DNA of 64,000 nucleotides. Origin: a virus. Its lineage: Duplodnaviria; Heunggongvirae; Uroviricota; Caudoviricetes. Under the pieces are notes generated by a model. It was not told the origin of the DNA. It ran no database searches and was given only the letters and a program-made list of their open reading frames with translations. The position numbers and the translations under genes were made by a program. Each line of letters starts with the position of its first letter. Positions within the stretch are counted from its first letter, which is position 1. The stretch lies in the IMG/VR virus record IMGVR_UViG_3300022661_000054, one strand, 5' to 3'. This document shows positions 1-64,000 of this stretch, one piece after another.

Positions 1-65
1 AGCAGATAAAGCCAACTTAAAAGACATAGGCTACTCGCCCCTTTCTGTTATTTAATTTTAAAAAC

Positions 66-1046
66 TTATTTCTTTTTGATAAGATTGCTTATAAGCATGG
101 CTGCTTCCTGTCTGGTTAAATAACCTTTAGGATCAAATCTGTTTGCACCTTTACCTGACATGATACCAGCTTTTTTAAGATTATATACAGCAGTTTTTGC
201 CCACTTAGCAATTAAAGCGTCGTCTAGGAATTTAGCTGTTGAAGCTGTGCTTGACTTTGCATAAATATTATTTATCAAAACAGCAGCCTCTTGACGAGTA
301 ATATTAGCTGTAGGGTTAAAGTTAGAGCCATCACCATTCATTAGTTTCTTTTTCTTTAAGCTATAAACAGCGTCTTTTGCCCATGAAGCTATTTTCTTAT
401 CGTCTAAGTACTTTGCACTATCAGCCTGTGCTGTGAATTTATATTTTTTAACATTACAAACGTTGTTAACAAGCACAGCCATTTCCTGTCTGGTAATATT
501 ATTGGTTGGATTAAAAGTACCATCAGTATTGCCATTCATAATCTTAGACTCTTTAAGACTGTAAACTGCATCTTTTGCCCACGAAGCTATCTTTTTGTCG
601 TCTTTAAATAAATCTCTAATATGGTAATTATCGCTATTATATGCGCCTTTAACATTAGGAATACCTAAATAAGGTGTCGGGTCAATAGCTGTGTTATTTG
701 CATTATTAATTTGATAATGAAGATGCACACCGGTACTATTGCCTGTAGTACCCATGGTGCCTAAAACAGTAGTTCTAGATACTTTCTGTCCTTTCTTTAC
801 CTTAACACTACCTTTTACTAGATGACAAAAAATGTGTCTGTTTCCAGCTTCATCACCAACTGAGACGTACTGTCCCCAGCCACCCTCGTCAAAAGCTACG
901 TTGCGAACGGTACCATCACATGTGGCGTAAATTGTTCTATTTGAGCAGACAATATCAAGGCCTTTGTGACTATTAGCCCAATATTTTCCTTGCTGACCAA
1001 ATATTGCAGTGATTTTAAATTCACCGCTGATAGGTAAATTAGTCAT
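66..1046 (-). CDS. Endolysin: N-terminal M23 (lysostaphin-like) metallopeptidase plus three C-terminal SLH cell-wall-binding repeats
   Basis: M23 motifs HKGLDIV and HLHYQI are present. Three tandem repeats of the form DDKKIASWAKDAVY...FNPT.NITRQEAAVL resemble SLH domains, and the DNA itself is repeated at about 380-410 and 570-600. The gene sits at the end of the structural module. Confidence 0.85.
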   Translation of the reverse strand: MTNLPISGEFKITAIFGQQGKYWANSHKGLDIVCSNRTIYATCDGTVRNVAFDEGGWGQYVSVGDEAGNRHIFCHLVKGSVKVKKGQKVSRTTVLGTMGTTGNSTGVHLHYQINNANNTAIDPTPYLGIPNVKGAYNSDNYHIRDLFKDDKKIASWAKDAVYSLKESKIMNGNTDGTFNPTNNITRQEMAVLVNNVCNVKKYKFTAQADSAKYLDDKKIASWAKDAVYSLKKKKLMNGDGSNFNPTANITRQEAAVLINNIYAKSSTASTAKFLDDALIAKWAKTAVYNLKKAGIMSGKGANRFDPKGYLTRQEAAMLISNLIKKK

Positions 1047-1078
1047 AGTATTCTTCTCCTTTATATTTAAATTTTTAT

Positions 1079-1726
1079 TTATCTATAGAAAATTAAATTT
1101 CCATTATCTTCACTATAGACAGTATCTGGATAATTATCATCAATAACTGGTATTTCTATTTCAAATGAATAATAAATATCTTCATAATGACCGCTAATAT
1201 CGATATATTCATTTTCATAAGAATAATCACCGTATACATTATTTATAGGTAGATAATCTGATGTACTAAGATGACCGTATTCATCGTAGGCGTCTATCCA
1301 ATACGAACCACTCACAGTAACTAGTGATCCCTCATCCCAATCGCCATAGTCATTTGTTTGCATTTGGTAACGAACAGTAATGTAGGATGCCTGTCTAGGT
1401 AAAATTTCCCAAGTAAGCACTATTCTATCTGTGCTTCCATCGCGCCAGCAATAGCCTTCTAGAGGTTCAATATAAATAGCATATGTACCACTTGCTATCT
1501 GTTCATATTCGCCAGTTATTCTTACAGTAGTATCATTGTAGTCCGCAAGGTAGGCACGAACATCTATATAACTGTCACAGTAACTAAATGTAGTATGAGG
1601 TAAATGCGGAGTATTGATCTTGGTAGGTCCAGAAGAAAACCATAATTTACCATTTATCTTAACAGACTTTACTGGCTGACCATTTATTTTTATTGTTCTT
1701 GGTTTTGACATATTATTCAACCCCAA
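1079..1726 (-). CDS. Hypothetical Tyr/Asp-rich structural protein, possibly the distal part of a fibre or receptor-binding protein
   Basis: Long ORF in the structural operon whose start overlaps the stop of the upstream gene. Composition is rich in Y, D and G. No motif recognised. Confidence 0.6.
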   Translation of the reverse strand: MGLNNMSKPRTIKINGQPVKSVKINGKLWFSSGPTKINTPHLPHTTFSYCDSYIDVRAYLADYNDTTVRITGEYEQIASGTYAIYIEPLEGYCWRDGSTDRIVLTWEILPRQASYITVRYQMQTNDYGDWDEGSLVTVSGSYWIDAYDEYGHLSTSDYLPINNVYGDYSYENEYIDISGHYEDIYYSFEIEIPVIDDNYPDTVYSEDNGNLIFYR

Positions 1727-3308
1727 TCAGTTTGAAAATGCTAGTTCCCTCATTTTCGTCTTCCCACTCAATTTCCATCTCTAATAGTGTCTGCTTTGTT
1801 GCTTTTATTTCTGGTGAATTTATATATTCTATTCTGCTAACACCGCAGTCACTTCCATCATTAAAACCATATTCATGTATTTCCAGAGTACACCCTACAA
1901 TACTGGCTAATTTTTCAGCTTCAGTTCCTGTTAAGTTATCTAGAATGCCACAGTCTAAAACATTCTGTTTATTACCTTCATATGTTAGATAGACTGATAT
2001 ATCAGCAAAACTAGGATCATTTGCAAATAACCTACCGTCAGCCGTTTTCAAAGTAATATATAAATGTGCCTCAGAATTAGCAGCAGTACAAAAAATGCCA
2101 GTTTTAACATTCGTTTCAGTCAAAGTAATATTATAAGTCTTCTGTTCGTTAATGTCTGATTTTGATATAACAGTATACTGTTTTTCTTGTAATACGGGGA
2201 GAGTAATTAAGTCTTTGGCTTCTAAGTGCTTGCTTGATGCATAGAAGCTAACAGTGCCTTCATCACCCATAGAATAATCTAGATTAAAACCTAGATAAAA
2301 TGGCCCATAAGGATTTGACATATAGCTACCATTATGGTAATAGTAAAGCTCATTAAGTGTAGTAGTTGTTCTTTCACCCGCATGACAACCGAAACTACAG
2401 TTAATAAACTCATTCCCGTTTATATCTACGCCATAGTAATATACATCACCATTAGTATTATTCACCAAAGTTATTTCATCGTCTGCGCTGTTAACCGTGA
2501 ACCTTGCTGTGTTACCGTAAGGTTCACTAGTGTATACTAGTTCAGCAATCGTACCATCGAGTTTCTTATCAATAGCGCTTTGTAGCTTAGTTGATGCAGA
2601 GCTTACTGCAGAGCTCACTGACGTACTTACTAATGATTGTACTTCACTTCTGTTTAATAGCTGATTATTAGAAGAAGTAGTTGTCGTGCCGGTATAGATT
2701 TTTCCACTAACAAAACTATTACCAGCTGTATCTACTTTTAGTGTATTACGAAGAATTTTTTGTAATTCTGAATTATTATCTATTAGTTTAAATTGCGCTG
2801 AATCATTATTATTATTACCACTACCATCTTTTATAAATTTAATTTCTATAAAATGACTTCCAGCTGATACATTAGAATAAATAACATTGATTACTGATGC
2901 ACTTGATTTACCTTTTAGTGTCTCTTTTACATTGGTTGTCGTATTGGCGGCATTCCGCACCAACTCTTTGTCTATAGTACCAAATACGGCATAGTCATAA
3001 TTAGCCTCAGCATAATTAATTACATCAAATACAACGTCACACTTTTCTGGTACATCAATATCTACTCTACAAATAGCATAAGAACCAGCTTTACCCTTAT
3101 TCTGAGACTCATAATAACCATTGTCATTCAAAGCAAAGCCGTATGTAGCGCCTTCAATATTACTGACAGTGTATGTAAATAATGTAGTACTTAAAATAGC
3201 ATTATCAACCTTTTCGGCGGTGAGGAATTTATTATCAGTCTCTTCTTTAGAGTAACATATATCAGAAGCGTTTTTATAACCTTCTTCTGTTTTTAAATAT
3301 TTAGCCAT
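1713..3308 (-). CDS. Putative tail fibre / receptor-binding protein (531 aa)
   Basis: Long ORF in the fibre cluster. It has an S/T/N-rich beta-type composition and follows an RBS after the stop of the 3323..4639 gene. Confidence 0.6.
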   Translation of the reverse strand: MAKYLKTEEGYKNASDICYSKEETDNKFLTAEKVDNAILSTTLFTYTVSNIEGATYGFALNDNGYYESQNKGKAGSYAICRVDIDVPEKCDVVFDVINYAEANYDYAVFGTIDKELVRNAANTTTNVKETLKGKSSASVINVIYSNVSAGSHFIEIKFIKDGSGNNNNDSAQFKLIDNNSELQKILRNTLKVDTAGNSFVSGKIYTGTTTTSSNNQLLNRSEVQSLVSTSVSSAVSSASTKLQSAIDKKLDGTIAELVYTSEPYGNTARFTVNSADDEITLVNNTNGDVYYYGVDINGNEFINCSFGCHAGERTTTTLNELYYYHNGSYMSNPYGPFYLGFNLDYSMGDEGTVSFYASSKHLEAKDLITLPVLQEKQYTVISKSDINEQKTYNITLTETNVKTGIFCTAANSEAHLYITLKTADGRLFANDPSFADISVYLTYEGNKQNVLDCGILDNLTGTEAEKLASIVGCTLEIHEYGFNDGSDCGVSRIEYINSPEIKATKQTLLEMEIEWEDENEGTSIFKLIGVE

Positions 3309-3322
3309 TCAATTCACCTTTC

Positions 3323-4639
3323 TTAATTAAGATATTTAGAATCTAAGTACTCAAGATGCTCTTTAACAAACGTTCTTAAATAGCTTAAAGTGTTTGTGGT
3401 CACTAAAGGAATATCCGGATTGGCAATAGTATCTTTTATAGCCTCATCTTCGCCACCATAACTATTAATATATTTTTCAAACTCGTACATTATTGAACTA
3501 TAGCTTAAAACTGACTCTCTCAACTCTGCGTATCTCTCAATATAATCATTGGAATAAAAGTTGCCAATAATGCTAGGAAGTATACTATAATGGTTTAGGT
3601 AAGGATTGTTAATTGCAGGACGTCCGTCGTCGCCAAATAATGATACTCTACTTGAGTTAAGCAATTCTCCCTCCCAAGATAAGTCAAAAGTAGCGTCGAG
3701 ATCATAAGCACTTAAATACCATTTATCTAAGTCATACGTAACAAGAAGCATGTTCTTGGCTAAGCCATCTGTACCTAGAATGACGTCCTGAAGTATGTAA
3801 TAGTCTATCAGGCTCTGTTTATCAAGACTACGTGTAATAGCATCAGAAACGTTGTTAACATAACCACCATGCACATTTTCATATAAAGTCTGAAATTTAT
3901 TTTTAATATTTGTTACGTCATTACCGACTTCAACACTCCAATAAGTATCTTCACCATTCCATACAGTATTAAAGTTACATGGATTTTTTTGTACGGAACT
4001 ATTACCATTATCATTAAATTCAGCCTGAAGTACAGTATGCTTAGGATTATTTTCATTCATACCGAAAAGTTTGGCATTCTTATTAGTAACTAAGCCATAC
4101 AAACCGACATATTCATTGTTAATATAAACTTTTACAGGAAAACCATCAATAGCACCATTATTTGGGCTATTTCTAAGTTCTTCTGGCAATGAATCATAAT
4201 CATGTCTGCTGGCAACTACCTTGCTCCATAAATTAGAACATACTATGTTTCTAGCATGTAGAATATCGTTATAGTCTGCCTTAAGAGTAAAGATGTTAGA
4301 TGAACCCCAATTTCTAAAATTAATGCTTAGCGGCATTGTACGCCACTCATCACTAAACAATTTAAAAGTAAAATTCTTTTTTGGAAGCGCTAGTGTAGAG
4401 GTTCCTTGTAGTTTAATTTTTGTATAAGCTTTAAAAGTTAATGTTTTAGAGGTATATTCAAGTTCACCATTAACATAGTTCTTCGAATCCGGTATAGAAC
4501 CAGTAATAAATAGAACAGGAACGTCACTATCCTGAGATTCCGTAACAGCATTTAAAGAGTCATTTTTTTGTAATGACTCTTTAAATGCTCCTAATACAGA
4601 AGCTAAAACATCAACTGTGATTAAGTTGTTGTTTGCCAT
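3323..4639 (-). CDS. CotH-like domain protein (structural-module protein)
   Basis: The segment AKNMLLVTYDLDKWYLSAYDLDATFDLSW matches the CotH-kinase-family core (GKN..L..D....KWY.IPWD.D.tFG) as I remember it. A paralogous segment is present in the giant protein. Confidence 0.55.
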   Translation of the reverse strand: MANNNLITVDVLASVLGAFKESLQKNDSLNAVTESQDSDVPVLFITGSIPDSKNYVNGELEYTSKTLTFKAYTKIKLQGTSTLALPKKNFTFKLFSDEWRTMPLSINFRNWGSSNIFTLKADYNDILHARNIVCSNLWSKVVASRHDYDSLPEELRNSPNNGAIDGFPVKVYINNEYVGLYGLVTNKNAKLFGMNENNPKHTVLQAEFNDNGNSSVQKNPCNFNTVWNGEDTYWSVEVGNDVTNIKNKFQTLYENVHGGYVNNVSDAITRSLDKQSLIDYYILQDVILGTDGLAKNMLLVTYDLDKWYLSAYDLDATFDLSWEGELLNSSRVSLFGDDGRPAINNPYLNHYSILPSIIGNFYSNDYIERYAELRESVLSYSSIMYEFEKYINSYGGEDEAIKDTIANPDIPLVTTNTLSYLRTFVKEHLEYLDSKYLN

Positions 4640-4652
4640 AATAATTTACCCC

Positions 4653-5462
4653 TTAGTTGGCATAGAATGTAAGTGTTCTAAGTGAAGTGCCAGCCGGCTC
4701 AACTAATATTAAACGTAAATAACCGTCACTGCCAGTATATGAACCAATTACGGCATAAGTAGCAATATTCCAACCAGATTCATCACTAGAGTAGTGTATT
4801 AATATACGTTTATTAGCATTGAGGTCTGCTTGTGCGACAGCAGCTGAGCAACGTTCACCTGTAGATGCTATATACAGATTAGAATTTGTACCACTGGCGG
4901 CTGAACTACTATTATATACTACTGTGTCAGCGCTAACTTTTGACGGTTCAATTGTATTAAGAGAAGTTGTTGTAGAACTTTGATGTACAGTTATAGCCGG
5001 CGAACCACCTTCTAGACTCATTCTATCTAGCATTACTAAACTAACATATTCAGAACCAGTTGAAGCTGTATAATAAACACCTAAAAGTTCTACGACCGCG
5101 CCGTTGTTGTCATTTTTCACAAGAACTCTATTACCAGCTATAAAATCATTATAAATATTACCATAATCGGCAATCTGTGAGTGATTCTCATCAACATAAA
5201 TAGATGCAGAGCTTCCATGATACAGTACAGTGCTTCCCGCTGAGTCACCACCGCCAATTGAACCTAGATCTGGTTTATTTAAAATAAATGCTGGACTGTC
5301 TTCATTGGTTTCATTCCAGTCAGCCTGAACTTTTGAACCAGAAGTGGTTAAGTTAGATGCTGGAACTCTTACAACTTCTCCGCCTTCTTCAACAAGAATG
5401 TTAGGAGAGGACGGATTTTCGTGCATTTCTACTTCACTTAATTTTTTGTATTGGTAAGCCAT
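4653..5462 (-). CDS. Hypothetical structural protein (269 aa)
   Basis: ORF in the fibre operon with G/S/T-rich beta-type composition. Its start is coupled to the stop of the upstream GT2 gene. Confidence 0.6.
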   Translation of the reverse strand: MAYQYKKLSEVEMHENPSSPNILVEEGGEVVRVPASNLTTSGSKVQADWNETNEDSPAFILNKPDLGSIGGGDSAGSTVLYHGSSASIYVDENHSQIADYGNIYNDFIAGNRVLVKNDNNGAVVELLGVYYTASTGSEYVSLVMLDRMSLEGGSPAITVHQSSTTTSLNTIEPSKVSADTVVYNSSSAASGTNSNLYIASTGERCSAAVAQADLNANKRILIHYSSDESGWNIATYAVIGSYTGSDGYLRLILVEPAGTSLRTLTFYAN

Positions 5463-6259
5463 TATGACTTCCTCCTTGTATAATTTATTATTTTATTTAA
5501 TAAGGCTAAATCTTTACCTTTTAAATTTTTATATTTGTTTTGCATTTCTTCTACAGTTTTTTTAATATATGTCATGTCACCATTATTCTCAGCAATAAAT
5601 TTTGCAGATAGGTACATAGCATTTATAAAATCAGAATCCTGCTTTTTGTCTCTTTCGCTGTCAGTTTTTCTAAGCACAGAATTTTTATTAAAAGTCCATA
5701 ACATAGTCACTACCTTGATGGTATTTATCTTCATAAATGCATTACACATTGAATTAAAATACGAATCATCAGCCCATCTGACTTCAGGAGAATTTCTGAT
5801 ATTATATTTCTTTAGTGATGAAACATTATATAATTTTCCATGACACGCAGTATAATTATCAGTCCGTAAACTTAGAACATTATCTCCATGTAAAGTGTAT
5901 TGCTCATAAAAATGCGTGTGAAGAAATTCTATATCAGGATAAGCTTTGATAACTTCATTAAAAGTTTCGACTGCGTAAGGCATAAACATATCATCTGAAT
6001 CTAAGAATGTTATAAAATTCTGTTCAGTATTATCTATGCCTACCTGTCTAGTCATACCGCATCCGATATTTGTTTCATTACGAATATATCTTATATTTAA
6101 TTTAGCATTGTAATCATCTACTATTGATTTAATATCTTCAGTAGAGCAGTCATCTACGACTGTAACAGTAAAATCCTGATCTGTTTGAGCTACTAGTGAA
6201 CTAAGTGTTCTGCCTAGTGTGCTAGCACAGTTGTAAGCAGGAATAATAACATCTATCAT
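5462..6259 (-). CDS. Family 2 glycosyltransferase (GT-A fold)
   Basis: The N-terminus reads MIDVIIPAYNCASTLGRTLSSLVAQTDQDFTVTVVDDCSTED. The DxD-like triplets DSD and DDS lie downstream. This is typical of GT2. Confidence 0.85.
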   Translation of the reverse strand: MIDVIIPAYNCASTLGRTLSSLVAQTDQDFTVTVVDDCSTEDIKSIVDDYNAKLNIRYIRNETNIGCGMTRQVGIDNTEQNFITFLDSDDMFMPYAVETFNEVIKAYPDIEFLHTHFYEQYTLHGDNVLSLRTDNYTACHGKLYNVSSLKKYNIRNSPEVRWADDSYFNSMCNAFMKINTIKVVTMLWTFNKNSVLRKTDSERDKKQDSDFINAMYLSAKFIAENNGDMTYIKKTVEEMQNKYKNLKGKDLALLNKIINYTRRKS

Positions 6260-6286
6260 TTTAAAGTTTGCCTTTCTTTAAATATA

Positions 6287-7984
6287 TTAAATTGTATAAA
6301 CAGCACCACTATTATCAGTTAGAATAGCACCGTTTGATGTTGTTACGGGCTCAAGACTACACACAGTTGATAAAATTTCCATTACATCTTCATCAGTAGC
6401 TATATTAATATTTATATTACCTATTTTTATATTTTTAGGCTTAGAATTAAGGAAACAAGGATCTTTTACTTCTTCACCACTTTCATTCCACCAGTCAATC
6501 ATAATAAATTGACCTAGTGCTGCTTGGGGTAATATTACTTTTAGTGTAATAGATGAATCAGTTGATTCAACGCGCTCTTCCGTATAGTCAAAACTAAGGG
6601 TGCTACCGTCTTCGCCATATAAACCACAACCAAAATCATCCACACCAACGTCAAACCTTCTCCAGTATAAGCCATTGTCAATATGTTCTTGTGTAATTTC
6701 TTGTATAGTGCTAATAGAAGTTTCTTCAAATTCATACTCACAGGATACAAGGTTATTAATAGTGTCTCCAACAACTTTAGCGTCCGCTGCAAGACCATCG
6801 TGAGTTAAAGACTTATCTGTATCTATGCGCAATCTTTTCTTATCAGCATATGCATAGATGTAACCTTCACCAGACTCTCCTGCGTCAGAAGTAATCGTTA
6901 TTGTATACGGAGCAGAGGTTTCTGATAAAATGCTGCTAGCACTAAATGAGTTAATAAAATCTCTTAATGTAAAAGTTGCAGGATTGTTCTTATTAGCTGG
7001 GAAGTAGATTAAATCATAAAGGCCTGAAACATAGCCAAAGTCTATATTATTTACTCGAAAACAATAAGCCCATGCACCGTCTATACTTGGATCTGCATAT
7101 GTATAAATAGGTGTGTCAATACTATCAACAGTAATTTTTATACCATCTGAACTATCTGAATAGTCTGTATTACCATCAATCCATTTTGAAAAAATAACTG
7201 GCTCTAATATATCTGGCGGCAGACCAATATTTTCTCTTGCCTGAGCTTTTTGTTCTTCTGTCAACTTTTGAGAGTCAAAGGATACATATTGGTCTTCAAT
7301 ACGTACTTCTTTGTAGATCTCTAAATAAGGTTTTGCCCAATCTGCAATCCAAGTAATCTCTATAGAAGTAATACCGAGCGTTTCTGGAGGGTCCATGTAA
7401 CCAAACGCATTAGAAGAATCTTCTTTTAACAATTGCTGCCAAGAACTGTAAAAGTCCATTCCAGAGACATCCACGGCACCATTGATTCCGGGAAATGTTT
7501 GATAAATTCTTTGTCCCATATCGTCATAGTACCAAATACTAAAGGTTCCTTCATATCCAGTATTATCTACGCATTTAAAGATATCAAGACCTTCGGCAAT
7601 TGGAAGATTTTCTATTTCCGGAATAGATGCTGCGCCAAGCCATCTAATACCATAAGTTGTTGTATCTCCAACTTCCATTGGAGCATACCTTTCCTCGGAC
7701 TTTTGTTCAATACCAAAAAAAGGTAGCTTATTTACTGGAGTTCTACCGTCACCAATCTTCATACGTTCATAGGTATATGGCTCAGTTCTGCTGTATGTGC
7801 CATCTTTATTCTTCGGTAATTTTGGATTACCTTCAGCATCAACTAGGACGTTTCCATTTTCGTCTACTTCGGTATCATAAACGACGATCTCACCTGCAAG
7901 AGGTTTAAAATTAGTAGCGTTAAGCCAATTTACTTCTAAGTCATGCTTATTTTGAATTCGCGTTGTAATCTTTTTTGCAGACAT
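6287..7984 (-). CDS. Tail fibre protein carrying the shared N-terminal anchor motif
   Basis: The N-terminus ...HDLEVNWLNATNFKPLAGEIVVYD...YERMKIGDGRTPVNKLPF matches the motif that recurs on six other proteins in this window. Confidence 0.75.
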   Translation of the reverse strand: MSAKKITTRIQNKHDLEVNWLNATNFKPLAGEIVVYDTEVDENGNVLVDAEGNPKLPKNKDGTYSRTEPYTYERMKIGDGRTPVNKLPFFGIEQKSEERYAPMEVGDTTTYGIRWLGAASIPEIENLPIAEGLDIFKCVDNTGYEGTFSIWYYDDMGQRIYQTFPGINGAVDVSGMDFYSSWQQLLKEDSSNAFGYMDPPETLGITSIEITWIADWAKPYLEIYKEVRIEDQYVSFDSQKLTEEQKAQARENIGLPPDILEPVIFSKWIDGNTDYSDSSDGIKITVDSIDTPIYTYADPSIDGAWAYCFRVNNIDFGYVSGLYDLIYFPANKNNPATFTLRDFINSFSASSILSETSAPYTITITSDAGESGEGYIYAYADKKRLRIDTDKSLTHDGLAADAKVVGDTINNLVSCEYEFEETSISTIQEITQEHIDNGLYWRRFDVGVDDFGCGLYGEDGSTLSFDYTEERVESTDSSITLKVILPQAALGQFIMIDWWNESGEEVKDPCFLNSKPKNIKIGNININIATDEDVMEILSTVCSLEPVTTSNGAILTDNSGAVYTI

Positions 7985-8233
7985 ACTATTATATTTAACT
8001 CCTTTTTATCATTTTTTATATAAATAAAATAAACCCGTTAGTTATCTACTAGATAAAATAAAGCTAGACTTTAATAACAAACGAGTTTGATAATGATCTT
8101 ATATTCATATTATAAGTCTCCTTTAAAATTATCTTTTCAAATTTTCGGACACGAGGATAGTCATCTTTTCAGACATACCCTTAAATTTTTTATTTATAAT
8201 TTACTTTCTTCTTTTAATTTAGCATATAAATAA

Positions 8234-8278
8234 AAGAGCTTTAAGAGAAATTTTTAATAAATCTATCTTAAAGCTCTT
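8234..8278 (-). terminator. Intrinsic terminator after the 8287..8544 gene
   Basis: A 12-bp perfect stem (aagagctttaag / cttaaagctctt) is followed by a T-rich tract on the minus strand. Confidence 0.5.
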
Positions 8279-8286
8279 GTTACTGT

Positions 8287-8544
8287 TTAGTCAGGTAAAC
8301 CGGTTATTCGCCCACCGTCAACCTCTTCATCGTAACGATGTTCATATAAAACATCTTCCGTTGTAGATTTTATAAAAAAATCTAATTCTTGTAAAGTTCT
8401 AGCGCCATCACCGACTTTAATACGAGAATACTTGATTTTGTCGTCAGGATCATATATAATTAATTCCCCTGCTTCTGGTTTAAAAGAAGATAACTTTAGC
8501 CATTCTGCCTCGGTCTTATGTAGATTACTTATTCTAGCTTTCAT
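8287..8544 (-). CDS. Anchor-only mini-protein (85 aa): the shared fibre N-terminal motif with no fibre shaft
   Basis: Sequence is MKARISNLHKTEAEWLKLSSFKPEAGELIIYDPDD..IKVGDGARTLQELDFF. A TAATG overlap couples it to the upstream gene. Confidence 0.6.
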   Translation of the reverse strand: MKARISNLHKTEAEWLKLSSFKPEAGELIIYDPDDKIKYSRIKVGDGARTLQELDFFIKSTTEDVLYEHRYDEEVDGGRITGLPD

Positions 8545-9236
8545 TAATTAAAGTTACCTCCATTTTTAAGAATTTGTTTAATTACCATATTGTCTACCGA
8601 TTCAGATATATCTGTACCATAAGAAAACATATTTACTTTTTCCATGTCTGATAGAGATTTTATATACTGTTTAGCGGCATTAAAATATGTTGTATGGTAA
8701 AGAACGTGTGCCCTGAAAGTTTTTACAATCTTAAGCATGTCTTCACGTAAAAATATTTTACACGGTTTATCAGTAGCGTGATATATAAAGGTTTCTTCTC
8801 CCGCAACTAACTGACCTTCAATTACCATTAAGTTAATTTGATCTTCTGTAGTTAATTTAAAACTACACAATTCGCCATCAGATAAAGTAACAGAAAAACC
8901 GGCAGTAATTTTATTTTTACACGTATTAGAAAGACGTTTTATAACTTCACGCTTGGCCTTGGCAAGGGCTGATTCATTAGCGCTAGGCTCCTGACCAGAG
9001 TTTAATAGACTCTGTAGTCTATTAAACTCTTCAGAAGAAATTTCTTCAATAGTAACTATATCTGACTTTCTCTGCGCCAGAGGAGCAAATGCATATAAAG
9101 TTGTATTATCAGAACCGACTATTCCATGAGCGGAAGACTTATCCGTAAGATTTACTTGACCTGTAGACATCAGTCTAAAGAAGCGAGGTATCTTTACTAC
9201 ATCAATAACCTTATTATTAAGTATAATTTTATACAT
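8544..9236 (-). CDS. Hypothetical protein (230 aa), possibly a fibre assembly or adapter protein
   Basis: Its start overlaps the stop of the giant gene through a TAATG junction. No motif recognised. Confidence 0.65.
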   Translation of the reverse strand: MYKIILNNKVIDVVKIPRFFRLMSTGQVNLTDKSSAHGIVGSDNTTLYAFAPLAQRKSDIVTIEEISSEEFNRLQSLLNSGQEPSANESALAKAKREVIKRLSNTCKNKITAGFSVTLSDGELCSFKLTTEDQINLMVIEGQLVAGEETFIYHATDKPCKIFLREDMLKIVKTFRAHVLYHTTYFNAAKQYIKSLSDMEKVNMFSYGTDISESVDNMVIKQILKNGGNFN

Positions 9237-12200
9237 TATGCTTCCTCCTCATACTCAAAATTAAGAATACAATTACTTGCACCAAATGTTGGGTCTTTTT
9301 CTCTGCCTTGATCGTCTACTCCAGAATAGTAATTGTAATGTTGCTCTTCTGTCCATGGGAAATTAAATATAACAGGGTTATCCTGGCTACCAGAATTTAT
9401 GAAGGCTCCTGGATGAATATAGAAAGGCTGCTTGTCACCACTTTCAGTATTTTTAAAAGTTACACTCTTCAAAGTTGACATATATCCAAAAGCTCTCTCC
9501 ATGATGTTGGTTACAGTAGATGGGATTATAACACTTTCTAATATACATTGATTAAATACATAAGTTCTTATGTCAGTTAAGCCTTCTGGTAAGACTACTT
9601 CAGATAGCTTATAACACCAAGAAAAGCAAATATCACGTAATTCTTTTAGTGTACTTGGCAACACAACATTTTGTAGTTGCTCACAATGACTAAATGCATT
9701 GTCAGCAATAGAACTTACACCATTAGGTATTTCAATAGCTGTAATTGGCATTTTAGCAAAGCAATATCTACCAAGACTGACTACAGAACCATCTTGTGGA
9801 ATCTCGTTAGTTAGACCTTGAAGTAACTTTTTACTTTGTTTATCAATTAAACAATTTTGTTTAACTACAAATTTAGTATTGCCTTCTGCAACATTAATTT
9901 TCGTTAGCTTCAAGCATTCTGCAAAAGCGCCGTCATTAATAGTAGAAACATTAACTGGAATAGTTATTTCTTTTATTGTATCACAGCCTTGGAAAGCCCT
10001 TGAATCAATTGTTTCTAGAGAATCAGGTAAATTAATCAACTCCAATTCATCATGATCGTTAAAACCACCTAATCGTATTACAGTATAAGGCATGCCAGCG
10101 ACCTCAATATTTTTTGGTACAGTAACAGCAGCATTTTGATAGTTATTATATTTAATAATAGCCATTGTACCATCTGGATTGAGCGTATGCCCGACTTGTA
10201 GCTTTTCATTATAATCATAATATTCACCAATATCATAAATGTCTACTACATGCCAGGAGCTTTCTGATACCTTAAATTGTGCATAGCAAGTCATCGGACC
10301 AACAATTTTTTCTGGTGCTGGATGCCAACCAGTAAACTCATATATATCAGAAGATGGTACAACCGGAGTGGGATAGCCAGCGCCAAAGTAGTCTGCATCT
10401 TCACCATAAGGAACATAAATTTCAGCTAATAATTGGTTTCCCTCTGGGGCAGTTTGGTTTATAAATGTTATAAGATAACTACGCCTAATTGCCTCAAAAG
10501 CAGGATAAAGTATTCGATTACCAGCAACTCCAAGTAAAGCATCCGCATGAACACCCTCACCTAATTTTCTAGTCCAACCAATCCACTCGTAATTAAACTC
10601 TTCAGTAGAATCTTTAGTAGGCTTAGCAATCATACCTTCAGGCACTTGGCCATCGTCACCTAAATAGACCGGATCTTCACAATCAACTATCTCAGAATTA
10701 TATGATATAATGGTTTCACGATGTAGTACTGTTTCACCATCAGCACCCATAAATATAACATCTGAAGTCATTTCACCATATATAATATCAAGATAAGGAT
10801 AATGAGCTTTAATTTCTGTATACTCCTCACCTGTGAGCTTTGTAATATAGCAAGTACCAACTAAATAAGCGTCATCTAAAGGATTGTTTTTTTCGTCAAT
10901 ACCTCTTATACCACTAACAAGATTACCTGCTTCATCAAATACTGGAAACAAAGATGTGATAAAACTAGCATCAGCTAAAGGCATTTCTGCCGTGCCCCAC
11001 TCGATACCGGTAAGACGGACACGCTCAACAGTGTACTTGCCAGTATTATCGCAGCAATTTGCAAGTATTTCATTTGTATTCAAATTAGGACAGTTTTCTA
11101 TACACAAAGTTCTTATGTTTTGGTAACCCTCTACATAAAATCCGTCTATGAAGTCATCAGAACCGTTCTCTCCACGCTGTGGATACAAATAATGTTGATT
11201 TTTAATAACTAGCGTATTAATCGATGCAGGAAGATGAAGCGTCTTAATATAGCCACTAGTAGGCAGGTCTACTGAGGTAAGGTTAGTACCTTCAGTGTAA
11301 ATATGCTCAATATTAGGACATCCAGATAGCTCCAAAGTCTTTTGCGGATTTTCACCCGCAATACCAAGGCCTGAGCAGTTTCTTAAATCAATATAGCGCA
11401 ACAACCTATTAGAGCCTACTGAAATTTCACGGAAGTTATCATTATAATATGCAGAGTCTGGATTACCAACAGTTAGCTCTGTTAATTTTGCAGCATTACT
11501 TAGGTTAATAACACCACAATATAAACCAGACAAATCACCAAGAGAAGAGATTTCGCTGGCACCATAGATAGCGGTCTCAGTGTCACCGAATGTTTCATTC
11601 TCATTTAGCGGTTTAAATGTGTAAGATTCACCTGCTTTTAACCTTTGTTGCTGAAGTGTACCAGACTTATAACGAACGCCAGCATACATATCTGAGAAGG
11701 GTGTTATAGTAATATTAGGATTAGCAGGTACAACAGCCAAAGAAGCGTTGATACGATCAATTTCTTCCTGTGTAGCATCGTCAGCAGCCTTAGGAGTATA
11801 AATTCGTAAGAAAATATCATCACTCGGGTAGTTTCCTGCATACCACTTGCTATCACAGTAATTTATACGGTTATCAATAAAGTATCTTAAATGGTGCTCA
11901 CCAGGGCCACGAACTTGATAAAGGTTAGAAGCATCTATACCAGTTACTTCATTACCGTCTTCATCCTTATGAGCAACATGCTCTCTTGCCATAGAAACGT
12001 ATTTATAATCTGCGTCAGCGTTATAGATGGCAGCACTCCATTTATCAGAACCATTAGTAACGAATTGTTCTATAATTTTATTATAGGTTAGCTTTCCACT
12101 ACTTCTTAGTTCAGAATAAGTATCCTCGATCTCTTTTGGAAAACAGAGTCTGAAGTTGTTCCAAAGTACGCTATTCTGACCATTAAATACATTAGAAGAA

Positions 12201-15200
12201 CCGAGTTGATCAGTATCTTCGTGAAAATAGTCAAAAACTAGAGCACCTTCATTGTTGATACCAAAAATTGTGTCGTTATCATAGAAGTATGGATACCATC
12301 TAAAAACACCATCGTCCTCTTTCCAACGAGTAAGGAATAGGTTCTTAGCCCTCTGGTCAGTCATTAGCGCAAAGAACGTGAATACATAATACATGCTACT
12401 ATAATGCATGTTGAAGTAATTTTTAAATTCGTACTTAAACTTAGCTAATCTATACTCTTCATTGTCCTCAGTATAAGTTGTTTCACCATAAACTATAGGT
12501 TCAGTCAATGGTGCAGGGGTAATTGCTACTTTTTTACCATCTATAAGAGAATATGTAGCTGTACTGAGTACCCAATCATGCATTTCTTTAAAGTTAGCAA
12601 TGCAGTTAGACATTAAAGTAGCGAGCTCATTTCTTTGCGCGGATGTCATTGTACCTTTTCCGCTTGCTGCGAGCTCTTCAACTTCTTTTAGTTCTTCAAT
12701 ACGCTCAAAGTTAGCAGATTCTGGTACATATCTCGGTTCAAAGTCTTCTAGCCAATCAGCTGTGATCTCACCGGCGAAGTTTACTGTGTCAGAAGTGTTA
12801 TTACAGAATTCCCAACATTCTACGCCGTAGTCTTTATACTCTTCAGTAAATCCAAAAGCATTTTCAGCATCTTTATCATAGTTAAAGTTACCCTTAGATG
12901 AAAACACTGGTTCAGAGTCTTCAGTCTCTTTTTCAAAGATAATAATTGGGAAACCTTGAATCGTTGTACGTACTCTAGTATCATCTTTCTGCGGCGGGAG
13001 AATTACTTCTTCTCTATCATAAAAAGTTTCAACGTAATTAGCAACTCCTGTATTGTGGGTACCAGTAGCTTCTGCGTAATCTACTTTAACACAAAATACT
13101 TTTGCTGGAATGGCCCCAGGCATATGAGCCCTTGCTTCAGGAAGCTTTACTTTCCAGTTTTTACGAATATAGAACTGTGAAGAAGTACCTTGTACGTCAA
13201 TCTGGTCCAAAAGTACGTCAAAATTCATTTCTGGGTGCGTTGGGTCCTCAAACTTCATACGTGTAGTCTTCTTCTTTTTATCACCTTTATACGTAGGCAT
13301 TGGGCCTGTAAAAGTAATAATAGGAATCTGCCCGAGAGCTTTTACTCTATCATATGAAACCTTACCGTTTTCGTCTAATATATCATTATCCGTCATAAGC
13401 TGTAGTCTTGTAGTAGGCACAGTCTGGTCTGCAATATAGTTATTTAAAGCGGCAGATGTTGAAAGTGCTTTATTATAAATACGAATATTATAAATATCAA
13501 GTCCACATAAATTTGAACCCAGTTTAATAGTTAATGGGTTATTCTGCTGAAAGCTATCAGTGTCTGCATATCTTTGTACTCCAGAAAGAATACCGTCAAG
13601 ATATATAGAAACAAAACGAGAAGTCGTATCTGAATGTTCTACTGCTATAGCGACTCTAACACGCTCCTCATCTTTATATCTGCAAGAAACCTCTGTACCA
13701 GAGCTCTTTAAGAAAGCAGTATCTGGGGTTGCTCTGAAACCTTTAGAACCATCGAAACAATCGATTACAACAGCATCGCGGTCATTAACATCACGAACAA
13801 CAAACTCAAATTCAATGGTTTTACCATTAGCCTTAAAGTCTTCAGCAAAAGGTTTAAAGTTAATAATTGCTTTAGCATCACCATTTAGTCTTAAGCAGGT
13901 ATCACCGGCATTATCAGTAATCCAACCGTTAGATGTCCAGTTAAAACCCTCAAAAGAAGTAGTAACCGTGTTATATGTTTTGTCACCATCAGGTGCTTGA
14001 GTATATTCCCAAATGGCTGGATTTTGCTCATTATTTGAGCGACCTTGTGCAGACAGGTAGAGCTGCATACTGTCCTCTTCAGGTGATACATCTACCTCAA
14101 GCTCTGCCACCCTCACAGTATGTGATTTAGTAATAGTCGTTTGTACACCATACAAATTATAAGTATAACTAATTTCAAATACTGCAATACCATTTGGATA
14201 TTTTCTCGTATTCCAGAATTGCTGGCTACGGTCTACAGTAATAGATGTTCTGTCTATTTCAATTAATTCGCCAGCTACCTGAGAGTACACAATAAGTTCG
14301 ATATCACTATTAATTTTAGCAGGGTCATAAACCATGTAAGGAATTGATACAAGGTCACCCTGAGTAGCTTCCTCAAAGTCATACACAGATGTGATAATAG
14401 CAGTATTGTTATCATTCTCAATACAAATAATCTCATACTCAAGAATATTAGAAGTAACAGTATTGTCGCCAACAACTGCGGATACATGAGCAGTAATTTT
14501 ATGGCATCCATGAGCTTGCTTCGGAATTAGCAAGGTTATTTCATTACCACTAACACTTGCGCCAAGTTTTTTAATAGAAACCTCTGCGCCATCTACTAAG
14601 ATATAGGCAGTCTTTTCTATCTGCCCAAATACTTTATATCTGAATGTAATAGCATCATTAAAAATTTGTGTACTATTAAAAGCAGATTCAAGACGGAGTT
14701 CAATCTGTGAAATGGTATATACTAAAGTTCTCAAAGAACCATACTGGTCAGTACAAGTTACCTTAACAGTATTTGAACCATTTTTTAAATGATCTGCAAC
14801 ATTCAAAGACTTAGCTATTCCATGTTGAATACTACCAGATAGAGTCTCAATTTTTTTATCATTTATAACAACAGAATAAACACCATCACCAGTAGGTACT
14901 TCATTTTCGAATGATGTATAAGTGAAATTAATCAATGCTTCATTACCCTTTGAAATAGTAAATGAAGTAGAAGGAAGATTATTTATTACTCTAACCGTGG
15001 AGATGCTTCCACCACCACCTGTGCCTCCAGTAATAGTTACTGGGTCACCAACCGGTATATCTTTAGAAGTTAACCATAGCTGATTGTCTTCGTAGAGCAA
15101 ACCATCAACAGCGTTAGAAGGAATATAGCTAGGTAGACTTGCTTTAAGAGCGTCGAGGTCATCACCAATAGCTCTAACTGCATCACCAGCAGAAGCGTGA

Positions 15201-16990
15201 TCTATACCATTATAACCGAGTCTGATGTCAATTACCTCTTCATCTCTAGTAAGCTCTCCCGGCTTAGGTGCTATAAGGTTATTTATACGTTTTGACTGTA
15301 ATTCCAGCTCTGTATTTGTTTCAGTTATTCTGGTCGTGTTAGCTTCAACAACTTCACCAAGTTCATATAATTCTTTTTCTAGCTCTTCTTTGTTCGTTTT
15401 AATACTACTAGTAACTGCGCTTATTTCAGCGCTTATAGAATTTTGAGTATCTTTTATTTGTTTATCTAAAGAATCAAGCGTTTCCTGTTTTTCTATAAAG
15501 GTTAGATTAGTTGTAGATCTAAGTGATTCAACATTTTCAGTTAGCTCTGATTTTGTTTCCTCAATTGTTTTAGCTACGGAGTTCTCAATATTAGTTATTG
15601 ATTGAACTATTTTAGTATCAACTTTATCTGATAAAGCATTTAAATTGGCGTCTACTTTTGCAATTTCATCTGTTAAGCGACTGTCAGTCTGATTAAGAGC
15701 CTCAGAAACATATGCAATTTCGGTAGCTAAAGTATTTTTAGTCTGGTTAATTTTAGCATTTAATACATTTTCTACTGCATATACCTTGTTTAAAATCATT
15801 ATATCATCATCTACGAGATCAGCAATCTCTGCATAGATTTTTGTGACATAATTAAGCAGTGTTGTTAATAAATTTTCATAAGAAGCCTTTTGAGCTTGAT
15901 CAGCTACTGTAATTTCATCAGCAATTCTAGTAAATCTATCATTAGTATCTTTTTCTAAATTATCTAATTCTGCCTGTATGCTGGCGGTAATTGCAGTAAG
16001 TATATTACTTACCTCATAAATTTTATTTAAAAGCAGCACATCATCATTACTCAGCTGTTCATTTAAAGAATTAATCTGAGTTAGAATATTATTAACACTA
16101 TCTGAACTTTGCTGTTTAAAGCTATTTAATTCTTGACCTAATGTGCCGTCTGCTATTATAAGGTCCTCTATTTGTTGTACAAGCTCAGACAATTTATTTT
16201 TATGCTGATCATCGACCATGGTGAGCTGAATTTCAAAATTAGCAATAGCATCCTGCAGGTCTTTAGACTGCTTTGTATCTGTATCATTAATAAGTTTACG
16301 TAATGCTTTGTCAGTTGATATACAGTCATTTATTTTATTAGATAGCTCAGCAGCTTTTGTAGCCAGTTCATTATATAAATTTTGAACTTCAACTGAATGT
16401 AAATTTTCAAGTTCTTCTGCTTTGCTCTGAATTTTAACATCAAGTTCTGTGATTGCAGGATGAATGTGTTCTTCTAAAGTAGCCACTAATCCGTTAACGT
16501 TTTGTTCTAGAGCTTTAAGTTGCTTAGTTGTGCCAGTAGCTTTGTTACTTATCTCTTTACCAAGCTTTTCATCTAGCGACGCAATGCTCATAGCTAGATC
16601 GGAACTTGTCGATTCTGCGAGTTTATCCAGTTTTTCTTCAAGTACTTCAACATTTGATGAAATTGAGTCGGATAAAGCTTCTTCAGCCTTTGTGAGCTTC
16701 TCATCTAAATTCTCTACCGTTACGAGCAAAGCACCTTGTGTGCTCTTTATCTTAGATACTTTAGTGTCAAAAGTTTTTTCAGTTAAATTTATTTTTTTAA
16801 GTAGCTCAGTTTTTGTTGTGTCATCTACATATGGTAAATCTAAAAATTTAGTCTTACCATTACCTATTTTGCATTTACGAGACCCATCAAAGCACTCTTC
16901 TATAACAAGTTCACAGTTTTCAGGTACTAAATTAATTTTTTGCCATTCCTCTGTAGTACCTCTACGATGTCTTATGATATTATATGCCAT
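9236..16990 (-). CDS. Giant multidomain fibre/appendage protein (2584 aa). Domain order: N-terminal anchor, long coiled coil, LamG/ConA-like lectin, CotH-like domain, LRR-like region, BspA-type LRR region
   Basis: Single uninterrupted ORF with TGGAG RBS. Residues 1-55 carry the anchor motif (RHRRGTTEEWQKINLVPENCELVI...KIGNGKTKFLDLPYV). Residues 60-590 show heptad, Leu/Glu-rich coiled coil. A Laminin_G_3-like segment ends in DIYNIRIYNKALS. A CotH-like core reads AKNLFLTRWKEDDGVFRWYPYFYDNDTIFG. LRR-like segments include LxxLxLxxC and LPDSLETIDSRAFQGC. Confidence 0.9.
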   Translation of the reverse strand: MAYNIIRHRRGTTEEWQKINLVPENCELVIEECFDGSRKCKIGNGKTKFLDLPYVDDTTKTELLKKINLTEKTFDTKVSKIKSTQGALLVTVENLDEKLTKAEEALSDSISSNVEVLEEKLDKLAESTSSDLAMSIASLDEKLGKEISNKATGTTKQLKALEQNVNGLVATLEEHIHPAITELDVKIQSKAEELENLHSVEVQNLYNELATKAAELSNKINDCISTDKALRKLINDTDTKQSKDLQDAIANFEIQLTMVDDQHKNKLSELVQQIEDLIIADGTLGQELNSFKQQSSDSVNNILTQINSLNEQLSNDDVLLLNKIYEVSNILTAITASIQAELDNLEKDTNDRFTRIADEITVADQAQKASYENLLTTLLNYVTKIYAEIADLVDDDIMILNKVYAVENVLNAKINQTKNTLATEIAYVSEALNQTDSRLTDEIAKVDANLNALSDKVDTKIVQSITNIENSVAKTIEETKSELTENVESLRSTTNLTFIEKQETLDSLDKQIKDTQNSISAEISAVTSSIKTNKEELEKELYELGEVVEANTTRITETNTELELQSKRINNLIAPKPGELTRDEEVIDIRLGYNGIDHASAGDAVRAIGDDLDALKASLPSYIPSNAVDGLLYEDNQLWLTSKDIPVGDPVTITGGTGGGGSISTVRVINNLPSTSFTISKGNEALINFTYTSFENEVPTGDGVYSVVINDKKIETLSGSIQHGIAKSLNVADHLKNGSNTVKVTCTDQYGSLRTLVYTISQIELRLESAFNSTQIFNDAITFRYKVFGQIEKTAYILVDGAEVSIKKLGASVSGNEITLLIPKQAHGCHKITAHVSAVVGDNTVTSNILEYEIICIENDNNTAIITSVYDFEEATQGDLVSIPYMVYDPAKINSDIELIVYSQVAGELIEIDRTSITVDRSQQFWNTRKYPNGIAVFEISYTYNLYGVQTTITKSHTVRVAELEVDVSPEEDSMQLYLSAQGRSNNEQNPAIWEYTQAPDGDKTYNTVTTSFEGFNWTSNGWITDNAGDTCLRLNGDAKAIINFKPFAEDFKANGKTIEFEFVVRDVNDRDAVVIDCFDGSKGFRATPDTAFLKSSGTEVSCRYKDEERVRVAIAVEHSDTTSRFVSIYLDGILSGVQRYADTDSFQQNNPLTIKLGSNLCGLDIYNIRIYNKALSTSAALNNYIADQTVPTTRLQLMTDNDILDENGKVSYDRVKALGQIPIITFTGPMPTYKGDKKKKTTRMKFEDPTHPEMNFDVLLDQIDVQGTSSQFYIRKNWKVKLPEARAHMPGAIPAKVFCVKVDYAEATGTHNTGVANYVETFYDREEVILPPQKDDTRVRTTIQGFPIIIFEKETEDSEPVFSSKGNFNYDKDAENAFGFTEEYKDYGVECWEFCNNTSDTVNFAGEITADWLEDFEPRYVPESANFERIEELKEVEELAASGKGTMTSAQRNELATLMSNCIANFKEMHDWVLSTATYSLIDGKKVAITPAPLTEPIVYGETTYTEDNEEYRLAKFKYEFKNYFNMHYSSMYYVFTFFALMTDQRAKNLFLTRWKEDDGVFRWYPYFYDNDTIFGINNEGALVFDYFHEDTDQLGSSNVFNGQNSVLWNNFRLCFPKEIEDTYSELRSSGKLTYNKIIEQFVTNGSDKWSAAIYNADADYKYVSMAREHVAHKDEDGNEVTGIDASNLYQVRGPGEHHLRYFIDNRINYCDSKWYAGNYPSDDIFLRIYTPKAADDATQEEIDRINASLAVVPANPNITITPFSDMYAGVRYKSGTLQQQRLKAGESYTFKPLNENETFGDTETAIYGASEISSLGDLSGLYCGVINLSNAAKLTELTVGNPDSAYYNDNFREISVGSNRLLRYIDLRNCSGLGIAGENPQKTLELSGCPNIEHIYTEGTNLTSVDLPTSGYIKTLHLPASINTLVIKNQHYLYPQRGENGSDDFIDGFYVEGYQNIRTLCIENCPNLNTNEILANCCDNTGKYTVERVRLTGIEWGTAEMPLADASFITSLFPVFDEAGNLVSGIRGIDEKNNPLDDAYLVGTCYITKLTGEEYTEIKAHYPYLDIIYGEMTSDVIFMGADGETVLHRETIISYNSEIVDCEDPVYLGDDGQVPEGMIAKPTKDSTEEFNYEWIGWTRKLGEGVHADALLGVAGNRILYPAFEAIRRSYLITFINQTAPEGNQLLAEIYVPYGEDADYFGAGYPTPVVPSSDIYEFTGWHPAPEKIVGPMTCYAQFKVSESSWHVVDIYDIGEYYDYNEKLQVGHTLNPDGTMAIIKYNNYQNAAVTVPKNIEVAGMPYTVIRLGGFNDHDELELINLPDSLETIDSRAFQGCDTIKEITIPVNVSTINDGAFAECLKLTKINVAEGNTKFVVKQNCLIDKQSKKLLQGLTNEIPQDGSVVSLGRYCFAKMPITAIEIPNGVSSIADNAFSHCEQLQNVVLPSTLKELRDICFSWCYKLSEVVLPEGLTDIRTYVFNQCILESVIIPSTVTNIMERAFGYMSTLKSVTFKNTESGDKQPFYIHPGAFINSGSQDNPVIFNFPWTEEQHYNYYSGVDDQGREKDPTFGASNCILNFEYEEEA
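9431..10063 (-). other. BspA-type leucine-rich-repeat region (about residues 2310-2520)
   Basis: Repeating units: LPDSLETIDSRAFQGCDTIKEITIP, INDGAFAECLKLTKINV, IADNAFSHCEQLQNVVLP, IMERAFGYMSTLKSVTF. Confidence 0.55.
11891..12493 (-). other. CotH-like domain in the giant protein (about residues 1500-1700)
   Basis: The motif AKNLFL...WYPYFYDNDTIFG is paralogous to the motif in the 3323..4639 product. Confidence 0.45.
13436..13903 (-). other. LamG / concanavalin-A-like lectin domain (about residues 1030-1185)
   Basis: The segment LRLNGDAKAI...IDCFDGSKGF...FVSIYLDGILSG...DIYNIRIYNKALS is the typical Laminin_G_3 C-terminal signature. Confidence 0.6.
15221..16813 (-). other. Coiled-coil stalk of the giant protein (about residues 60-590)
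   Basis: Heptad-like L/I/E/K/N-rich sequence with no Pro or Gly runs. Confidence 0.6.
16826..16990 (-). other. N-terminal anchor domain of the giant protein
   Basis: Residues 1-55 match the shared fibre N-terminal motif. Confidence 0.6.
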
Positions 16991-17054
16991 AAGCTTAACT
17001 CCAATCTACTTGTTTTATTGTTCGTATAATTTAGCAAATAGATTAAAAAAAATT

Positions 17055-17082
17055 AAGCAGGTGACCTTAAGGTCACCTGCTT
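17055..17082 (-). terminator. Intrinsic terminator after gene 17107..19398
   Basis: Perfect 28-nt palindrome aagcaggtgacc-ttaa-ggtcacctgctt followed by TTTTTTTT on the minus strand. Confidence 0.75.
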
Positions 17083-17106
17083 AAAACATATATTAGTATC
17101 TAATTA

Positions 17107-19398
17107 TTACTTTGTTTCGTCTATTACAGTATCAGCAGTGCCGCAGTCAATTATGAACCAACCACCAAATCTATCCTCAAGGGCAGTAACACGACCATCT
17201 ACAGCAGAAATAGCAGCAGTGTTATCAGCAACTTCATTTTCCTTAAGAGCTTTTACCTGATCATCAGCATGTTTTTTAGCAGCAGCCTCTGCAGCAGGAA
17301 TTGTAGTATTTACAGCTGTATCGATTCTAGCGTTAATCTGAGTATCAGCAGCAGCAAATTCACTACGAATAGCAGCCTCCTGACCTTCAGCTCTAGATTT
17401 CTCGGTAGCGATAGCTGTAGTATTCTCACCAATTTTACCAGTATTAGCAGCAATATCGGATGCGTTCTTCTCAACAACAGTCTTTAGCCCAAACTTACCA
17501 TCAGCTTCTGTCTTAGTATAAACGTTACCAAGAGCCTGCTCTGTGGCATTCTTATCTGTTTCGTAAGTAGCTTTGTCAACTTTCTTACCAAGCTCGGTCT
17601 CAACATCTGTCTTTAGAGCATGCTTTGCAGACTCTGTCTCAAGAGCAGTGATCTTGCCCTCAGCTGTAGTCATACGACCTTCAAGAGCAGTTACGCCAGC
17701 AGCTGCCCCTTCAGCAGTTGTTTTTACGCCATCAACAACGTCTTCAAGTGCATCAACGTCATCCTGAGCAGCATCCGCTGCAGCCTGCGCAAGAGCAGCA
17801 TTATCGATACCAGTCTGGCCCTTTGCAGCTGCAGCTTCTACAGCAGCCTTAATAGTACCATCAAAACCTGCAGTTAGCGTTTCAAGACTACCAACTTTGC
17901 CTTCGAGAGTAGTTGCACGGCCTTCAACTGCGGTTGCACGACCTTCAAGAGCATCAATGTCATCCTCTGCTGTATCCATACGGTCACTAAGTGCTTCGAT
18001 AGCATCAGCATTGGCTGCAATATCCTCTACCATTTTGCCGGCGGCGGTGTCATCATCAGTGATATATTTTTGAATCTCTACTAAAGTGTCAAGAGCTTTG
18101 TCAATAGTAACAGAGTTACCTTCAGCATCTTTTGGATCAAAGAATGCTTCAACTTTATCAAGACGCTCGTCAAGAGCTGCTTCAGCCGCTTCAGCACGAC
18201 CCTTTTCAGTAGTTACAAGACCTTCAACTCTAGTAATCTCAGCAGTAACAGCTGAATTGTTATCAGTAATAGCCTTAGTATTTGCCGCAACAGTTTCTGC
18301 AAGAGCATTTACCTGAGAGGTAGTCTCACCTTTAGCGGCCTCAATAGCTTCACCCTTAGCAGTTGCAATAGCAGAAGTATAAGCATCAGTTACATTAGTG
18401 ATAGCAGTCTCTCTGTCGCTCTTTTCAGTTACAATAGCATTAGCATTATTAGAGATAAGACCAGCAAGTCTGGTATCCTCAGCAACGAGCTCTGCATCTT
18501 TTGTATTTAAAGTATTAACAGCGCTAGAAAGTGCACTAGCAGCAGTCGCTTCAGCGGCAGCCTGTGCTTCAGAAGCCTTAGTCTCTGCGTGAGACTTTGC
18601 AGCAGACTCTGCAGCACTAGCCTTAGAAGCAGCATCAGCCTTAGCTGCCTCAAGAGTCGCTGCGTCGCCAGTAGCAATAGTACCATTGTTACCTACGAGA
18701 GCGTCGATACGACCACCAAGAGCAGAGTCAGCAGCTTCAAGTGCAGACTTAGCAGTAGCTAACGCACCAGCAGCAGTTGCTTCGGCCGCAGTCTGAGCAG
18801 CATTTGCTTTTCCGTCTGCATAGCTCTTTAGCTCATCATCAGACATTGCCTTACCTGCGATGTAAGCATTATAAACACTCTTATCGAGTTTATCATTACC
18901 TAGGTTTGTAATAGTGCCTTCAGCGGTTTCAAGACGTTCATCAAGAGCATCAATCTGACCCTGAACAGAATCTTCACCATCGAATTTGCCTTCGAGTGCA
19001 ACGATTCTGGAATCTAAACCATTTGTAATAGCCTTCACATCTGCTTCAGTATAATAATCAAAGGTAACTGACTCGATAATATTATCTTTAGCATCTAAGA
19101 AGCGAAGAACTTTACCAGAGCGGTCAATCTTTGCAGCCTTAGCCCAACTATAAACATCAGCTGCGAGGGAGGAAGCCCATTTTAGATCCTTAAAAGGGGT
19201 AGTACCATCACCAATTTTAAAAAGTGTTGTAGGAGCGGTCTGCGCGCCTTCACTCTTATTTTCTATAGCACAGATACCGAGCTCACCTTTTAAAAGTACG
19301 AGATTTGCTCCTAGGTCAGTCTTAGACTCGTCATGCCAGTGATCATAAGTATCATACTTAAGAGCAATTCTAGTTTGTAATTTCTTTACATCAGCCAT
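17107..19398 (-). CDS. Ala-rich coiled-coil fibre protein (763 aa) with the N-terminal anchor motif
   Basis: The N-terminus ...HWHDESKTDLGANLVLLKGELGIC...LFKIGDGTTPFKDLKWAS is followed by a long A/E/T-rich heptad region. RBS is AGGAGATAAATAATT. Confidence 0.85.
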   Translation of the reverse strand: MADVKKLQTRIALKYDTYDHWHDESKTDLGANLVLLKGELGICAIENKSEGAQTAPTTLFKIGDGTTPFKDLKWASSLAADVYSWAKAAKIDRSGKVLRFLDAKDNIIESVTFDYYTEADVKAITNGLDSRIVALEGKFDGEDSVQGQIDALDERLETAEGTITNLGNDKLDKSVYNAYIAGKAMSDDELKSYADGKANAAQTAAEATAAGALATAKSALEAADSALGGRIDALVGNNGTIATGDAATLEAAKADAASKASAAESAAKSHAETKASEAQAAAEATAASALSSAVNTLNTKDAELVAEDTRLAGLISNNANAIVTEKSDRETAITNVTDAYTSAIATAKGEAIEAAKGETTSQVNALAETVAANTKAITDNNSAVTAEITRVEGLVTTEKGRAEAAEAALDERLDKVEAFFDPKDAEGNSVTIDKALDTLVEIQKYITDDDTAAGKMVEDIAANADAIEALSDRMDTAEDDIDALEGRATAVEGRATTLEGKVGSLETLTAGFDGTIKAAVEAAAAKGQTGIDNAALAQAAADAAQDDVDALEDVVDGVKTTAEGAAAGVTALEGRMTTAEGKITALETESAKHALKTDVETELGKKVDKATYETDKNATEQALGNVYTKTEADGKFGLKTVVEKNASDIAANTGKIGENTTAIATEKSRAEGQEAAIRSEFAAADTQINARIDTAVNTTIPAAEAAAKKHADDQVKALKENEVADNTAAISAVDGRVTALEDRFGGWFIIDCGTADTVIDETK

Positions 19399-19446
19399 AA
19401 TTATTTATCTCCTATAAAAATTTAATAAAATTTAATTTATTTTAGC

Positions 19447-19479
19447 AGGTTACTTGGCATAATTAATGCCAAGTAACCT
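19447..19479 (-). terminator. Intrinsic terminator after gene 19500..22313
   Basis: A 14-bp perfect stem (aggttacttggcat / atgccaagtaacct) is followed by an AT/T-rich tract on the minus strand. Confidence 0.6.
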
Positions 19480-19499
19480 ATTTAATTTAGCTTATTATT

Positions 19500-22313
19500 T
19501 CATTCAGTAGCTTTTGCGGTAGCAGAACCACCGTTAAGAATAAGCTCATCGCCCTCAGTCTGAACAAGCTTATTAACATTAACTTCTTTAATGCCAAGCT
19601 GAACACCAGTAGCACCTTCGCCTTCAATAGCAGCAACAGAAATCTCAGTAGATTCTTTAACTTCTTTAGCCGCAACAGAAGCAATAAGTGCTGCAATATC
19701 TTCCGCATTCTTCTCATGTGCAGCAGTATTAGCAGCAATAGCTAAAGCATTAGCCTCATGAGCAGCTTTATTATTAGCTACATCAGTTACTAGCTGAGCA
19801 ATATCGCTGGCATTATCGTTTACAAACTCAATAAGGTTTGTAACGTTGGTAATAGTATCTTCAGCATTTGCACCACCGATAAGAGCATTTACACGAGCGT
19901 CAACCTGTGCTTCTGTTAAGAAGGTATCATCAGCCTCATCCTTAGTATATACGTCAGCAGCATTTGCTTTAAGATCAAGAGCAGACTGATTGGCTGTCTT
20001 AAACTCTTCAAATGTTGCCTTCTCAAGATAAGGATCAAAGTCTACATCTGGAATTGCATCAATAGCACCCTGAACTGCAGAATCGACTTCGTCTTTGGTG
20101 TAATAGCCATCAAACTTATCAGTGTTTGCTTTAATAAGGTTGGCGAGCTCAGTGTCTCTAGTCTTAAGACCAGCAATATCTGATCCATGAACAGCAACAA
20201 CACCAGCAAGACCCTTGTTATTATCAGTGCCGTCACCGTTAATAATACCCTCTAGAGAATCGATTCTAGAAGATTCAACAACACCGACCTCAGTCTCTAA
20301 AGCAGATAATCTAGTGTTAAGAACAGTTAGTCCAGTCTCATCACTATTTAATCTTTGCTGAATCGCTGCAATAGTTGAATCATGAGTTCCGATATTGGTA
20401 GCATTTTCATTAACAGCGTCAATAAAGCTTTGACCATCTTTAAGGTCAGAAACTTTGACGTTTGAGATTACAGGAACCTCAATATTTACTGTTTTATCAT
20501 CATCAGAAGGAGTTAGCTTAGTGCCATTAACTGCGATGTACTCAATAGAGTTAGGTTCACCGCCAACCTCAGTGATTTCTTTAATTTTACCTTCTAAGTT
20601 ATCCGCCTTAGTAGCAGCATTAGAAGCAACCTGAGAAACACCTGCTAATTCGTCTTTAGTTGCGGCGTTTGCAATGGTAGCAAACTTATCATCAGCTGAA
20701 GTCTTATCATAATAGTTATCAGCAAGGTCTGTTTCAACATCACCAATGCGTGTTCCAACAGATTCAAACTGGCCTTCAACGTCAGACTTGACAGCAAAAG
20801 TTGCCTTGTCAGTAGTATAAGAGTCTACATCTACTTTCTTAGCAAGGTCAGCATTTACATCAGCTTTAAGAGCAAATGTAGCCTTGTCAGCAGTATAGTC
20901 AGCAACATGCTGTTCATAAGTAGTATTATCAACTTTCTTGCCAAGTTCTGTTTCTACGGCAGAAGCTTTTGCATATTGGCCAAGATTTTCAGCCTCAATA
21001 GCTTCTTCAATAGCACTTGTAACTTCGTCTGCAGTCTGTGCTGCTTCAGCAGTAGCCTTAACATCGTTTAAAGCAGAAACGGTAGCAACTACAGCTTCAT
21101 CAATTGCAATTTCACCGTCTGTGCTAACAGTAATACCGTTACCACCAGTGTAGGTATCGATAAGGTCATTAAGCTCAATCTCAGTAGCATTTTTACCTGC
21201 ATCAGTGTTCCAAGTAAGAGTAAGCTTCTTAGAATCCTTATCATACGCAGCACTATCAAGCATACCGTCTTTAACGAACTTAGCAGCATTTACAGAAGCA
21301 ACCTCTGTACCTGCACTATTCTTAATTACGATATAGTCAGATTCAACTTCGTTAACAGTCTTCTTCTCAATGGTTATGTCAAGCCCAGTGATCTGTTCGT
21401 CAGTGTAGCCCTTTGCAGAATTAAGAGTATCAGCATCAGCCTGCTCACGAGCTTTAGCTTCATCATCGATATCTTTTTCAAGAGCAGTTACACGATCAGC
21501 AAGTTCGGTATCGTCATAAGCATCTTCAGAAGTTAGATAATCATCCTCGATAGCTTTGATTCTAGCTTTAACATCTGTGTCATCATAAACAGTGTCAGCA
21601 TCAGCAGAATCTGCATAGTCTTTAGCTCTCTGCTCAGCTTCTGCAATAGCGGCATAAAGACCTGTTGCATTTTGGTCACCCTCAGCGGCTGCACCAATCT
21701 TACCATTAAACTCATCTTTAACGCCCTGAATAGCTGTCTCTACAGAAGTAGTAGTAGCATAGGCAGAAAGATCGAGAGAGATTTTATAGGTATTAGTATC
21801 TGTATCATCATCACGTACCTTCTCGATTAGTACATGAGTCTCTTCATCACCAGCAGCGATTACAGTTTTAGTGTTAGTATCGCCTTCTGTAATAGAATCG
21901 ATTGGAACCCACTTGATTGAACCATCAGCCTGCTTCTGTGGAAGAGTTGATTCTGCAGCAGCCTCAAAGCCAGCTAAGCTTAAAACACCATTCTCATCAA
22001 GAACGATGCTCTTACCATCGCCGTTAGTAGCTTTACCAACTTCTTGAAGAGTACCAGCGGCGTCGGCAATAATATAGAATGTTACGTTATCTACTACAGT
22101 AGCATCTTCTGCGTTAGTAGTAACAACAGCAAGTGTTTGACCTACATATGCAATAGCATTTTTGGTCGCATAATCCTGAGCAGCCTCAAGAGCAGTTTTA
22201 TCAGCAGTAGCATAGAATACGCTATAAGCTTCTAGAGGGAAACAACCCTGTCTTTTAAAGCTATTAGGATACTCAGTTAAATTTGTAGGAATTCTAGTTA
22301 AAAGTTCCGCCAT
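19500..22313 (-). CDS. Long fibrous coiled-coil structural protein (937 aa)
   Basis: Uninterrupted ORF with D/E/A/T-rich heptad composition. It is followed by a terminator, which suggests high expression. Confidence 0.85.
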   Translation of the reverse strand: MAELLTRIPTNLTEYPNSFKRQGCFPLEAYSVFYATADKTALEAAQDYATKNAIAYVGQTLAVVTTNAEDATVVDNVTFYIIADAAGTLQEVGKATNGDGKSIVLDENGVLSLAGFEAAAESTLPQKQADGSIKWVPIDSITEGDTNTKTVIAAGDEETHVLIEKVRDDDTDTNTYKISLDLSAYATTTSVETAIQGVKDEFNGKIGAAAEGDQNATGLYAAIAEAEQRAKDYADSADADTVYDDTDVKARIKAIEDDYLTSEDAYDDTELADRVTALEKDIDDEAKAREQADADTLNSAKGYTDEQITGLDITIEKKTVNEVESDYIVIKNSAGTEVASVNAAKFVKDGMLDSAAYDKDSKKLTLTWNTDAGKNATEIELNDLIDTYTGGNGITVSTDGEIAIDEAVVATVSALNDVKATAEAAQTADEVTSAIEEAIEAENLGQYAKASAVETELGKKVDNTTYEQHVADYTADKATFALKADVNADLAKKVDVDSYTTDKATFAVKSDVEGQFESVGTRIGDVETDLADNYYDKTSADDKFATIANAATKDELAGVSQVASNAATKADNLEGKIKEITEVGGEPNSIEYIAVNGTKLTPSDDDKTVNIEVPVISNVKVSDLKDGQSFIDAVNENATNIGTHDSTIAAIQQRLNSDETGLTVLNTRLSALETEVGVVESSRIDSLEGIINGDGTDNNKGLAGVVAVHGSDIAGLKTRDTELANLIKANTDKFDGYYTKDEVDSAVQGAIDAIPDVDFDPYLEKATFEEFKTANQSALDLKANAADVYTKDEADDTFLTEAQVDARVNALIGGANAEDTITNVTNLIEFVNDNASDIAQLVTDVANNKAAHEANALAIAANTAAHEKNAEDIAALIASVAAKEVKESTEISVAAIEGEGATGVQLGIKEVNVNKLVQTEGDELILNGGSATAKATE

Positions 22314-22327
22314 TATTTATTTCCTCC

Positions 22328-23521
22328 TTAACCTAAAGTAACAGTGAGCGAAGTCTCTGTGCCATAAGCTTCTGCAGGAGTAAATGTCCAAACATTATAA
22401 TTCTCTGCATAGTCACCAATACTTGTAGCAGTAGCATCAGCACCGCCAACAGAAATACCTTCAGTCTTAGTGAATGAAGTAGTCATGTCTGCATTAACAG
22501 TATTATTATAAACCTTAGTTACACCAGTAGAGCCTGCAGGACAAGCAAGTATAATAGTAGAAGCACCAACAGGAACAGTCATGTTCTTTGTACCAGCTGC
22601 ATACTTAGCACCAGTCTTAGCAAGACCTCTAATAGTAGCACTATCTAGATCAGCTGTAGCAGTCACATCAGAAGTAGTACCGAAGAAAAAGCCCTCACGG
22701 AAACCTGTAATGCTGAAAGTAATCTCTTTAGAAGAAGAACTACCTTTAATCCTCTTACTATCAACTATAGCACCAACATTATTAACAGGAGTTCTTGGAG
22801 AATCGCCCCAAGTACATACGTTTGTAATCTTTGCGACTTCTGCAGAAGAAGTAGAACTGATAGAAATCTGCGGATTAAGAGTAACAGTACCATCTACGCC
22901 GTCGGTAAATGTACCTTCTTTAGTACAAGAAACGTCATAAGAAGCTGTTACACCTGTAGCAGTGTCAGTATATTTTGTGTCACCAATCTTAGAACCAAAT
23001 TCATAAGAACCAGCGCTAAATGTGCCATCCCAAGAAATTGTCTTAATCTTACTACCGATTTCAGCAGTACCTGTGTTAGTTACAATACCATAACCAAGAA
23101 CAGTACCATTAGACTTACCGTTATGAGTCTTCACCATCATGCTAAATGAAGGTTGACCAACAGCAGGATCTTTTGTCTCTGAAAGAGCATCAAGTAGCCA
23201 TTCAGAAGTTGTCATACCCTTACCACCAGCGTTTACGAAACCGTTGGAAGTAGTATGACGTCCGAAGTTGTAAGTGAGGATCTGGTCTTCCTCAAAAACA
23301 CCTTCTGCTTGAGGAAGGTCTTTCCAAGCAGTGTCTGAACCGTCACCGACTTTGATGATTGGAACCTGAACATTTTTGGTTTCACCATCAATAGTCTTAG
23401 CAACAGTCATGTAGCCAACACCAACTTCACCAGCTTGTAGGCGATAGCTGTTATCAGCTTCCCATGCTTCTTTAGAGCCATTTCTCAAGACAATAATAGT
23501 ATTCAATGTCTTTTGTGCCAT
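22328..23521 (-). CDS. Structural protein (397 aa) with the N-terminal anchor motif and an S/T/G-rich beta region
   Basis: N-terminus ...GSKEAWEADNSYRLQAGEVGVGY...IIKVGDGSDTAWKDLP. RBS is AGAGAGGTAAACAAA. Confidence 0.8.
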   Translation of the reverse strand: MAQKTLNTIIVLRNGSKEAWEADNSYRLQAGEVGVGYMTVAKTIDGETKNVQVPIIKVGDGSDTAWKDLPQAEGVFEEDQILTYNFGRHTTSNGFVNAGGKGMTTSEWLLDALSETKDPAVGQPSFSMMVKTHNGKSNGTVLGYGIVTNTGTAEIGSKIKTISWDGTFSAGSYEFGSKIGDTKYTDTATGVTASYDVSCTKEGTFTDGVDGTVTLNPQISISSTSSAEVAKITNVCTWGDSPRTPVNNVGAIVDSKRIKGSSSSKEITFSITGFREGFFFGTTSDVTATADLDSATIRGLAKTGAKYAAGTKNMTVPVGASTIILACPAGSTGVTKVYNNTVNADMTTSFTKTEGISVGGADATATSIGDYAENYNVWTFTPAEAYGTETSLTVTLG

Positions 23522-23585
23522 TTGTTTACCTCTCTAAAAAATATTTTTTATTTATTATTATCTTTCGATAATTATAAAACTTTAT

Positions 23586-24140
23586 TTAAGCTGACGGTCC
23601 GCCGCCGTCAATAATTTCAATATCAGATGCATCATCTGTACCACCGTCGCCGACAGGAAGATATTCATTATTGTACCAAACATAAGTAGTAGCCTCTTCT
23701 GTTACAACATAAAGTCTTCCGGAAATACCATTATCTGGCAACTGCTCTTTTGTATCTACCACAACGGTAGAGGTATCTTGTAGCTCATCTACTTCAGACT
23801 GAAGCGTTTCAAGATTTGTCTTAATTGTTGCTACTTGCTCGGCTAAGCCTGGTAGGTCGTTAAGACCTCCAAGCTTATGCCAGTTAGCTTCATTTGTTAC
23901 ATCAGGTACTTTTAAAATATTCGTTACAGTACTATCATGTAAAAAATATATACCGTTTCTAGCTGAGTCACTATCTAGCCAAACAGCTACAATCATACCA
24001 TTATATGCAGATACTTTACCTGCATCATTATACCAGGTTTCAGAGAGTAGCAAATCATTATAGGTTTTAACTAATGATTTAGCATCTACTGGACCTTTAC
24101 CTGAATATTTATACTGTAGTTCAATTTGCGAGCCTGCCAC
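23586..24140 (-). CDS. Hypothetical structural protein (184 aa)
   Basis: ORF in the operon with a short predicted coiled coil (TNLETLQSEVDELQD). Confidence 0.7.
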   Translation of the reverse strand: MAGSQIELQYKYSGKGPVDAKSLVKTYNDLLLSETWYNDAGKVSAYNGMIVAVWLDSDSARNGIYFLHDSTVTNILKVPDVTNEANWHKLGGLNDLPGLAEQVATIKTNLETLQSEVDELQDTSTVVVDTKEQLPDNGISGRLYVVTEEATTYVWYNNEYLPVGDGGTDDASDIEIIDGGGPSA

Positions 24141-24142
24141 TA

Positions 24143-27100
24143 TTAAATAACCTCCTTAATGATGTATCTATACTTCTCTCCATTATTTACACTATCAAGA
24201 TTTACCCAGAGTGTGTAGTCATTAGGAACTGTTGGGACGTCTAATCCGCAGCTCTCAAGTGTTTCACTAATTAGATCTTTATCACAAGTTAATTGACTTG
24301 CAAAATCTGGGGAAGTGTTTTTCCATTCTTTAGAACCGTTGTCCCAAATTTTTACAGAAACTTGTAATTTATCTGAGTTTAAATCAAGACTGTTTGGAAG
24401 TGCAATCATATAAAACAATTCATTTTCATAACTTGTAAATTGTTGATAGCCAGACTCATTAACAGTATCACCATCAATAACTTGATAGAATCCAGCAGTA
24501 TCAGGAGCTTTTGTTGACTCTTCTACAGTCATCGTTTTATAGTTAAAAGCAACTTCCTCAAGTTGGCCACCAGCAGCTATTTGATACATAGGTAATTCAT
24601 TAGCTATTAAATTATCTATAATACCTTCTGGCTCGTCAGGATTTTCAGGTTCTTGTCCTGGCTGTTCATCAGTAAGCCCTAATAATTTAGCCAATATTTC
24701 TGCTATTTTAAGGTCTTTTATATTATCGCCGACTTTAAAATCTCCAATAGGGTTACTAATAAATTTAGCAGTTGTAAAAGGAGTATCATTAGCTTTAACA
24801 TCAACAGCTGTTGCAATTGCATTAGCTATTTCTGAAGTAGTTGAATAATCTTCAAGTGATTGATGTTCAGTTAAGTAGCCTTTAGCTGTAAGCTCTTCTT
24901 CTGTAATATATTCACTAGGTATTTCTGAGATAAACTTAGAAACGTCAGGAATATCAGACTTTAGAGCGAAATTGCTCACGTCAGGAATTTCTTTCTTAGT
25001 TGCTAAATGACTAATATCTTGATGCTGTGTTAAATAACCCTTAGATTCGAGTTCGCCCTCAGTTATGTATTCAGCAGGAACTTCGCTAATAAAACCTTCA
25101 ATCTCATCCTTAGTAACATAATTATCTAAGTTCACTACTGGATGTTCAATGGCCTCGATTGCGTTATTTAGTTCTTCTTTTGTTGCAAAACCATCAACAA
25201 CTGGCAGCTCTGTCTTCTTAACATACTCGCTAAGATCTTGATGCTCAGTAAGATATCCAGCATCATTAGTAAATGCACTTACGTTGGTAGGAACCTCTGG
25301 AATTTCAAGTGCAAAAATCTGTTCATTAACATATTGCTCAGAAGCAAGCCCATCGGTATTTGGAAGGCTATAAACCTCTTTACCAATTCTGATACTAGTT
25401 AATTCACCGTTAACTTCGCCGTCAGCGTTTGCTTCAACTTTATTTAATTTAACTTCTTTGGAAATTTCCCAGGTATTATCACTGTGTAAATAATAAGTAT
25501 TAAATGAACCATAAGCTTCACTTCTGCTTGTTAAGAATTTTGTAAATGTAATCATGTCACTTCTGACATAATTCATCACTGCGTAACCATTTACATCAGG
25601 AGCAGCATTAGCTAAAACCAGGAATTTGCCATTGTTATATGCATTAATTGCAGCAGTAAAGTCCGGTGCAGCAAAATCAACAACAAATAGTTCTGTCTCA
25701 GGAATTTCAATACCTGCAATAGCGTTATTTACAAACTCTTCAGTTGCGAGACCTTCTATAGAAGGAATTTCAAGCTCTTTGAACTTATTATCAACTTCAG
25801 TCTTGTTATAATAATTCGCAAGAAGATTATCAAGCTCTTCCTCAGTTACTTCGCCACCATTGAGCTCAGCTTTAGCAATTTCACTTCTAACAAAATCTTC
25901 CGAGGCGAGTCCTTCAATACTAGGAATTTCAGACTTCTTGGCATATTCACTAAGATTTTGATGCTCAGTTAAATAACCTTTAGCTTCAACATCTTCCATA
26001 GTAATAAAGCTAGAAGTATCAGGAATATCAATTCCATTTATTACTTCATTAACTAAGGCTTCTGTTTCAGATTTATTATAGTAATTAGATAAATTAACTT
26101 CAGGAATATCTTTAGCAGTGATGTAGCCTGCATCATTTTCTAATTCACTTACTTTTGTTGGATATTCAATATTACTAATTGCATTATCTACATATTCTTC
26201 AGTAGCATATTTTGCATCATTCTCAAGTTCACTTACTTTAGTAGGTACTGCAGGGATAAGTACATCAACTTCAGACTTAGTGTAATAAGCGCTAAGGTCG
26301 ACGTCCTGGTCAGCTAGTTCAGCTTCAGCAATTTTCTGAGTAACAAACTCCTTAGTAGCGACGTCAAGTTCTTGCTTACCAACGTTGAGCTTGTTATCCT
26401 CAGTAATTTCAACTTTATTAAGTTTAACTTCTTTTGAAACTTCCCAGGTATTAGCCGGACTTAGATAATAAGTATTAAATGCGCCGTAGGTTTCACTTCT
26501 ACTCATTAAGAATTTTGTAAATGTAATATATTTTTCACTTACATAATTCATTACGGCATAGCTATTAACGTCTGGAGCCGCATTAACTAAAACTAATACT
26601 TTTCCATTATTGTAAGCTTCAACTGCCTCGGCATAATCAGGAGCGTTGAAATCAACTTTATAAAGTTCAGCCTCAGGAAGCTCTATATTATTGATAGCCG
26701 TGTTAACGAATTCTTCTGTAGCCAAACCTTCGGTACTAGGAATCTCAGGCTTATTATTTAAATCGTTATAGTCTCTACTAAACAGCTCATCCTTTTTAGC
26801 ATAAGCTTCTAAACTTTGATGTTCAGTAAGATAGCCTTTTTTGTCAAGTGTGTCTTCTGTAATATACTCATTATGAGCATGATCTATTGTCGCATATTCT
26901 TCATGGCCATGTACTTTATTTGCATAATCTTCATGTAAATGATCAGTTGTTGCATAGTTAGCATGACTATGCTCAACAACTGCATATTCAGTATGCTCAT
27001 GATCTACGTCAGCCTTACCTGTAGCGATAGTAGTCAAAGCTTCAATAGCGTCCTTATTATTATCTATTAAGCTTCCAAGCTCTTTAAGAGTATCATAAGC

Positions 27101-28201
27101 TTCACCTGCGCCATTAAGAAGTTCATCTTTAATAGCCTGAGCAGTTCCTTTAATATCATATAAGTCATCGTGCTTATGGTCAATGTCTGCAACAGTACTT
27201 ATTCTCTCATCAATACGACGAGCAACAGCATCTGGCACAAGATCGTTGTGACAAGTATCATTGGTAAGAATTACACGAACTTTGTCCTTACTAATAAGTT
27301 TATCATCAGCATACCAGTGGAAGTTGTAGTAGAATCCAAGGTATTTATCAATAGTAGATCTGTCGCCAAACTTTGACCAGCTGTCACCACTCTTGTTGGC
27401 AATAGCCGACCATATCGTGGTATATTTTCTGCCTAAACTGTCAGTAGCAAGAGCACTATGCTCCGCATCCATCTTATCATTTGAGCCTTCAATAACGCTT
27501 GTAGCATTCTCTGGAGCATATGCTCGGAATGTCATATAGTAGTAAGAATCTGAACTACCATCACCGGCATTCTGAGGAGGCAGAGCATTGATGTCTACAT
27601 GCTCAGTATTCACTCTAACTTCGCTATTGTTATAACTAACAAACATTCCGTCAACAGGAAGTACTTCATACTTATTTTGTAAGTATTTTTGACTTGCTAC
27701 CCATTCTTGAGTTGCAGCTTTTTCAGTAAGTTCTTGGACTGTTGGAATAATTTCTGTTTCAACTTTTTGAACTGTTGGTAAAATCTGTTGCTCAACTGTA
27801 GGAATAACTTCTTTTTCGAGTTTTGTTTGTACCTGCTCAACTTTAGGAGTAAGCCCAGCAACAGCAGCTTCAACATGCTGCTCAGTAGCGTAATTAGCAT
27901 CATTTTCTAATTCACTTACTTTTGTAGGATTAGCTGGATGCTCGATATTATTAATTATAGTATCAATTTCTTCTTTACTATAGTAATCAGCTAAGTCTAT
28001 CCCATCACTGTTACTATAATTAATCTGCTTTAGCGTCAATAATTCTTGGCCACTATCGTCTTTATCAAAAACGCTTAAAAAGAGCTCTGCAGTGTCTGTA
28101 CAAAGATACCAACAATCTTCTTCTAAAACTATGTTAGGGTTAAGCTCCCCATCAATAAAAAGGTCAGTAGATAGACCTCGTCTAATATTAAGCTCAGACA
28201 T
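24143..28201 (-). CDS. Large repeat-rich fibre protein (1352 aa) with two duplicated ~95-aa modules, several short motif repeats and a His-rich decapeptide array
   Basis: The module ...NNGK.LVL.NAAPDVN.YAVMNYV......TFTKFL.SRSE.YG.FNTYYL...NTWE.SKEVKLNKVE appears twice. PTKVSELENDA.YATE appears three times. KGYLTEHQ.L.EY appears five times. The array is DHEHTEYAV / EHSHANYAT / DHLHEDYAN / VHGHEEYAT / DHAHNEYIT. Confidence 0.85.
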   Translation of the reverse strand: MSELNIRRGLSTDLFIDGELNPNIVLEEDCWYLCTDTAELFLSVFDKDDSGQELLTLKQINYSNSDGIDLADYYSKEEIDTIINNIEHPANPTKVSELENDANYATEQHVEAAVAGLTPKVEQVQTKLEKEVIPTVEQQILPTVQKVETEIIPTVQELTEKAATQEWVASQKYLQNKYEVLPVDGMFVSYNNSEVRVNTEHVDINALPPQNAGDGSSDSYYYMTFRAYAPENATSVIEGSNDKMDAEHSALATDSLGRKYTTIWSAIANKSGDSWSKFGDRSTIDKYLGFYYNFHWYADDKLISKDKVRVILTNDTCHNDLVPDAVARRIDERISTVADIDHKHDDLYDIKGTAQAIKDELLNGAGEAYDTLKELGSLIDNNKDAIEALTTIATGKADVDHEHTEYAVVEHSHANYATTDHLHEDYANKVHGHEEYATIDHAHNEYITEDTLDKKGYLTEHQSLEAYAKKDELFSRDYNDLNNKPEIPSTEGLATEEFVNTAINNIELPEAELYKVDFNAPDYAEAVEAYNNGKVLVLVNAAPDVNSYAVMNYVSEKYITFTKFLMSRSETYGAFNTYYLSPANTWEVSKEVKLNKVEITEDNKLNVGKQELDVATKEFVTQKIAEAELADQDVDLSAYYTKSEVDVLIPAVPTKVSELENDAKYATEEYVDNAISNIEYPTKVSELENDAGYITAKDIPEVNLSNYYNKSETEALVNEVINGIDIPDTSSFITMEDVEAKGYLTEHQNLSEYAKKSEIPSIEGLASEDFVRSEIAKAELNGGEVTEEELDNLLANYYNKTEVDNKFKELEIPSIEGLATEEFVNNAIAGIEIPETELFVVDFAAPDFTAAINAYNNGKFLVLANAAPDVNGYAVMNYVRSDMITFTKFLTSRSEAYGSFNTYYLHSDNTWEISKEVKLNKVEANADGEVNGELTSIRIGKEVYSLPNTDGLASEQYVNEQIFALEIPEVPTNVSAFTNDAGYLTEHQDLSEYVKKTELPVVDGFATKEELNNAIEAIEHPVVNLDNYVTKDEIEGFISEVPAEYITEGELESKGYLTQHQDISHLATKKEIPDVSNFALKSDIPDVSKFISEIPSEYITEEELTAKGYLTEHQSLEDYSTTSEIANAIATAVDVKANDTPFTTAKFISNPIGDFKVGDNIKDLKIAEILAKLLGLTDEQPGQEPENPDEPEGIIDNLIANELPMYQIAAGGQLEEVAFNYKTMTVEESTKAPDTAGFYQVIDGDTVNESGYQQFTSYENELFYMIALPNSLDLNSDKLQVSVKIWDNGSKEWKNTSPDFASQLTCDKDLISETLESCGLDVPTVPNDYTLWVNLDSVNNGEKYRYIIKEVI
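25502..25789 (-). repeat. Intragenic direct repeat, copy 2 of the ~290-bp module
   Basis: DNA-level similarity to 26402..26689, for example ttcccaggtatta...taagaattttgtaaatgtaat. Confidence 0.7.
26402..26689 (-). repeat. Intragenic direct repeat, copy 1 of the ~290-bp module
   Basis: See the copy-2 entry. The two copies encode paralogous ~95-aa segments. Confidence 0.7.
26861..27007 (-). repeat. Five tandem 30-bp repeats encoding the HxH decapeptide array
   Basis: Five consecutive decapeptides each contain H-x-H-x-(E/D/N)-Y-A. Confidence 0.7.
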
Positions 28202-28203
28202 AA

Positions 28204-28488
28204 TTATTCACCATCCCCTTTTAATTGGGTATCCTTGAACTTAAAGTCTCCATACTTTACAGTCTGTTTAACAGCCTCTTCGACTGCTTCATCCTTTGCA
28301 AAATGAGGGTCTAATTCTACCACCATCTCATCTTTTCTTAAGTAGTCTTCCAAAGGAAGGGCTTCTTCAATCTGTGTAACTTCGTCCGGTGTCAAAGTAG
28401 CTAAATCAACATGGATCTCATCACCAGGAATTTCCTTAATGTTACCATAGCTATCTTTTACAGTAAGCCATACTTTATAAGTTGCCAT
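28204..28488 (-). CDS. Hypothetical protein (94 aa)
   Basis: ORF in the operon coupled to the downstream gene. Confidence 0.6.
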   Translation of the reverse strand: MATYKVWLTVKDSYGNIKEIPGDEIHVDLATLTPDEVTQIEEALPLEDYLRKDEMVVELDPHFAKDEAVEEAVKQTVKYGDFKFKDTQLKGDGE

Positions 28489-28517
28489 AATACATTCTCT
28501 CCTTAAAATTAGTGTAT

Positions 28518-28814
28518 TTATACTAAATCTTGGTCATCAAGCTCACACTTAATAAAAAATAGTTCATCAGCAGAAAGTTCTTGCGGACCAACTTTATTTT
28601 TAAAAGCAAGATTTCCAAGATCGATACGAACCTCTTTATTAAGAGGGTCTATTGCAAGTCTTTGGTCATTAACCTTAATAATCTCAATTTTATTTTCTTG
28701 AGCATTATCTTCTATGTTAGCTAATTTACGTTTTTCATAGTTTGATAGCTCATTGCCAGTAGCTGCTCGTATAACAACAACTGGCTTTTGTGTAGGTTTG
28801 CGTAATTCAATCAT
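28518..28814 (-). CDS. Hypothetical protein (98 aa)
   Basis: ORF with an RBS. Confidence 0.6.
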   Translation of the reverse strand: MIELRKPTQKPVVVIRAATGNELSNYEKRKLANIEDNAQENKIEIIKVNDQRLAIDPLNKEVRIDLGNLAFKNKVGPQELSADELFFIKCELDDQDLV

Positions 28815-28829
28815 TTAGAGTGTACCTCC

Positions 28830-29414
28830 TTAGTTATTTTCTAGAGGCTCTAAACGCATACTAATAATTTCGTTTATAGCCGGAGGTACAGAAGAAATTT
28901 CGTCCAGTAACTCTAGTCTAACACCAAGCACTTCGCATTTATATATATCAGGATCAATTGAAGAAATATCGTCCAAAAGTTCTAAACGTACTCCAATAAT
29001 AGACCCTTGGAACTCGCCAGGTTCAGGTTTTATCAGTAAATCTTGAGCACCATATTCAATTTGAATATTTCCGTTTTCAGTTAACTTTTTATACTCTGTC
29101 TCTTCTTTAGGATCAAAAGCATTAATTAAAACGGCAAAATTATAAAAAGCTCCTGGCTTTAGGTGTTTAGATGCTTCAGGAGTAATCTTAAAGATGACTT
29201 CGCCGTTTTCGTCTATGTCTGTTTTTCTAGCTCGAAATAAAAATACGTATGGCGAGTCTATGTAGCTGTAATTTTTTATGGCAAAAATAAACTCGTCATT
29301 TTCGCCCAAGTCAAACATGCGTAAATTTATTGCAAGTCTGGTATCACAGTTCATATATACAGTTATATCCGGCATAGTGGCGAGATAATTTGTACAATAA
29401 CTTAGCAAGCGCAA
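28830..29414 (-). CDS. Hypothetical protein (194 aa) with an internal duplicated 18-aa segment
   Basis: GVRLELLDDISSIDPDIY and GVRLELLDEISSVPPAIN are duplicated. It is the first gene after the candidate promoter and terminator region. Confidence 0.65.
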   Translation of the reverse strand: MRLLSYCTNYLATMPDITVYMNCDTRLAINLRMFDLGENDEFIFAIKNYSYIDSPYVFLFRARKTDIDENGEVIFKITPEASKHLKPGAFYNFAVLINAFDPKEETEYKKLTENGNIQIEYGAQDLLIKPEPGEFQGSIIGVRLELLDDISSIDPDIYKCEVLGVRLELLDEISSVPPAINEIISMRLEPLENN

Positions 29415-29480
29415 GCCCTCCTAGTAAAATTTTAGTATCATATAATTTAGCAGTTTTCTTAACTTTTGTAAAATAAAAAT

Positions 29481-29508
29481 AGGGTAGACTCAATAATGAA
29501 TCTACCCT
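29481..29508 (-). terminator. Intrinsic terminator after the FolD / 61-aa gene unit
   Basis: An 8-bp stem (agggtaga / tctaccct) with a 12-nt loop overlaps the stop codon and is followed by ATTTTTATTTT on the minus strand. Confidence 0.5.
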
Positions 29509-29692
29509 AATAAATTTCAAACATAGGCTCAGTTACTCGTTTAGTTACTGGTTGAATCTCCTGGTCGTTGCTTTTTATTTCTTTTGGCTCTATGCTAGTG
29601 TCAACTAATGTATCTTTATTTAATTTTATAATAAGTTTATTTACATTAAAATCTAAATTAACTTTATCAGTTTTGCTATTAATATTGAACAT
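29507..29692 (-). CDS. Hypothetical small protein (61 aa)
   Basis: ORF. Its RBS was not checked. Confidence 0.45.
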   Translation of the reverse strand: MFNINSKTDKVNLDFNVNKLIIKLNKDTLVDTSIEPKEIKSNDQEIQPVTKRVTEPMFEIY

Positions 29693-29737
29693 ACTACAAT
29701 CTCCTTTGCTATTAAATTTAGCAAAAGAAATTTTAAA

Positions 29738-30598
29738 TTACAGATATAGCTTATACTTATTTTGATTTTTAGCTGCGATGACGGTATTCTGCATAAGCAT
29801 TGCAATTGTCATAGGTCCGACACCACCAGGTACCGGAGTAATCCATGATGTTTTGCGTGAAACATTTTCAAAATCGACATCACCACAGAGCTTGCCGTCT
29901 ACACGGTTAATTCCGACATCAATAACGACAGCGCCGTCTTTAACCATATCTGCTGTAATAAACCCAGGACTGCCGACGGCAACCACAAGAATGTCAGCCC
30001 GACGACAAACTTCTGTCAAGTCATTAGTTTTAGAATGCGCTGTTGTGACAGTGCCGTCTTTGTGAAGCAATAGCATGCTCATTGGCTTTCCGACAATATT
30101 AGATCTACCTACAACAACACACTCTTTGCCAGCTACTTCAATATTATAGTAGTCAAGCATTTCCATAACACCTGCGGGGGTACAAGGAAGAAAATCATAT
30201 TCGCCGATCATAATTTTACCAACATTTTTTGGGTGAAAGGCATCTACATCTTTGTATGGACTAACTGCGTTCAAAACAGCTTTCTCGTCATAACCAGGTG
30301 GGAGGGGGAGCTGCACAAGAATACCATCAATTGCTTCGTCAATGTTTAAGTCGTAGATAAGTCTAATAAGCTTTTCCTGGCCAATATCCGCAGGTAAATT
30401 AAACTGTCTTGAAATAATACCCGTCTCCTCACAAGCCTTTTGCTTATTTCTTACATATACCTGCGAAGCTTGGTCTTCACCAACTAAGATAACAGCCAAA
30501 CAAGGATAAACTCTTTTTTCTTTTAGTTGTTTAACTTCTTCGGCTACACGCTCCTTAACCGCTTTTGATACAACCTTACCATCAATAATATTACTCAT
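29738..30598 (-). CDS. folD: Bifunctional 5,10-methylene-tetrahydrofolate dehydrogenase / methenyl-THF cyclohydrolase
   Basis: Full-length FolD (286 aa). Sequence reads NIIDGK...LAVILVGEDQASQVYVRNK...VVVGRSNIVGKPM. The YxxxK-type substrate motif and the GRSxIVGxP NAD(P)-binding motif are both present. Confidence 0.9.
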   Translation of the reverse strand: MSNIIDGKVVSKAVKERVAEEVKQLKEKRVYPCLAVILVGEDQASQVYVRNKQKACEETGIISRQFNLPADIGQEKLIRLIYDLNIDEAIDGILVQLPLPPGYDEKAVLNAVSPYKDVDAFHPKNVGKIMIGEYDFLPCTPAGVMEMLDYYNIEVAGKECVVVGRSNIVGKPMSMLLLHKDGTVTTAHSKTNDLTEVCRRADILVVAVGSPGFITADMVKDGAVVIDVGINRVDGKLCGDVDFENVSRKTSWITPVPGGVGPMTIAMLMQNTVIAAKNQNKYKLYL

Positions 30599-30609
30599 AT
30601 AAAACTCCT

Positions 30610-30975
30610 TTAATTATATATAAATTCTTCACACCTGTAACCATTCTCTCTAAGCCATTCAGCTACTAGATGCCTATGACAGAAATCATTAGGCTTTTCA
30701 TAACAAACAAGAGCTATATCAACGCCAGAATGCGGATCTATCATTTCAGATATGACCTCATCTGCATTTAACTTGTTTAAGACCTGCTCTTTAAAACATT
30801 TTATATAATAATCATTATCACCAGTGCGTTTCCATTCCATAAAGAAATCATACTTAGGCGCTAACTTCTTATACTGAAAGCCTTTATAACCTGCTGGAGC
30901 CTTACCACAAATAGAAAAAGTAATAATATCTTTAGGTAATTTTTTAAGTTTTGCAAAATAGGTAGTATAAATCAT
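30610..30975 (-). CDS. DUF488-like small protein (121 aa)
   Basis: The C-terminal stretch ALVCYEKPNDFCHRHLVAEWL matches the DUF488 signature (L.C.E.....CHR..la.yL). Length fits. Confidence 0.5.
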   Translation of the reverse strand: MIYTTYFAKLKKLPKDIITFSICGKAPAGYKGFQYKKLAPKYDFFMEWKRTGDNDYYIKCFKEQVLNKLNADEVISEMIDPHSGVDIALVCYEKPNDFCHRHLVAEWLRENGYRCEEFIYN

Positions 30976-31466
30976 TCTCTCTCAAATCCTTTATATTTAT
31001 TCTCTACAGCAAAAAATCTTCCATGATATTTTTTACATTGCTCTATAACTTCTTTAGTTTCCGTTTTTGTGCTACAATAAAAATTAAATAGCGTCTTAGG
31101 GCCTACCTCAATATAGTCATGCGGAATATGAATAAGCGTTTCGTGAATAACTACTTCGTAATGTTTTGGAACAACAACTTCAATCTTCCACAACCTATCT
31201 TTCTGAATTAAGTCCAAAATAGCATAGCTAATCCAAACGCCTAAAGCATTAGCAATGGCTGTAGCAATAACCGTAATCTCTAAAGGGAGATTGGCAGTCT
31301 GTTTAACTACTACTGTATAAAAAGAATAAGCAATAACATTGGTTAGTACATTAATACCTCTGCCATATCTGACAGTACAGATACTTTTTGTACTAGATAA
31401 AATAACGTTAGTTAAACTAATTAAAAAGAAATATAGAGTTGTCATTGAAAACAAAGTATTTAACAT
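30972..31466 (-). CDS. UPF0316/DUF2179-like membrane protein
   Basis: Start MLNTLF..., multiple TM helices, a basic loop (TVRYGRG) and an AYALG-like motif (AIANALGVW) resemble the Bacillus/Clostridium UPF0316 family. Confidence 0.55.
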   Translation of the reverse strand: MLNTLFSMTTLYFFLISLTNVILSSTKSICTVRYGRGINVLTNVIAYSFYTVVVKQTANLPLEITVIATAIANALGVWISYAILDLIQKDRLWKIEVVVPKHYEVVIHETLIHIPHDYIEVGPKTLFNFYCSTKTETKEVIEQCKKYHGRFFAVENKYKGFERE

Positions 31467-31552
31467 GTAACGCCTCCTAACTAATATTTATCAATATATA
31501 ATACAATAAAAGCCTAGGATATTTTAACCCTAGGCTTTTAGTTATTTAAAGG

Positions 31553-32443
31553 TTATTCTTCAATCTCGTCTCTAATATCTAGGATAGCTGAACCTTCACC
31601 CATAACCTGAGGAAGCTTGCCATCCCACTTTTCGTAAAATTTAGATTCAAGTACTTGGTCAGTCAGAGATTGAGTAAGAAGCTTATTAGCAGCTGCTTCT
31701 GCTTCAGCAGCAATTTTAAGAGCTTTTGCATCTGCCTCTGCCTTTGCAATCTTTGTCTCATTATCATAATCAGCCTTAAGCTTTGCCTGTTCGGCTACCA
31801 TCTTGTCCTCTACTGCTTTTTCAAAAGAATCAGAAAAATCGATATTAGTAAGCACTACAGCTTCTACACTGATAAAGTAGCCCTCGTCAACAGCTGCTTT
31901 GACTGCTGCTTCTACCTCAGGCGAGATAGCAGCTCTATTTGCAATAATATTCATAGCTTTATGTGAGGAAAGTACAGCCTTAGTTTTTTCAATAACAATA
32001 GACTGAATACGTCCCTGTAGTACCTCAAGAGTACCATACTGAGTAGCAATATCAGTTACCTTATCAGGAACGACTCGGTACTGAAGTGTCATGGCTACAT
32101 CCATAGTTTGTGCATCACTAGAATAAGCAGCAGTAATAATTTCTACATTCTGCACCTTAGTATCATACTTTGAATAAGAAGTGGTCATCCAAAGGTCAAA
32201 ATTCGTGCCTGCGTCTCTAGTACCTGTAATCTTACCTAAAGTTTTAACTACAGCGATCTCGCCAGAATTCACAGTACGAAACGAGAACGGTACCGCAATA
32301 AAGCTAATACAGAAGATAACAGTTAAAATAATACAAATTACCTTACCAGCCGCAATGTCATTCTCTGAGCAGTAATAAACACCAATGCCGCAGCCAATAG
32401 CCAAGACCGCTAACAAAATACCTACAAAAAATCCAATTGCCAT
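31553..32443 (-). CDS. SPFH / band-7 (stomatin-prohibitin-like) membrane protein
   Basis: N-terminal TM helices are followed by NSGEIAVVKTLGKITG...QNVEIITAAYSSDAQTMDVAMTLQYRV, which is typical of the SPFH core. The C-terminus has an Ala/Glu/Lys coiled coil. Confidence 0.8.
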   Translation of the reverse strand: MAIGFFVGILLAVLAIGCGIGVYYCSENDIAAGKVICIILTVIFCISFIAVPFSFRTVNSGEIAVVKTLGKITGTRDAGTNFDLWMTTSYSKYDTKVQNVEIITAAYSSDAQTMDVAMTLQYRVVPDKVTDIATQYGTLEVLQGRIQSIVIEKTKAVLSSHKAMNIIANRAAISPEVEAAVKAAVDEGYFISVEAVVLTNIDFSDSFEKAVEDKMVAEQAKLKADYDNETKIAKAEADAKALKIAAEAEAAANKLLTQSLTDQVLESKFYEKWDGKLPQVMGEGSAILDIRDEIEE

Positions 32444-32506
32444 TTTTCATAACTCCTTAAAAATTATTTATATTATATATTAAAATCAAGTCAAAGACTT
32501 GTTATT

Positions 32507-33037
32507 TTAATTTAACAAAAAAGTATCAGTAAACCAGATTAATCTATCTCTAAAAGTATCTAAAGTTGAATCATTATGAATAATCGCATCAAAATTATAA
32601 TTATCCATAGAAGTTTCAGAAACGTGCTGTTTCTGCTTTTCTGTTAAACCGCTTTCAAAATTAGGACGTTCAACTCTAAGAAGCTTAGTAGGAAAATTCT
32701 TTTCAACCTGGGTAAATTCAATCGGATAACGACAATCAGGAATCAAAACATAATCCCACTCATTCTCAAAAAACTTAAGGATATCAACAATAAAATCTAC
32801 CCAATAAGATGGCTGTTGTGAAGAAATCACATCTGTTCCTACATATTGAAGAAGCGTTCGACCTTTCTCATCTTTTTGGCCATCCCAGTTAAAGAAGTTT
32901 GTACATACAAACTTTACAAGATCAGCATAATGAGTAATCAGCACTCTATTACCTTTAGCTTCTAAGTAATCTTTAATAATACTAGCGGCAGTATCTTTAC
33001 CATGTTGTGCTTTTGCACTAATACAACAAACTTTCAT
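32507..33037 (-). CDS. P-loop nucleotide kinase, dNMP-kinase-like (T4 gp1-like)
   Basis: The Walker A-like stretch ISAKAQHGKDT sits at the extreme N-terminus, as in phage deoxynucleoside-monophosphate kinases. Size is 176 aa. Confidence 0.6.
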   Translation of the reverse strand: MKVCCISAKAQHGKDTAASIIKDYLEAKGNRVLITHYADLVKFVCTNFFNWDGQKDEKGRTLLQYVGTDVISSQQPSYWVDFIVDILKFFENEWDYVLIPDCRYPIEFTQVEKNFPTKLLRVERPNFESGLTEKQKQHVSETSMDNYNFDAIIHNDSTLDTFRDRLIWFTDTFLLN

Positions 33038-33227
33038 ATATTTACTCCTTAGTATTTTCTGTGTCTACCTGCTTATACTTGCAAGTTTTTGAGCAATTAT
33101 CTACAAAATGCCAAAAATCGATAACGGCATCATAAGCAGAATTATTACTTTCTAAAAAACTGTTTCTTGCTTCTTGCCCAATTGGACATTCTTCATTACA
33201 ATAGGTAATATCCAATATTAGGTCTCC

Positions 33228-33650
33228 TCAAAAATTCATAATATGAGACATATCATCCTCAACAATGCTACTAGTCTTTAGCTTTTTGCTTGCAAGGTAT
33301 TTATTAATTCGCTCGCACTCTTGTTTTGCAGATAGCATAGTATCATGACAAAGATGAATACCATGAGGCACTTCAGGCACATATCTGTTCAGTTCAGGAT
33401 AAACTGTTTCATAGAAAAAATCACAAGCGCCTTCCCAATAACGCAAAACCCCATTTTTAGGGTCACGATCTATATTAGTAATTTGAATAGGCTTATCTTG
33501 TACATAATACTGAGTAAAATTATACTTTTTAATAGCTGAGCCGTGACATGTTTGACAGCTATTTAAAACTTCACCACGTTTAGTACACTCAGGACATACT
33601 GTCTTTATTACTTTCTCAGTAGGACGTAATACAAACATATAATTAGCCAT
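33228..33650 (-). CDS. Cys-rich zinc-finger protein (140 aa)
   Basis: CPECTKRGEVLNSCQTCHG contains C2C2 spacing. Confidence 0.65.
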   Translation of the reverse strand: MANYMFVLRPTEKVIKTVCPECTKRGEVLNSCQTCHGSAIKKYNFTQYYVQDKPIQITNIDRDPKNGVLRYWEGACDFFYETVYPELNRYVPEVPHGIHLCHDTMLSAKQECERINKYLASKKLKTSSIVEDDMSHIMNF

Positions 33651-33790
33651 AATAAGACTCCTTCATTTTTTCATTCTATTATAATATACAATAGCTTACT
33701 AAACGGTTTTATACTAAAATTAATTATTTAGTAAAAAAATAAAGACTGGCACAAAACCAGTCTTTATTAATTAATTTATCTTATTAAAAA

Positions 33791-35644
33791 TTATAGAACA
33801 GAAACATCGTTTCCTTTACCGCCAAAACCTCTAGCATCAAGATCTAAATTTACATCTAAAATCTCATCAAGGTTTTCACTATCATCAGCTTTTCCAGCTT
33901 TCTTAGCGGCCTTGGTTTTGGCGTATTCTTCGATATCCTGTTTTAGCTCATCAATATCCTCAACAGTAAGAGTGTTAAGAACTTTTTCATTACCATTCAT
34001 AAGTGCCTTGAGAGTTGCTTTGTTTTCCATATTCTCAACAGCATCATAAAGAGCATCACCCTGTTTTTCAGGTAAAATATTAGAAATTAGCTCACCAAAG
34101 GCTCTTATAACAGTTGCACCATCGGCGCCAAGTCTAGTAGCAACCTTTTTTAGGCTATCTTTAAGCTTACCTTCAGTAAGAGATACTTCCTCTTCTAAAG
34201 ATTCTTTAGTTAAAACACGAACTTCTGTATCATTTGCAAGCGACATGCTGCCATTACTGTGGAAAATATCCACACCACCACCGCTAGCACGATTTGAAAC
34301 GCTTTGAACCCTACCTGGATACTGCTCTTTTCTACCGCCTACAGCTAAAATCTTATCTCCCTTTTTTACCTTATCAGCAGTAACAGTCTTTTCAATTTTC
34401 TTGCCAAAAAGGCCTTCTTCAATCTCTTCTGCTGCCTTATAAGGAACCATAGCACCTACAATAGCATAACCAGCAGTTTCTTCACAGAAAGCGCAAGCTT
34501 CATCAACATTTACTAAATCAGATTCTTCGTCTGCTTTTACATCGGACTCATCCTTGATTACGAGAGCACCGCACTTAGAGCACTCTAAAATAACTTTCTT
34601 AGGCTCGTCTACTTCAGGCTCTTCTTTAACGACCTCATCATCAACGACATCTTCTACAGGAATTTCTTCTTCAGCAGCAACTTCGTCTGCTAGCGCTTCT
34701 TCGTTTGTAGCTTCATAAAGCTTATTAAGCTCGTCTAGGGTCTCAAAAAAATTCATTTTGTTATTCTCCTTATTAATTTTTTCATTTATATTTTGTGTAT
34801 TAGATACACTATTTACTGGATTAATTTCTCCTGAGGCACGATAATTCTTTCCATTCCAAGTTAGGATTTCTACCTCATATTGCTGACCTTCGTGGTTTCT
34901 TAGATTATTAGGAAAAGCTACATTTGCTTCACCGTGCACACCATCGTCAGCTCTCGCTCTTAGCTTATGACCGTCATCTACTATCGTTACAATATATTTA
35001 CCAGCAGAAGCAGCTTGCTTTTGTACTTGTTGTGTAGCAGATACAGCCTTAGCAGTAGTGGCAGATGGAGCACTCGTAGCTACGGAAGTTTTACTAATAG
35101 AAGAACCATCGCTTAACTTCCACTCTAAAAGGTTTTCTACTAAGGCGTAACCCTCTTTTTCTGCAAGAAAACTATCAATGCTTCCTCTAAATACAAACTT
35201 AGTATAAGGCTCTGGAATCATATCTTCTAGCATATCTGCGGCTTCGTCTGCATCAAGAGAAGTATTGTCTTTGAAAGCATATATAAACTTTTTATTATTT
35301 TTACGGTCTAAGTAGTATCCAAACCAACAGTATTTAACATCTTCATCTAATCGATCACCAAGATCACACTCTGGACACTGGCCTAATGGATTTAGTTCTA
35401 AACCGCAGTAGTCACAAAAACTAACTTCTACGTCCTGTTCAGGTTCACGTGTCATTTCATAATACTCTCGTTCTTGGTTATCCTCATCCTGAATTCTTTG
35501 CCACATTCTATATAACTGTGCATCAGAATATTTATCGAAATTATAGCTTCTGCCAGAAGCTTCAATTTTATTTATGAGGTCTTGACGATCACCAAAAGAT
35601 TCATTAAGCGCATCCAGTTCCATAAACGCTCGGAACATATTCAT
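33791..35644 (-). CDS. Large acidic hypothetical protein (617 aa) with a zinc-ribbon and an Ala/Ser/Thr-rich linker
   Basis: CDYCGLELNPLGQCPECD plus CSKCG...CAFCEE. Acidic tracts are present. Confidence 0.75.
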   Translation of the reverse strand: MNMFRAFMELDALNESFGDRQDLINKIEASGRSYNFDKYSDAQLYRMWQRIQDEDNQEREYYEMTREPEQDVEVSFCDYCGLELNPLGQCPECDLGDRLDEDVKYCWFGYYLDRKNNKKFIYAFKDNTSLDADEAADMLEDMIPEPYTKFVFRGSIDSFLAEKEGYALVENLLEWKLSDGSSISKTSVATSAPSATTAKAVSATQQVQKQAASAGKYIVTIVDDGHKLRARADDGVHGEANVAFPNNLRNHEGQQYEVEILTWNGKNYRASGEINPVNSVSNTQNINEKINKENNKMNFFETLDELNKLYEATNEEALADEVAAEEEIPVEDVVDDEVVKEEPEVDEPKKVILECSKCGALVIKDESDVKADEESDLVNVDEACAFCEETAGYAIVGAMVPYKAAEEIEEGLFGKKIEKTVTADKVKKGDKILAVGGRKEQYPGRVQSVSNRASGGGVDIFHSNGSMSLANDTEVRVLTKESLEEEVSLTEGKLKDSLKKVATRLGADGATVIRAFGELISNILPEKQGDALYDAVENMENKATLKALMNGNEKVLNTLTVEDIDELKQDIEEYAKTKAAKKAGKADDSENLDEILDVNLDLDARGFGGKGNDVSVL

Positions 35645-35689
35645 AAATAATTTATTCCTTTCAATAAAACTTATCGATTAATTTAGCGT

Positions 35690-36082
35690 TTATTTATTAT
35701 CTGATTTAGTTAATTCTTCTACTTGCTCAAAATAAAATTTAATTTTATGTTCATGAGCCTCGACTAAGCCATAGTCTAAACCAACCTTATATATGTAATT
35801 ATCACGAAAAAGCTTACTTGGTATTTCTTCAATCATTTTTCTAAATACTTCTAATGAATGGGAACGTTTGTAGTGATTATCCCTACGACATGCAGGCATA
35901 TAGTTTTCAAAGCACTCAATTTGTTCTTCTGTATAGCTACCAAACCGTTCTCTTTGGACTGGAATAAGATGATCTACTTGCATATCTTTATATTCAATTT
36001 TCTTACCACAATATGCACAATGCCCGTCATATTTATTATAAACTGCCTCACGAACTTTTTTAGGTATTGTCTTGCGTGCCAT
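35690..36082 (-). CDS. HNH endonuclease
   Basis: Sequence GHCAYCGKKIEYKDMQVDHLIPVQRERFGSY...ACRRDNHYK carries the HNH motif with Cys pairs. Confidence 0.85.
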   Translation of the reverse strand: MARKTIPKKVREAVYNKYDGHCAYCGKKIEYKDMQVDHLIPVQRERFGSYTEEQIECFENYMPACRRDNHYKRSHSLEVFRKMIEEIPSKLFRDNYIYKVGLDYGLVEAHEHKIKFYFEQVEELTKSDNK

Positions 36083-36100
36083 TAACTATATCCTCTCTAA

Positions 36101-36352
36101 TTAAAATAATGTCCACCAATAATCGAAATGTTTTTTATAGTTGCTAAAGTTTCCTATATTGTAAATTCTGCGAATTTTTCTATTACTGATCTTTCTAAGA
36201 TATTTCGCGTAGCCAGGAGTTTTTGACGCAGTATATTTTATATATCTACCTGTGTCCTCATTAAACCATACACCCGCACCATAGCTATTCTTAGTCTGCC
36301 TATAAGTTTTCATCAAGCGTTTTTTACGATTTTGTGCCTGTTTATATGCCAT
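36101..36352 (-). CDS. Small basic hypothetical protein (83 aa)
   Basis: ORF with very basic (K/R-rich) composition. Confidence 0.55.
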   Translation of the reverse strand: MAYKQAQNRKKRLMKTYRQTKNSYGAGVWFNEDTGRYIKYTASKTPGYAKYLRKISNRKIRRIYNIGNFSNYKKHFDYWWTLF

Positions 36353-36437
36353 AACATAAACTCCTTTACTTACTATTTAACTACTTATATTATACAATAA
36401 AAAATAAGCACTCTAATTTTACATAGAGTGCTTATTT

Positions 36438-37070
36438 TTACTTAAAATCTTCCCACTTAATCTTAACAATGACACGCTTGCCACAACGGTCTCGCATTTC
36501 TACCTTAGGTCTACCTACAAGACCTTCCATCTTAGCAGTTCCCATAGTAGAGTCAGGATGACCTTTTACAAAGTCTACACCTTCCTGAATAGTACCTTCA
36601 AAAATGATAGGAACAACATCAATTCCAAAAGACCTTGCGATATCTTCTACAGAGTCTCTGGACTGGTAATTACCACAAATAAGCACATCAAAAAGAATAA
36701 AGCTTACATCACTTCTATAGGCTCCGCCTTTCTGGATCTTAGGACCATAGCCTTCACCAAAAAGAATTACAGGAGTCTCACCAAACTTCTCCTCAAAAAT
36801 CTGCTCAGCTTCATTAGTCTTAAAAGTAGCTAAAAGATAATCAAGAAGAAAAACAGGAATCTGTGCTTTATCAGTTCTACCACCAAAAGAAATGGTATGA
36901 CCATCCCAGTACACACGAATATTGGTTCCGTCTACCTTTTCAGTAAACTGCCAAATATTATCCTTAAGAAACTCTACTGTCGGATTTCTAAACTCACCTT
37001 CAAGCAGCTTCTTAGTCCCGTCCATGTCTCTTTTCCAAAGAGTTTCAATCTTATTATATTCTACCATCAT
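36438..37070 (-). CDS. Small ATP-dependent polynucleotide ligase-like nucleotidyltransferase (KxDG motif I)
   Basis: FTEKVDGTNIRVYWDG is ligase motif I (KxDGxN). Size is 210 aa. Confidence 0.55.
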   Translation of the reverse strand: MMVEYNKIETLWKRDMDGTKKLLEGEFRNPTVEFLKDNIWQFTEKVDGTNIRVYWDGHTISFGGRTDKAQIPVFLLDYLLATFKTNEAEQIFEEKFGETPVILFGEGYGPKIQKGGAYRSDVSFILFDVLICGNYQSRDSVEDIARSFGIDVVPIIFEGTIQEGVDFVKGHPDSTMGTAKMEGLVGRPKVEMRDRCGKRVIVKIKWEDFK

Positions 37071-37094
37071 AAAATTATGTCTCCTTTATTAAAA

Positions 37095-37418
37095 TCAGTA
37101 TGCTCTTGCTCGCGCTTCATCTTCAGTATCAAACACATCAACACCAAGCTTGCCTGTAAAAGCTGACTCTCCAGTGGCATCTATAGTATAGCTGATTTCA
37201 AAATCTGGCCCTTCCTCAACAAGAAGATGCTTACAAGTAACTGATAATATATCAGCACATCTAACTCTATCATTTATATCTATGTAATAAGCTTCAGTGG
37301 GAAGAATAAGAAGCCTACCATTTTCTTCAGCGTCTTCGTAAGCTGCAAGTTTATCAAGAGCTTTCTGAATATCTATATCCTCTTTAATAGTGTTAATAGT
37401 TCTAGTTAATCTATCCAT
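37095..37418 (-). CDS. Hypothetical protein (107 aa)
   Basis: ORF. Confidence 0.6.
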   Translation of the reverse strand: MDRLTRTINTIKEDIDIQKALDKLAAYEDAEENGRLLILPTEAYYIDINDRVRCADILSVTCKHLLVEEGPDFEISYTIDATGESAFTGKLGVDVFDTEDEARARAY

Positions 37419-37588
37419 ATCTTTGGTACCTCATATAATCTATTTTAGTTTTTAAAAGCATTATGAAGTGCTTTAACTGCATCATAGTTAGGTATTACAA
37501 TATCAGGTGCTGCTTTATAGCTCTTAATATCATAATTTCTTCTTCTGTTTGATCTTGCATAGGTACATTTACAAATAATTTTTCATAA

Positions 37589-37834
37589 TTAACCCTCTCT
37601 CCAAGTACACAAAACTGCAGCTATGATAGCAATAAGTATAAGTACCACTACTAAACCAATGCTAATCCATATGGGTGAAAATACCCACCACCAACTCCAG
37701 TTAATTACCTTAAACAGCTTTAAAATAACAAATAAAGCAGTAAGTATAAATATAAAATCAAGTTCTTCTTTAGTTTCTTCAACATTTTTCTGATTAGTTT
37801 CTTCTTTAGACATTCCCCAAAATAACCCTTTCAT
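37589..37834 (-). CDS. Small membrane protein (81 aa)
   Basis: Two hydrophobic helices. Overlaps the upstream gene by 29 nt. Confidence 0.5.
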   Translation of the reverse strand: MKGLFWGMSKEETNQKNVEETKEELDFIFILTALFVILKLFKVINWSWWWVFSPIWISIGLVVVLILIAIIAAVLCTWREG

Positions 37835-38831
37835 TAACGCTCATAAGAAATTCATTTATTTTATCGTAGTCAGGCTTGTCAGGTAAACTTGAATTTTCAG
37901 CTGCATAAAGCATTCTACGTTCAAATTCGTTTACTATATCATAAAATCCAGGAATTGGCTGTCCGTCTTCATCTAGAAATTTACCATATCTAAAACTTAA
38001 TAAATATTCAAGGTCTTGTTCGCGGTAAGTGATAATTTCTTCTTTTTCAAGAATATCAATGCACATCAAATAAAGTCTGATTAAATGCATCATATGTTTG
38101 CCAAGTCTACCATTATCAATAGCATTCTGATTTCGATGTCCAATTTTATCATAACCTGAGACTACATTCTTCATATCTGACCACATGCTTTTATAATCTC
38201 TAAGAGGATAGTGAGTAAGATGAAGGTCAATAAAGATTTCTTTATCTAAATCTTCTTGATCTGAATCGTCTAAATAAAGATTAATATAGTCATCTTCACC
38301 GAAACATTTATAAGTGTCGGGCCAAACGTAGCTAGCAGTCATAATACTATTTAGTATATGTTGTTCTCTTTCCGCTTGTGCCACAGTTCGTGCTGCTTTA
38401 TTGTCTAATCGACGGAGCTGTGCTGTTGCATACCCACCAAAAGACTGTACTGCTTTTTTAGAAAGAAATAACTTTCTATTATCTATAAGCTCCTGACCGA
38501 TAGGAGAAAGATAGAGATAATGTTCAGGTTTCAATCCAAGCATTTCAATAACATTTGGATTCGCGTTTGTAAGCAATGATACAATTTTTCTAATAGAATA
38601 AATAGTTGTATCAGTTTCGTTATTAACTACCTGTTCAAAGTTAGCTGCACCAAGTATTTCTGCTTTAGTGTTAAGAGCTACGCCACGAATATCTATATCT
38701 GAGCCTTCTACATTAGTTCCATAAGCATGCGAGCCGCCAAGTCCGAGTAAAATAATATTGTTGCCTAAATGAGGATTTGTTTTAAGGAAATCATATTCTG
38801 GTGTTTTTAAAATTGCTTTAAAATCAGTCAT
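37806..38831 (-). CDS. Pol-beta-superfamily nucleotidyltransferase domain protein (341 aa)
   Basis: LLGLGGSHAYGTNVEGSDIDIRGV matches the minimal NTase motif GS.....SD.D. Confidence 0.7.
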   Translation of the reverse strand: MTDFKAILKTPEYDFLKTNPHLGNNIILLGLGGSHAYGTNVEGSDIDIRGVALNTKAEILGAANFEQVVNNETDTTIYSIRKIVSLLTNANPNVIEMLGLKPEHYLYLSPIGQELIDNRKLFLSKKAVQSFGGYATAQLRRLDNKAARTVAQAEREQHILNSIMTASYVWPDTYKCFGEDDYINLYLDDSDQEDLDKEIFIDLHLTHYPLRDYKSMWSDMKNVVSGYDKIGHRNQNAIDNGRLGKHMMHLIRLYLMCIDILEKEEIITYREQDLEYLLSFRYGKFLDEDGQPIPGFYDIVNEFERRMLYAAENSSLPDKPDYDKINEFLMSVNERVILGNV

Positions 38832-39244
38832 TATTCTTCCTCCACTTGATTAACAATATCATCAGCGAATTCAGCAAAAGTATCGATATAAGAAAAATAA
38901 TCGCACATGAAAGAATGTTTCTCTCTGTATACCCACCTCTCAACAATACGAGCTTGCTTATTAGTGAGATTATAATTCTCTAAAATGTATTCAACAACAT
39001 CTTCAGTGAGTTTTTCATTTAGCTCTAGCTGCTTTTGTCTTTTAAGAGCACGAGCCTCTTCTACTCTCTGATTGTGTTCTTCTACCATTTCTCGATTACG
39101 TTTTACAGAAAGCTCTTCATCAAAAACATAATTTTCAGGTAGTCTAGTTAAAATTTCTTCAGTAAATTCACCGGGGTAATGATAACCTACTGAATATTTA
39201 CCGGTATCATAGTCTTTTCTAATATCTTCAATATCTTTATACAT
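38831..39244 (-). CDS. Hypothetical protein (137 aa)
   Basis: ORF coupled by an ATGA junction to the downstream gene. Confidence 0.65.
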   Translation of the reverse strand: MYKDIEDIRKDYDTGKYSVGYHYPGEFTEEILTRLPENYVFDEELSVKRNREMVEEHNQRVEEARALKRQKQLELNEKLTEDVVEYILENYNLTNKQARIVERWVYREKHSFMCDYFSYIDTFAEFADDIVNQVEEE

Positions 39245-39258
39245 ACTTTACCTCCAAA

Positions 39259-39522
39259 TTATTTAGTAAGGTCTTCTCGGATCATACGACGAATATTTCT
39301 AAACAAAGCATTATAACTTTCTCTACAAACGCTACCATACCACAAAGGATGCGACATCAAATGTTCCTTGTCATCATCAAGTCGAATTTCAGTGCCGTCA
39401 CGTTTATGAATCTTATGACATTCTTCACAAATATAATATTTATCTCTGGTAAAGAATCTTACAAGCAGATTTGGAAAGTGTTTTGCTTTAAATCTAACAT
39501 CATAGTAAATTCTTTTTAACAT
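39259..39522 (-). CDS. Small zinc-ribbon protein (87 aa)
   Basis: CEECHKIH plus H...C. RBS is GGAGGCA. Confidence 0.6.
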   Translation of the reverse strand: MLKRIYYDVRFKAKHFPNLLVRFFTRDKYYICEECHKIHKRDGTEIRLDDDKEHLMSHPLWYGSVCRESYNALFRNIRRMIREDLTK

Positions 39523-39553
39523 AGTCTGCCTCCATAATTTTTAATAAAACAAA

Positions 39554-39585
39554 AGTTCCATTGATATATTATACAATCAATGGAA
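39554..39585 (-). terminator. Stem-loop (11-bp stem) with a T-run immediately upstream of the 39259..39522 RBS. Possible terminator or attenuator
   Basis: gttccattgat / atcaatggaac, then TTTTGTTTT on the minus strand. Confidence 0.4.
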
Positions 39586-40079
39586 CCTAAATTTAAGTAT
39601 TTTATTAAATATATGTAAAAGATATGAATAATAAAAGTAGACAAGCAATTAACAACAGTTATTATTCATATCTAGTAATAGGAAGTTTTATATAGAAACA
39701 GTTTACAGCTACAAAAATATTATAACACAAATTATTGTATTTGTAAACTGGTTTTTGTTTTTGGAGAAGATAGATATGAATAGCTTATAGTTGTTGGGTT
39801 GTTTACATGAATTTATTTAGGAGTACTTAATACAAGTCGTAAAAGGTGTGATGCAATTTAGGGGGATTGCATATTTAAACTTATATTACTATAAAGCTAT
39901 CCATATCTATTTCTATAAATAATGTTGAATATGATAAGAGGTGACTGATAGTCACAAGAGATATTATAACATGACAAAAAGAATTTGTAAACACCTTTTT
40001 ATATTATTTTTAAATATATCTAAAAGGCTCCTATTTAACTTCTAGAGCATTTTATATATTAAGAATGATTCTATATATC

Positions 40080-40256
40080 TTAACAAGAAGTAGAGTATTC
40101 TGCATGTGAATATTTAGGTTCTGCAGCATCTTTAGGAAATCTGTTTATAAATTCTTTTAATAACGGCAAATCTACATACAGCTCACCATTAACCCTAATA
40201 GTATCTAAACAATCAAGGCATTCTACAAAAGCATCTAAGTCAATTACGTATTTCAT
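40080..40256 (-). CDS. Unlisted small CxxC protein (58 aa), MKYVIDLDAFVECLDCLD...
   Basis: ATG with a GGAGG RBS (acgtGGAGGaagagtaact). The ORF is intact and sits directly after the stop of the 365-aa gene. Confidence 0.5.
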   Translation of the reverse strand: MKYVIDLDAFVECLDCLDTIRVNGELYVDLPLLKEFINRFPKDAAEPKYSHAEYSTSC

Positions 40257-40258
40257 AG

Positions 40259-41356
40259 TTACTCTTCCTCCACGTACTTAATACCAAATTCTTTAATCTT
40301 TTCCATAATTGTCTCATTAAGCTCAAATGGTTCAAAACCATAACCAAATGTACCTTTACCTAAGAAATAATAAAATGTTCTATATCTATCACAGCCTTTA
40401 TAGTTATAAGACTCTTGAAGTTTTTCTGAGAATGCTTTAAAATCATAGGTCTTATCCATTACTCCTTGTTTAAAGTCTTCTTCTGAGCAGTCCATTTCAA
40501 TCTTGCCCACAATAGTTCGCTTTGGACAAGTCTTCTTTACATCCGGATAAGAATAAATAGAACTATCATATTCGTCTAAAATAGTCTTGAGCGAGCGGTC
40601 TCGATACAGGCTCTCAAACAAGTGGTATGTAACAGGCTTTTTAAGCTTAGTAATCTTACAGTCGCTGATATCAAAATGATGATAGTGCCAAGTAGCGTTT
40701 TTCTCTCCAGGGTCAAAATCATAATACTTTGTGATTGTGCCAAGATATACATCATTAATAGTTGCAGTACTGATTCTATCACCAAAAGTAAACTTAGAAG
40801 TCTGTGACTTCTTAAGACTACTCATAAGTTCTCTATCTTTTACGCACTGCTGATAAGTATACGAGCCTTCAATAGTCATACCTACTTTACCTTTTTGTGT
40901 AATAAAAATAAGCGGGCTTTGGCACTTACCTTTATTAAAAGAAGCATTCTTCAGAAGATCGAGCAGCATATCAGAATTAATACCAATCATAAAAGTATTA
41001 TTATCTTTTGTTACAAAGCAATTCCAGAAAGAAAGCTTACCACCTTGAGAACTTCCACCTGCACAGTCTTTTAATTCAAGTTCAAAACCGTTATTTTCAA
41101 ACATAAATTCTACAGGCTCATGTTCGATTTCATATTCGCGTTCCCATTTGCCAGTTTCTTCGTTTCTAAAAGATGGACCGTACTCAGTCCACTTAGCCCA
41201 ATGGCGAGCAGATTCTAACTGCTTCTTATTTGAAGGGTCTACTAAGTATGCTTGATAACAATCACGTTTTCCACGACCGAAGCTATCATCGTGGTCAGCT
41301 TCATCTCTACACACGAGCATAATTTTGTCAAGCAATTTATATCCTTGATAATCCAT
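40259..41356 (-). CDS. Hypothetical protein (365 aa)
   Basis: Long ORF with no recognised motif. Confidence 0.75.
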   Translation of the reverse strand: MDYQGYKLLDKIMLVCRDEADHDDSFGRGKRDCYQAYLVDPSNKKQLESARHWAKWTEYGPSFRNEETGKWEREYEIEHEPVEFMFENNGFELELKDCAGGSSQGGKLSFWNCFVTKDNNTFMIGINSDMLLDLLKNASFNKGKCQSPLIFITQKGKVGMTIEGSYTYQQCVKDRELMSSLKKSQTSKFTFGDRISTATINDVYLGTITKYYDFDPGEKNATWHYHHFDISDCKITKLKKPVTYHLFESLYRDRSLKTILDEYDSSIYSYPDVKKTCPKRTIVGKIEMDCSEEDFKQGVMDKTYDFKAFSEKLQESYNYKGCDRYRTFYYFLGKGTFGYGFEPFELNETIMEKIKEFGIKYVEEE

Positions 41357-41431
41357 AATCAGATCTCCAATATAGTTTATTTATTTTATTATACAACAAA
41401 AGACAGGCCAGTTTAAGACCTGTCTTTAAAT

Positions 41432-41719
41432 TTAATTTTTTGTCATTTTCCAGCCAAGCTGTCGCATCTTCTTAAGACATAACTCCATTTCATACATAGA
41501 CAAACCTACACAAGTACTACCAATATTCTTAGCGTCTGATAAATCTTTATCATAGGACTGTACTATATGTCTGCCGCTAGCTTTATGTGCTAAATGAAGA
41601 ACTTGAGTAAACTTATATTCCTCATTATATCTCTCATAAACAACACCGTAACAGCTTTCTTCAATTTTCTCAAAACCAAGATCAGCAAATCTATCATCTA
41701 CAGTCTTAAATAACTTCAT
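41432..41719 (-). CDS. Hypothetical protein (95 aa)
   Basis: ORF. Confidence 0.6.
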   Translation of the reverse strand: MKLFKTVDDRFADLGFEKIEESCYGVVYERYNEEYKFTQVLHLAHKASGRHIVQSYDKDLSDAKNIGSTCVGLSMYEMELCLKKMRQLGWKMTKN

Positions 41720-41730
41720 AATGGTACTCC

Positions 41731-41979
41731 TTACTTAGTAACACAGAAATCTTTGCCACAAGCCATGCAAGTGCAATGAACCGTAGTAGTATTTCTATCT
41801 GGGTTTATGTTCACACCGTCTTTATAAATAGGCGGATAATAAACACAAGTAGAAGTACTAAAATTTTCCATATAGTAGCTTTCTCCACAATGCGGACAAC
41901 AATAATGAATATCCACGTCGCCTTTATAAATAGTACTTACACAGTCAACTGTTTCTATATTAAGTTTCTCTGTATCCAT
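41731..41979 (-). CDS. Cys-rich zinc-ribbon protein (82 aa)
   Basis: CCPHCGESYY...CTCMACGKDF. Confidence 0.6.
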   Translation of the reverse strand: MDTEKLNIETVDCVSTIYKGDVDIHYCCPHCGESYYMENFSTSTCVYYPPIYKDGVNINPDRNTTTVHCTCMACGKDFCVTK

Positions 41980-42365
41980 TAAGTAAACCTCCTTGATGAT
42001 TTCTTTTTCTTTTCAATAGCAGCTTCACATTCAGCCTTAGTCCAAAAGACTGTCTTACCAAAACTCGTAAATCTATAGCGCGTGTTACCGGCAATAAAGC
42101 CCCACTCAATAGACTTGCCTGATTTCTTCTTATTAATTTCCGTAACTATAATCTCTTTAGGCCTCATATAAGAAGCATTATAATAACCGCCTTCGATATA
42201 CCAGACTCTATCACCAATATCCACAGGAGGTGCTACTACGTTTTGAGAAACTAGGTAGTCAGCAAGTAACTTACTTTCATCTTCAGTAAAGTAGTGTACA
42301 AAACCTATAGCTGACTCATCCTCATAATAACCATTAAGTATTTCTATTAGCTTAGTTTCTGTCAT
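41979..42365 (-). CDS. Hypothetical protein (128 aa)
   Basis: ORF coupled to neighbours. Confidence 0.65.
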   Translation of the reverse strand: MTETKLIEILNGYYEDESAIGFVHYFTEDESKLLADYLVSQNVVAPPVDIGDRVWYIEGGYYNASYMRPKEIIVTEINKKKSGKSIEWGFIAGNTRYRFTSFGKTVFWTKAECEAAIEKKKKSSRRFT

Positions 42366-42738
42366 TAGTTACTGCCACCTTTTTCGCTTCTTCTTTAGAG
42401 CAAAAGACATTAACACCAAACTGATAGTCTTCCCAAAACCTTCTATTATGTCTTTCAAGAATAGGTTTCGGTCCAGCCTTCGTAATAGTAATAAACTTTA
42501 CTGTGTCAGTATCAATTTCTCCAGTTCTCTTATCTATATAATACAATGTGTCGCCAGGAGAATAAGGTAACATCATAGATTTTTCTAAAGTTCTTGCTGC
42601 TTCGTCACAGGTTTTTGCAATATCCTGAAGCAACATAATGTCATAATCATTTAATGGAGCAGGTGCAGCTTTAGCTCTATTTCTTAGAAATAAATCCGCA
42701 TCATCCAGCTCGCTAATAAGTTTTTTAGTATCAATCAT
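42352..42738 (-). CDS. Hypothetical protein (128 aa)
   Basis: ORF. Confidence 0.65.
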   Translation of the reverse strand: MIDTKKLISELDDADLFLRNRAKAAPAPLNDYDIMLLQDIAKTCDEAARTLEKSMMLPYSPGDTLYYIDKRTGEIDTDTVKFITITKAGPKPILERHNRRFWEDYQFGVNVFCSKEEAKKVAVTNDRN

Positions 42739-43123
42739 TTATAAGCTCCTGTTCTCTTTTAAGCGCTTCTGCTTCCGCGTCTTCTAAGTTAGTAAATAGA
42801 TACTTATTAAAATCGTCTAAAGTATAATCACCAACAGAGTGGTTTATAGTAACACGAATCTTCCAAGACTTATCTACCTTCTGCTGAAGCATTGAGACCT
42901 TGCCATGCTCAACTTCATAACCAATAGTTTTAAACTGATTATCCTCGTATTTATGCAAAGTTCTTATTGACCACACAGGCTGGCCTACAAAAGCAGGCAA
43001 CTTTACGTACTGGTCTTTAGATTTAAAATCAGTAGCGCACTCATTTACTGTCATATCAGTTTCTTCTGTGATATGATAATGGCAGGCTTCGTAGCATAAA
43101 CAATCTTTACATGTAGTATTCAT
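42731..43123 (-). CDS. Hypothetical Cys-containing protein (130 aa)
   Basis: ORF. CKDCLCYEACHYH. Confidence 0.65.
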   Translation of the reverse strand: MNTTCKDCLCYEACHYHITEETDMTVNECATDFKSKDQYVKLPAFVGQPVWSIRTLHKYEDNQFKTIGYEVEHGKVSMLQQKVDKSWKIRVTINHSVGDYTLDDFNKYLFTNLEDAEAEALKREQELIND

Positions 43124-43445
43124 TCGAATCTCCTATTGTTTCTTCTATAAGATTATTAATCTTATCAATTAGATATAAAGCACTCGCCTCTTCATTAGTA
43201 TTATACGGTGCATAACATTGCTTTAGTTTATTAATAAAGGTTTTAACGCCTACTGTTTGTTGTGTAATTATAAAGTCTTTTAGGAACGCTATATCTTTAG
43301 AAAAGTTTTTAATATCCTCATCTTGAACTTCTTTAGGTTTATCAAACCAAAGCTCTCTACCAGCGCGTTGACCATAAAAGAAATCAAACTTATCTAATAT
43401 ATCTAAAGCTTTAATTATCTCATTATTATACTGTTCTGTGCTCAT
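43107..43445 (-). CDS. Hypothetical protein (112 aa)
   Basis: ORF. Confidence 0.65.
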   Translation of the reverse strand: MSTEQYNNEIIKALDILDKFDFFYGQRAGRELWFDKPKEVQDEDIKNFSKDIAFLKDFIITQQTVGVKTFINKLKQCYAPYNTNEEASALYLIDKINNLIEETIGDSNEYYM

Positions 43446-43804
43446 TGGCCATGTTCTCCTGTATGTAGTGAATCAAAAGTAATCTGCTCCCAGTCTTCTT
43501 TACTATCTAATGTTACATTAACTTTAGGAACCATTTTGCTACCACATTCGGGGCAGAAGTTATATCTATGCTTAGGAACGTGTTTTTTACAAACACTGCA
43601 CTCCATCATAGTTGTTGAATAATAATCCCAATGACCTAAAGTAGCTTTCTTATAGCCAAGTCCATAAATAATTTTGGCATGCTGCTGAGGCGTAGAGCAA
43701 TGACCGTCTCTATCTATACAAGTACATGTAGGATATCTGCTACACAAGTCCTTCGCTATTTCGTTAATCTGTCGCTCTTTTAGAGCTTCAACTTCTTCAA
43801 ACAT
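43442..43804 (-). CDS. Zinc-ribbon protein (120 aa)
   Basis: CSVCKKH...CPECGSK. Confidence 0.65.
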   Translation of the reverse strand: MFEEVEALKERQINEIAKDLCSRYPTCTCIDRDGHCSTPQQHAKIIYGLGYKKATLGHWDYYSTTMMECSVCKKHVPKHRYNFCPECGSKMVPKVNVTLDSKEDWEQITFDSLHTGEHGQ

Positions 43805-43805
43805 T

Positions 43806-44084
43806 TTAAATTAAACCCTCCTTCGCAGCTTGTACAATTTTATCAGTAAATTCTATGTGGTCTTTATCTACAAATACGGTAGGAAATCTATCACCGTTAA
43901 GAACAGCTACAATTTCATCAACTGAACCATAAGGTTTAAGCTTACTTAAAACATTAGCATACTCACAAGTATTATCACATTCTTCTGTATAAGAATGACC
44001 TCCTCTATTCATACAATCAAAACAAGGACTATACATATTAACACTCACTTTCTGGTTTACAGTGCTTGCAAGGTCTACAACCAA
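43806..44084 (-). CDS. Hypothetical Cys-rich protein (92 aa)
   Basis: ORF. Confidence 0.6.
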   Translation of the reverse strand: MVVDLASTVNQKVSVNMYSPCFDCMNRGGHSYTEECDNTCEYANVLSKLKPYGSVDEIVAVLNGDRFPTVFVDKDHIEFTDKIVQAAKEGLI

Positions 44085-44198
44085 AAGTAATGCCTTCTTC
44101 TGCTGAGTTAAACCATACTCTATTTTCTTCTTTAATATTCTTTACATGATAACAATCTTCTCTACAGAGAATCTTATATTTCTTTGAACATACGTATC

Positions 44199-44855
44199 TC
44201 ATTTAAACTTAGCTCCCTTACATCCTTCAACAGTTAGACCTTTCATAGCAGTACCACAGTTAGGACAGAACTTGTAAGTATCATTTGCCTTCTGGTTACA
44301 CTCAGAGCATACAACTAACTTAAACATGAAGTCAGGACACTCCTCATCAGTCTCAAGTCTCCAGGTCGCTTGCTTATTAGAAAGTCTAGAAATCCTATTA
44401 ATAGCATCTTCAGGAGTATGTCCATCCCAGGTAGGAGCTCTGTCTAGTTCTTTTACTTTGAACATATCCCAATAAGGGTCAATGTCATAATGATAAGTTG
44501 CCTGACCTTCTGGTGTTTCAATACCTACTATAAACATTCCTTCGAACATATCACCAGTATCATGTAACTTACTCTTCCAAGCTTTGTCTGGAAACATATT
44601 ACAAATTACTGAAAACAGAACTGCTCTATGATGATAGAGCTCATTAAATGTATGATAACCATCTGACAAGTCACCAATACCAGTTTTTGGAACTTCTACT
44701 ACATTTACTATACGTGCTTTTGCCAACATAGTAAGAAAATGCTTATGCTCATGAAGATGCATTTGCCTTTGAATGCTATTTGAGTGTGGATTATTTCGTT
44801 TACTATGTATTACTTCTGTTTCCAGTTCACTAATATCTATATATCTTTTTTTCAT
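44199..44855 (-). CDS. Hypothetical protein (218 aa) with a C-terminal zinc ribbon
   Basis: CSECNQK...CPNCG. Confidence 0.7.
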   Translation of the reverse strand: MKKRYIDISELETEVIHSKRNNPHSNSIQRQMHLHEHKHFLTMLAKARIVNVVEVPKTGIGDLSDGYHTFNELYHHRAVLFSVICNMFPDKAWKSKLHDTGDMFEGMFIVGIETPEGQATYHYDIDPYWDMFKVKELDRAPTWDGHTPEDAINRISRLSNKQATWRLETDEECPDFMFKLVVCSECNQKANDTYKFCPNCGTAMKGLTVEGCKGAKFK

Positions 44856-45149
44856 CTATTCACCGTCCATTCTACTACCACAGTACGGACAATAAGGAAG
44901 TTCATTAGGCGTCTTACCGAAAGGAATTAGTCTATGACAGGATGCACACTTAATATCCCATACACCATTATTAGGAAAGCCTGTCCACTTACTATGTTTT
45001 ACCGTGTCTGCTTTGGGCGCATTATTCAGTAGATTAATAAAGTAACGCTCTGCCTCTTCAACTTGAACCATGCCGCATTCATCTGTACCAGGAATCAAGT
45101 TTCTCTGTACTTGCAGAATAATAGGTCCTACATCTACTAACTTATTCAT
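44856..45149 (-). CDS. Zinc-ribbon protein (97 aa). The start is re-assigned from the ORF-track start at 45350
   Basis: The internal ATG at 45149 is preceded by CTTAAGGAGGCAGTTG and overlaps the upstream stop by 8 nt. The longer ORF-track form would overlap the upstream gene by about 200 nt. Confidence 0.6.
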   Translation of the reverse strand: MNKLVDVGPIILQVQRNLIPGTDECGMVQVEEAERYFINLLNNAPKADTVKHSKWTGFPNNGVWDIKCASCHRLIPFGKTPNELPYCPYCGSRMDGE

Positions 45150-45792
45150 CAACTGCCTCCTTAAGCCACATCTCAATAATTTCTTGAGTGCCAGGATTCT
45201 TCTTATTTTGGAAGAATCTACATTCATCATATACTTCGCAATAAGAACATTCTGTTTCGTTCCTAAATAAAAGTTCAAAGCCAAGCTTAGACATAGAGTC
45301 TTCTCTCTTAACAATCTCTGATTCGCACCTGGAGCAATACTTATTATCAAACCAAGTCATCCACGGAGAATCATCATGCTGTCCGTGGTCATCAATCCAC
45401 TTAGCTAATTCTTCTATAGACATAGATTTAAATTTAGTATATCTAGTTTTCATATTATTTCTCCTTAAAGACGATATCGCTCGTTCCGCCGCTTCCCTAG
45501 TAAATCTGTACCAAGAAATTAACTGGCCGCTGGATACATGATTAATAGGTACTAATCGAAATTCGTCACAACAGCCATTATTATCATAGTAGTTATAAAC
45601 TAATGGCAGTCCTTCTCTATTATACTTGCCGGTCCACGGCACTTCAATAATACCATAGTCTGCCCAAAGGAATACAACCCAAAGCTTTTCTAGAGAATCG
45701 AGATAAGCTTTTGTTTTGCCATTATTCTTAAGAATCTTCTTTCGCCAAGTCAACACTGATAATATATCCTTCCCTATGTTTTTCCGGAACAT
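45142..45792 (-). CDS. Hypothetical protein (216 aa)
   Basis: ORF. Its start may be downstream of the listed one. Confidence 0.6.
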   Translation of the reverse strand: MFRKNIGKDILSVLTWRKKILKNNGKTKAYLDSLEKLWVVFLWADYGIIEVPWTGKYNREGLPLVYNYYDNNGCCDEFRLVPINHVSSGQLISWYRFTREAAERAISSLRRNNMKTRYTKFKSMSIEELAKWIDDHGQHDDSPWMTWFDNKYCSRCESEIVKREDSMSKLGFELLFRNETECSYCEVYDECRFFQNKKNPGTQEIIEMWLKEAVDE

Positions 45793-45946
45793 AATCCATA
45801 TCTAAAGGATTTTCTTTTCTTTCTTGTTCAGTTTTACAAGAATACCAATCATCATCTAAAGGAGTTATCTCATCGTTCCACCGATCTCCACCAAGCAAAG
45901 TTGCCATTATACATCTTCCTTTCTGCTTCCACAATGGCAGAAGCAA
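45728..45946 (-). CDS. Hypothetical small protein (72 aa)
   Basis: ORF. Confidence 0.5.
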   Translation of the reverse strand: MLLPLWKQKGRCIMATLLGGDRWNDEITPLDDDWYSCKTEQERKENPLDMDYVPEKHREGYIISVDLAKEDS

Positions 45947-46254
45947 GTATCAGTTAAATTCCAAAGTCCACTCTTTCGACAGAAGTATTCTCCAATGCCG
46001 TTTTTGACCCATTCAGATTTATACTGGCAGTCTTTGCATCTTACTATTTCTTCTACATCTGCTGTAGGTCTTTCATCTATAACATCACAAGCAAGAATTA
46101 GACCGTTTTTCCAGTCTTCCCCTTCATGCCAATACATCGGATCTTGTAGACGTTTATTTATCTCATAAAGAACAGACTCTTTTTCTATATATTCTTTCTT
46201 ATTCACTTGTCTTCCTCCGAGTCCACATCTTCCTCTGTTAAACCAAAGTAACAA
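45907..46254 (-). CDS. Cys-rich hypothetical protein (115 aa)
   Basis: CKDCQYKSE...CFCHCG. Confidence 0.6.
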   Translation of the reverse strand: MLLWFNRGRCGLGGRQVNKKEYIEKESVLYEINKRLQDPMYWHEGEDWKNGLILACDVIDERPTADVEEIVRCKDCQYKSEWVKNGIGEYFCRKSGLWNLTDTCFCHCGSRKEDV

Positions 46255-46317
46255 CCGTCGCTTCGGCAGGATTCCTCACAGTAGCCTTCTTCTTTTAATA
46301 TAATACAGTCTCTACAG

Positions 46318-46686
46318 TTAATCCATTGATCCATTGTTATCTTTCTCCTGATTAAACTTAGTGCCACAGTTAGGACAGTAGTTCATTGTTTTCCAAGGGA
46401 AAGCATGCCAGCATTCTGAGCACTTATAAAACATCTTACCTTCATGTACACTAGCAAAAGTAAGTTTACCATATCTAATAGGCACTACCTCTGCCATCGG
46501 TTCAAGAGCAACCAGTTCAATAGCATCTTCATAATCTGCTTGATACTTCTGCATGCCTTCCATTTTATGGATTAAAGCGGTTCTTTCTATATATTCTTTC
46601 TTTACGGAAGGCTCTGGAACATAGTCTGGATTTACTTTATTAAAGCTTTCTGTGTGTTTAGTCATCGTCGTCATGCCTCCTACCAA
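46318..46686 (-). CDS. Zinc-ribbon protein (122 aa)
   Basis: CSECWHAF...CPNCGTKF. Confidence 0.65.
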   Translation of the reverse strand: MVGGMTTMTKHTESFNKVNPDYVPEPSVKKEYIERTALIHKMEGMQKYQADYEDAIELVALEPMAEVVPIRYGKLTFASVHEGKMFYKCSECWHAFPWKTMNYCPNCGTKFNQEKDNNGSMD

Positions 46687-46918
46687 CCGTACAGAGTTTA
46701 TAAAACCAGAAACAGATAGTTACTACCGGACTCGTTACGTTAAATACAAGGGCAAGGCATAAAGCACCGAACCAGTTAACTCTACGATCTTTATATATGT
46801 ATAATGGATTAAGTCTTTCTACTTCTATACAGTATCCGATACGAGCAGTGAAACCTAGAATAAAGAATCCTATAAAATTCCAAATAATGATTAGTACAAT
46901 AACAGCTACAATATTCAT
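46658..46918 (-). CDS. Small membrane protein (86 aa)
   Basis: Two TM helices. Confidence 0.55.
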   Translation of the reverse strand: MNIVAVIVLIIIWNFIGFFILGFTARIGYCIEVERLNPLYIYKDRRVNWFGALCLALVFNVTSPVVTICFWFYKLCTVGRRHDDDD

Positions 46919-47188
46919 TTAGCCCTCCGAACAGAACCCGTCAGGATTGACGTTCTTATTAAAATATGTACAATATAAAATACCATCCACATCAATGGAC
47001 TGACCGCAAAACTCACATCTAGTTACTTCTTCTACATCCTTGGCTAAAGGAAGTTCCAATGCTGCATGCTTAATATCTGATACTAGAGTTTGTGCTTCAT
47101 GCCCTTCTAATTCACGGAAGAATCTATTAAGCATATCTAATACTGCTTCTTGTTTAATATACTTATTATACATATTACTCAACTCCAT
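46919..47188 (-). CDS. Cys-containing hypothetical protein (89 aa)
   Basis: CEFCGQS...CTYF. Confidence 0.6.
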   Translation of the reverse strand: MELSNMYNKYIKQEAVLDMLNRFFRELEGHEAQTLVSDIKHAALELPLAKDVEEVTRCEFCGQSIDVDGILYCTYFNKNVNPDGFCSEG

Positions 47189-47348
47189 ACATAGTATTTA
47201 ACTTACATTTCTTACATCTCTCGCAGGGCTCATCATCATATTCTGATTTAACAAATCCTTCGCACTTACCATCACGCTGTTTAGGTCTTCCAAGACCGTC
47301 ATATATACTTAGTTGAATTAACAGGCAGTTATCTAATGTTCTTTTCAT
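47175..47348 (-). CDS. Small CxxC protein. The start is re-assigned to the ATG at 47348 (MKRTLDN...)
   Basis: The ORF-track start is TTG. The internal ATG has a perfect GGAGGTTAAG RBS. Confidence 0.55.
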   Translation of the reverse strand: MKRTLDNCLLIQLSIYDGLGRPKQRDGKCEGFVKSEYDDEPCERCKKCKLNTMYGVE

Positions 47349-47349
47349 C

Positions 47350-47518
47350 TTAACCTCCGACAACCATGTTCAGTAAGTTCTTTAGTAAGCTTGTCTTTCT
47401 CTTCACGAAGTTCTTTCAGAAGTAGTTTACCAAACTCGCTATTACGACTTTCAACGCCTGCAGTAGCAAGACTATCATATCTATCTAATATATTAAGTAT
47501 TCTTGCTAATCTTGTCAT
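47350..47518 (-). CDS. Unlisted small protein (55 aa), MTRLARILNILDRYDSL...
   Basis: ATG with an AAGAGG RBS. The frame is intact to a TAA at 47350. Confidence 0.45.
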
Positions 47519-47542
47519 ATATACTATACCTCTTAATGATTA

Positions 47543-47674
47543 TTAAGCTTCTTATCTAAACAGTGTGGACACTGCAAAGGAGGTAAGCCTTTTGTAAGAA
47601 CGTGACACCCGCAAATAGTACATTTAAAATAAATACCATATTCATCTTCTTTTACAAAAATCCAGTTATCCATA
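47543..47674 (-). CDS. Unlisted small zinc-ribbon protein (about 43 aa), MDNWIFVKEDEYGIYFKCTICGCH...CPHC
   Basis: ATG with a GGAGG RBS (taacGGAGGatattATG). Coordinates are accurate to about 1 nt. Confidence 0.4.
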
Positions 47675-47684
47675 ATATCCTCCG

Positions 47685-48833
47685 TTAAATAGAATATTTA
47701 TCCTTAAGTTTTTTAAATGCCTCAAGATACTCTTCCCATTTGTTCTCATTCCACTTAGAAGTAAAGTCTTCCATAGTTACCTCTCGGTCATAATTATAAT
47801 ACAGTAAGCCCTGATAAATTTTCGGCAAAGCTTGAACTAATCTGGCATAGTCACCTTTCGATAACTTACCAGATATTTCTCTACAAGCTTTAGCAAGCTG
47901 GTTTCCTATATTAGTAAATCCGTTAATAAGCTTCTGAACTTTTTCAAGTTCTTCCTTATAGTCCGAGGCGTAGCAAAGAAACTCTTCAGTCTCATTAGCA
48001 AGTATTACGCGAAGTAATAGCTTGGTAGTAATCACATTATTATTACGAGTATAGTGAGCCAGGATATAAGAAGGAGACTTTACCTTAACCCTATTGAAGT
48101 TAGCATCTGCTACTACGAATCCTTCTTGATCCCAGTCGAATTCCTCAGTTACTTTAATACATTCTTCTAGCGAAGTGAGAGGAAAGACTTTAGGAAGCTT
48201 AAACTTACCAAGTCCAAGAGCACCAGCAATCAGAGGCGAGCAGTTAAACTCTTCTCCAGTAAACTTATTGCGTGCACCGAGAAAATAGAGTTCCGGTTCT
48301 TCGTAAGGAACTACTACTCTATTATAAGGTCCTACTAGTTCGAACATATAGGTAAGGTTCTGATCTAAGCTATCAACAAAAGCACCGTAACAGTTATAGT
48401 ATTTACTAAGTACTTCTAAGAAGTAGTTTCCGAAGTCGGGCATCTTTACACCGCCTAGCTCGGCTTTGAAGGCATCAATAGTTCCATTAGTGCTGACATG
48501 CCATCTATCATCATACCAGATCTTGATCAGAGAACCATCAATCTTTTCAGTAACGAAAGAAGTAGCCCAGTCGATCTCAGGTACGTAAGATTCACCATAG
48601 TTTCCGAACTTATTAAATGCCCAGCAAACAGGAGTTTCCCACTCACCTTTACGGAAGATGATACCTCTTGCTTCTCTAACTATAGTATAGGAGAAGTCAG
48701 ATCTAATCTGGTCATAACTAAACATTACATAGGGCCCATCTTCTTTAATCTTAATGTAATAAGGTTCTTCAACAAGTACCTGTTCCCAGTCTTCATGTCT
48801 GGCGCAGAAGTAACCAATATCAGTAGTAAACAT
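47685..48833 (-). CDS. RNA ligase 1-like (T4 RnlA-like) ATP-dependent RNA ligase
   Basis: The 382-aa size is close to that of T4 Rnl1. Motif I is TEKIDGSLIK (KxDG). The N-terminal region FSYDQIRSDF...REARGIIF resembles my recollection of Rnl1 (FSYNYASYSDW...ECRGIMF). Confidence 0.75.
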   Translation of the reverse strand: MFTTDIGYFCARHEDWEQVLVEEPYYIKIKEDGPYVMFSYDQIRSDFSYTIVREARGIIFRKGEWETPVCWAFNKFGNYGESYVPEIDWATSFVTEKIDGSLIKIWYDDRWHVSTNGTIDAFKAELGGVKMPDFGNYFLEVLSKYYNCYGAFVDSLDQNLTYMFELVGPYNRVVVPYEEPELYFLGARNKFTGEEFNCSPLIAGALGLGKFKLPKVFPLTSLEECIKVTEEFDWDQEGFVVADANFNRVKVKSPSYILAHYTRNNNVITTKLLLRVILANETEEFLCYASDYKEELEKVQKLINGFTNIGNQLAKACREISGKLSKGDYARLVQALPKIYQGLLYYNYDREVTMEDFTSKWNENKWEEYLEAFKKLKDKYSI

Positions 48834-48961
48834 ATATTCTACCTCCTCAAATGATTTCGATTATACAATATATAATACAGTAAGGCATTACTAGATTCAT
48901 AAGTAAAATAAAATAGACCTAGCAAAATTTGCTAGGTCTATTAATATAATACACTTATATT

Positions 48962-50458
48962 TTAGCAGCCTTCAGAGGTTCCGCAGTCAAATGTAATTGT
49001 ATCTGTATCAGCTAAAAAGTTACTATCGTTTTCTAACTGACTTATTTTTGTAGGTAATGCTTTATACGTACCGTCATTGCTTAAAACTCCCGTACCATCG
49101 CCGTTAGTTGTAATAGCACTTAAACGTCTGTCTTCAACATAGTTAGTTGTAAGTAATTCTATAACAATATTTTTACTAGCAGCTAATTCAAAATCAGCAG
49201 GCTTCAATAAATAATATGTATAAGGAGAAACAGATATAGTTATTTTATTTGTATTCGCCGATGCCGAAATAATATAAGAAATAGAATCATACTCTAGCGG
49301 AGACCACGATACATTTAAATTAACCTTAAGATTTTTAATATATAAGTTTCTTAATGAACCGCACATTCTAAATGCGTCTCTCCAGCTACCCTGTTTTGCA
49401 CCAAAGTTAGTAACATTAATAGCATCAAAGTTACCAGCATTCTCAATTGCGGTTGCTTCGCACATTAGACCTCTACAGTCTTTAGGCAGTATGATATTGA
49501 AGTCAGGATCGTCGTGTCCAAAGACACCAATTGTTCTAGCACCGTAGTAACTAAATACTTGTGTTGCCCAAGTTGCTTTTGCGAAACTATCCCGATATGC
49601 CTTGTTTCCCCAGTTTGGGTCACTATTTACGTTGAAGGCTAAATAAAATGCTTTAAACGTATTATCTGGAATAGATGAGTAACATAGAGGTAGCTGTGAG
49701 GTATAGTATAAGGTATAGTTTGTTCTTTTAGCAACGTCGCTTATATAAGGATTGTCGCTCCAGAAAATACAGTTTAAGTATTGCGCAAATTGTACCTGAT
49801 ATGAACCCTGATTACCTTGGCTCCACTTTGAATACATATCCTCTGCATTCATATTAAACAAGATATTTGAAAACTGTTTAACACCTTCCAGCCAGGAGTA
49901 GTAAGTTCCCAAAGCCCCTGGCCAAGCATTTAGTGCTAGGATAGAGTTATTAGACGTTGGTATAATCTCGAATTCATCCGTCTCCAGGAATTTAATTTCT
50001 ACATTAGAGTTCGCAGGATAAGTAGTAGAAGTACCATTAAGATTAATAGTAACATCTTCAATACAGTAGAATCTTAATACTGTATCTGATGCCAGTCTCT
50101 GGAATAAAGCTTCAACTTGCTCTTCAGACGTAAAGTTAGAATCATTTTCTAATTGACTAACTTTAGTAGGCACATCCTCTATTTTGGCATAACTATCCAA
50201 AGCGTTTATAACGGTTTCATCTATAAATGGAAGCTCATTTACTGGAGTGATGCCATCACCGAGCTTCATCCGTTCATATGTATATGGAGCAGTTCTATCT
50301 TCTGGCAGTTGAAGAATACTCCCGTCGGCAGCCACTTCACTGTCATAAATAATTAGTTCACCTTGTAATGGAACAAACTCAGGAGCGTTTAACCAAGTAA
50401 TTTCTAAGTCATGCTTATGTACGATTCTTGTTTTAATAAGTTTCTGGTTAATATTCAT
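48962..50458 (-). CDS. Additional tail fibre protein (498 aa) with the N-terminal anchor motif, located outside the main fibre cluster
   Basis: N-terminus ...HKHDLEITWLNAPEFVPLQGELIIYD...YERMKLGDGITPVNELPF. RBS is TTAGGAGGCT. Confidence 0.8.
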   Translation of the reverse strand: MNINQKLIKTRIVHKHDLEITWLNAPEFVPLQGELIIYDSEVAADGSILQLPEDRTAPYTYERMKLGDGITPVNELPFIDETVINALDSYAKIEDVPTKVSQLENDSNFTSEEQVEALFQRLASDTVLRFYCIEDVTINLNGTSTTYPANSNVEIKFLETDEFEIIPTSNNSILALNAWPGALGTYYSWLEGVKQFSNILFNMNAEDMYSKWSQGNQGSYQVQFAQYLNCIFWSDNPYISDVAKRTNYTLYYTSQLPLCYSSIPDNTFKAFYLAFNVNSDPNWGNKAYRDSFAKATWATQVFSYYGARTIGVFGHDDPDFNIILPKDCRGLMCEATAIENAGNFDAINVTNFGAKQGSWRDAFRMCGSLRNLYIKNLKVNLNVSWSPLEYDSISYIISASANTNKITISVSPYTYYLLKPADFELAASKNIVIELLTTNYVEDRRLSAITTNGDGTGVLSNDGTYKALPTKISQLENDSNFLADTDTITFDCGTSEGC

Positions 50459-50520
50459 TAAGATTAAACTAGCCTCCTAATACTGTAATAAATCTCTACA
50501 AGTAATTTAGCAATTAAAGA

Positions 50521-50555
50521 AACTACCGGTTGTCGTTTTCTGACAACCGGTAGTT
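50521..50555 (-). terminator. Intrinsic terminator upstream of the fibre gene 48962..50458
   Basis: A 14-bp perfect stem (aactaccggttgtc / gacaaccggtagtt) with a 7-nt loop is followed by TTTCTTTAATT on the minus strand. Confidence 0.75.
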
Positions 50556-50561
50556 ATGTTA

Positions 50562-50729
50562 TTATAGTTTACTTACAGGTTTTGCTGTGAGGATGTACGA
50601 TGTATCGCCTTCACATACCCATTTAAAGATCTTACGTTTTGCTCCCCACTTAGTCCAAGCATGGACATCATGGTAAACTAGAGGCCACTTCGTAAACTTG
50701 TCTGCAATGTAAACTCTGTACATTCTCAT
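50562..50729 (-). CDS. Unlisted small protein (55 aa), MRMYRVYIADKFTKWPLVYHDVHAW...
   Basis: ATG with a cGGAGGtatttt RBS. It ends just before the terminator. Confidence 0.45.
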   Translation of the reverse strand: MRMYRVYIADKFTKWPLVYHDVHAWTKWGAKRKIFKWVCEGDTSYILTAKPVSKL

Positions 50730-50731
50730 AC

Positions 50732-51883
50732 TTAAAATACCTCCGGCAGCGGTCTGGTAACGAAACAGTTATCCTTATGCTTCTGGAGCTCTTTAAGAAT
50801 TTCTATATCGTTTGCAATAAGAATACATCCATGTCCGACTAAGTTAATAGCAAGAAGACGAGGAGTCTCTCCGTTATGATAAGACTTCCAAAGGTCATCC
50901 CAAAATACATAACGTTCTAGTATCTCATCTACTTCTTCAAGAGCACCGCACGGAATAGGCTGAGTGGTACTGAATTCCATTACATCCTGGATGTCTTGAA
51001 TGTCTACGTAGCAGTGAGCATGAATCATATAGTTAGCCCAAGGAAAATACTTATAGAGTCTAAGCTGAACTGGAGTATCAACCGAGGGTTTATTATCTCC
51101 GAAGTACTTTACTGTATCAGTACCATCAAGGAATGTAGGTACAAACGATGCTGCATTAATATCTGACTTATCTACATTTCTTCTACTAACATAGATAATG
51201 CCGTTCTCTCCTCTAAAAGACGGGAAACCGTTCTGACACCTAAAACTCATATTACCTAAGAATCTCTCAGTGCCTTTTGCAGGTCTAATTAGGTTATGAA
51301 AAATGTCTGCACAGCTATGAGCAAAGTCTAAGAATTCAGTTTCCTCAGGAACGCTTGGAGCTTCTAATTCAGTCTCTTGTACAGAAGGCACTCGTGTAAA
51401 CATCAGCAGCTGCTTGACTCTATTAAGTAACTTAGTACACATCTCGTCCACCATGAATCCGTCATAGAAGACATTACCAAGAGGGTCGAACAACATCATG
51501 TTAAATAGTCCGTCTTGGTCTTTAACGAACTCAATAGTAAGGTTAGCTTTGATAGCAAGAGCTCTACTGATTAGCTCAGCGAAAGTATACTTACCTCCAT
51601 CATTACGCTTCGAAGTAATCAAGATACACTTTGGATTAATAGCTTTAACATCTCTGAGCTTAACTTCATCATTACTTACATTCGCAAACCAGAGTACTAC
51701 ATCATATCCTAAAACAGAAGGAAGTATTTCATCATGCAGATCTTCTACCCAACCGCCATTGACAGTAGTAACATCGAAGGCAGTTTTTTCTCTAATGCTT
51801 TTATTAATACTTCTAACTAGGCCGCTAGGTCTGCCGCCATCATGATCAAATGTACCACCTACAATTAGCATTTGAGTATTCAT
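50732..51883 (-). CDS. Hypothetical protein (383 aa) with a possible C-terminal class II aldolase/adducin-like fold
   Basis: MIHAHCYV and LLAINLVGHGCILIANDIEIL resemble the metal-ligand His segments of class II aldolases. The similarity is weak. Confidence 0.7.
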   Translation of the reverse strand: MNTQMLIVGGTFDHDGGRPSGLVRSINKSIREKTAFDVTTVNGGWVEDLHDEILPSVLGYDVVLWFANVSNDEVKLRDVKAINPKCILITSKRNDGGKYTFAELISRALAIKANLTIEFVKDQDGLFNMMLFDPLGNVFYDGFMVDEMCTKLLNRVKQLLMFTRVPSVQETELEAPSVPEETEFLDFAHSCADIFHNLIRPAKGTERFLGNMSFRCQNGFPSFRGENGIIYVSRRNVDKSDINAASFVPTFLDGTDTVKYFGDNKPSVDTPVQLRLYKYFPWANYMIHAHCYVDIQDIQDVMEFSTTQPIPCGALEEVDEILERYVFWDDLWKSYHNGETPRLLAINLVGHGCILIANDIEILKELQKHKDNCFVTRPLPEVF

Positions 51884-51898
51884 TTAATAACATCTCCT

Positions 51899-52345
51899 TT
51901 AACCTTCAACTACCTGCACAGTAATAGTTGCCTGCACATCGTTAAATAGCTTTGCCTTAATCTTATAAGTGCCGAAAGCTTTAATAGGACTTTCCATAGA
52001 AAGCTTTTTCTTATCTACTTCTAAGTTATATTCCTGTTTAAGCTGCTGCGTAATTTCTTTTGCAGTAATAGCTCCGTAGAGTTTATTATCCACGCCAGCT
52101 TTACGTTTAAGTACGAGAGTAATAGTTTCTAGCTGTTTAGCAGTTTCTACTGCGGCAGCCTTTTCTATATCGTACTTATGCTGTTTTGAAGCTTCTCTAC
52201 CTCTTAGCTCATTCAGTGCTTCTGCATCTGCCGCAATAGCAAGTTTTTTCGCAAACAAGTAGTTTCGAGCGTATCCGTCGGATACATCAACTACCTGGTC
52301 CTTCTTACCTTTTCCTTTAACATCTACAAGTAAAATAACCTTCAT
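51899..52345 (-). CDS. rplI: Ribosomal protein bL9
   Basis: MKVILLVDVKGKGKKDQVVDVSDGYARNYLFAKKLA... is a canonical L9 N-domain. Length is 148 aa with a helical linker and a C-terminal domain. Confidence 0.9.
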   Translation of the reverse strand: MKVILLVDVKGKGKKDQVVDVSDGYARNYLFAKKLAIAADAEALNELRGREASKQHKYDIEKAAAVETAKQLETITLVLKRKAGVDNKLYGAITAKEITQQLKQEYNLEVDKKKLSMESPIKAFGTYKIKAKLFNDVQATITVQVVEG

Positions 52346-52393
52346 AGTTCCTTACCTTTCTTATTCTTTATATTATAACAGGGGATAAAGATT

Positions 52394-52807
52394 TTAGTCA
52401 TCACTCAAATATCCCCACTTGAGTTTAAATTTTTTAGCGTAAGCATCTGCCGCCGCAATATCAGCGTCGATACCTAAAGCTTCTTTAGCGTTTTCATATA
52501 TAGTCACTGCATTACAATAACTTAATGCCAGAGCCTGCATTTCTTCACAATAGCTCTCAGCAGAACAGCCGCCTTCTAATAGCTGTTTCTGCATGAAAGC
52601 AACCTGGCTGTTGAAATAGTCAGTAGCTTCACGTAGCTCTGAACCAATACGAAGAGAGTTCCTAAGTGCTCGGTTATAATGAGTATACCATACACTATGC
52701 TTCTTGCGCCGATACACATCTATCACACGCCAATATACAACATAGCCGAGAGCAAAAAGAACTGCGACAGTAAGAACAATGTTCATAAAAAGAGTTTCAG
52801 TTGTCAT
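52394..52807 (-). CDS. Hypothetical protein with an N-terminal TM helix (137 aa)
   Basis: ORF. Confidence 0.65.
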   Translation of the reverse strand: MTTETLFMNIVLTVAVLFALGYVVYWRVIDVYRRKKHSVWYTHYNRALRNSLRIGSELREATDYFNSQVAFMQKQLLEGGCSAESYCEEMQALALSYCNAVTIYENAKEALGIDADIAAADAYAKKFKLKWGYLSDD

Positions 52808-52821
52808 GCATCTTCAGCTCC

Positions 52822-53244
52822 TTATACTTGAATAACAATTCCGTAATCCTTACAATACTGCGCGAACTGTTTACCATTAAGTTCCTTAGCAGCTTTCTCT
52901 ACAGTCCAGTTGTCTAAGTTTTTAACAATAAGCTTACCGCTAGGTAAATATTTATCTATATAATCCTGACCCCAGTCACGCTGTTTTGCAACTTCAAGAC
53001 TTTCTTCATAAGTAAGCACTCTCTGCCAGCCTGAGAAATCATGTCCCCAACCGCTGCTTGCTAGCCTTTCTTTAGTAAGTCTTTCAACTTCTGCCTCTAG
53101 CTCAGTGTCATCGCAGATACCATCGATTCCAGTAGTACAATAAATCTTCTGTCTTTCTACTACAGGCTTAGACCAGAAATATGGTTTTTCTTCAAATGTC
53201 GCTTCACCTTCCATGATGAATCCTTTATGAAAACTTACTAGCAT
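52822..53244 (-). CDS. Hypothetical protein (140 aa)
   Basis: ORF. Confidence 0.65.
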   Translation of the reverse strand: MLVSFHKGFIMEGEATFEEKPYFWSKPVVERQKIYCTTGIDGICDDTELEAEVERLTKERLASSGWGHDFSGWQRVLTYEESLEVAKQRDWGQDYIDKYLPSGKLIVKNLDNWTVEKAAKELNGKQFAQYCKDYGIVIQV

Positions 53245-53539
53245 ACTTGACCCTCCGAACTTCTTTATATGTATCGGTATCTACGACCTCAATAGTATCA
53301 CCAGGAACTATTAAGTTGTATTCACCTTTATAACCATAATACTTAATATCTCCTAAGGAGATATCTTGATAGCCTGGATAAAATTCAAACCTAGAACGTT
53401 TACCAGTTTCCGTGTTCTCACAGATAGCTACTATGCATTGAGTCTTATCTACATAGATAGATTGTGTACCGTATCCAAGCTTCGATAGCCTATATTCTTT
53501 AATTGATTCATATTCTCGAACATCAAGAACCTTATACAT
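53225..53539 (-). CDS. Hypothetical protein (104 aa)
   Basis: ORF. Confidence 0.65.
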   Translation of the reverse strand: MYKVLDVREYESIKEYRLSKLGYGTQSIYVDKTQCIVAICENTETGKRSRFEFYPGYQDISLGDIKYYGYKGEYNLIVPGDTIEVVDTDTYKEVRRVKYASKFS

Positions 53540-53550
53540 CAGTATCCTCC

Positions 53551-53817
53551 TTAATAACAGTTCTCAAGCTTACGTCCACATCTAGGACAATGACTAACTG
53601 GTGCTTCTACTACCATACCGGTATCATCCGCGAACTCACAGATCAGGGACCAGCGGTCTACTTCTCGATACTCTCTTAAGTATAGTACAGGATTATTACC
53701 GTTCGCTTTCAGAAGCTCATGTGTATGTTCATTAACTAAGAAAAAAGGTTTATGGATAAAGTAGTCCTTATTGGCATGCTCTACATTTACATCTGTCATA
53801 TCACAGTAATCACACAT
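53551..53817 (-). CDS. Zinc-ribbon protein (88 aa)
   Basis: CDYCDM...CPRCGRK. Confidence 0.65.
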   Translation of the reverse strand: MCDYCDMTDVNVEHANKDYFIHKPFFLVNEHTHELLKANGNNPVLYLREYREVDRWSLICEFADDTGMVVEAPVSHCPRCGRKLENCY

Positions 53818-54062
53818 CTGAAGTATCCTCCTATCTATTCGTTATATAATGTAATACAATGCCAGGTACAAAAGAAAGAAGTAAATTAATAACTGTTTCT
53901 ATGATTTGCATTTCTTTAGTGCTCCTTTATTACTTACTACTTTTTTAACAAATCTTTTATACCAGTTGCATGGATGTCCCTTACGACATTTATAAGAGTA
54001 ATCACAGTACCAGCATTCTTTAGTAGTAGTCTTCTTATAATCTGATAATCTACCCATGCTCT

Positions 54063-54302
54063 TTAACCCGCATCGTAGATAGTGAGAGGTTTATACTTTT
54101 CCTTTTGTGTAGCCCATGCAGAATCATACTCAGTCATGATATTAAACCTAGGACGGAAGTCTCCATCGCCGTCTGCATAGATACCAACTACCCCACTATG
54201 TCCTTGTTCGCCAAAGTATTGCATCTCTTCTAGCATCGCGCAGAAGTCATTAACCCAGCGTTCGGGTATTTCACATTCAATAGTAAACTTTCTATTCTCC
54301 AT
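54063..54302 (-). CDS. Hypothetical protein (79 aa)
   Basis: ORF. Confidence 0.6.
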   Translation of the reverse strand: MENRKFTIECEIPERWVNDFCAMLEEMQYFGEQGHSGVVGIYADGDGDFRPRFNIMTEYDSAWATQKEKYKPLTIYDAG

Positions 54303-54303
54303 A

Positions 54304-54900
54304 TTAATACTCCTTTACTACATCGCCCTTGCGGTCGCAGAGGGTGATGCTAATGATGTCGTCCTCTGGCTTCAAGTATTCATAAATCTTCTTACTAAAG
54401 AACTCCTTCATGCGAGGAATGATGATCTCTTCCCAGTAACGACTAAGAGGCTTTACCAACTGGATCTTAAGAACGTTGCTGCCGTTCTTATGAAGGATAT
54501 CCCAGTCAATAGTATAGAAAGTAAGCTGCTCCCAGTCATCGCACTCCTGGAAGGTTTCAAGTAAGTAGTCTCTATAGAGCTCATACGATTCAGAGGCCTC
54601 CTCAAAGTCAATAGCTTCCTTATTAAATACTTCTTTCCAAAACAGAGCGCGTTCTTCATCTGAGTGATCAAGACGCATCTGGCAGTCGTCTAGTATACCA
54701 ATAGCATAGCCGAGGAACTCACGTTCAAAGTTACCCCAGTAAGATGTGCACTCTACTTCCAGTGTATAAGGAACAATAGGTTTACTCTTACGCATATTAT
54801 ATACTAACTTCTTTTCTTCTTCTGGAAGGTCGCACACATCCCAGACATCTGAATCCTGACCTCGAAGGTCGCGCCACTTTTGATTATACTTATATACCAT
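54304..54900 (-). CDS. Hypothetical acidic protein (198 aa)
   Basis: ORF. Confidence 0.7.
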   Translation of the reverse strand: MVYKYNQKWRDLRGQDSDVWDVCDLPEEEKKLVYNMRKSKPIVPYTLEVECTSYWGNFEREFLGYAIGILDDCQMRLDHSDEERALFWKEVFNKEAIDFEEASESYELYRDYLLETFQECDDWEQLTFYTIDWDILHKNGSNVLKIQLVKPLSRYWEEIIIPRMKEFFSKKIYEYLKPEDDIISITLCDRKGDVVKEY

Positions 54901-54989
54901 AATCTATGTCTCCTTATTACTTCTTATTAATATAATACGGTTCTGCGGATTAAAAAATAACAGCTCTCGTAAAGAAAGCTGTTACTATA

Positions 54990-55475
54990 TTACTTAATAA
55001 CCTTTGCACCGCACTTAGAACAATAGTCCTCCATAACTGCAAGCTTATGACAGTTGGAACAATAGTGTCTAGAACCAACATGTAGTTCTCTTACTGCAGT
55101 AAGCTCTTCAAAGGTTCTGCGTTCATTTCCCATAGGTGTCTTCTGCTTATAGTCTTCAATAAATTGTGCTGCCTCTTCTCTAGTCAAACACTTACCCCAT
55201 GCAGGCTTACCATAAGGATTAATCAATCCACGAATCCAAGTTTCATCAGAACACATATGCCACTGATAAGGTGTCATCTCCATACACCACCAGCAACTGC
55301 CATTAGTTCCGTCTGACTTACCAAAGTCAGGGCAGTGAATATGTTCCTTTACTGGAGGGTTATAATGACAGCGACACTGAGTTAAGGTTTCTGGTACTGC
55401 ATCATGAGATGCCAGTTCTTCTTGAGGTAAAGGAAATATAGGTCCTAGCATTCTAAACAATCCTCCCCAAACCAT
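54990..55475 (-). CDS. Cys/His-rich hypothetical protein (161 aa)
   Basis: Multiple CxxC and HC motifs. The C-terminal ribbon is CSNCH...CSKCG. Confidence 0.65.
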   Translation of the reverse strand: MVWGGLFRMLGPIFPLPQEELASHDAVPETLTQCRCHYNPPVKEHIHCPDFGKSDGTNGSCWWCMEMTPYQWHMCSDETWIRGLINPYGKPAWGKCLTREEAAQFIEDYKQKTPMGNERRTFEELTAVRELHVGSRHYCSNCHKLAVMEDYCSKCGAKVIK

Positions 55476-55834
55476 TCTAACATCTTACTATATAATGAAC
55501 CGTCAATATCAAGACGTGCACCAAACCAGCCTAATGAGAACCAACCACCATCTTTAGTTCTTACGAAGTAAGAAGGTTCTTCTTCATCATCACCTACTGC
55601 TTTAACAAAGTAGTCAGTCTCGTTAGCGTATAACCAAAAACAGTCTGTGACTTCTTGCGTCCAATCAGATATTAACTCATTATCCTTACATTCTTTAAAA
55701 GGAATTATTTCTGTTATAGTAACCATACTATGTCTAGTAAGTTTAATCTTACCATCATCGAATACATGATATTCTTTTCCGACTTCTGGAACTGGCTGTT
55801 CTTTATAAGGTCTAGTATTTAATAAAGTAACCAT
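55445..55834 (-). CDS. Hypothetical protein (129 aa)
   Basis: ORF. Confidence 0.65.
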   Translation of the reverse strand: MVTLLNTRPYKEQPVPEVGKEYHVFDDGKIKLTRHSMVTITEIIPFKECKDNELISDWTQEVTDCFWLYANETDYFVKAVGDDEEEPSYFVRTKDGGWFSLGWFGARLDIDGSLYSKMLEWFGEDCLEC

Positions 55835-55849
55835 ATTAATCCTCCTTAA

Positions 55850-56065
55850 TTACTTATTATAAGTTATCTCAGTTCCACAATAAGGACAGAACTTATATTC
55901 TGCTTTTTCTCTATCATCAAAGCTAAAGTTATCCCAACCGTCGTACTTAGTTTGTGTACCTATCTTCTTACCGCAAGTACAATAGACTTCTCTGGTATAA
56001 TGCTCATATCCATGTCCGCCAGGTCTCTTACCGTGATACTGAGGTTCAGTATATATTACAGCCAT
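55850..56065 (-). CDS. Zinc-ribbon protein (71 aa)
   Basis: CTCGKK...CPYCG. Confidence 0.6.
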   Translation of the reverse strand: MAVIYTEPQYHGKRPGGHGYEHYTREVYCTCGKKIGTQTKYDGWDNFSFDDREKAEYKFCPYCGTEITYNK

Positions 56066-56067
56066 AG

Positions 56068-56565
56068 TTATTTCTCCTTTACATACTTATAACCGTTTAT
56101 AATAAGAGTATCTATGTTTTCTAGTTTATCCGGTTCAAGCTCGAATTCTACATCGATCTCTCGTAGCTGCACCTTAAACTTTTCGCAGTTAGTAATAGTC
56201 AATGTCTGCGGTTCTAAGGAACCAATAGCTTTACCTACTGCGGTACCATGAACATAGAAAGGCGTATCAGTAATCTTCTTCGCCATTTCTTTAATATACT
56301 CTTCAGTCAGTTCCGGTGGATCTCCGGGAGTTATTCTATATCCATAACCACATTCAGGACAAGCCCACCAATCACCAAGTAGCTCTAACTTAGTATTACA
56401 TCTTACGCAATATTTATCTGAGGAACTGGACTTAGTACTATCAGACATCTGAGCCGCATTAGTACTAGGTAATATGTAATGACACTTCTCACATACCTCA
56501 GAACCATTGTCTAGTACTATCACGTATCCGCCACATACTGGGCAGCTCTTATTTATATAATACAC
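56068..56565 (-). CDS. Double zinc-ribbon protein (165 aa)
   Basis: CPVCGG...CEKCH and CVRCN...CPECG. Confidence 0.65.
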   Translation of the reverse strand: MYYINKSCPVCGGYVIVLDNGSEVCEKCHYILPSTNAAQMSDSTKSSSSDKYCVRCNTKLELLGDWWACPECGYGYRITPGDPPELTEEYIKEMAKKITDTPFYVHGTAVGKAIGSLEPQTLTITNCEKFKVQLREIDVEFELEPDKLENIDTLIINGYKYVKEK

Positions 56566-56789
56566 TATCTCATACCTCCAGATATTTGATTATATTTAGA
56601 GTAAGCTTCGTCGCTATTCTTAAATTCCCATGTACTAGTAGCAATATCATTATCAGTCCAACCACCGATAAATTGTTCCGTAGATACAACAAGAAAGTTA
56701 GTATCTGAGAATTCTAGTAATACTACTGTAGCTTGGATCCAGCAATCGTTGCCGCTACGTTCTGTACTCTTTTCTTTTAGTATCTTCAT
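56565..56789 (-). CDS. Hypothetical protein (74 aa)
   Basis: ORF. Confidence 0.55.
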   Translation of the reverse strand: MKILKEKSTERSGNDCWIQATVVLLEFSDTNFLVVSTEQFIGGWTDNDIATSTWEFKNSDEAYSKYNQISGGMR

Positions 56790-56800
56790 ATTAAAGCTCC

Positions 56801-57103
56801 TTAACCGAAAGCATAGTTTCCGAAGTTATCATTGATCGGGTCAATAGGCTCATATCGCTTAGTATCGTTATTCCACTTAAAGAACCAGCGATCATCTTCG
56901 AGGGCAAGTGGATACAAACCAGGAGTTAGATATTCTACTACTGCATAAGTATAGATAGTTTCCCAAAGGTCGCATCTGTTCTCGAGGACAGCGGCAAAAG
57001 CGTCTTCCTTATCAGTATAGTAACCAACAGTCCTCGTAGCTCCGGTATCTGGAAAGCCACACTGGTCCAGCTCGTATTTAGTAAAGGTCGTAATGAAATA
57101 CAT
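56801..57103 (-). CDS. Hypothetical protein (100 aa)
   Basis: ORF. Confidence 0.6.
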   Translation of the reverse strand: MYFITTFTKYELDQCGFPDTGATRTVGYYTDKEDAFAAVLENRCDLWETIYTYAVVEYLTPGLYPLALEDDRWFFKWNNDTKRYEPIDPINDNFGNYAFG

Positions 57104-57106
57104 ATC

Positions 57107-57355
57107 TTAATCCTCTTTTTCAAAGTGTTCATATTTAAGTCGTTCATAACAGGAGTGGCAATTAAATAGATGATCCTGATACGCTTCATAAAATCTACTA
57201 ACTTCTGTTTTATTGTTACAGATCATGTTGAACAACCAGTCAATGTCTTCATCATGTTTCTTCTTAAGAATACAATATACTAGGACTCCTACGATGATCG
57301 CTGCGCAGATGCTCATGACTGAACTTGCAATGATGAAGTCGGTTATGGTAATCAT
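57107..57355 (-). CDS. Small membrane protein (82 aa)
   Basis: N-terminal TM helix. Confidence 0.55.
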   Translation of the reverse strand: MITITDFIIASSVMSICAAIIVGVLVYCILKKKHDEDIDWLFNMICNNKTEVSRFYEAYQDHLFNCHSCYERLKYEHFEKED

Positions 57356-57582
57356 TCTCCTCGACCTCCTGCCAGATCAATAATATTCTCTTTAGTAATA
57401 GACTTCTTAAACGTCTTCTTTATATCTGATCCACAATAGGGACAGATGGACTTTCCATATACCACTGCCTCATAGTTAGTACACATATGTAAATGATCTT
57501 CCTCAACTAGAATCTTCGGATCGTGGAAGTACAACATAACAGGTACTTCTGCTTTACAGTGTTCACACATTACTTTCTGCAT
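57352..57582 (-). CDS. Zinc-ribbon protein (76 aa)
   Basis: CEHCKA...CPYCG. Confidence 0.6.
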   Translation of the reverse strand: MQKVMCEHCKAEVPVMLYFHDPKILVEEDHLHMCTNYEAVVYGKSICPYCGSDIKKTFKKSITKENIIDLAGGRGE

Positions 57583-57596
57583 AGATATTGACTCCT

Positions 57597-57917
57597 TTAA
57601 TAATTATTAAAGTACTCTTCCGCGGCTGACAAGGAATCAAAGCATTCTTCATCATCAAGTCGCCAGTTAGTTTCAACTCCATTAAAATGTCTAGTAGTAC
57701 TTGATACTATATAAAATTCTTTATCTGATATAATCTGATTTGTTTTGCCGTCGGTTCGAACTTCATAATATTTTTCTAGAGTAGTTCTAGTACACCATTC
57801 ACAGCACGCATCATATTCGGTAGAGAACTTCTCACCTAAAAGCTCAGTATTAGAATTAACTCGGACTGACATTATCTCATCTCCTATAAAAAAAGAAACT
57901 CTACTGATATTATACAA
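57597..57917 (-). CDS. Hypothetical protein (106 aa)
   Basis: ORF. Confidence 0.6.
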   Translation of the reverse strand: MYNISRVSFFIGDEIMSVRVNSNTELLGEKFSTEYDACCEWCTRTTLEKYYEVRTDGKTNQIISDKEFYIVSSTTRHFNGVETNWRLDDEECFDSLSAAEEYFNNY

Positions 57918-57941
57918 TCAGTAGAGTTCAAATTTAACATC

Positions 57942-58109
57942 TTATTTTAATAATACAGTATTAGTACCTTCATCATACCACACCTCGACATCTGACATGT
58001 GACAACTCGCTGCTACATCTACAGTTGCTCCGAGCGGTTGGTTACTAAGAAGCTGAATTAGTTCATTTACTGTTGTCGCGGTTCCAACATGCTTTTCTTC
58101 GTATACCAT
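57942..58109 (-). CDS. Unlisted small protein (55 aa), MVYEEKHVGTATTVNELIQLL...
   Basis: ATG with a taGGAGGtaagtctac RBS. Intact frame. Confidence 0.45.
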   Translation of the reverse strand: MVYEEKHVGTATTVNELIQLLSNQPLGATVDVAASCHMSDVEVWYDEGTNTVLLK

Positions 58110-58127
58110 GTAGACTTACCTCCTAGC

Positions 58128-58298
58128 TTACTTCTTACAGGGATTATCTACCTTAAGCTGTTCTGCAAGTCTACAGATAATGTCGTACGCGCTTTGTGCA
58201 GTAGCAAGTTTATTAGTATCCTGTGTACGCACATCTTCAACTGCTTTATGGGCTCCCATCAGGAATCCTTTGATAATAGCTTCTTCACTTCTAGTCAT
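58128..58298 (-). CDS. Unlisted small protein (about 56 aa), MTRSEEAIIKGFLMGAHKAVEDVR...
   Basis: ATG with a tataaGGAGatataaat RBS. Coordinates are accurate to about 3 nt. Confidence 0.4.
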   Translation of the reverse strand: MTRSEEAIIKGFLMGAHKAVEDVRTQDTNKLATAQSAYDIICRLAEQLKVDNPCKK

Positions 58299-58310
58299 AT
58301 TTATATCTCC

Positions 58311-58661
58311 TTATAATGTATCCTCTGTCATTTGTTCTAGTGCTTCTTCTACAGCTTCTTTAAAAGTAATATCCGGATTCTTAGTTTCCGGTACGTTCTG
58401 GTATTCAGTATAAAGTTCTGACTCATAAACGTTTTCAATAATCTCGCCTGTCGCGGACTTAATAGTATAAGTAAACTCTCTAAAGATGAATCCGCTCTTC
58501 TTGTCAGATACTCCGGTAACTTCACAAGGAACACAGAACTTCTGTAACTTCTTTTTATTAAACTCTGGAAGAATAATAGTTAGTTTATATACCTTATCTC
58601 CTACCTTATACTTTGGTGCGTCCCCACTCTTGTAGGTAGGTACTGCGTCAAACCAACCCAT
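58311..58661 (-). CDS. Hypothetical protein (116 aa)
   Basis: ORF. Confidence 0.65.
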   Translation of the reverse strand: MGWFDAVPTYKSGDAPKYKVGDKVYKLTIILPEFNKKKLQKFCVPCEVTGVSDKKSGFIFREFTYTIKSATGEIIENVYESELYTEYQNVPETKNPDITFKEAVEEALEQMTEDTL

Positions 58662-58663
58662 AT

Positions 58664-59629
58664 TTACATATCTCCTTTACTAAAAAACTTTTGCGGTAAT
58701 CCAACGCGGTTGAATAACTCCTGACATAGATCATCGAGTATAGTATCATCATATGCTTCAATGATTTCCGGCTCGAACTCGAAGGTTTCTCCGGTAGGAT
58801 TATAGTTAGTAATGATTACTTCTTTACCTTTACGATCAGAACCATTTCGGTTGATACTTCTGCGGACATCTACTACTTCAATCTTACAGTCTTTATAGAG
58901 TTCTCTGATCAGCGGCGTATCATGGTTGGTGAGCATGCAGTAACATCCTCTGTTAGTCAACTCTTTGAAAAGCTTTGCGAGCCGCACATGATCCTCGTAG
59001 CTGAATCCTTCTTTAGTGTAGTCAGTAAAAGATGTAGGTGTAAGCGGTGCGTAAGGGGAATCGAAGAATACGAAGTCATTCATGCCAGCACCTTTAACCG
59101 CTTCTTCGAAATCCTTGTTAAGCACTAAAGTATGACTTAATACTTCTGCTGTATTGCGAAGATGATCTTCATCGAAGGATCTACCAGAGAGTTTCCCGTT
59201 AAAAGGAACATTGAATTCACCTTTGCTATTAACTCTGTACAGTCCATTGAAGCAGTGTTTATTGATGTAGATGAATCTAGCGGCTTGCTCTGCAGTGTTT
59301 GATCCTAGCATCTTATTAAATTCTTCTCTAACTATGTAGTAGAAATCCTTCGGTTCTTTGTACTCCTCATGACATGAATCAAGGTTCTTTAATTCATCTA
59401 TTACTCTACTAACATTATACTTAATCTGAAGATACATGTTCGTAAGCTCCGGATTAATATCGTTAACTATCGCATTAGTCGGCATAATATCTAGTAGAAC
59501 CGCAAGACCGCCTGCGAAAGGTTCGTAGTACTTCTGATATGGATACTTATTAAAGTTAACAGGAAGTCGTTCTTTAATCTTATCTAACAGTTGATGCTTG
59601 CCCCCAACCCATTTAACAATTGGTTTCAT
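58664..59629 (-). CDS. DNA N6-adenine methyltransferase, Dam/D12 class
   Basis: Motif I reads IVKWVGGKHQLL...YYEPFAGGLAV. Motif IV (DPPY-like) is FFDSPYAP. Confidence 0.85.
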   Translation of the reverse strand: MKPIVKWVGGKHQLLDKIKERLPVNFNKYPYQKYYEPFAGGLAVLLDIMPTNAIVNDINPELTNMYLQIKYNVSRVIDELKNLDSCHEEYKEPKDFYYIVREEFNKMLGSNTAEQAARFIYINKHCFNGLYRVNSKGEFNVPFNGKLSGRSFDEDHLRNTAEVLSHTLVLNKDFEEAVKGAGMNDFVFFDSPYAPLTPTSFTDYTKEGFSYEDHVRLAKLFKELTNRGCYCMLTNHDTPLIRELYKDCKIEVVDVRRSINRNGSDRKGKEVIITNYNPTGETFEFEPEIIEAYDDTILDDLCQELFNRVGLPQKFFSKGDM

Positions 59630-59643
59630 TATGTATAGTCTCC

Positions 59644-60033
59644 TTAAACAAGCATCGTAAGTTGTTCAAGTTCTTCTGCGGTAAGAAGAGGTGCAAGCTT
59701 GTAACGACCTTTATAATAAGGTTTTGCTTCTTCATCTCCAAAGAAATCTAACTGATTGAGTAACCAGCCAGCATGAGCATAGGCAGATGTCTTACCTCTC
59801 TTCGCGCCAGTAAGAGTAGCTCTAACTTTTTCAGTTAGTTCATTCAACATCTTATTAACTCCGGATACACCGTAAGCAGGAGTACCTTTGAGAATATTAA
59901 CTATAGTAACATAATATCTAGCAAGTTCAGCACCGCTCTTATCTCTACGAGCTTTGTATCCTTCCAGAATCTCTCTGTTCCGAGGTTTGCTAAACTGACA
60001 GATGTAAGTGTTTTCTACCTGATTAAATTTCAT
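59644..60033 (-). CDS. Hypothetical protein (129 aa)
   Basis: ORF. Confidence 0.65.
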   Translation of the reverse strand: MKFNQVENTYICQFSKPRNREILEGYKARRDKSGAELARYYVTIVNILKGTPAYGVSGVNKMLNELTEKVRATLTGAKRGKTSAYAHAGWLLNQLDFFGDEEAKPYYKGRYKLAPLLTAEELEQLTMLV

Positions 60034-60145
60034 AATATATTCTCCTTCGTAAATTAATCTGATATATTATACGATCTTCTAATTCTAAATCTAGTAATAT
60101 AAAATAAAAAAAATGTCGATCACCATAGGGTAACCGACATTAAGT

Positions 60146-60349
60146 CTACTCTTTAAAGAGTCTTACTATCTTAAAACATGAGATAATAAAATTAACGATC
60201 CACAGAACCGTGAGCAGAATACAGTACTCTTTAGTAGAGAATATATTCCAAAGTAGCTTAGTAGCACACCAGAAGATGAAACACTCTGCTGCTGCTACGT
60301 AGAAAGACCTAACAGCTGCTAGAAGCATAGTAGCGAATACAATGAACAT
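60146..60349 (-). CDS. Small membrane protein (67 aa)
   Basis: Two TM helices. Confidence 0.5.
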   Translation of the reverse strand: MFIVFATMLLAAVRSFYVAAAECFIFWCATKLLWNIFSTKEYCILLTVLWIVNFIISCFKIVRLFKE

Positions 60350-60360
60350 ATCTGTACCAT

Positions 60361-60798
60361 CTACTTACCTTGTAGAGCGAGCTTCTTAACTTCTTTAAAA
60401 GAACAAGCAGCAGGATCAGCTGCTACCTTACAGCTTTCGCAGTCAGTCTTTACACAGTGTTCTTCTAAGCAGCAATAGCACCAGCCAGGAAAGTCTTCTA
60501 AGAAATCTGAGCTTGCTACGTAGTGATGGTTATTTGTAGGATACAGTAGTTCAGTGCCGCACTGTTTACAGGTCTTATACTCTTCTAAGTTGGCTAAGAT
60601 CTCTTGTTCTTTATTAGATGCTCCAGTATCCTCGATCAAACTTTCGATAGTCTTTACGCAGAAATCTTTGAAAGCTATAGTTGCAGCATTCCATGTTGCT
60701 GCGTTATCTGTAGTAGGTTTCTTCTTGAATACAAGGTAAGCTGCATCGAGTTCTTTCTTAAGCTGTCTAGCAGTATTGATTATAGTTGTATCAATCAT
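60361..60798 (-). CDS. Cys-rich hypothetical protein (145 aa)
   Basis: CKQCGTE...CYCCLEEHC...CESC. Confidence 0.65.
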   Translation of the reverse strand: MIDTTIINTARQLKKELDAAYLVFKKKPTTDNAATWNAATIAFKDFCVKTIESLIEDTGASNKEQEILANLEEYKTCKQCGTELLYPTNNHHYVASSDFLEDFPGWCYCCLEEHCVKTDCESCKVAADPAACSFKEVKKLALQGK

Positions 60799-60894
60799 GT
60801 GTATCCTCCTAAATATAGTTCTCTATTATTATACAATAAAAAAATTAACTGTGTAGTTAAAGTCCACACAGTTAATTTAGCAAACACTTATTAA

Positions 60895-61296
60895 TCAATA
60901 CTCACGTCTGATGCCACCGCCGAAAGACTTAACAAAGATATCTCCGAATTCTGAGAATGCTTCATTATTCTTATTCCAAACATAAGCGAAGACATAGTAA
61001 CAATTATTATCAGCATCCATGATAAGGTCGTCCATCTCATAATCTTTAGTAGCACAAAGCATAGACCACATCTCATCACCATCAATAAATTCATGAGTAA
61101 GAGCATAGACTACACAATCATATTCTGCTTCGACCTCTTTTACTTTCTTCCAAACATCAGGTTCTTGATCAACGTAGAACCCACCAAAGTTTTCAAAGAA
61201 ACAAGGAATGCCGGCTTTCGATTTAAACTTTCTTACGTAAGGTTTATAGATGTCGAGTTTCTCCAAACATTGAATGGCTACCTCTTTCTGTGTCAT
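60895..61296 (-). CDS. Hypothetical protein (133 aa)
   Basis: ORF. Confidence 0.65.
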   Translation of the reverse strand: MTQKEVAIQCLEKLDIYKPYVRKFKSKAGIPCFFENFGGFYVDQEPDVWKKVKEVEAEYDCVVYALTHEFIDGDEMWSMLCATKDYEMDDLIMDADNNCYYVFAYVWNKNNEAFSEFGDIFVKSFGGGIRREY

Positions 61297-61446
61297 GTTA
61301 TATTCCTCCGTAATTTTTATTATGTATATATTATACCGTATTTATTATAGAATGTAAATATGCAGAACGCACAAAGTTTAAAATTTATTCTATAGCTTTT
61401 ATATAGAAAAAGAACCGCACCAGTAATCGATACGGTTCTGGGTTAT

Positions 61447-61665
61447 TTAGAATCCTTCTACTTCGGTATCAACCTTCAGCATCTCAACCAAGGTTCCAGA
61501 GTACTCAGGAGTATCTGATACTTTGACTACTTTGAATCTAGTAGGATAGGGTCTAAGACCGTCATGATCAGTGATCCTGAAACACTGTCCTTCTTTCAAA
61601 GGAATCTTAGACTTAAACTCAAGTGTGTTCGACCAATGGCTTGATTCTACTTTGTAATAAAACAT
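61447..61665 (-). CDS. Hypothetical protein (72 aa)
   Basis: ORF. Confidence 0.6.
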   Translation of the reverse strand: MFYYKVESSHWSNTLEFKSKIPLKEGQCFRITDHDGLRPYPTRFKVVKVSDTPEYSGTLVEMLKVDTEVEGF

Positions 61666-61690
61666 ACGTTCTTTCTCCTTTATAAACCTA

Positions 61691-61882
61691 TTATAAGATT
61701 ACGCCAAGTTCTCTAAACTCAGTGATCAGTCCGAAGCGAACTGCGATGTCTTTAAAGAACTTAGAGGTACCGCGGATTTCCTCAGGCGAAAGCTTTACAG
61801 TCTTAGCCCATCTTGCCCAACGTTCCGCTAGCTCTCTGTAAACCTTTTGATTCTTATTGTAATAACAAGTATATTTACTCAT
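61691..61882 (-). CDS. Hypothetical protein (63 aa)
   Basis: ORF. Confidence 0.55.
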   Translation of the reverse strand: MSKYTCYYNKNQKVYRELAERWARWAKTVKLSPEEIRGTSKFFKDIAVRFGLITEFRELGVIL

Positions 61883-61952
61883 ATACGTCTCTTCTCCTTA
61901 GTTTAATCTTATTATATTATACGATATGAAAAGTGTTTATATAAAGAAAAAA

Positions 61953-61975
61953 GACCGTTTTAGACGGTCTTAAAA
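61953..61975 (-). terminator. Intrinsic terminator
   Basis: aagaccg-tttta-cggtctt hairpin followed by TTTTTTCTTT on the minus strand, with an A-run on the other side. Confidence 0.6.
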
Positions 61976-62245
61976 AGAAATAAAAAAAGGAGGTGAAATA
62001 TTTATTTACTTTTCTGATTAAAAAGATCATCAGAGCGTAGCGGTGTATACTTTACAAAATTTATCATTCAAAAGAAGGAGGAAAAGAAATTGGAGGAAAA
62101 AATATATAATCACACATTCCGCCCACCCGCTAAGCCAGTCGGCGGTTTTAAATATAAAACACATTCAAACACACCGCTACGCTCTGTTTTATTATACGAT
62201 ATAAAGTTTTAAGATTTAGTAACTTTTTCTAAAAACTTTTAAACT

Positions 62246-62434
62246 TTAACCAAGCAGCTTCTGACAGCTCTTAATAGTAGAGTACTGACCTGAATACTGC
62301 TCCATAAAAGTCTGCATTGCCATCTGGTGACTATCTGCTTCTACCAGAGCAACTCCAGTATTATTCATACCCCATTGAGAAGAAGGCAAGAAGTAAACAA
62401 CTTTCCAGGTTTCCAAAGGTCCATAATATCCCAT
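62246..62434 (-). CDS. Hypothetical protein (62 aa)
   Basis: ORF. Confidence 0.55.
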   Translation of the reverse strand: MGYYGPLETWKVVYFLPSSQWGMNNTGVALVEADSHQMAMQTFMEQYSGQYSTIKSCQKLLG

Positions 62435-62457
62435 AATAATTCTCCTTTTGATTTTAA

Positions 62458-62721
62458 TTATTTTTCAATATACTTACGTTTAAAATTCTTTCTAATATAA
62501 TATACGATAAAAGCCGAGATAAAAATGACAAATGAAATAAATTCATAAATAAAAAATTGTCGGATAGTAATCCTATCTAACTCAAGTGCTCCTAGTACAT
62601 TAACCATACCGAATGCACCGAAGACGCCAAGAAAGTAACCTAGAATCTTAAGAAATTCACTAATAGCATTTTTAAGTTTCATTGGACACCTCAATTCTGA
62701 AGCCACTTGATATAAAGCCAC
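62458..62721 (-). CDS. Small membrane protein (87 aa)
   Basis: Two TM helices. Confidence 0.55.
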   Translation of the reverse strand: MALYQVASELRCPMKLKNAISEFLKILGYFLGVFGAFGMVNVLGALELDRITIRQFFIYEFISFVIFISAFIVYYIRKNFKRKYIEK

Positions 62722-62927
62722 TCACTAGCAAAAGCAAGAGCAAGTAAGATCCACAGACCCCAATTAACCAGAGGAAGTCCTAGGGCATACCAGATAAAGA
62801 CATAAGAAATCCAAAAGCCCATAGACATCATCCAAGTCAACAACCAAAACTTAATAGCATTTACGATTCTATCTTTACGTTTACTAAAGAAATCTTTAAT
62901 TTTATTAAACCAACTTTTCATACTCAA
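62691..62927 (-). CDS. Small membrane protein (78 aa)
   Basis: Trp-rich TM helices. Confidence 0.55.
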   Translation of the reverse strand: MSMKSWFNKIKDFFSKRKDRIVNAIKFWLLTWMMSMGFWISYVFIWYALGLPLVNWGLWILLALAFASEWLYIKWLQN

Positions 62928-63337
62928 ATCTCCTCATCTTCGCCGTACTCTCTCATAATCCGTTCCCACTCTCCCAAGAAGAACTCAGCAGTAGCTTTAG
63001 GATCATCGTTATACTCAAGAGCAATGCAAGTATCGTCTACATCACCTTCTTTGTTGATCGGCATGTCCATTAATTCGAAGTCAGTATAAGCATACGGACC
63101 TTCGTTGACTGCGATCTTAATACACATCGCATACTTAGGATTAGACTTGCTAATACAGAGAAGGTCAGAGTAATCCTCAGAGAATCCTTCCATCCATCCG
63201 CCGATGATACTAAAAGGTTTGTTCTCAGTATCCTTAAACCAGGCGATAGAAAAACAGTTATCGTCTTTCGCAGCTTCGATAATCTCTTCAACCCACTCTG
63301 TCAGGTTGTTGAGCATAGTAGTATTCTTAGTATTCAT
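62924..63337 (-). CDS. Hypothetical acidic protein (137 aa)
   Basis: ORF. Confidence 0.65.
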   Translation of the reverse strand: MNTKNTTMLNNLTEWVEEIIEAAKDDNCFSIAWFKDTENKPFSIIGGWMEGFSEDYSDLLCISKSNPKYAMCIKIAVNEGPYAYTDFELMDMPINKEGDVDDTCIALEYNDDPKATAEFFLGEWERIMREYGEDEEI

Positions 63338-63358
63338 TTGTATATGTACCTTCTTTCG

Positions 63359-63577
63359 TTAATCTCTAAATCCGTATTTCTTATTTAGCTCGTCATAGTT
63401 AGTAATCCAGTTTACCAGGATTGCTTGAGCCAACTTCTCAGAGAGCTCAGGACAGAACTCTTTCAGATAAGGAGCTGCTCCAAACATATTGCAAACACCA
63501 GTTCGTCTGATACCTTCTAAAACTTTATAATACTCTTCCCACTCTTCACGAATAGGATACTTTTCTTGATCAAACAT
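63359..63577 (-). CDS. Hypothetical protein (72 aa)
   Basis: ORF. Confidence 0.6.
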   Translation of the reverse strand: MFDQEKYPIREEWEEYYKVLEGIRRTGVCNMFGAAPYLKEFCPELSEKLAQAILVNWITNYDELNKKYGFRD

Positions 63578-63785
63578 CGAACTCCTCCTCTACAACTTTA
63601 TCTCTCATTCTGAGAAGCAGAGCTTTGTATTCTTCAAGGTCTGCCATATTGTCAATGTGCATCTGAGACTCTTCTTGAGTATCACTTCCATGCATCCACA
63701 GGGTTTCGTTAGAAATCATTCCAACTACTTGCTTCATCTCTTCGTCGATCATAGCAAGTAATCTAATCTTCATAATCTCACTCAT
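63570..63785 (-). CDS. Hypothetical protein (71 aa)
   Basis: ORF with an aGGAGGact RBS. Confidence 0.6.
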   Translation of the reverse strand: MSEIMKIRLLAMIDEEMKQVVGMISNETLWMHGSDTQEESQMHIDNMADLEEYKALLLRMRDKVVEEEFDV

Positions 63786-63788
63786 AGC

Positions 63789-63953
63789 TTAGTCCTCCAA
63801 ATCATTAACATTGATACCAAACATCTTCTTAACCATAAAGTCAGTTAACTTAATACCAACTTTAGTATTCTCGGCAAACCAACCGCAGACGCTTAATAAA
63901 AACATAAAAGCGAATACCAAGAAAAGATAGATTAAAGCGGTTCCGATTTCCAT
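63789..63953 (-). CDS. Unlisted small membrane protein (54 aa), MEIGTALIYLFLVFAFMFLLSVCGWF...
   Basis: ATG with a tttGGAGGaa RBS. Intact frame. Confidence 0.45.
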   Translation of the reverse strand: MEIGTALIYLFLVFAFMFLLSVCGWFAENTKVGIKLTDFMVKKMFGINVNDLED

Positions 63954-64000
63954 AATAAAGTTCCTCCAAAAATAAAATGTGTTATAATATGTAGTCGTTA

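Follow-up and report, generated by a model that had tools for sequence, protein, structure and literature searches.

CotH-family atypical-kinase-fold domains in the tail-fibre operon of an uncultured jumbo phage

Introduction

The closest described relative of the proteins reported here is the CotH kinase of Bacillus (Pfam PF08757), which is itself part of the supramolecular shell on which it acts; by analogy, this is the model that we adopt for the phage fibre. CotH keeps equivalents of PKA D166, N171 and D184 and holds adenine stacked between Tyr142 and Trp245 (PMC12189002), and the D228Q and D251A mutants of B. subtilis CotH are catalytically dead (PMC7821199). The roles given to individual residues below are taken from these two papers.

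Distant relatives of CotH in the protein-kinase-like superfamily include the Fam20 kinases of the secretory pathway. Fam20C is a protein kinase and Fam20B a xylose kinase; Fam20 substrates are extracytoplasmic or surface molecules, and these kinases are eukaryotic Golgi enzymes. The CotH invasins of the Mucorales, of which CotH3 binds GRP78, share Pfam PF08757, are displayed on the surface and serve in host-cell attachment. Unlike phage proteins, they are fungal and carry a signal peptide or a GPI anchor, and catalysis is not obviously required for what they do as ligands; they are a model for an adhesin rather than for the reading that we prefer.

CotH domains in phage fibre proteins are already known, and phage CotH proteins have been called "unstudied" in the literature (PMC8008677). 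They occur in large (over 2000 aa) variable proteins of phage DGRs, namely category f1 of Wu et al. 2018, PC_00012 of Roux et al. and domain group 3 of Macadangdang et al. 2024. Cultured phages also carry them: gp13 of Klebsiella phage ST437-OXA245phi4.1 (YP_009882445.1, phrog_9391), a 1051-aa protein of Lacticaseibacillus phage R3.3 (WBM89858.1) and gp353 of Bacillus phage G. Here, we describe two further members, encoded in a window of 64,000 nucleotides (IMG/VR record IMGVR_UViG_3300022661_000054) from an uncultured jumbo phage of about 220 kb.

Results

A free-standing protein of 438 aa belongs to the CotH family

The first CotH-family gene of the window is:

3323..4639, minus strand: p438, stand-alone CotH-family protein (ORF with an ATG start, 438 aa)

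In p438, an N-terminal helix and linker (residues 1–40) precede a CotH kinase-like domain (residues 75–432). An earlier note on this DNA had recognized a CotH-type motif in the peptide AKNMLLVTYDLDKWYLSAYDLDATFDLSW, which corresponds to residues 294–322. This motif is genuine and far beyond chance, since Pfam CotH matched p438 with an E-value of 6.5e-22 (78.9 bits, above the PF08757 gathering cut-off of 23.8 bits) over residues 75–432 and the full profile (positions 1–322 of 322). A protein identical to p438 was found on 24 contigs, 17 of them in blocks of 0.2–1 Mb.

We then turned to structure prediction. The AlphaFold2 model of p438 was of moderate confidence (pLDDT 67, pTM 0.73), with pLDDT below 50 in the catalytic loop (residues 289–296) and in the segment after the DxD motif (residues 314–330). 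When the PDB was searched with this model by Foldseek, the only significant matches were 5JDA and 5JD9, the B. cereus CotH kinase (E = 2.7e-11, probability 1.0, TM 0.66 normalized to the target), and the next PDB match had an E-value above 1. The predicted fold is two-lobed, alpha/beta and kinase-like, as in 5JDA, which argues against the structural beta-sandwich that the earlier note had entertained.

Direct links from sequence to the PDB were not significant. Neither phmmer with p438 nor hmmsearch with a 10-sequence profile of the p438 family found a CotH among PDB sequences, and hhalign of this profile against the single B. cereus sequence returned a 42-column local match (probability 1.8%) in which the motifs line up but which is not significant alone. 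Hence, we relied on Pfam, Foldseek and a 145-sequence alignment (below). No CotH model of NCBIfam matched p438 or the second protein described next.

A divergent second copy lies in a giant fibre protein

A second CotH-like domain was found in a protein of 2584 aa:

9236..16990, minus strand: giant fibre protein (ORF, 2584 aa)
11801..13342, minus strand: CotH-like kinase-fold domain of the giant protein (residues 1217–1730; BLASTP, hhalign, AlphaFold2, Foldseek)
9452..9778, minus strand: best-scoring BspA-type LRR_5 stretch of the giant protein (residues 2405–2513)

The giant protein consists, in order, of an Mtd_N-like N-terminus, a long coiled coil, a weak laminin-G-like region, the CotH-like domain, and C-terminal BspA-type leucine-rich repeats, which are probably its ligand-binding end. 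Pfam recognized the repeats in two stretches (LRR_5, E = 2e-39), alongside weak matches to Mtd_N, Laminin_G_3 and an Apolipoprotein-type coiled coil. With its weakly Mtd_N-like N-terminus, its coiled coil, its LRR_5 repeats and a neighboring gene for a phrog_1348 tail fiber protein, the giant protein is very probably borne on the virion.

Pfam CotH gave no match to the whole giant protein, to either half or to the excised domain, even at E ≤ 10; more sensitive methods found the domain. BLASTP aligned p438 with residues 1222–1352 (E = 3e-5) and 1534–1716 (E = 4e-5) in colinear order, and hhalign of a profile of giant-domain homologues against the p438 family profile covered 401 columns (probability 99.6%, E = 2.9e-24). 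In alignment A2 (the giant domain and its relatives, n = 12), ten sequences match Pfam CotH (best E = 8e-12), and the copy in the giant protein is one of the two that do not. The AlphaFold2 model of the domain, likewise of moderate confidence (pLDDT 77, pTM 0.80), has the same two-lobed kinase-like fold and again had 5JDA/5JD9 as its only significant PDB match in Foldseek (E = 2.8e-9, TM 0.67). The earlier note had read both proteins as CotH-like and had named the lack of a significant CotH HMM match as the outcome that would refute this; the giant protein does lack a direct Pfam match, and for it the reading stands by homology and fold. We accordingly class its domain as CotH-like but divergent, and not as a member in the Pfam sense. 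That the resemblance is a short chance match without a real CotH domain could draw on this absence of a direct Pfam match and on the empty PDB sequence searches with p438 and its profile; nevertheless, the Pfam E-value of p438, the hhalign probability and the return of both models to 5JDA rule it out for practical purposes. Overall, we regard it as nearly certain that both domains belong to the CotH family.

Both copies differ considerably from Bacillus CotH, with identities in structural alignment of ~14% (p438) and 10–11% (giant domain). Moreover, the giant copy has a large helical/beta insertion between the lobes and lies within a 2584-aa protein. No direct match to a Fam20 kinase, in sequence or in fold, came up for either domain in our searches, those of the PDB with Foldseek included. 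Between themselves, the two phage domains share about 20–26% identity. They are distant homologues from different CotH subfamilies and not recent paralogues, so the term "paralogues" in the earlier note was too strong.

The kinase active site is conserved in both copies

Next, we compared the residues of the active site:

3695..3769, minus strand: p438 catalytic core (D291 and N296 of the D-x4-N loop, Y312, D313, D315)
4376..4381, minus strand: p438 K87-K88, the N-lobe Lys-Lys of a QG-x7-KKN motif
12272..12358, minus strand: catalytic core of the giant protein (D1545 and N1550 of the D-x4-N loop, Y1570, D1571, D1573)

Residues D291, N296, Y312, D313 and D315 of p438 align to D223, N228, W245, D246 and D248 of B. 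cereus CotH, and K87-K88 to K54-K55. D291 and N296 are thus the equivalents of PKA D166 and N171, with D291 also corresponding to B. subtilis D228; D313 is that of PKA D184 and B. subtilis D251, and Y312 that of the adenine-stacking Trp245. The numbering of B. subtilis CotH was mapped through what we take to be its sequence, which was checked against 5JD9 (529 bits). In an alignment of 145 diverged relatives, at 35–53% identity, D291 was conserved at 96%, N296 at 97%, Y312 at 97%, D313 and D315 at 100%, K87 at 99% and K88 at 98%. The corresponding residues of the giant protein (D329, N334, Y354, D355 and D357 in domain numbering) are invariant in A2 (n = 12), and hhalign pairs D1545, N1550, Y1570, D1571 and D1573 with D291, N296, Y312, D313 and D315 of p438.

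The two phage copies share with Bacillus CotH the D-x4-N loop and the metal-binding Asp of (W/Y)DxD, and p438 also shares the N-lobe Lys-Lys. Aromatic residues appear to be kept at both adenine-stacking positions. They differ from those of Bacillus CotH in being Tyr for Trp245 (Y312 in a column that is 97% Tyr; Y1570 in the giant protein) and Phe for Tyr142 (p438 F192, in a column with Phe or Trp in 113 of 145 sequences, ~78%; F1379 in the giant protein); the Tyr142 column falls in a loosely aligned region of a MAFFT alignment that holds a single Bacillus sequence.

The catalytic residues that the earlier note had singled out for inspection, here the equivalents of PKA D166, N171 and D184, are kept in both proteins. 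Judging from the alignments, the full catalytic set is under strong purifying selection, and for this reason we read the domains as active rather than as inert scaffolds: the balance tips slightly towards catalytic activity. Of the functions that the earlier note had left side by side, near-invariant active-site residues favor phosphotransfer. We noted that the same conserved 'catalytic' residues could serve in metal- or phosphate-mediated ligand binding, which weighs against this preference.

p438 is encoded in a cassette with a glycosyltransferase inside a fibre block

Genes annotated between the giant protein and p438, and the gene that follows p438, are all on the same strand:

8544..9236, minus strand: 230-aa tail fibre protein (phrog_1348 'tail fiber protein', E = 3.6e-12)
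6287..7984, minus strand: 565-aa fibre-like protein upstream of GT2, with an Mtd_N-like N-terminus
5462..6259, minus strand: GT2-family glycosyltransferase of 265 aa, first gene of the cassette (Pfam Glycos_transf_2, E = 2e-25)
4653..5462, minus strand: 269-aa Ser/Thr-rich protein between GT2 and CotH, recognized by N-terminal homology
1713..3308, minus strand: 531-aa protein directly downstream of CotH, assigned by slot comparison

The start of the 230-aa tail fibre gene overlaps the stop of the giant protein gene, and Mtd_N-like N-termini occur on four proteins of the fibre block. Gaps between genes are at most 27 nt from 7984 down to 1079, and no terminator-like site lies between the genes of the block 1046–9236 on the coding strand. 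A promoter and terminator scan of 1–9500 returned promoter-like sites at about the level of shuffled sequence, and its sole terminator-like match fell inside an M23 gene. Family profile, profile-profile comparison and predicted fold agree in placing CotH-family atypical-kinase domains inside this phage fibre operon, as the earlier note had proposed. Searches of the large upstream ORFs with Pfam and PHROGs were nearly empty, and hence the label 'structural' for this module rests on its fibre-type proteins and on relatives, and not on matches to capsid, portal or terminase families. Megablast of positions 1–20000 of the window against 50,697 phage records returned no match; the source phage is without a close cultured relative.

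The order GT2, small Ser/Thr-rich protein, CotH is kept at four other phage loci (L004, L006, L007 and L008), where the flanking genes differ. GT2 orthologues with 61–72% identity occupy the same position in L004 and L006, and GT2 genes likewise lie upstream of CotH in L007 and L008. The 269-aa protein has a conserved N-terminus (MAYxYKKLSEV...; E = 9e-29 to L004_248 and 2.5e-24 to L006_150) and a variable C-terminus; it is a candidate fibre subunit or substrate. The slot downstream of CotH varies, being filled by a 1051-aa Peptidase_G2 protein in L004 and a 640-aa protein in L006, and the 531-aa protein in this slot is probably a host-specific fibre or spike. Neither the 269-aa nor the 531-aa protein matched a family in Pfam, PHROGs or NCBIfam. 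Upstream of GT2, the 565-aa protein ends in a tail of ~38 aa that is also present on the genes upstream of GT2 in L004 and L006 (BLASTP E = 4e-4 and 1.6e-5). The two genes that flank CotH rank second and third in Ser+Thr content among the 55 ORFs (20.8% for the 269-aa protein and 18.5% for the 531-aa protein). Ser/Thr richness is common among fibre proteins generally, and this weighs against taking it as a sign of phosphorylation targets.

In the wider family, a GT2 gene was present within 6 kb at only 5 of 141 loci. We therefore dismissed GT2 linkage as a general property of phage CotH and limit the cassette claim to the close subfamily, in which the linkage may reflect shared ancestry rather than function.

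For p438, this arrangement raises the possibility that the three genes are non-structural cargo within the fibre operon, and that p438 stays out of the virion. While the phage infects or lysogenizes its host, the cassette would then modify the envelope or proteins of that host, so as to exclude superinfecting phages, convert the serotype or manipulate sporulation. No fibre anchor is recognizable in p438 by Pfam or by inspection of the sequence, and the three genes travel together from one phage background to another. The GT2 protein weakly matches GtrB-like O-antigen-conversion PHROGs (E = 6.7e-8) and also teichuronic-acid and exopolysaccharide glycosyltransferases, all below cut-offs, as are all of its NCBIfam matches. 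Roux et al. have suggested, in addition, that CotH-bearing DGR targets might manipulate dormancy or sporulation. However, the cassette and the fibre genes on either side run in the same direction, at most 27 nt apart and with no terminator-like site between the genes; the middle gene and the upstream gene resemble fibre subunits, and collagen-like or fibre repeats are present on the fused proteins most closely related to p438. Furthermore, GtrB-type enzymes are expected to have a membrane anchor, and the GT2 protein, judged by eye, lacks a hydrophobic stretch suggestive of one. We consider the cargo explanation doubtful. Operon position and fused relatives speak for fibre membership, and p438, even without an anchor domain, is somewhat more likely than not to be borne on the virion.

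Phage relatives are fused to fibre and binding domains

Phage CotH relatives form 2522 clusters at 50% identity; 161 species-level genomes and 59 IMG/VR contigs encode them. Fusion is the usual arrangement, with Ig-like, laminin-G, collagen or fibre-repeat domains as partners; in a set of 45 long relatives, these included Big_2 (30/45), Laminin_G_3 (16/45), HL_N-beta (7/45) and Collagen (3/45), with one each of Phage_fiber_rpt, Mtd_N and PTR. The CotH core is retained at 35–53% identity across phages of Clostridia, Bacilli and Klebsiella and crAss-like phages. A spore-specific role was set aside because the domain also occurs in the Klebsiella and crAss-like phages.

In cultured phages, tblastn with p438 found CotH domains at 24–27% identity over 85–88% of the query, and their proteins, where tested, all pass Pfam CotH. 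As in the window, these phage-type domains occupy tail-fibre or baseplate slots: the protein of Klebsiella phage ST437-OXA245phi4.1 is encoded in the tail-fibre slot, between baseplate and sheath genes, and in Lacticaseibacillus phage R3.3 a BppU_N baseplate protein, whose gene directly follows that of Tal, has CotH as its C-terminal domain. By contrast with free-standing, GT2-linked p438, they are fused behind an anchor (BppU_N in R3.3, an N-terminal part of ~290 aa in the Klebsiella phage). We noted that a distal position in fibre or baseplate is the usual place of receptor-binding or surface-active domains; it suggests that the domain acts extracellularly, where little ATP is available, and weighs against action within the infected cell.

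The large DGR variable proteins share the layout of the giant protein, in which a weak Laminin_G_3 region is followed by a CotH-like domain and then LRR_5. They end, however, in a retroelement-diversified hypervariable C-type-lectin region, whereas the giant protein ends in BspA-type leucine-rich repeats, and neither p438 nor the giant protein had a C-type lectin or DGR-related Pfam match.

These relatives bear on a second alternative, in which the CotH fold is a ligand-binding pseudo-enzyme, an adhesin or receptor-binding module at the fibre tip without phosphotransfer; with its conserved acidic and aromatic residues the domain would bind a metal together with a surface ligand that resembles phosphate or a nucleotide, for instance teichoic acid or phosphoglycan. 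The distal or C-terminal position in cultured phages, the scarcity of extracellular ATP, the frequent fusion to carbohydrate-binding-type domains (Laminin_G_3 and HL_N-beta, as counted above) and the fungal CotH proteins that are ligands of host receptors (PMC9973265) are all consistent with it. Nevertheless, receptor-binding domains normally diverge fast and the CotH core is conserved across phage groups; the CotH domain has variable neighbors, in the form of the LRR or, in DGR targets, of the C-type lectin; and the catalytic set is complete, D-x4-N loop included, at 96–100%. Taken together, a pure adhesin appears rather unlikely.

A third alternative keeps the enzyme and changes its chemistry. 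In the related secretory-kinase group, Fam20B and POMK phosphorylate glycans, and non-kinase reactions are catalyzed by several atypical kinase folds; the nucleotide site could likewise be used for a reaction other than phosphorylation of Ser/Thr in proteins, for example phosphorylation of a glycan made by GT2, AMPylation, or a reaction at the host surface that cleaves or transfers wall polymers linked by phosphodiester bonds. The close p438 subfamily is linked to a glycosyltransferase, and the domain occupies the usual place of fibre enzymes with activity on surface polymers. CotH is, moreover, distantly related to the Fam20 family (PMC7821199). On the other hand, the only characterized bacterial members, Bacillus CotH, are protein Ser/Thr kinases, no sequence feature was found that separates a glycan from a protein substrate, and GT2 linkage is absent from most of the family. 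Such a chemistry is, in our assessment, improbable.

Discussion

Our preferred explanation, to which we assign a probability of about 60%, is that these are genuine CotH atypical-kinase-fold domains in the tail-fibre and host-recognition apparatus, and that they are active phosphotransferases. Both domains are predicted to be Mg/Mn-nucleotide-dependent phosphotransferases whose catalytic set would comprise the metal-binding Asp, the D-x4-N loop and the aromatic residues that stack adenine. The giant protein has its kinase-like domain between the fibre shaft, made of the Mtd_N-like anchor, the coiled coil and the laminin-G-like region, and the C-terminal LRR binding module; p438 is the free-standing version, within the GT2 cassette of a late operon whose genes are tightly packed. 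Both enzymes would work in the cytoplasm of the infected cell, with ATP and nucleotide-sugars at hand, and phosphorylate their own fibre assembly, p438 perhaps jointly with the GT2 glycosyltransferase. Ser/Thr-rich fibre subunits or their glycans would be the targets. Host specificity would come from other domains, here the LRR and in DGR targets the hypervariable C-type lectin. A parallel may be drawn to Bacillus CotH, itself a spore-coat component, which phosphorylates its neighbors CotB and CotG and thereby contributes to coat patterning. The parallel has its limits: the context is a phage fibre rather than a spore coat, and no CotB/CotG-type SKR-repeat substrates are encoded near the phage genes. 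Taken as a separate step, action on fibre components during assembly is a tentative proposal, for which we would not claim even odds.

More generally, fibre-borne CotH domains might be active enzymes that chemically decorate a surface, an idea we hold just as tentatively. CotH and GT2 may together cover the phage's own fibres, as these are assembled, with a coat of phospho-glycan or phospho-Ser/Thr, a virion maturation step comparable to the patterning of the spore coat; alternatively, a polymer of the host surface may be phosphorylated or otherwise modified on contact. If surface decoration were true, this would be the first enzymatically active protein-kinase-fold domain shown as a structural part of a phage tail fibre, and it would provide a function for about 2500 sequence clusters and for those DGR targets of gut phages that carry CotH.

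Taken by itself, this window yields a solid annotation rather than a discovery. For the family, phage fibres with CotH-type kinase domains are a common feature of gut viromes, and these domains are the conserved partner of DGR-diversified binding domains. A constrained active site, together with defined fibre or baseplate slots in cultivable phages (Lacticaseibacillus phage R3.3, the Klebsiella P2-like prophage and Bacillus phage G), makes their role a directly testable question. Should the domains be inert, they would be a widespread adhesin scaffold; should they be active, a protein or glycan kinase within the host-recognition machinery would join the depolymerases, esterases and peptidoglycan hydrolases as a new category of virion enzyme.

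Both CotH candidates are predicted to adopt the CotH kinase fold

The earlier note had proposed a CotH motif in two proteins, the stand-alone 438-aa p438 (ORF 3323..4639, minus strand) and the 2584-aa giant fibre protein (ORF 9236..16990, minus strand), and profile, hhalign and predicted fold agree that both carry CotH-type kinase-fold domains. The peptide originally quoted corresponds to p438 residues 294-322. p438 matched Pfam CotH (PF08757) with E 6.5e-22 and 78.9 bits (cut-off 23.8), residues 75-432 covering the profile end to end, and a precomputed Pfam CotH domain was present in 120/120 p438 homologues among the matches listed. An AlphaFold2 model of p438, built with ten homologues as input (pLDDT 67, pTM 0.73), matched only 5JDA/5JD9, the B. 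cereus CotH kinase, in the PDB (E 2.7e-11, probability 1.0, TM 0.66 on target); the next structures had E > 1. Ten predicted viral structures also matched, including 'CotH kinase protein [Siphoviridae sp.]', Bacillus phage G Gp353 and two crAss-like phage proteins annotated as internalin-like and spore-coat-like. By profile and predicted fold, p438 is a member of the CotH family.

From its N-terminus onwards, the giant protein comprises a weakly Mtd_N-like segment, a long coiled coil, a stretch that weakly matches Laminin_G_3 (residues 1053-1178), the CotH-like domain (residues 1217-1730) and BspA-type LRR_5 repeats (E 2e-39). Pfam CotH did not match the whole protein, its halves or the excised domain, so that under the refuting condition set in the earlier note the proposal would fall for this protein. 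However, BLASTP of p438 against the giant protein gave two colinear alignments, at residues 1222-1352 (E 3e-5) and 1534-1716 (E 4e-5). Homologues of the domain (27-46% identity) include one named 'CotH kinase family protein [Parabacteroides gordonii]', and 10 of the 12 sequences in the domain alignment matched Pfam CotH (best E 8e-12). Comparison of that alignment with the p438 family profile by hhalign gave 99.6% (E 2.9e-24, 401 columns), and the AlphaFold2 model of the domain (pLDDT 77, pTM 0.80) matched 5JDA/5JD9 alone in the PDB (E 2.8e-9, TM 0.67). Collectively, these results support a CotH-like domain that is recognisable by sensitive methods. The two domains had been called paralogues; at about 20-26% identity they are homologous only distantly and did not arise by recent duplication. 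The suggested structural beta-sandwich has to be abandoned, since both models match the B. cereus CotH kinase fold instead.

Catalytic residues are retained in both domains

Counterparts of PKA D166, N171 and D184 are present in CotH, where Tyr142 and Trp245 sandwich the adenine (PMC12189002); the B. subtilis CotH mutants D228Q and D251A showed no catalysis (PMC7821199). In the B. cereus CotH sequence, taken from the PDB alignment, the D-x4-N loop is D223/N228 and Trp245 sits within PWDYD, which makes D246 the D184 equivalent. We aligned p438 and B. cereus CotH with 144 cluster representatives (35-53% identity), and counted conservation over the 145 phage-type sequences (p438 and the 144 representatives).

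Table. B. cereus CotH residues, p438 equivalents and conservation
K54 / K55; K87 / K88; 99% / 98%
D81; D125; 100%
R86 / N87; R130 / N131; 100% / 99%
Y142; F192; Phe or Trp in 113/145, column in a loosely aligned stretch
D223; D291; 96%
N228; N296; 97%
W245; Y312; 97%
D246; D313; 100%
D248; D315; 100%

In the giant protein's family, D1545, N1550, Y1570, D1571 and D1573 are invariant. The check for retained catalytic residues therefore came out in favour of the proposal at p438 D291, N296 and D313 and at their giant equivalents. The catalytic apparatus is intact and strongly constrained in both domains, with the caveat that the p438 catalytic loop has low model confidence. A fold of this kind might instead catalyse a reaction other than that of a kinase, with glycans or wall polymers as substrates, which we regard as improbable.

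The two genes lie in a fibre gene block

Table. Fibre gene block, in transcription order (all minus strand)
17107..19398: 763-aa coiled-coil fibre-like protein
9236..16990: giant protein, 2584 aa
8544..9236: tail fibre protein (phrog_1348, E 3.6e-12)
N-terminus at 8544: 85-aa protein, Mtd_N-like start
N-terminus at 7984: 565-aa fibre-like protein
5462..6259: GT2 glycosyltransferase (Pfam E 2e-25)
between GT2 and CotH: 269-aa protein
3323..4639: CotH protein p438
directly downstream of CotH: 531-aa protein
between the 531-aa protein and the M23 gene: 210-aa protein
66-1046: M23 peptidase with SLH domain (Pfam PF00395)

Intergenic gaps are at most 27 nt from 7984 down to 1079, and no terminator-like sites were found between block genes on the coding strand. 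The genes flanking CotH rank second and third in Ser/Thr content among 55 ORFs (20.8% and 18.5%; median 11.4%). Four proteins (giant, 763-aa, 565-aa and 85-aa) begin with an Mtd_N-like 'K(I/V)GDG' fibre N-terminus, which suggests that several different fibres may use one attachment site. We noted the common motif W...GE...K(I/V)GDG...L at 16990, 19398, 7984 and 8544 (minus-strand ORFs), and, just beyond the window, a further protein of 239 aa that weakly matches Mtd_N (17379-18098 of L001, the window's own contig). From the SLH domains we would expect a host, probably from the gut Bacillota, that bears an S-layer or a pyruvylated secondary cell-wall polymer. By eye, the SLH part comprises apparently three repeats; beyond the window, the M23 gene is followed on L001 by an Amidase_3 gene and then a CHAP+lysozyme protein of >923 aa.

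No capsid, portal or terminase gene was identified within the 64-kb window, so the label 'structural module' rests on the fibre-type proteins and on relatives. The window lies within a ~220-kb metagenomic contig (ENA ERZ27248370 k141_4000472). An identical p438 is encoded by 24 contigs, of which 17 fall in the 0.2-1 Mb class; this fits a jumbo-phage genome assembled repeatedly; a 259-kb IMG/VR viral contig encodes a 75% identical copy. Megablast of 1-20000 against 50,697 phage records found no near-identical cultured phage. Across 1-64000, G+C is ~35%, all real-looking ORFs of at least 100 aa share the minus strand, every 2-kb bin has a negative GC skew (cumulative -4.8), and a search for tRNA genes found none. 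For the majority of large ORFs (24143-28201, 19500-22313, 33791-35644 and 48962-50458), neither Pfam nor PHROGs gave a match. Five auxiliary genes, all on the minus strand (29738-30598, 47685-48833, 50732-51883, 58664-59629 and 37806-38831), comprise a FolD-like tetrahydrofolate dehydrogenase/cyclohydrolase (phrog_7320, E 4e-116), a homologue of 'RNA ligase and tail fiber protein attachment catalyst' (phrog_562, E 1.4e-47), a class II aldolase domain protein, a Dam-type N6-adenine methyltransferase (E 3e-60) and a nucleotidyltransferase (phrog_388).

A GT2-CotH cassette recurs in different phages

The cassette of GT2, Ser/Thr-rich small protein and CotH was also found at four other loci.

Table. 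Cassette coordinates
window: 4653-6259 (minus strand) and 3323-4639
L004 (219-kb contig): 8439-11302
L006 (94-kb contig): 7877-10429
L007 (IMG/VR contig): 4404-7302
L008 (IMG/VR contig): 866-3447

Copies are 61-72% (GT2) and 55-75% (CotH) identical, and the cassette is kept in four or more distinct phage backgrounds even as flanking genes change, the gene 3' of CotH encoding a different protein in each phage. In the small protein, the N-terminal sequence MAYxYKKLSEV is conserved and the Ser/Thr-rich C-terminus varies. Genes upstream of GT2 share, in 3/3 contexts, a ~38-aa C-terminal tail (ATDEDVxxxL...PV...G.ILTD..G...) on otherwise unrelated sequence: window 6287-6400 (minus strand, C-terminus of the 565-aa protein), L004 7990-8388 and L006 6878-7864. 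The tail matched no family and may be a docking or chaperone element. In L004, the giant fibre gene and the cassette are separated by an inserted anaerobic ribonucleotide reductase cluster (3995-7322), which encodes NrdD, a member of the formate/nitrite transporter family and a radical-SAM activase; the fibre region therefore tolerates cargo. The L006 contig carries SPbeta-like YomU/YomW genes.

Only 5/141 loci of the wider CotH family had a GT2-like gene within 6 kb; GT2 linkage is thus not general for phage CotH. For p438 alone, such a cassette could be non-structural and modify the envelope, a reading that we consider doubtful given its place among fibre genes. The stand-alone form and the GT2 cassette are what is new here, and are minor details.

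Relatives occupy fibre and baseplate positions

An exhaustive HMMER search yielded 2522 clusters at 50% identity (E <= 1e-3), 733 of them with E <= 1e-30. The majority are 600-1600 aa with the domain embedded; 45/45 long representatives matched Pfam CotH, and their fusion partners were Big_2 (30), Big-like (20), Laminin_G_3 (16), HL_N-beta (7), Collagen (3) and, once each, Phage_fiber_rpt, Mtd_N, PTR and GDSL esterase. In individual relatives, motifs of collagen-like and classic fibre type are visible. The family is represented in 161 species-level genomes, chiefly MAGs of gut Clostridia, Oscillospiraceae and Bacilli, on 59 IMG/VR contigs, and in just 11 records among 50,697 deposited phage genomes. 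In Klebsiella phage ST437-OXA245phi4.1, CotH is the C-terminal part of a 649-aa 'CotH kinase family protein' encoded between baseplate genes and the sheath gene, which we take to be the gpH tail-fibre slot of the P2 gene order. In Lacticaseibacillus phage R3.3, the gene directly following Tal encodes a 1051-aa protein with a BppU_N baseplate anchor at its start and the CotH domain at its C-terminus. Fibre-type neighbours and these positions bear out the proposal that the CotH domains belong to a phage fibre operon. The domain's distal position supports the main rival, a catalytically silent adhesin, which we judge unlikely, if less so than the other alternatives.

A 429-aa stand-alone version, 55-56% identical to p438 (also on L006 and L008), forms well over 100 clusters at 90% identity, some with 150-180 members, which places it in a gut phage lineage that is both highly abundant and microdiverse. 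One of its contigs, with SPbeta-like YomU/YomW tail genes, comes from sample XIAO16-1, presumably of the pig gut catalogue.

A possible role in fibre modification

With family and fold membership, constrained catalytic residues, the fibre operon and the fibre/baseplate position of relatives established, we put at roughly 55% the probability that the CotH domain is an active nucleotide-dependent phosphotransferase. Conserved enzyme cores lie beside variable binding modules (LRR in the giant protein, C-type lectin in targets of diversity-generating retroelements, DGRs), suggesting a division of labour in which neighbouring modules would bind and the CotH domain would act. In the simplest model, CotH would modify the fibre assembly while the phage is being built, possibly together with GT2 in the p438 subfamily, because the cytoplasm is where ATP and nucleotide-sugars are found, and because the CotH of Bacillus is part of the spore coat and phosphorylates its neighbours there. 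By this analogy, modification during morphogenesis is a tentative proposal.

DGR targets of ~2000 aa with CotH and Laminin_G_3 motifs have been described (Wu et al. 2018), as have a viral DGR target cluster with a CotH-like kinase, for which host signalling was speculated (Roux et al.), and variable proteins of >2000 aa with CotH active-region motifs beside carbohydrate-binding motifs and LRRs (Macadangdang et al. 2024). Phage CotH proteins of this kind 'are currently unstudied' (Benler et al. 2021), and our literature search on CotH in virions, tail fibres or jumbo phages turned up no functional work. Given these descriptions, the CotH domains in the window were correctly detected and are of a known but uncharacterised kind. 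What role a kinase fold plays on phage fibres is a genuine wider question that lends itself to testing, and the window provides one more example.

What the first reader, a model, noticed from the sequence alone, without database searches (positions are those of the whole stretch)
5462..6259. GT2 glycosyltransferase embedded between fibre genes
A clear family-2 glycosyltransferase is translationally coupled between the 565-aa anchor-bearing fibre gene and downstream fibre-like genes. It could glycosylate the fibre or virion proteins, or act as a host-surface-modifying moron for superinfection exclusion.
Basis: partly seen in the sequence, partly recalled or inferred. Interest (0 to 1): 0.55.

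Follow-up and report, generated by a model that had tools for sequence, protein, structure and literature searches.

The report
Phage glycosyltransferase paired with fibre genes
A real, catalytically intact family-2 glycosyltransferase sits inside the tail-fibre operon of an uncultured ~220-kb phage, belongs to a subfamily found here only on phage contigs, and almost always lies next to one small modular fibre protein (in close relatives also a CotH kinase-like protein), so it most likely sugar-coats fibre proteins, though this is unproven.

Summary
Window 5462-6259 (minus strand) encodes a 265-aa soluble GT-A/GT2 enzyme: Pfam PF00535 E=2e-25, invariant DSDD motif and TarS-aligned Asp165, and a model that matches TarS, TarP and SpsA.

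It lies in a long late operon of fibre and receptor-binding genes that ends in the endolysin. Its stop overlaps the next start (TAATG). Upstream there is a 27-nt spacer with an RBS, so coupling is plausible only on the downstream side.

- **Subfamily.** The 265-aa subfamily was found only on phage contigs. The best hit in 185,579 cellular genomes is 35% identical over the N-terminal 202 residues.
- **Pairing.** In 10 of 13 lineages (GT identity 40-100%) the GT gene touches a gene for a small protein ("X"). X has a conserved ~45-aa N-terminal module and a variable C-terminus. X usually follows a protein ending in a conserved 37-aa C-terminal tail.
- **Cassette.** In the six closest lineages the order is [C-tail fibre]-GT-X-CotH. 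The CotH protein keeps its kinase catalytic residues.

No target was shown. Best guess (0.45): late cytoplasmic O-glycosylation of fibre proteins. Main rival (0.30): modification of host wall polymers. It is not a classical moron and not a GtrB. This is a new variant of a known kind, of moderate interest.

The parts
5462..6259 (-). 265-aa soluble GT-A / family-2 glycosyltransferase. Key residues are D36-D37, the DxD motif D87-S-D89-D90, H140 and the catalytic-base candidate D165. A C-terminal three-helix region spans aa 201-263.
   Evidence: Pfam PF00535 at 90.1 bits. PDB sequence hits to K4CP, TarS, GalT1, TarP and SpsA. Invariant residues in alignment A1. AF2 model plus Foldseek. No TM segment: maximum Kyte-Doolittle 19-mer score 0.9.
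6287..7984 (-). 565-aa fibre-like protein directly upstream. It has an N-terminal 'KIGDG.T..LPF' anchor-type motif, and its last 37 aa (nt 6290-6400) form the conserved C-terminal tail 'ATDEDVMEIL...PVTTSNGAILTDNSGAVYTI'.
   Evidence: No Pfam or PHROG hit. N-terminal motif shared with the giant fibre. The C-tail motif occurs once in the 64-kb window and once per related locus, always at the C-terminus of the protein preceding the GT or X genes.
4653..5462 (-). 269-aa protein 'X'. It has a conserved N-terminal module (aa 1-70, nt 5253-5462: MAYxYKKLSEV...NILVEEGGE...QADWNET..PAFILNKPDL), then a Gly/Ser linker and a variable C-terminal domain. Its start overlaps the GT stop (TAATG).
   Evidence: Alignments A3 and A7. 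N70 is 39-77% identical and the rest about 27-35% (noise level). An HMM of the module hits a gene adjacent to the GT in 10 of 13 lineages. No Pfam, PHROG, NCBIfam or INPHARED match.
3323..4639 (-). 438-aa CotH-family (atypical kinase fold) protein, the third conserved gene of the cassette in close relatives.
   Evidence: Pfam PF08757 at 78.9 bits. AF2 model with pLDDT 75 matches B. cereus CotH kinase 5jda (E=6e-13, TMt 0.69). D291-x3-K295-N296, D313-x-D315 and K88 are invariant across divergent phage CotH domains. Found downstream of GT-X in window/L001, L005, L173, L007, L009 and L012.
9236..16990 (-). 2584-aa giant fibre that heads the operon. It has an N-terminal anchor motif, a coiled coil, an internal CotH-like domain (aa ~1220-1720, nt ~11831-13333) and a C-terminal BspA-type LRR.
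   Evidence: Pfam LRR_5 at 2e-39. phrog_14959 at 4e-124. BLASTP against the 438-aa CotH at 3e-5, with the D..KN and YDxD motifs aligned.
8544..9236 (-). 230-aa tail-fibre protein family member.
   Evidence: phrog_1348 'tail fiber protein' at 3.6e-12.
17053..17084 (-). Strong intrinsic-terminator-like hairpin (14 bp stem plus a T run) just upstream of the giant fibre gene. It marks the likely start of the transcription unit that contains the GT.
   Evidence: No comparable minus-strand terminator lies between 16990 and 1046.
66..1046 (-). Endolysin (Peptidase_M23 plus 3 SLH repeats) at the end of the same gene string. It implies a host whose wall polymers bind SLH domains.
   Evidence: Pfam SLH at 1e-38 and Peptidase_M23 at 3e-21.

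Best explanation
The gene encodes a soluble, metal-dependent, inverting-type GT-A glycosyltransferase made late in infection together with the tail-fibre proteins of a ~220-kb uncultured phage.

Most likely it transfers a sugar from a host nucleotide-sugar onto one or more fibre proteins in the cytoplasm before virion assembly. The prime candidate acceptor is the small modular protein X, or its partner that carries the conserved C-terminal tail. The result would be glycan-decorated fibres.

In the closest relatives the adjacent CotH-type kinase-like protein belongs to the same conserved block and may add a second modification or be a fibre component itself.

Shown here: enzyme family, intact catalytic motifs, operon position, restriction to phage contigs, and conserved adjacency to the X module. 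Inferred: the acceptor, the donor sugar and the biological benefit.
For: 1. The enzyme looks real and intact.
2. It has no signal peptide or TM segment, so it acts in the cytoplasm.
3. It is embedded in the fibre operon. Its stop overlaps the start of X, it has no promoter or terminator of its own, and its GC3 equals that of its neighbours.
4. The 265-aa subfamily was found only on phage contigs. The best cellular hit among 185,579 species genomes is 35% identical over aa 1-202. More than 120 clusters of close relatives lie on contigs up to 259 kb.
5. An X-module gene is immediately adjacent to the GT in 10 of 13 lineages. It is downstream in window, L005, L173, L007, L009 and L012, and upstream in L171, L174, L259 and L013. 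In L013 the pair sits in a head module between the minor head protein and the major capsid protein. No X module was found in about 240 loci with generic GT2s.
6. The GT is the best-conserved element of the block (61-77%), while the bodies of the neighbouring fibres are unrelated. This fits a partner that is a conserved module rather than a variable receptor.
7. Several X proteins carry Ser/Thr/Gly-rich linkers right after the conserved module, for example L173 'GGTTSDGGTTDNTPSTGSTSSTK'.
8. There is precedent: mycobacteriophages glycosylate capsid and tail-tube C-termini with their own glycosyltransferases (Freeman et al. 2023, as cited in PMC12363180 and PMC12619734).
9. Some relatives carry a second GT2 in the same fibre region, which fits stepwise glycan building (L005, L171).
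Against: - No glycan or acceptor was observed, and adjacency is not proof of a substrate relationship.
- The nearest solved structures (TarS, TarP, RmlT) glycosylate wall teichoic acid, not proteins.
- The C-tail and X-module pair exists without any GT in another phage (L266), so X does not need the GT.
- Ser/Thr-rich linkers are not universal in X, and the 'TTS' of the C-tail is lost in L173.
- Three of 13 lineages show other contexts: holin plus integrase (L176), a TagD-like cytidylyltransferase (L261), and small flanking proteins without the X module in a mixed gene region (L262). L175 lies in a tail-assembly region but its upstream flank is missing.
- The next-closest phage GT2 clade (~320 aa, 43-48% identity) lies between RNase H and DNA ligase.
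- There is no detectable homology to the proven mycobacteriophage virion glycosyltransferases.
Confidence: 0.45

Rival explanations
1. The GT modifies a host cell-envelope glycopolymer (wall teichoic acid, secondary cell-wall polymer or S-layer glycan) at the cytoplasmic face of the membrane, as TarS, TarP and RmlT do. This would change the phage receptor. The infected cell or its debris would then no longer adsorb phage, giving superinfection exclusion or protection of progeny from dead-end adsorption. Linkage to the receptor-binding genes would keep receptor and receptor-modifier together.
For: - The top structural and sequence matches are the WTA glycosyltransferases TarS, TarP and RmlT.
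- The host has SLH-binding wall polymers, judging from the endolysin SLH domains.
- PHROG gives weak 'GtrB-like O-antigen conversion' hits over the N-terminal half.
- One relative (L176, 40% identity) lies between a holin and an integrase, a typical lysogenic-conversion position.
- Another relative (L261, 44%) overlaps a 133-aa TagD-like cytidylyltransferase gene.
- Phage-encoded TarP is an established precedent (PDB 6h1j family; its biology is from my own knowledge).
Against: - The gene sits in a late structural operon of a ~220-kb phage, and no integrase was found among the window ORFs scanned with Pfam or PHROGs. Modifying nascent wall polymer late in a lytic cycle would have little time to act.
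- The GT is highly conserved while the putative receptor-binding domains next to it are unrelated between phages. That is not expected if GT specificity tracks the receptor.
- It lacks the C-terminal oligomerisation domains of TarS and TarP, and the TM helices and GtrA/GtrC partners of GtrB.
- No member of the 265-aa subfamily turned up in the scan of 185,579 species genomes, whether chromosomal or prophage (best hit 35% identity).
Confidence: 0.3
2. The GT glycosylates phage DNA (hydroxymethyl-pyrimidines) or a small molecule or nucleoside, and its position among fibre genes is incidental.
For: - The window encodes FolD and a dNMP kinase, enzymes often associated with modified-nucleotide pathways.
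- The next-closest phage GT2 clade (L014-type) lies between RNase H and DNA ligase near NrdD.
- The nucleoside glycosyltransferase AvpGT is among the top structural hits.
- Virus GTs that hypermodify DNA are known (Pyle et al. 2024, cited in PMC12619734).
Against: - No hydroxymethylase-like or thymidylate-synthase-like protein was seen among the window ORFs scanned.
- The 265-aa subfamily is consistently placed in structural modules next to X-module genes, not in replication modules.
- The L014 clade differs in length and in its C-terminal region.
Confidence: 0.08
3. The GT is a passenger with no functional tie to the fibres. The conserved C-tail and X-N junction would be a recombination-permissive seam in the fibre array where accessory genes accumulate, and the GT hitch-hikes with the conserved linker sequences.
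For: - The conserved block is bounded by the conserved C-tail and the conserved X N-terminus, a typical mosaic-module boundary.
- In L173, nrdD and nrdG have been inserted in the same region.
- The C-tail and X-N pair exists without the GT in L266.
Against: - The GT changes side relative to X (upstream or downstream) and even moves with X into a head module (L013), yet stays adjacent.
- Strong purifying selection on catalytic residues shows that it is used.
- Hitch-hiking explains the location, not the function.
Confidence: 0.1

Closest known systems
S. aureus wall-teichoic-acid glycosyltransferases TarS and prophage-encoded TarP (GT2, GT-A; PDB 5tzi/5tze, 6h1j)
   Same: - Best structural and near-best sequence matches.
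- The same DSDD metal and nucleotide-sugar motif, and an aligned acidic pair (TarS 'ED', here D164-D165).
- Soluble cytoplasmic enzymes.
- TarP is phage-borne.
   Different: - Only 17-23% identical.
- This protein stops at 265 aa with three helices and lacks the C-terminal oligomerisation domains.
- It lies in a late fibre operon of a ~220-kb phage rather than a prophage moron locus.
- Its acceptor is unknown.
Mycobacteriophage virion glycosylation enzymes (Che8 gp108-110, Corndog gp38; Freeman et al. 2023, cited in PMC12363180)
   Same: - Phage-encoded glycosyltransferases that decorate virion structural proteins. This is the mechanism proposed here.
- Glycans are attached near protein termini.
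   Different: - No significant sequence relationship: hhalign gives E=0.012 for gp109 and 0.15 for gp110.
- The Che8 genes sit at the genome's right end, not between fibre genes.
- The targets there are capsid and tail-tube proteins of Actinobacteria phages.
GtrB-type bactoprenol glucosyltransferases of O-antigen-converting phages (PHROG 22739 / 841)
   Same: The N-terminal nucleotide-binding half of the GT2 domain matches weakly (6.7e-8, aa 2-100).
   Different: - No C-terminal TM helices.
- No GtrA or GtrC neighbours.
- Not in a lysogeny module.
Bacillus spore-coat maturation enzymes CotH (kinase, PDB 5jda) and SpsA (GT2, PDB 1qg8)
   Same: - The cassette pairs a CotH-fold protein that keeps its catalytic D-x4-N and DxD residues with an SpsA-like minimal GT-A enzyme.
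- Both systems build an extracellular proteinaceous structure inside a cytoplasm where ATP and NDP-sugars are available.
   Different: - Similarity is at fold level only (about 15% identity).
- No evidence that the phage CotH phosphorylates anything.
- In cultured phages the CotH domain sits at the C-terminus of tail-fibre or RBP proteins and is unstudied.
Protein-directed GT2 enzymes of Firmicutes (S. parasanguinis GalT1 of Fap1 glycosylation, PDB 5hea; glycocin S/O-glycosyltransferases such as SunS of prophage SPbeta)
   Same: - GalT1 is the third-best PDB family by sequence (1.5e-12).
- These are GT-A enzymes that modify proteins or peptides in the cytoplasm, and for glycocins recognition is through a conserved peptide segment (my own knowledge).
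   Different: - Low identity, confined to the N-terminal half.
- No TPR or peptide-binding domain of the SunS type.
- No experimental link.

Membership tests
Glycosyltransferase family 2 (Pfam PF00535, GT-A fold, inverting) | Profile match above the curated threshold | tested here: met
   90.1 bits against a cut-off of 23.3, E=2e-25, aa 4-117.
Glycosyltransferase family 2 (Pfam PF00535, GT-A fold, inverting) | GT-A Rossmann-like fold | tested here: met
   AF2 model with pLDDT 79.5 and pTM 0.74. Foldseek PDB hits to TarS at 7e-9, and to TarP, SpsA and K4CP, all with probability 1.00.
Glycosyltransferase family 2 (Pfam PF00535, GT-A fold, inverting) | DxD metal and nucleotide-sugar motif plus the upstream Asp of the 'DD' nucleotide-binding motif | tested here: met
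   D87-S-D89-D90 and D37 are invariant in 21 sequences of 32-77% identity. The motif is identical to the 'DSDD' of TarS and K4CP in the HMMER alignments.
Glycosyltransferase family 2 (Pfam PF00535, GT-A fold, inverting) | Catalytic base Asp/Glu in the C-terminal half | tested here: met
   D165 is invariant and D164 is at least 90% conserved. They align with 'ED' in TarS 'SAEDQLF'. That this TarS Asp is the catalytic base comes from my own recollection of the TarS literature.
Glycosyltransferase family 2 (Pfam PF00535, GT-A fold, inverting) | Glycosyl transfer activity, donor and acceptor | not testable with these tools
   No NCBIfam equivalog model is reached. The best is TuaG at 64 bits against a cut-off of 400, over the N-terminal half only.
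TarS/TarP-type WTA glycosyltransferases | C-terminal oligomerisation (trimerisation or tandem beta-sandwich) domain after the catalytic domain | tested here: not met
   The protein ends at residue 265. After the GT-A core there are only three helices, 201-263. TarS is 572 aa and the TarP chains are ~313-318 residues.
TarS/TarP-type WTA glycosyltransferases | Activity on poly-ribitol-phosphate, with basic acceptor-groove residues | not tested
   No residue-level structural superposition was available.
GtrB-like bactoprenol glucosyltransferase (O-antigen conversion) | C-terminal transmembrane helices and GtrA/GtrC partner genes | tested here: not met
   The maximum Kyte-Doolittle 19-mer score is 0.9, so there is no TM segment. 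The neighbours are fibre and CotH genes.
Mycobacteriophage virion glycosyltransferases (Che8 gp109/gp110 type) | Sequence homology to the proven enzymes | tested here: not met
   hhalign of family profile A1 against gp109 gives E=0.012 (probability 3.6%), and against gp110 gives E=0.15.
Mycobacteriophage virion glycosylation (functional class) | Glycans present on virion proteins | not testable with these tools
   Needs mass spectrometry or glycostaining of virions or co-expressed proteins.
Phage moron / lysogenic-conversion gene | Own promoter and terminator, atypical composition, location at the lysogeny or lysis boundary | tested here: not met
   There is no minus-strand promoter-like or terminator-like site flanking the gene. 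Its GC3 of 0.222 matches its neighbours at 0.22-0.25. It lies inside the fibre operon. One distant relative (L176) does sit beside a holin and an integrase.
CotH kinase family (neighbour gene 3323-4639) | Pfam PF08757 match, CotH fold, and the catalytic D-x4-N and metal-binding DxD motifs | tested here: met
   78.9 bits against a cut-off of 23.8. Foldseek match to 5jda at E=6e-13 and TMt 0.69. D291, K295, N296, D313 and D315 are invariant across five phage CotH domains of 23-55% identity. Mapping these residues onto the B. subtilis catalytic residues is from memory. Kinase activity was not tested.

The most novel reading that the evidence does not exclude
The GT, the X-module protein and the CotH-type kinase would form a phage-specific 'fibre maturation' cassette. 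Tail-fibre tip proteins would be recognised through a conserved ~45-aa N-terminal tag, then glycosylated and phosphorylated (possibly phosphoglycosylated) in the cytoplasm before assembly. This would be a virion counterpart of Bacillus spore-coat maturation by CotH and SpsA. It would also make virion glycosylation a widespread trait of large uncultured phages of SLH-wall hosts, rather than a mycobacteriophage curiosity.
Probability: 0.12. Interest if true: 0.8.

Novelty: new variant of a known kind. Interest (0 to 1): 0.42.

Why it matters
Phage-encoded GT2 enzymes are well known for serotype conversion, teichoic-acid decoration and DNA modification. Glycosylation of the virion itself has so far been shown mainly for mycobacteriophages.

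This subfamily is abundant in metagenomes, was found only on phage contigs, and is tied through many rearrangements to one modular fibre-protein family. In close relatives it is also tied to a catalytically intact CotH domain, a domain described in the literature as 'currently unstudied' in phages (PMC8008677).

If the enzyme decorates fibres, that would affect host range, phage stability and immune recognition in gut-type ecosystems. It would also give a defined three-protein system (GT, X, CotH) that can be reconstituted in E. coli without culturing the phage.

If instead it modifies host wall polymers, it would be a TarP-like receptor editor used by lytic jumbo phages.

Tried and rejected
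- **DNA search of INPHARED** with the 4.5-kb region gave no match. tblastn of the GT found only three weak partial hits. X and the 565-aa protein gave none.
It returned no close relative, so it could not be used to count cassettes.
- **Genome scan.** It found only generic GT2s at 35% identity or less, so there was no prophage and no host assignment.
- **IMG/VR.** It held only two close relatives, L011 and L012. The reverse scan with the X module found those two plus one GT-less locus.
- **PDB sequence and profile searches** for the CotH protein found nothing. Fold search was needed.
- **Other libraries.** NCBIfam gave no model above its cut-off and PADLOC gave nothing. BFVD gave only generic viral GT2s at 20% identity or less. 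AFDB50 was not available.
- **Literature.**
  - The Freeman et al. 2023 full text is not held.
  - Searches for CotH plus phage tail, and for GT plus tail fibre, found no description of this cassette.
  - The Kayvirus preprint concerns host TarS/TarM, not a phage GT.
- **C-tail as glycosylation site.** I considered the conserved C-terminal tail 'PVTTSDG' as the site. Confidence is low because L173 has 'PLVQGN' there. From memory its pattern resembles a foldon-like trimerisation or docking element, but this was not tested.
- **GtrB assignment** rejected: no TM helices and no GtrA/GtrC partners.
- **Recent horizontal insertion** rejected: GC3 is identical to the neighbours.
Full report

The minus strand carries an ATG-started ORF at exactly 5462..6259, 265 aa.
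- It scores 90.1 bits on Pfam Glycos_transf_2 against a cut-off of 23.3 (E=2e-25), with weaker hits to two other GT2-like models.
- By sequence it matches solved GT2 enzymes: chondroitin polymerase K4CP (9e-22), TarS (8e-15), GalT1 (1.5e-12), TarP and SpsA.
It fails. In an alignment of 21 family members (32-77% identity), D37, D87, D89, D90, H140 and D165 are invariant.
- The 'LDSDD' motif is identical to that of TarS and K4CP. D164-D165 aligns with 'ED' in TarS 'SAEDQLF'.
- An AlphaFold2 model (pLDDT 79.5) shows a GT-A core followed by three C-terminal helices. Its best PDB matches are TarS, AvpGT, TarP, WrtF, K4CP, SpsA and RmlT.
- The protein has no hydrophobic segment (maximum Kyte-Doolittle 19-mer score 0.9). 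It is therefore a soluble cytoplasmic enzyme, not a GtrB-type membrane protein.

**2. Surroundings in the window**

All genes run on the minus strand. A strong terminator-like hairpin at 17084-17053 precedes a string of genes with no comparable terminator until the endolysin. In order, the string is:
- a 2584-aa giant fibre (BspA-type LRR, coiled coil, internal CotH-like domain);
- a 230-aa phrog_1348 tail-fibre protein and an 85-aa ORF;
- the 565-aa protein;
- the GT;
- a 269-aa protein ("X");
- a 438-aa CotH-domain protein (Pfam 6.5e-22);
- 531-aa and 215-aa proteins;
- an M23 plus SLH endolysin.

Gene junctions were read from the sequence. The GT stop overlaps the X start (TAATG), with AGGAGG inside the GT 3' end. 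Upstream there is a 27-nt spacer containing GAAAGG. 'Translationally coupled' therefore holds only downstream.

The GT's GC3 (0.222) equals that of its neighbours (0.22-0.25). No minus-strand promoter-like site flanks it.

No sugar-nucleotide synthesis gene was found among the window ORFs scanned. These covered nearly all ORFs of at least 150 aa that do not lie inside a larger ORF.

The window is part of a ~220-kb metagenomic contig. It has no DNA similarity to deposited phages.

**3. The family**
- The 5.8-billion-protein search returned 1,936 hits. The top 120 clusters are all 262-267 aa, at least 59% identical, and lie on contigs up to 259 kb.
- The exhaustive 50%-representative search shows about 20 further full-length clusters of 260-281 aa at 33-52% identity, before generic GT2s take over.
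- In one genome per 185,579 bacterial and archaeal species, the best hit is 35% identical and covers only residues 1-202.
- Within the limits of those collections, the 265-aa subfamily is therefore found only on phage contigs and was not seen as a prophage.
- NCBIfam offers no equivalog: only the N-terminal half matches, far below the cut-offs. PADLOC gives nothing.

**4. Conserved neighbours: the main new result**

Contexts were fetched for members of decreasing identity. They were scanned with HMMs built here.

(a) The close-relative cassette.
- In window/L001, L005, L173, L007, L009 and L012 (61-100% GT identity) the order is GT, X, CotH. The flanks differ.
- In five of these six, the protein upstream of the GT is unrelated in its body (132-565 aa) but ends in the same 36-37-aa tail, 'ATDEDVxxxL.......PVTTSDGxILTxxxGxIYxL*'. 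In the sixth (L012), whose upstream gene is cut by the contig end, the tail HMM also hits the C-terminus.
- The regular-expression search found this tail exactly once in the 64-kb window and once in each of those five loci.
- Segment identities to the window are 61-77% for the GT, 55-75% for CotH, 39-77% for the first 70 aa of X, and 38-65% for the tail. The fibre bodies and the rest of X are at noise level.

(b) More distant members.
- In L171 (47%), L174 (52%) and L259 (46%) there is no CotH. One to three small proteins with the X N-terminal module lie directly upstream of the GT and are themselves preceded by proteins ending in the tail motif.
- A fibre with the 'DWN.ND...YIKNRPF' motif follows the GT.

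(c) A head-module case.
- In L013 (40%) the X-like gene and the GT sit together inside a head module. They lie between a minor head protein and the major capsid protein of a smaller phage.

(d) Exceptions.
- L176 (40%) lies beside a holin and an integrase.
- L261 (44%) overlaps a 133-aa TagD-like cytidylyltransferase gene.
- L262 (44%) is flanked by small proteins with a different N-terminal motif.
- L175 (43%) lies before tail-assembly genes, but its upstream flank is missing.

Taken together, the GT touches an X-module gene in 10 of 13 lineages, across changes of side, partners and module. No X module occurs in about 240 loci with generic GT2s. Conversely, one phage (L266) has the tail-motif protein followed by an X-module protein without any GT. 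The GT is therefore an accessory to that pair, not a requirement.

**5. The CotH partner**
- The 438-aa protein's model (pLDDT 75) matches B. cereus CotH kinase 5jda (E=6e-13, TMt 0.69).
- Five phage CotH domains of 23-55% identity were compared: this protein, L007, the internal domain of the giant fibre, Klebsiella phage ST437-OXA245phi4.1 gp13 and a Lacticaseibacillus phage R3.3 protein. Across them K88, D291, K295, N296, D313 and D315 are invariant.
- From my recollection of the CotH literature these correspond to the ATP-binding Lys, the catalytic D-x4-N and the metal-binding DxD.
- In the P2-like Klebsiella phage the CotH protein occupies the tail-fibre slot between baseplate and tail-collar-fibre genes. 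In the Lacticaseibacillus phage the domain forms the C-terminus of a 1051-aa protein, the last of three large ORFs that follow another large ORF cut by the locus edge; all are annotated as hypothetical, so reading this as the tail-tip region is my inference from gene order.
- The literature notes CotH domains in phages only in passing, as 'currently unstudied' (PMC8008677).

**6. How it most likely works**

Shown: a catalytically intact, soluble GT-A enzyme, co-transcribed with fibre genes, found only on phage contigs, and persistently adjacent to one modular fibre-protein family.

Inferred: it uses a host nucleotide-sugar and a divalent metal. It glycosylates X, its tail-motif partner, or both, in the cytoplasm before assembly. 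Possible sites are the Ser/Thr/Gly-rich linkers seen after the X module in several lineages. Recognition may go through the conserved module.

Precedent is mycobacteriophage virion glycosylation. Those enzymes are not homologous to this one and sit elsewhere in their genome. I put this explanation at 0.45.

**7. Rivals**
- (i) Host wall-polymer glycosylation in the manner of TarS and TarP, 0.30.
  - For: the structural neighbours, the SLH-type host wall, and the contexts of L176 and L261.
  - Against: late expression in a large phage with no integrase among the scanned window ORFs; GT conservation despite unrelated receptor-binding domains; missing TarS/TarP C-terminal domains; and absence of the subfamily from the cellular-genome scan.
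- (ii) DNA or small-molecule glycosylation, 0.08.
  - For: FolD and dNMP kinase in the window, and the replication-module context of the neighbouring ~320-aa GT2 clade.
  - Against: this subfamily sits in structural modules instead.
- (iii) Pure hitch-hiking at a recombination seam, 0.10. This would explain the position but not the function.

**8. Comparison and novelty**

The protein is a bona fide GT2 member: all testable defining features were met. It is not a GtrB, not a TarS/TarP orthologue (the domain architecture test fails) and not related to the Che8-type enzymes.

The kind of thing (a phage GT2) is known. Three points are new:
- the subfamily was found only on phage contigs;
- it is conserved next to the tail-motif and X-module fibre pair;
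- in the window's clade there is a GT, X and CotH cassette whose CotH keeps its catalytic residues.

I rate it a new variant of a known kind with interest 0.42. It is solid and testable in heterologous expression, but the function is unproven and the phage and host are uncultured.

**9. Limits**
- Lineage counts rest on 13 contexts, some on short contigs.
- The metagenome scan failed to add more.
- Both AF2 models are of moderate confidence.
- No complex prediction could be run.
- The mapping of catalytic residues onto TarS and CotH relies partly on memory.

Noticed in passing
window 51899-52345 (-): A phage-encoded homologue of bacterial ribosomal protein L9, with both domains (L9_N 4.5e-21, L9_C 4.5e-26).
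   Followed up: no
window 29738-30598 (-), 32507-33037 (-): FolD (methylene-THF dehydrogenase/cyclohydrolase; 3.6e-73) and a dNMP kinase. This could hint at a modified-nucleotide pathway. No hydroxymethylase was seen among the ORFs scanned.
   Followed up: partly
window 36438-37070 (-), 47685-48833 (-), 37806-38831 (-): Two RNA ligases (RNA_ligase and T4 Rnl1-like) plus an RlaP-type nucleotidyltransferase. This looks like an RNA-repair set, possibly a counter to anticodon nucleases.
   Followed up: no
window 9236-16990 (-), aa ~1220-1720: The 2584-aa giant fibre has an internal CotH-like domain that Pfam does not report, with the D..KN and YDxD motifs retained. CotH domains with invariant kinase residues thus appear twice in one fibre operon.
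   Followed up: partly
window 6290-6400 (-) and 5253-5462 (-); L171 5883-7966; L174 971-2300; L259 6601-7998; L266 5392-6816: There is a recurrent gene grammar: a protein ending in the 37-aa 'ATDEDV...PVTTSDG.ILT...G.IY.L' tail is followed by one or more small proteins starting with 'MAY.Y.KLSEV....N.LVEE.GE'. This looks like a docking pair for modular fibre tips. Neither module matches Pfam or PHROGs.
   Followed up: partly
L014, L015, L020, L021 (GT at 10001-10960): A related ~320-aa phage GT2 clade (43-48% identity over aa 1-227) occurs in 73- to 132-kb phage contigs. In L014, the one locus annotated, it sits between RNase H and an ATP-dependent DNA ligase near NrdD, a replication-module context that suggests a different target such as DNA.
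   Followed up: partly
L261 358-1540: In one 44%-identical relative the GT gene overlaps a 133-aa CTP_transf_like gene that resembles the TagD glycerol-3-phosphate cytidylyltransferase.
   Followed up: no
L005 4765-6367; L171 12513-13562: Relatives carry a second, longer GT2 (326 or 349 aa) in the same fibre region. In L005 it lies next to LRR_5 and CBM_5_12 proteins; in L171 it follows a 523-aa protein whose translation shows a BspA-like cysteine-containing repeat but has no Pfam hit.
   Followed up: no
L173 5557-8884: In the 72%-identical relative, anaerobic ribonucleotide reductase genes (nrdD, nrdG) and a formate/nitrite-transporter-like gene are inserted between the giant fibre gene and the GT cassette.
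   Followed up: no
window 58664-59629 (-), 31553-32443 (-), 50732-51883 (-), 44199-44855 (-): Dam-type D12 N6-adenine methyltransferase (3e-60), an SPFH/Band-7 protein, a 383-aa protein with a class II aldolase-like domain, and a WDGH plus zinc-ribbon protein.
   Followed up: no
L009 441-7425: Several GIY-YIG/NUMOD and HNH homing-endonuclease genes are interspersed among SPbeta-like tail genes (YomW, YomU_Tube) upstream of the cassette in the 61%-identical relative.
   Followed up: no

What the first reader, a model, noticed from the sequence alone, without database searches (positions are those of the whole stretch)
6287..23521. A shared ~55-aa N-terminal anchor motif heads six different fibre proteins (plus an 85-aa anchor-only ORF)
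The N-termini of the products of 6287..7984, 8287..8544, 9236..16990, 17107..19398, 22328..23521 and 48962..50458 share one pattern: a basic stretch, then W...N..L..GEL (or V or I), then K(I/V)GDG.T.(w/f)..LP(f/y). Downstream of the motif the proteins differ completely (565, 85, 2584, 763, 397 and 498 aa). The 937-aa product of 19500..22313 has a divergent N-terminus, so I count it as a possible but unsupported additional member. This looks like a common docking domain that lets many alternative fibres attach to one virion site, or a hot-spot for shaft and tip shuffling. One copy (48962..50458) is separated from the cluster by about 25 kb of early genes.
Basis: seen in the sequence. Interest (0 to 1): 0.75.

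Follow-up and report, generated by a model that had tools for sequence, protein, structure and literature searches.

The report
Shared Mtd_N head on six phage fibres

Summary
All six minus-strand ORFs exist as stated. Leave-one-out HMMs recover each N-terminus at E 1e-4 to 5e-13, against E >= 0.037 for any other ORF in the window. The 937-aa protein is not a member.

The motif is a divergent subtype of Pfam PF18454 (Mtd_N):
- Window proteins score below threshold, but 37 of 56 aligned sequences (50 metagenomic homologues plus the six window N-termini) hit it.
- It also matches dozens of viral proteins named hyaluronidase, Mtd_N-domain, tail fibre or minor tail protein.

An exhaustive search finds 9,602 cluster representatives, almost all with the domain at residue 1. 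Related large gut-phage contigs commonly carry 2-5 copies per 20 kb.

The six copies are old, differentiated paralogues. Each is closer to a counterpart in other phages than to its in-genome siblings, except the 565/498 pair. This argues against interchangeable fibres competing for one site. N-domains stay fixed while distal parts are swapped, which fits a chassis-side attachment and trimerisation module.

The "anchor-only" ORF is a conserved gene that also carries a conserved C-terminal motif.

Verdict: a new member of a known kind, of moderate-to-low interest.

The parts
7709..7984 (-). Mtd_N-type N-domain (aa 1-92) of the 565-aa protein (ORF 6287-7984). It has the longest internal insert, about 42 aa between GEI and KIGDG.
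   Evidence: Alignment; leave-one-out HMM E 7.6e-9; Pfam Mtd_N below threshold at 12.7 bits; 72-nt DNA repeat, 82% identical to the 498-aa gene (D7).
8287..8544 (-). 85-aa ORF made of an Mtd_N domain (aa 1-58, 8371-8544), a linker, and a conserved C-terminal tail ...EVDGGRITGLPD (8290-8325). Its start overlaps the stop of the 230-aa gene, and a GGAGG sits upstream.
   Evidence: Leave-one-out E 4.7e-13; AF2 pLDDT >= 90 for residues 11-55; HylP/Mtd fold matches; orthologues in L008, L009, L013, L039 and L045 keep both the domain and the tail; the exact protein occurs on 24 or more contigs.
8544..9236 (-). 230-aa companion gene with no Mtd_N domain. It lies between the giant fibre and the 85-aa ORF and may be a fibre accessory or chaperone-like protein.
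   Evidence: phrog_1348 'tail fiber protein' E 3.6e-12; weak DUF4376 hit; homologues precede an Mtd_N ORF in 14 loci.
16823..16990 (-). Mtd_N-type N-domain (aa 1-56) of the 2584-aa giant coiled-coil fibre (ORF 9236-16990). It is the copy closest to the classical RRGT..EW...GE...KIG.G pattern.
   Evidence: Leave-one-out E 1.5e-4; Pfam Mtd_N 14.7 bits; N-domain orthologues in L009 and L008 at 57-59% identity. The distal part (aa 625-2240) is shared with small gut siphophages that lack this N-domain.
19171..19398 (-). Mtd_N-type N-domain (aa 1-76) of the 763-aa Ala-rich coiled-coil fibre (ORF 17107-19398). The protein ends in ...FIIDCGTADTVIDETK.
   Evidence: Leave-one-out E 4.3e-9; conserved across phages only over aa 7-89; C-terminal motif.
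23303..23521 (-). Mtd_N-type N-domain (aa 1-73) of the 397-aa protein (ORF 22328-23521).
   Evidence: Leave-one-out E 3.9e-6; C-terminal part matches phrog_35541; best homologue in L080 covers aa 1-381 of 397 at 38.6% identity.
50219..50458 (-). Mtd_N-type N-domain (aa 1-80) of the 498-aa protein (ORF 48962-50458), which lies 25 kb from the cluster. The gene is flanked by terminator-like hairpins (50555-50521 and 48942-48912) and preceded by GCTAAATTA (50503-50511).
   Evidence: Leave-one-out E 2.8e-9; terminators; promoter-like motif; a full-length homologue (68% identity) sits inside a fibre cluster in L074.
19500..22313 (-). 937-aa fibre-like protein that is NOT a member. Its first ~120 aa (21954-22313) form a different conserved N-terminal module ('N2').
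   Evidence: HMM score -0.2; no Mtd_N hit; jackhmmer finds N2 at the N-terminus of 111-938-aa proteins in 20 or more related loci, between two Mtd_N genes.

Best explanation
The shared motif is a divergent subtype of the Mtd_N / HylP N-terminal domain (Pfam PF18454). In the solved trimers of Bordetella phage Mtd and streptococcal phage HylP, this small beta-rich domain forms the N-terminal cap.

In this jumbo phage of gut Clostridia-type hosts (source contig over 220 kb), six fibre-like proteins begin with it. The most likely working is as follows. The domain nucleates the trimer and forms the virion-proximal end, joining each fibre to the tail or baseplate, or to another fibre. Everything after the LP(F/Y) boundary is exchangeable cargo: coiled-coil shaft, globular tip, or almost nothing in the 85-aa protein.

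The six copies are old, differentiated paralogues with positional orthologues in related phages. They most likely occupy distinct, fixed places in a multi-fibre apparatus rather than competing for one site.

Shown here: homology and fold assignment, strict N-terminal position, multi-copy recurrence, ancient paralogy, and modular exchange of distal parts. Inferred: trimer formation, attachment, and virion incorporation.
For: - Statistical reality of the motif.
- Family assignment by sequence: below-threshold Mtd_N hits for 5 of 6 window proteins. 37 of 56 sequences in alignment A3 (50 metagenomic homologues plus the six window N-termini) hit Mtd_N, best E 3.6e-8. Close 80-aa homologues carry precomputed PF18454.
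- Position: 9,602 cluster representatives at E <= 1e-3, and about 145 of the best 150 start within the first 10 residues, in proteins of 82-2578 aa. In 71 loci the median offset from the Met is 2 residues.
- Recurrence: 48 of 71 loci carry at least 2 copies, up to 5 in 20 kb, and all but one of the 175 copies are on the strand of the matched gene.
- Ancient paralogy.
- Chassis-side module: the 565- and 763-aa proteins are conserved across phages only in the N-domain. The giant protein's distal 1,600 aa recur in small gut siphophages without Mtd_N.
- Literature: Mtd trimers sit at the ends of tail fibres (PMC2408619), and the N-terminal beta-prism is the presumed attachment end (PMC10743442).
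Against: - No window protein reaches Pfam's gathering score (12.7-15.1 bits against 26.3).
- Profile searches of PDB sequences did not retrieve HylP or Mtd.
- Foldseek E-values against PDB are weak (0.05-0.3) because the domain is short.
- Attachment by this domain has not been shown at high resolution for any phage in the literature I could read.
- There are no virion proteomics and no baseplate genes in this window, so no acceptor was identified.
Confidence: 0.65

Rival explanations
1. Trimerisation nucleus only. The domain acts like a foldon or collagen NC1 unit that registers three chains at the N-terminus so the shaft can zip up. Docking to the virion would be done by other parts or other proteins.
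Against: The giant protein's homologues in small siphophages form the same distal structure without the domain, so it is not needed for that shaft. The domain subtype tracks the phage lineage rather than the cargo. Short proteins of 66-100 aa carry the domain with little or no shaft to register, and they are common and conserved.
Confidence: 0.2
2. The six fibres are interchangeable and compete for one common acceptor site, giving mixed or alternative virion populations.
For: All six share one fold and the same invariant residues. Four of them are preceded by the same promoter-like motif. The 565/498 pair is close: 53% amino-acid identity, and 82% DNA identity over 72 nt.
Against: Apart from that pair, in-genome similarity is 20-46 bits against 44-99 bits to counterparts in other phages, so there is no concerted evolution. 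The conserved gene order of specific subtypes across many phages implies fixed roles.
Confidence: 0.1
3. Head-to-tail docking code. The N-terminal module (Mtd_N or N2) of one fibre binds the conserved C-terminal h-h-(D/N)-(C/G)-G motif of another, building chained or branched fibres. The proteins of about 80 aa that carry only the two motifs would be connectors or caps.
For: The C-terminal motif is present in 44 of 130 Mtd_N proteins and 13 of 18 N2 proteins, against 35 of 1,262 other ORFs in the loci. It is present in the window's 763-, 937-, 184- and 498-aa proteins, and as a variant in the 85-aa ORF. In BPP-1, Mtd docks on the distal end of the fibre (PMC2408619), and the upstream protein Bbp9 ends in ...ADLGGIA.
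Against: No interaction was tested. In the broader protein set only 9 of 252 carry the motif, although many of those are fragments. The loci are phylogenetically non-independent. The Bbp9 resemblance is loose. The AF2 model of the 85-aa protein leaves the tail disordered.
Confidence: 0.08
4. Chance or compositional similarity with no homology.
For: None. The only point in its favour is that the domain is short and the Pfam hits are below threshold.
Against: Leave-one-out HMMs, thousands of homologues, and a consistent confident fold.
Confidence: 0.01

Closest known systems
[quoted passage not shown]
   Different: The window copies have a 12-42-aa insert between GEL and KIGDG and score below Pfam's cut-off. 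None of the six carries a Pfam hit to a C-type-lectin variable domain, and no reverse transcriptase was found among the 20 ORFs scanned with Pfam. Direct profile-to-Mtd sequence matching failed.
Streptococcal prophage hyaluronate lyases HylP1/HylP2/HylP3 (PDB 2C3F, 2DP5, 2YVV, 6X3M)
   Different: None of the six proteins shows a Pfam hit to a hyaluronidase or triple-stranded beta-helix catalytic region. They are not hyaluronidases.
Actinophage, cyanophage and other 'minor tail protein / tail fiber protein' genes with Mtd_N heads (for example Rhodococcus phage ReqiPoco6, Arthrobacter phage Qui, Gordonia phages, Synechococcus S-CBS1/3)
   Same: Same fold at the N-terminus of fibre proteins. Catalogued phages already show more than one such protein per genome: ReqiPoco6 D4P7L9 and D4P7M6, and two in Qui. 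Short plus long pairs also occur, such as 82 aa and 826 aa in Siphoviridae sp. ctL0q1.
   Different: Those are mostly small siphophages with 1-3 copies. Here there are six copies in a 64-kb window from a jumbo phage (source contig over 220 kb), including a 2584-aa giant.
Branched multi-RBP systems with conserved N-terminal anchors or peptides (G7C gp63.1/gp66, K1-5 gp37 adaptor, Klebsiella KP32/KP34/Menlow/PhiK64-1 groups, phiKp24)
   Same: The design principle matches. Several receptor-binding proteins per virion have conserved N-termini for attachment and swapped distal parts. Truncated 'anchor-only' first RBPs serve as adaptors (PMC6872550), and jumbo phages can carry many fibres (PMC9700779).
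   Different: The anchor fold is unrelated. Those systems use T7 gp17-like anchors, T4gp10-like branching domains and 7-11-aa peptides. No such domain was detected here.

Membership tests
Pfam PF18454 Mtd_N (HylP/Mtd N-terminal domain) | Direct match of the window proteins to the Pfam HMM at or above the gathering score (26.3 bits) | tested here: not met
   Five of six proteins hit at 12.7-15.1 bits (E 0.02-0.13). The 498-aa protein has no hit.
Pfam PF18454 Mtd_N (HylP/Mtd N-terminal domain) | Transitive sequence homology to bona fide Mtd_N members | tested here: met
   37 of 56 sequences in alignment A3 (50 metagenomic homologues plus the six window N-termini) hit Mtd_N at E <= 0.01, best 3.6e-8. 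Homologues with 44-53% identity to the 85-aa ORF carry precomputed PF18454. UniProt names of fold matches include 'Major tropism determinant N-terminal domain-containing protein'.
Pfam PF18454 Mtd_N (HylP/Mtd N-terminal domain) | Same fold as the N-terminal domain of solved HylP and Mtd structures | tested here: met
Pfam PF18454 Mtd_N (HylP/Mtd N-terminal domain) | Located at the extreme N-terminus of a fibre or receptor-binding protein | tested here: met
   All six start at residues 1-10. The same holds for about 145 of the best 150 representatives and for 175 ORFs in the loci, with a median offset of 2 residues.
Pfam PF18454 Mtd_N (HylP/Mtd N-terminal domain) | Forms a homotrimeric cap and attaches the trimer to the virion | not testable with these tools
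   No multimer prediction or proteomics was available. This rests on inference from PMC2408619 and PMC10743442.
Phage hyaluronate lyase (HylP) | Catalytic triple-stranded beta-helix / Pfam hyaluronidase region downstream of the N-domain | tested here: not met
   No hyaluronidase family hit in any of the six proteins at E <= 1. For the 2584-aa protein only its first 700 aa were scanned.
DGR target protein (Mtd-like) | C-terminal C-type-lectin variable region with template repeat and reverse transcriptase nearby | tested here: not met
   No C-type-lectin hit in the six proteins. No reverse transcriptase among the 20 ORFs scanned. No TR/VR-like repeat pair was found; the 120-nt repeat D4 lies wholly inside the 1352-aa gene. 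Not every ORF was scanned.
Anchor-branch RBP systems (G7C / CBA120 / PhiK64-1 type) | T4gp10-like branching domain or T7 gp17-like anchor | tested here: inconclusive
   No such Pfam or PHROG annotation in the cluster proteins. HHpred-level sensitivity was not available.

The most novel reading that the evidence does not exclude
The fibre proteins of this clade of large gut-Clostridia phages carry a two-ended docking code. At the N-terminus sits a module (Mtd_N or the unrelated 'N2'). At the C-terminus sits a conserved ...LVQ..GD.hhh(D/N)(C/G)G(S/T)(A/S) tag. Fibres would join head-to-tail or branch through N-module-to-C-tag contacts. The widespread 66-100-aa proteins that consist of just Mtd_N plus the tag would be connectors or caps that set the fibre-network topology.
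Probability: 0.08. Interest if true: 0.7.

Novelty: new member of a known kind. Interest (0 to 1): 0.33.

Why it matters
This gives a clean example of how a jumbo phage of gut anaerobes builds a multi-fibre adsorption apparatus. One ancient, portable N-terminal head domain is mounted on very different shafts and tips.

For annotation, it lets these 'hypothetical proteins' be called Mtd_N-headed fibre proteins. That applies to the six here and to the several thousand related proteins the six-sequence profile detects, many of which have no Pfam Mtd_N call on record. It also marks the LP(F/Y) boundary as the natural junction for engineering or for tracing host-range module exchange.

It does not open a new mechanism. 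The design principle (conserved N-terminal anchor, swapped distal part, several fibres per virion) and the domain itself are already known.

Tried and rejected
- NCBIfam and PHROGs gave nothing for the N-domain.
- Profile searches of PDB sequences returned only artefacts: ribosomal uL22 at E 0.38, and concatenated RecA constructs at about 5 bits per repeat.
- The window profile does not hit BPP-1 Mtd directly.
- tblastn of the 85-aa ORF against 50,697 phage records found no match.
- Megablast of 12.5 kb of the window found only a 76-nt HNH fragment, so there is no close cultured relative.
- Paper searches failed: 'PF18454' returned 0 papers and 'Mtd_N' matched mtDNA papers. The HylP1 structure paper and the BPP-1 cryo-EM paper, requested under PMC ids recalled from memory, could not be retrieved.
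A narrower alignment worked.
- I tested whether the 937-, 184- or 1352-aa proteins are hidden members. They are not.
- The 85-aa ORF is not a fragment of the 565-aa gene. A 300-nt gap separates them, it contains an inverted repeat, and the downstream gene has its own N-domain.
- The C-terminal motif has no Pfam family. Its enrichment did not replicate in the fragment-rich protein set (9 of 252), so I keep it as a side observation only.
- The terminator scan did not call the hairpin after the 85-aa ORF, because its loop is too long.
Full report
**1.
All six ORFs lie on the minus strand at the stated coordinates and lengths. To avoid circularity I built leave-one-out HMMs, leaving out the close 565/498 pair together. 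Each omitted member was recovered at E 1.5e-4 to 4.7e-13. The best non-member among 496 six-frame ORFs of the window never beat E 0.037. BLASTP all-against-all shows the similarity stops after about 90 residues. The 937-aa protein scores -0.2 bits and is not a member. No other fibre-like N-terminus in the window resembles Mtd_N. Domain length runs from 56 to 92 aa because of a variable insert of about 12-42 aa between GEL and KIGDG.

**2. What the motif is.**
- Pfam gives below-threshold hits to PF18454 (Mtd_N, 'Major tropism determinant N-terminal domain') for five of the six proteins, at 12.7-15.1 bits against a cut-off of 26.3.
- The link becomes solid through homologues. A profile of the six retrieved 801 proteins, several of which carry a precomputed PF18454 assignment.
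- 37 of 56 sequences in alignment A3 (50 metagenomic homologues plus the six window N-termini) hit Mtd_N at E <= 0.01, best 3.6e-8.
- An AF2 model of the 85-aa ORF is confident over the domain, with pLDDT >= 90 for residues 11-55.
- The top ten Foldseek matches in PDB are all streptococcal phage hyaluronidases (HylP; 6x3m, 2c3f, 2yvv, 2dp5), at probability 0.89-0.99. Nothing else exceeds probability 0.2.
- Against predicted viral structures, the matches at probability 1.00 are named 'Hyaluronidase', 'Major tropism determinant N-terminal domain-containing protein', 'Collagen triple helix repeat protein', 'Tail fiber protein' and 'Minor tail protein'.

So the motif is a divergent subtype of a known, curated domain.

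**3. Distribution.**
- An exhaustive HMMER search of 1.84 billion cluster representatives found 9,602 proteins at E <= 1e-3 and 2,435 at E <= 1e-10.
- In the best 150, the domain starts within the first ten residues in about 145. Protein lengths range from 82 to 2,578 aa.
- The window comes from an uncultured jumbo phage. The exact 85-aa protein is found on 24 or more contigs, the longest read being 220,267 bp.
- Relatives occur on MAG contigs assigned mainly to Clostridium, Faecalimonas, Acutalibacteraceae, Lachnospiraceae and Eubacteriales from animal and human guts, with single contigs binned as Kiritimatiellae and Bacteroidales.
- In 71 fetched loci, 48 carry at least two Mtd_N-headed ORFs within 20 kb, and up to five. 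All but one of the 175 copies are on the strand of the matched gene, and the median offset from the start codon is 2 residues.
- Catalogued phages already show more than one such protein per genome, for example Rhodococcus phage ReqiPoco6 and Arthrobacter phage Qui. Short and long versions also occur in one phage.

**4. How the six copies relate.**
Apart from the 565/498 pair, each window N-domain is far closer to a counterpart in other phages than to its siblings in the same genome: 44-99 bits against 20-46 bits. The 565/498 pair scores 94.7 bits, has 53% amino-acid identity, and shares a 72-nt stretch at 82% DNA identity. The residues invariant among the six are the same ones nearly invariant across the whole family. 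They therefore mark the fold, not a phage-specific interface. The order 397-like, then 937-like, then 763-like is conserved in many related phages. These are old, differentiated paralogues with fixed places, not a homogenised set of interchangeable heads.

**5. Modularity.**
- The 565- and 763-aa proteins are conserved across phages only in their first ~90 residues.
- The position after the 230-aa gene is filled by an 85-aa protein here, but by a 783-aa Mtd_N protein in L011 and L012.
- The distal ~1,600 residues of the 2584-aa giant recur in small gut siphophages: NatCom_3357, where it sits at the fibre position after TMP-Dit, and Bacteroides phage BT-TP2. Their proteins start directly with coiled coil and lack Mtd_N.

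The N-domain therefore follows the phage chassis and the distal part moves horizontally.

**6. The 'anchor-only' ORF.**
The 85-aa ORF is a real gene.
- It is translationally coupled to the 230-aa gene: the start overlaps the stop, and a GGAGG lies upstream.
- It is followed by an inverted repeat and a 300-nt gap.
- It is conserved in the same position in at least five diverged phages; tblastn identity to the 85-aa ORF is 33-67% for the four of these loci fetched directly with it.
- Those orthologues keep a C-terminal tail, h-(D/N)-(G/A/S)-G-(R/N)-I-x-x-Y, as well as the Mtd_N domain.
- Proteins of 66-160 aa dominate the top hits of the word-indexed search.

It is therefore a minimal N-domain-plus-tail protein. 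By analogy with truncated first RBPs and adaptor proteins in Klebsiella, K1-5 and G7C-type phages (PMC6872550), it could be an adaptor or cap. That is inference only.

**7. The distant copy.**
The 498-aa gene is bracketed by terminator-like hairpins on its own strand, at 50555-50521 and 48942-48912. It is preceded by GCTAAATTA. That motif occurs nine times in the window, always on the coding strand, against 2.1 expected. Seven occurrences are intergenic, including those upstream of the 565-, 2584- and 763-aa genes. Its full-length homologue (68% identity) sits inside a fibre cluster in L074. It is best read as a relocated fibre cassette, probably co-regulated with the cluster.

**8. Mechanism and rivals.**
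Best-supported reading (confidence about 0.65): the Mtd_N head forms the N-terminal trimeric cap and the virion-proximal attachment end, and each paralogue has its own place. This is consistent with what is stated for Mtd, whose trimers sit at the ends of tail fibres, 12 per virion (PMC2408619). Its N-terminal beta-prism is the presumed attachment end (PMC10743442).

Rivals:
- A trimerisation-only unit (0.2).
- A head-to-tail docking code with the C-terminal motif (0.08).
- Chance similarity (0.01).

What is shown: homology, fold, position, recurrence, paralogy and modular exchange. What is inferred: trimerisation, docking and virion incorporation.

**9. Comparison and novelty.**
The domain is curated in Pfam and solved in two proteins. 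The design principle, several fibres with conserved N-terminal anchors and swapped distal parts, is well known, including in jumbo phages (PMC6872550, PMC9700779). Several Mtd_N-headed proteins per genome already exist among catalogued phages. This locus is a new, rather rich member of a known kind. Its distinguishing points are six copies in one window, a 2584-aa member, a long-insert subtype that falls below Pfam's threshold, and a conserved minimal member.

These proteins are not hyaluronidases and not DGR targets. None of the six has a Pfam hit to a catalytic or C-type-lectin region, and no reverse transcriptase was found among the 20 ORFs scanned with Pfam.

**10. Caveats.**
- There is no experimental evidence for virion incorporation.
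- No acceptor was identified, because the baseplate genes lie outside the window.
- The Foldseek E-values against PDB are weak because the domain is short.
- The loci used for counting are phylogenetically related.
- The C-terminal motif enrichment is strong in the loci: 34% of Mtd_N ORFs and 72% of N2 ORFs against 2.8% of others. It was not seen in the fragment-rich protein set, at 9 of 252.

Noticed in passing
window 17110-17184, 19503-19577, 23589-23663, 48965-49039 and 8290-8325 (all minus strand); many ORFs in loci L006-L071: A second shared feature sits at the C-termini of the fibre-like proteins: hydrophobic run-(D/N)-(C/G)-G-(S/T/N/G)-(A/S), 2-10 residues from the end, often preceded by LVQ..GD. 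Examples are FIIDCGTA, LILNGGSA, IIDGGGPSA, TFDCGTSEG and VDGGRITG. In the loci it occurs in 44 of 130 Mtd_N ORFs and 13 of 18 N2 ORFs, against 35 of 1,262 others. It has no Pfam family. It was not enriched in the fragment-rich protein set. Its function is unknown.
   Followed up: partly
window 21954-22313 (minus), N-terminus of the 937-aa protein; weakly also 23586-24140: The first ~120 aa of the 937-aa protein form a second, unrelated conserved N-terminal module ('N2'). It heads proteins of 111-938 aa in 20 or more related loci and typically sits between two Mtd_N genes (phrog_33094). The 184-aa protein is a weak relative (E 0.0024).
   Followed up: partly
window 6098, 8215, 17027, 19483, 24683, 29443, 35679, 50503, 60873 (minus strand): GCTAAATTA occurs nine times, all on the coding strand, against 2.1 expected and 0 of 100 shuffles reaching nine. 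Seven occurrences are intergenic, 29-231 nt upstream of start codons, often just after a hairpin. Several read as an extended -10-like TGCTAAATT, which suggests a phage promoter element.
   Followed up: partly
window 51899-52345 (minus): A full-length ribosomal protein L9 gene is encoded by the phage, with both Pfam L9 domains at E 5e-21 and 5e-26.
   Followed up: no
window 29738-30598, 31553-32443, 37806-38831, 47685-48833 (minus): Auxiliary genes between the fibre cluster and the distant copy: FolD (methylene-THF dehydrogenase/cyclohydrolase), an SPFH/Band-7 protein, an RlaP-type nucleotidyltransferase and a T4-type RNA ligase.
   Followed up: no
window 3323-4639 and 5462-6259 (minus): A CotH-family kinase and a family-2 glycosyltransferase are embedded between the fibre genes and the lysis genes. 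They may modify virion or host-surface components.
   Followed up: no
window 66-1046 (minus); L001 18518-19492: A lysin with an M23 peptidase domain plus three SLH domains is followed, just outside the window, by an Amidase_3 gene. The SLH domains point to a host with an S-layer-type wall, consistent with the Clostridia MAG hits.
   Followed up: partly
window 24824-27928 (1352-aa gene) and 50108-50170 (498-aa gene): The 1352-aa protein contains several internal DNA repeats (families D1-D4, one of them 120 nt at 83% identity). These encode a ...PTKVSELENDANY...-type fibre repeat. One copy, at 79% DNA identity, sits right after the N-domain of the 498-aa protein.
   Followed up: partly
L084 (Bacteroides phage BT-TP2, PQ571279.1) 4795-13807: A homologue of the giant protein's distal part is followed by a reverse transcriptase and a DUF4376 protein. 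This may be a diversity-generating retroelement acting on that fibre. The window's giant is likewise followed by a DUF4376-like 230-aa gene, but no reverse transcriptase was seen.
   Followed up: no
protein P0171 (377 aa): One family member has six matched stretches of the Mtd_N profile, with the best at residues 308-351. It appears to be a tandem array rather than a single N-terminal head.
   Followed up: no
L072 (BPP-1, AY029185.2) 4599-6125: Bbp9, encoded immediately upstream of mtd in BPP-1, ends in ...NIGLADLGGIA. This loosely resembles the C-terminal motif noted above. The resemblance may be coincidental.
   Followed up: no
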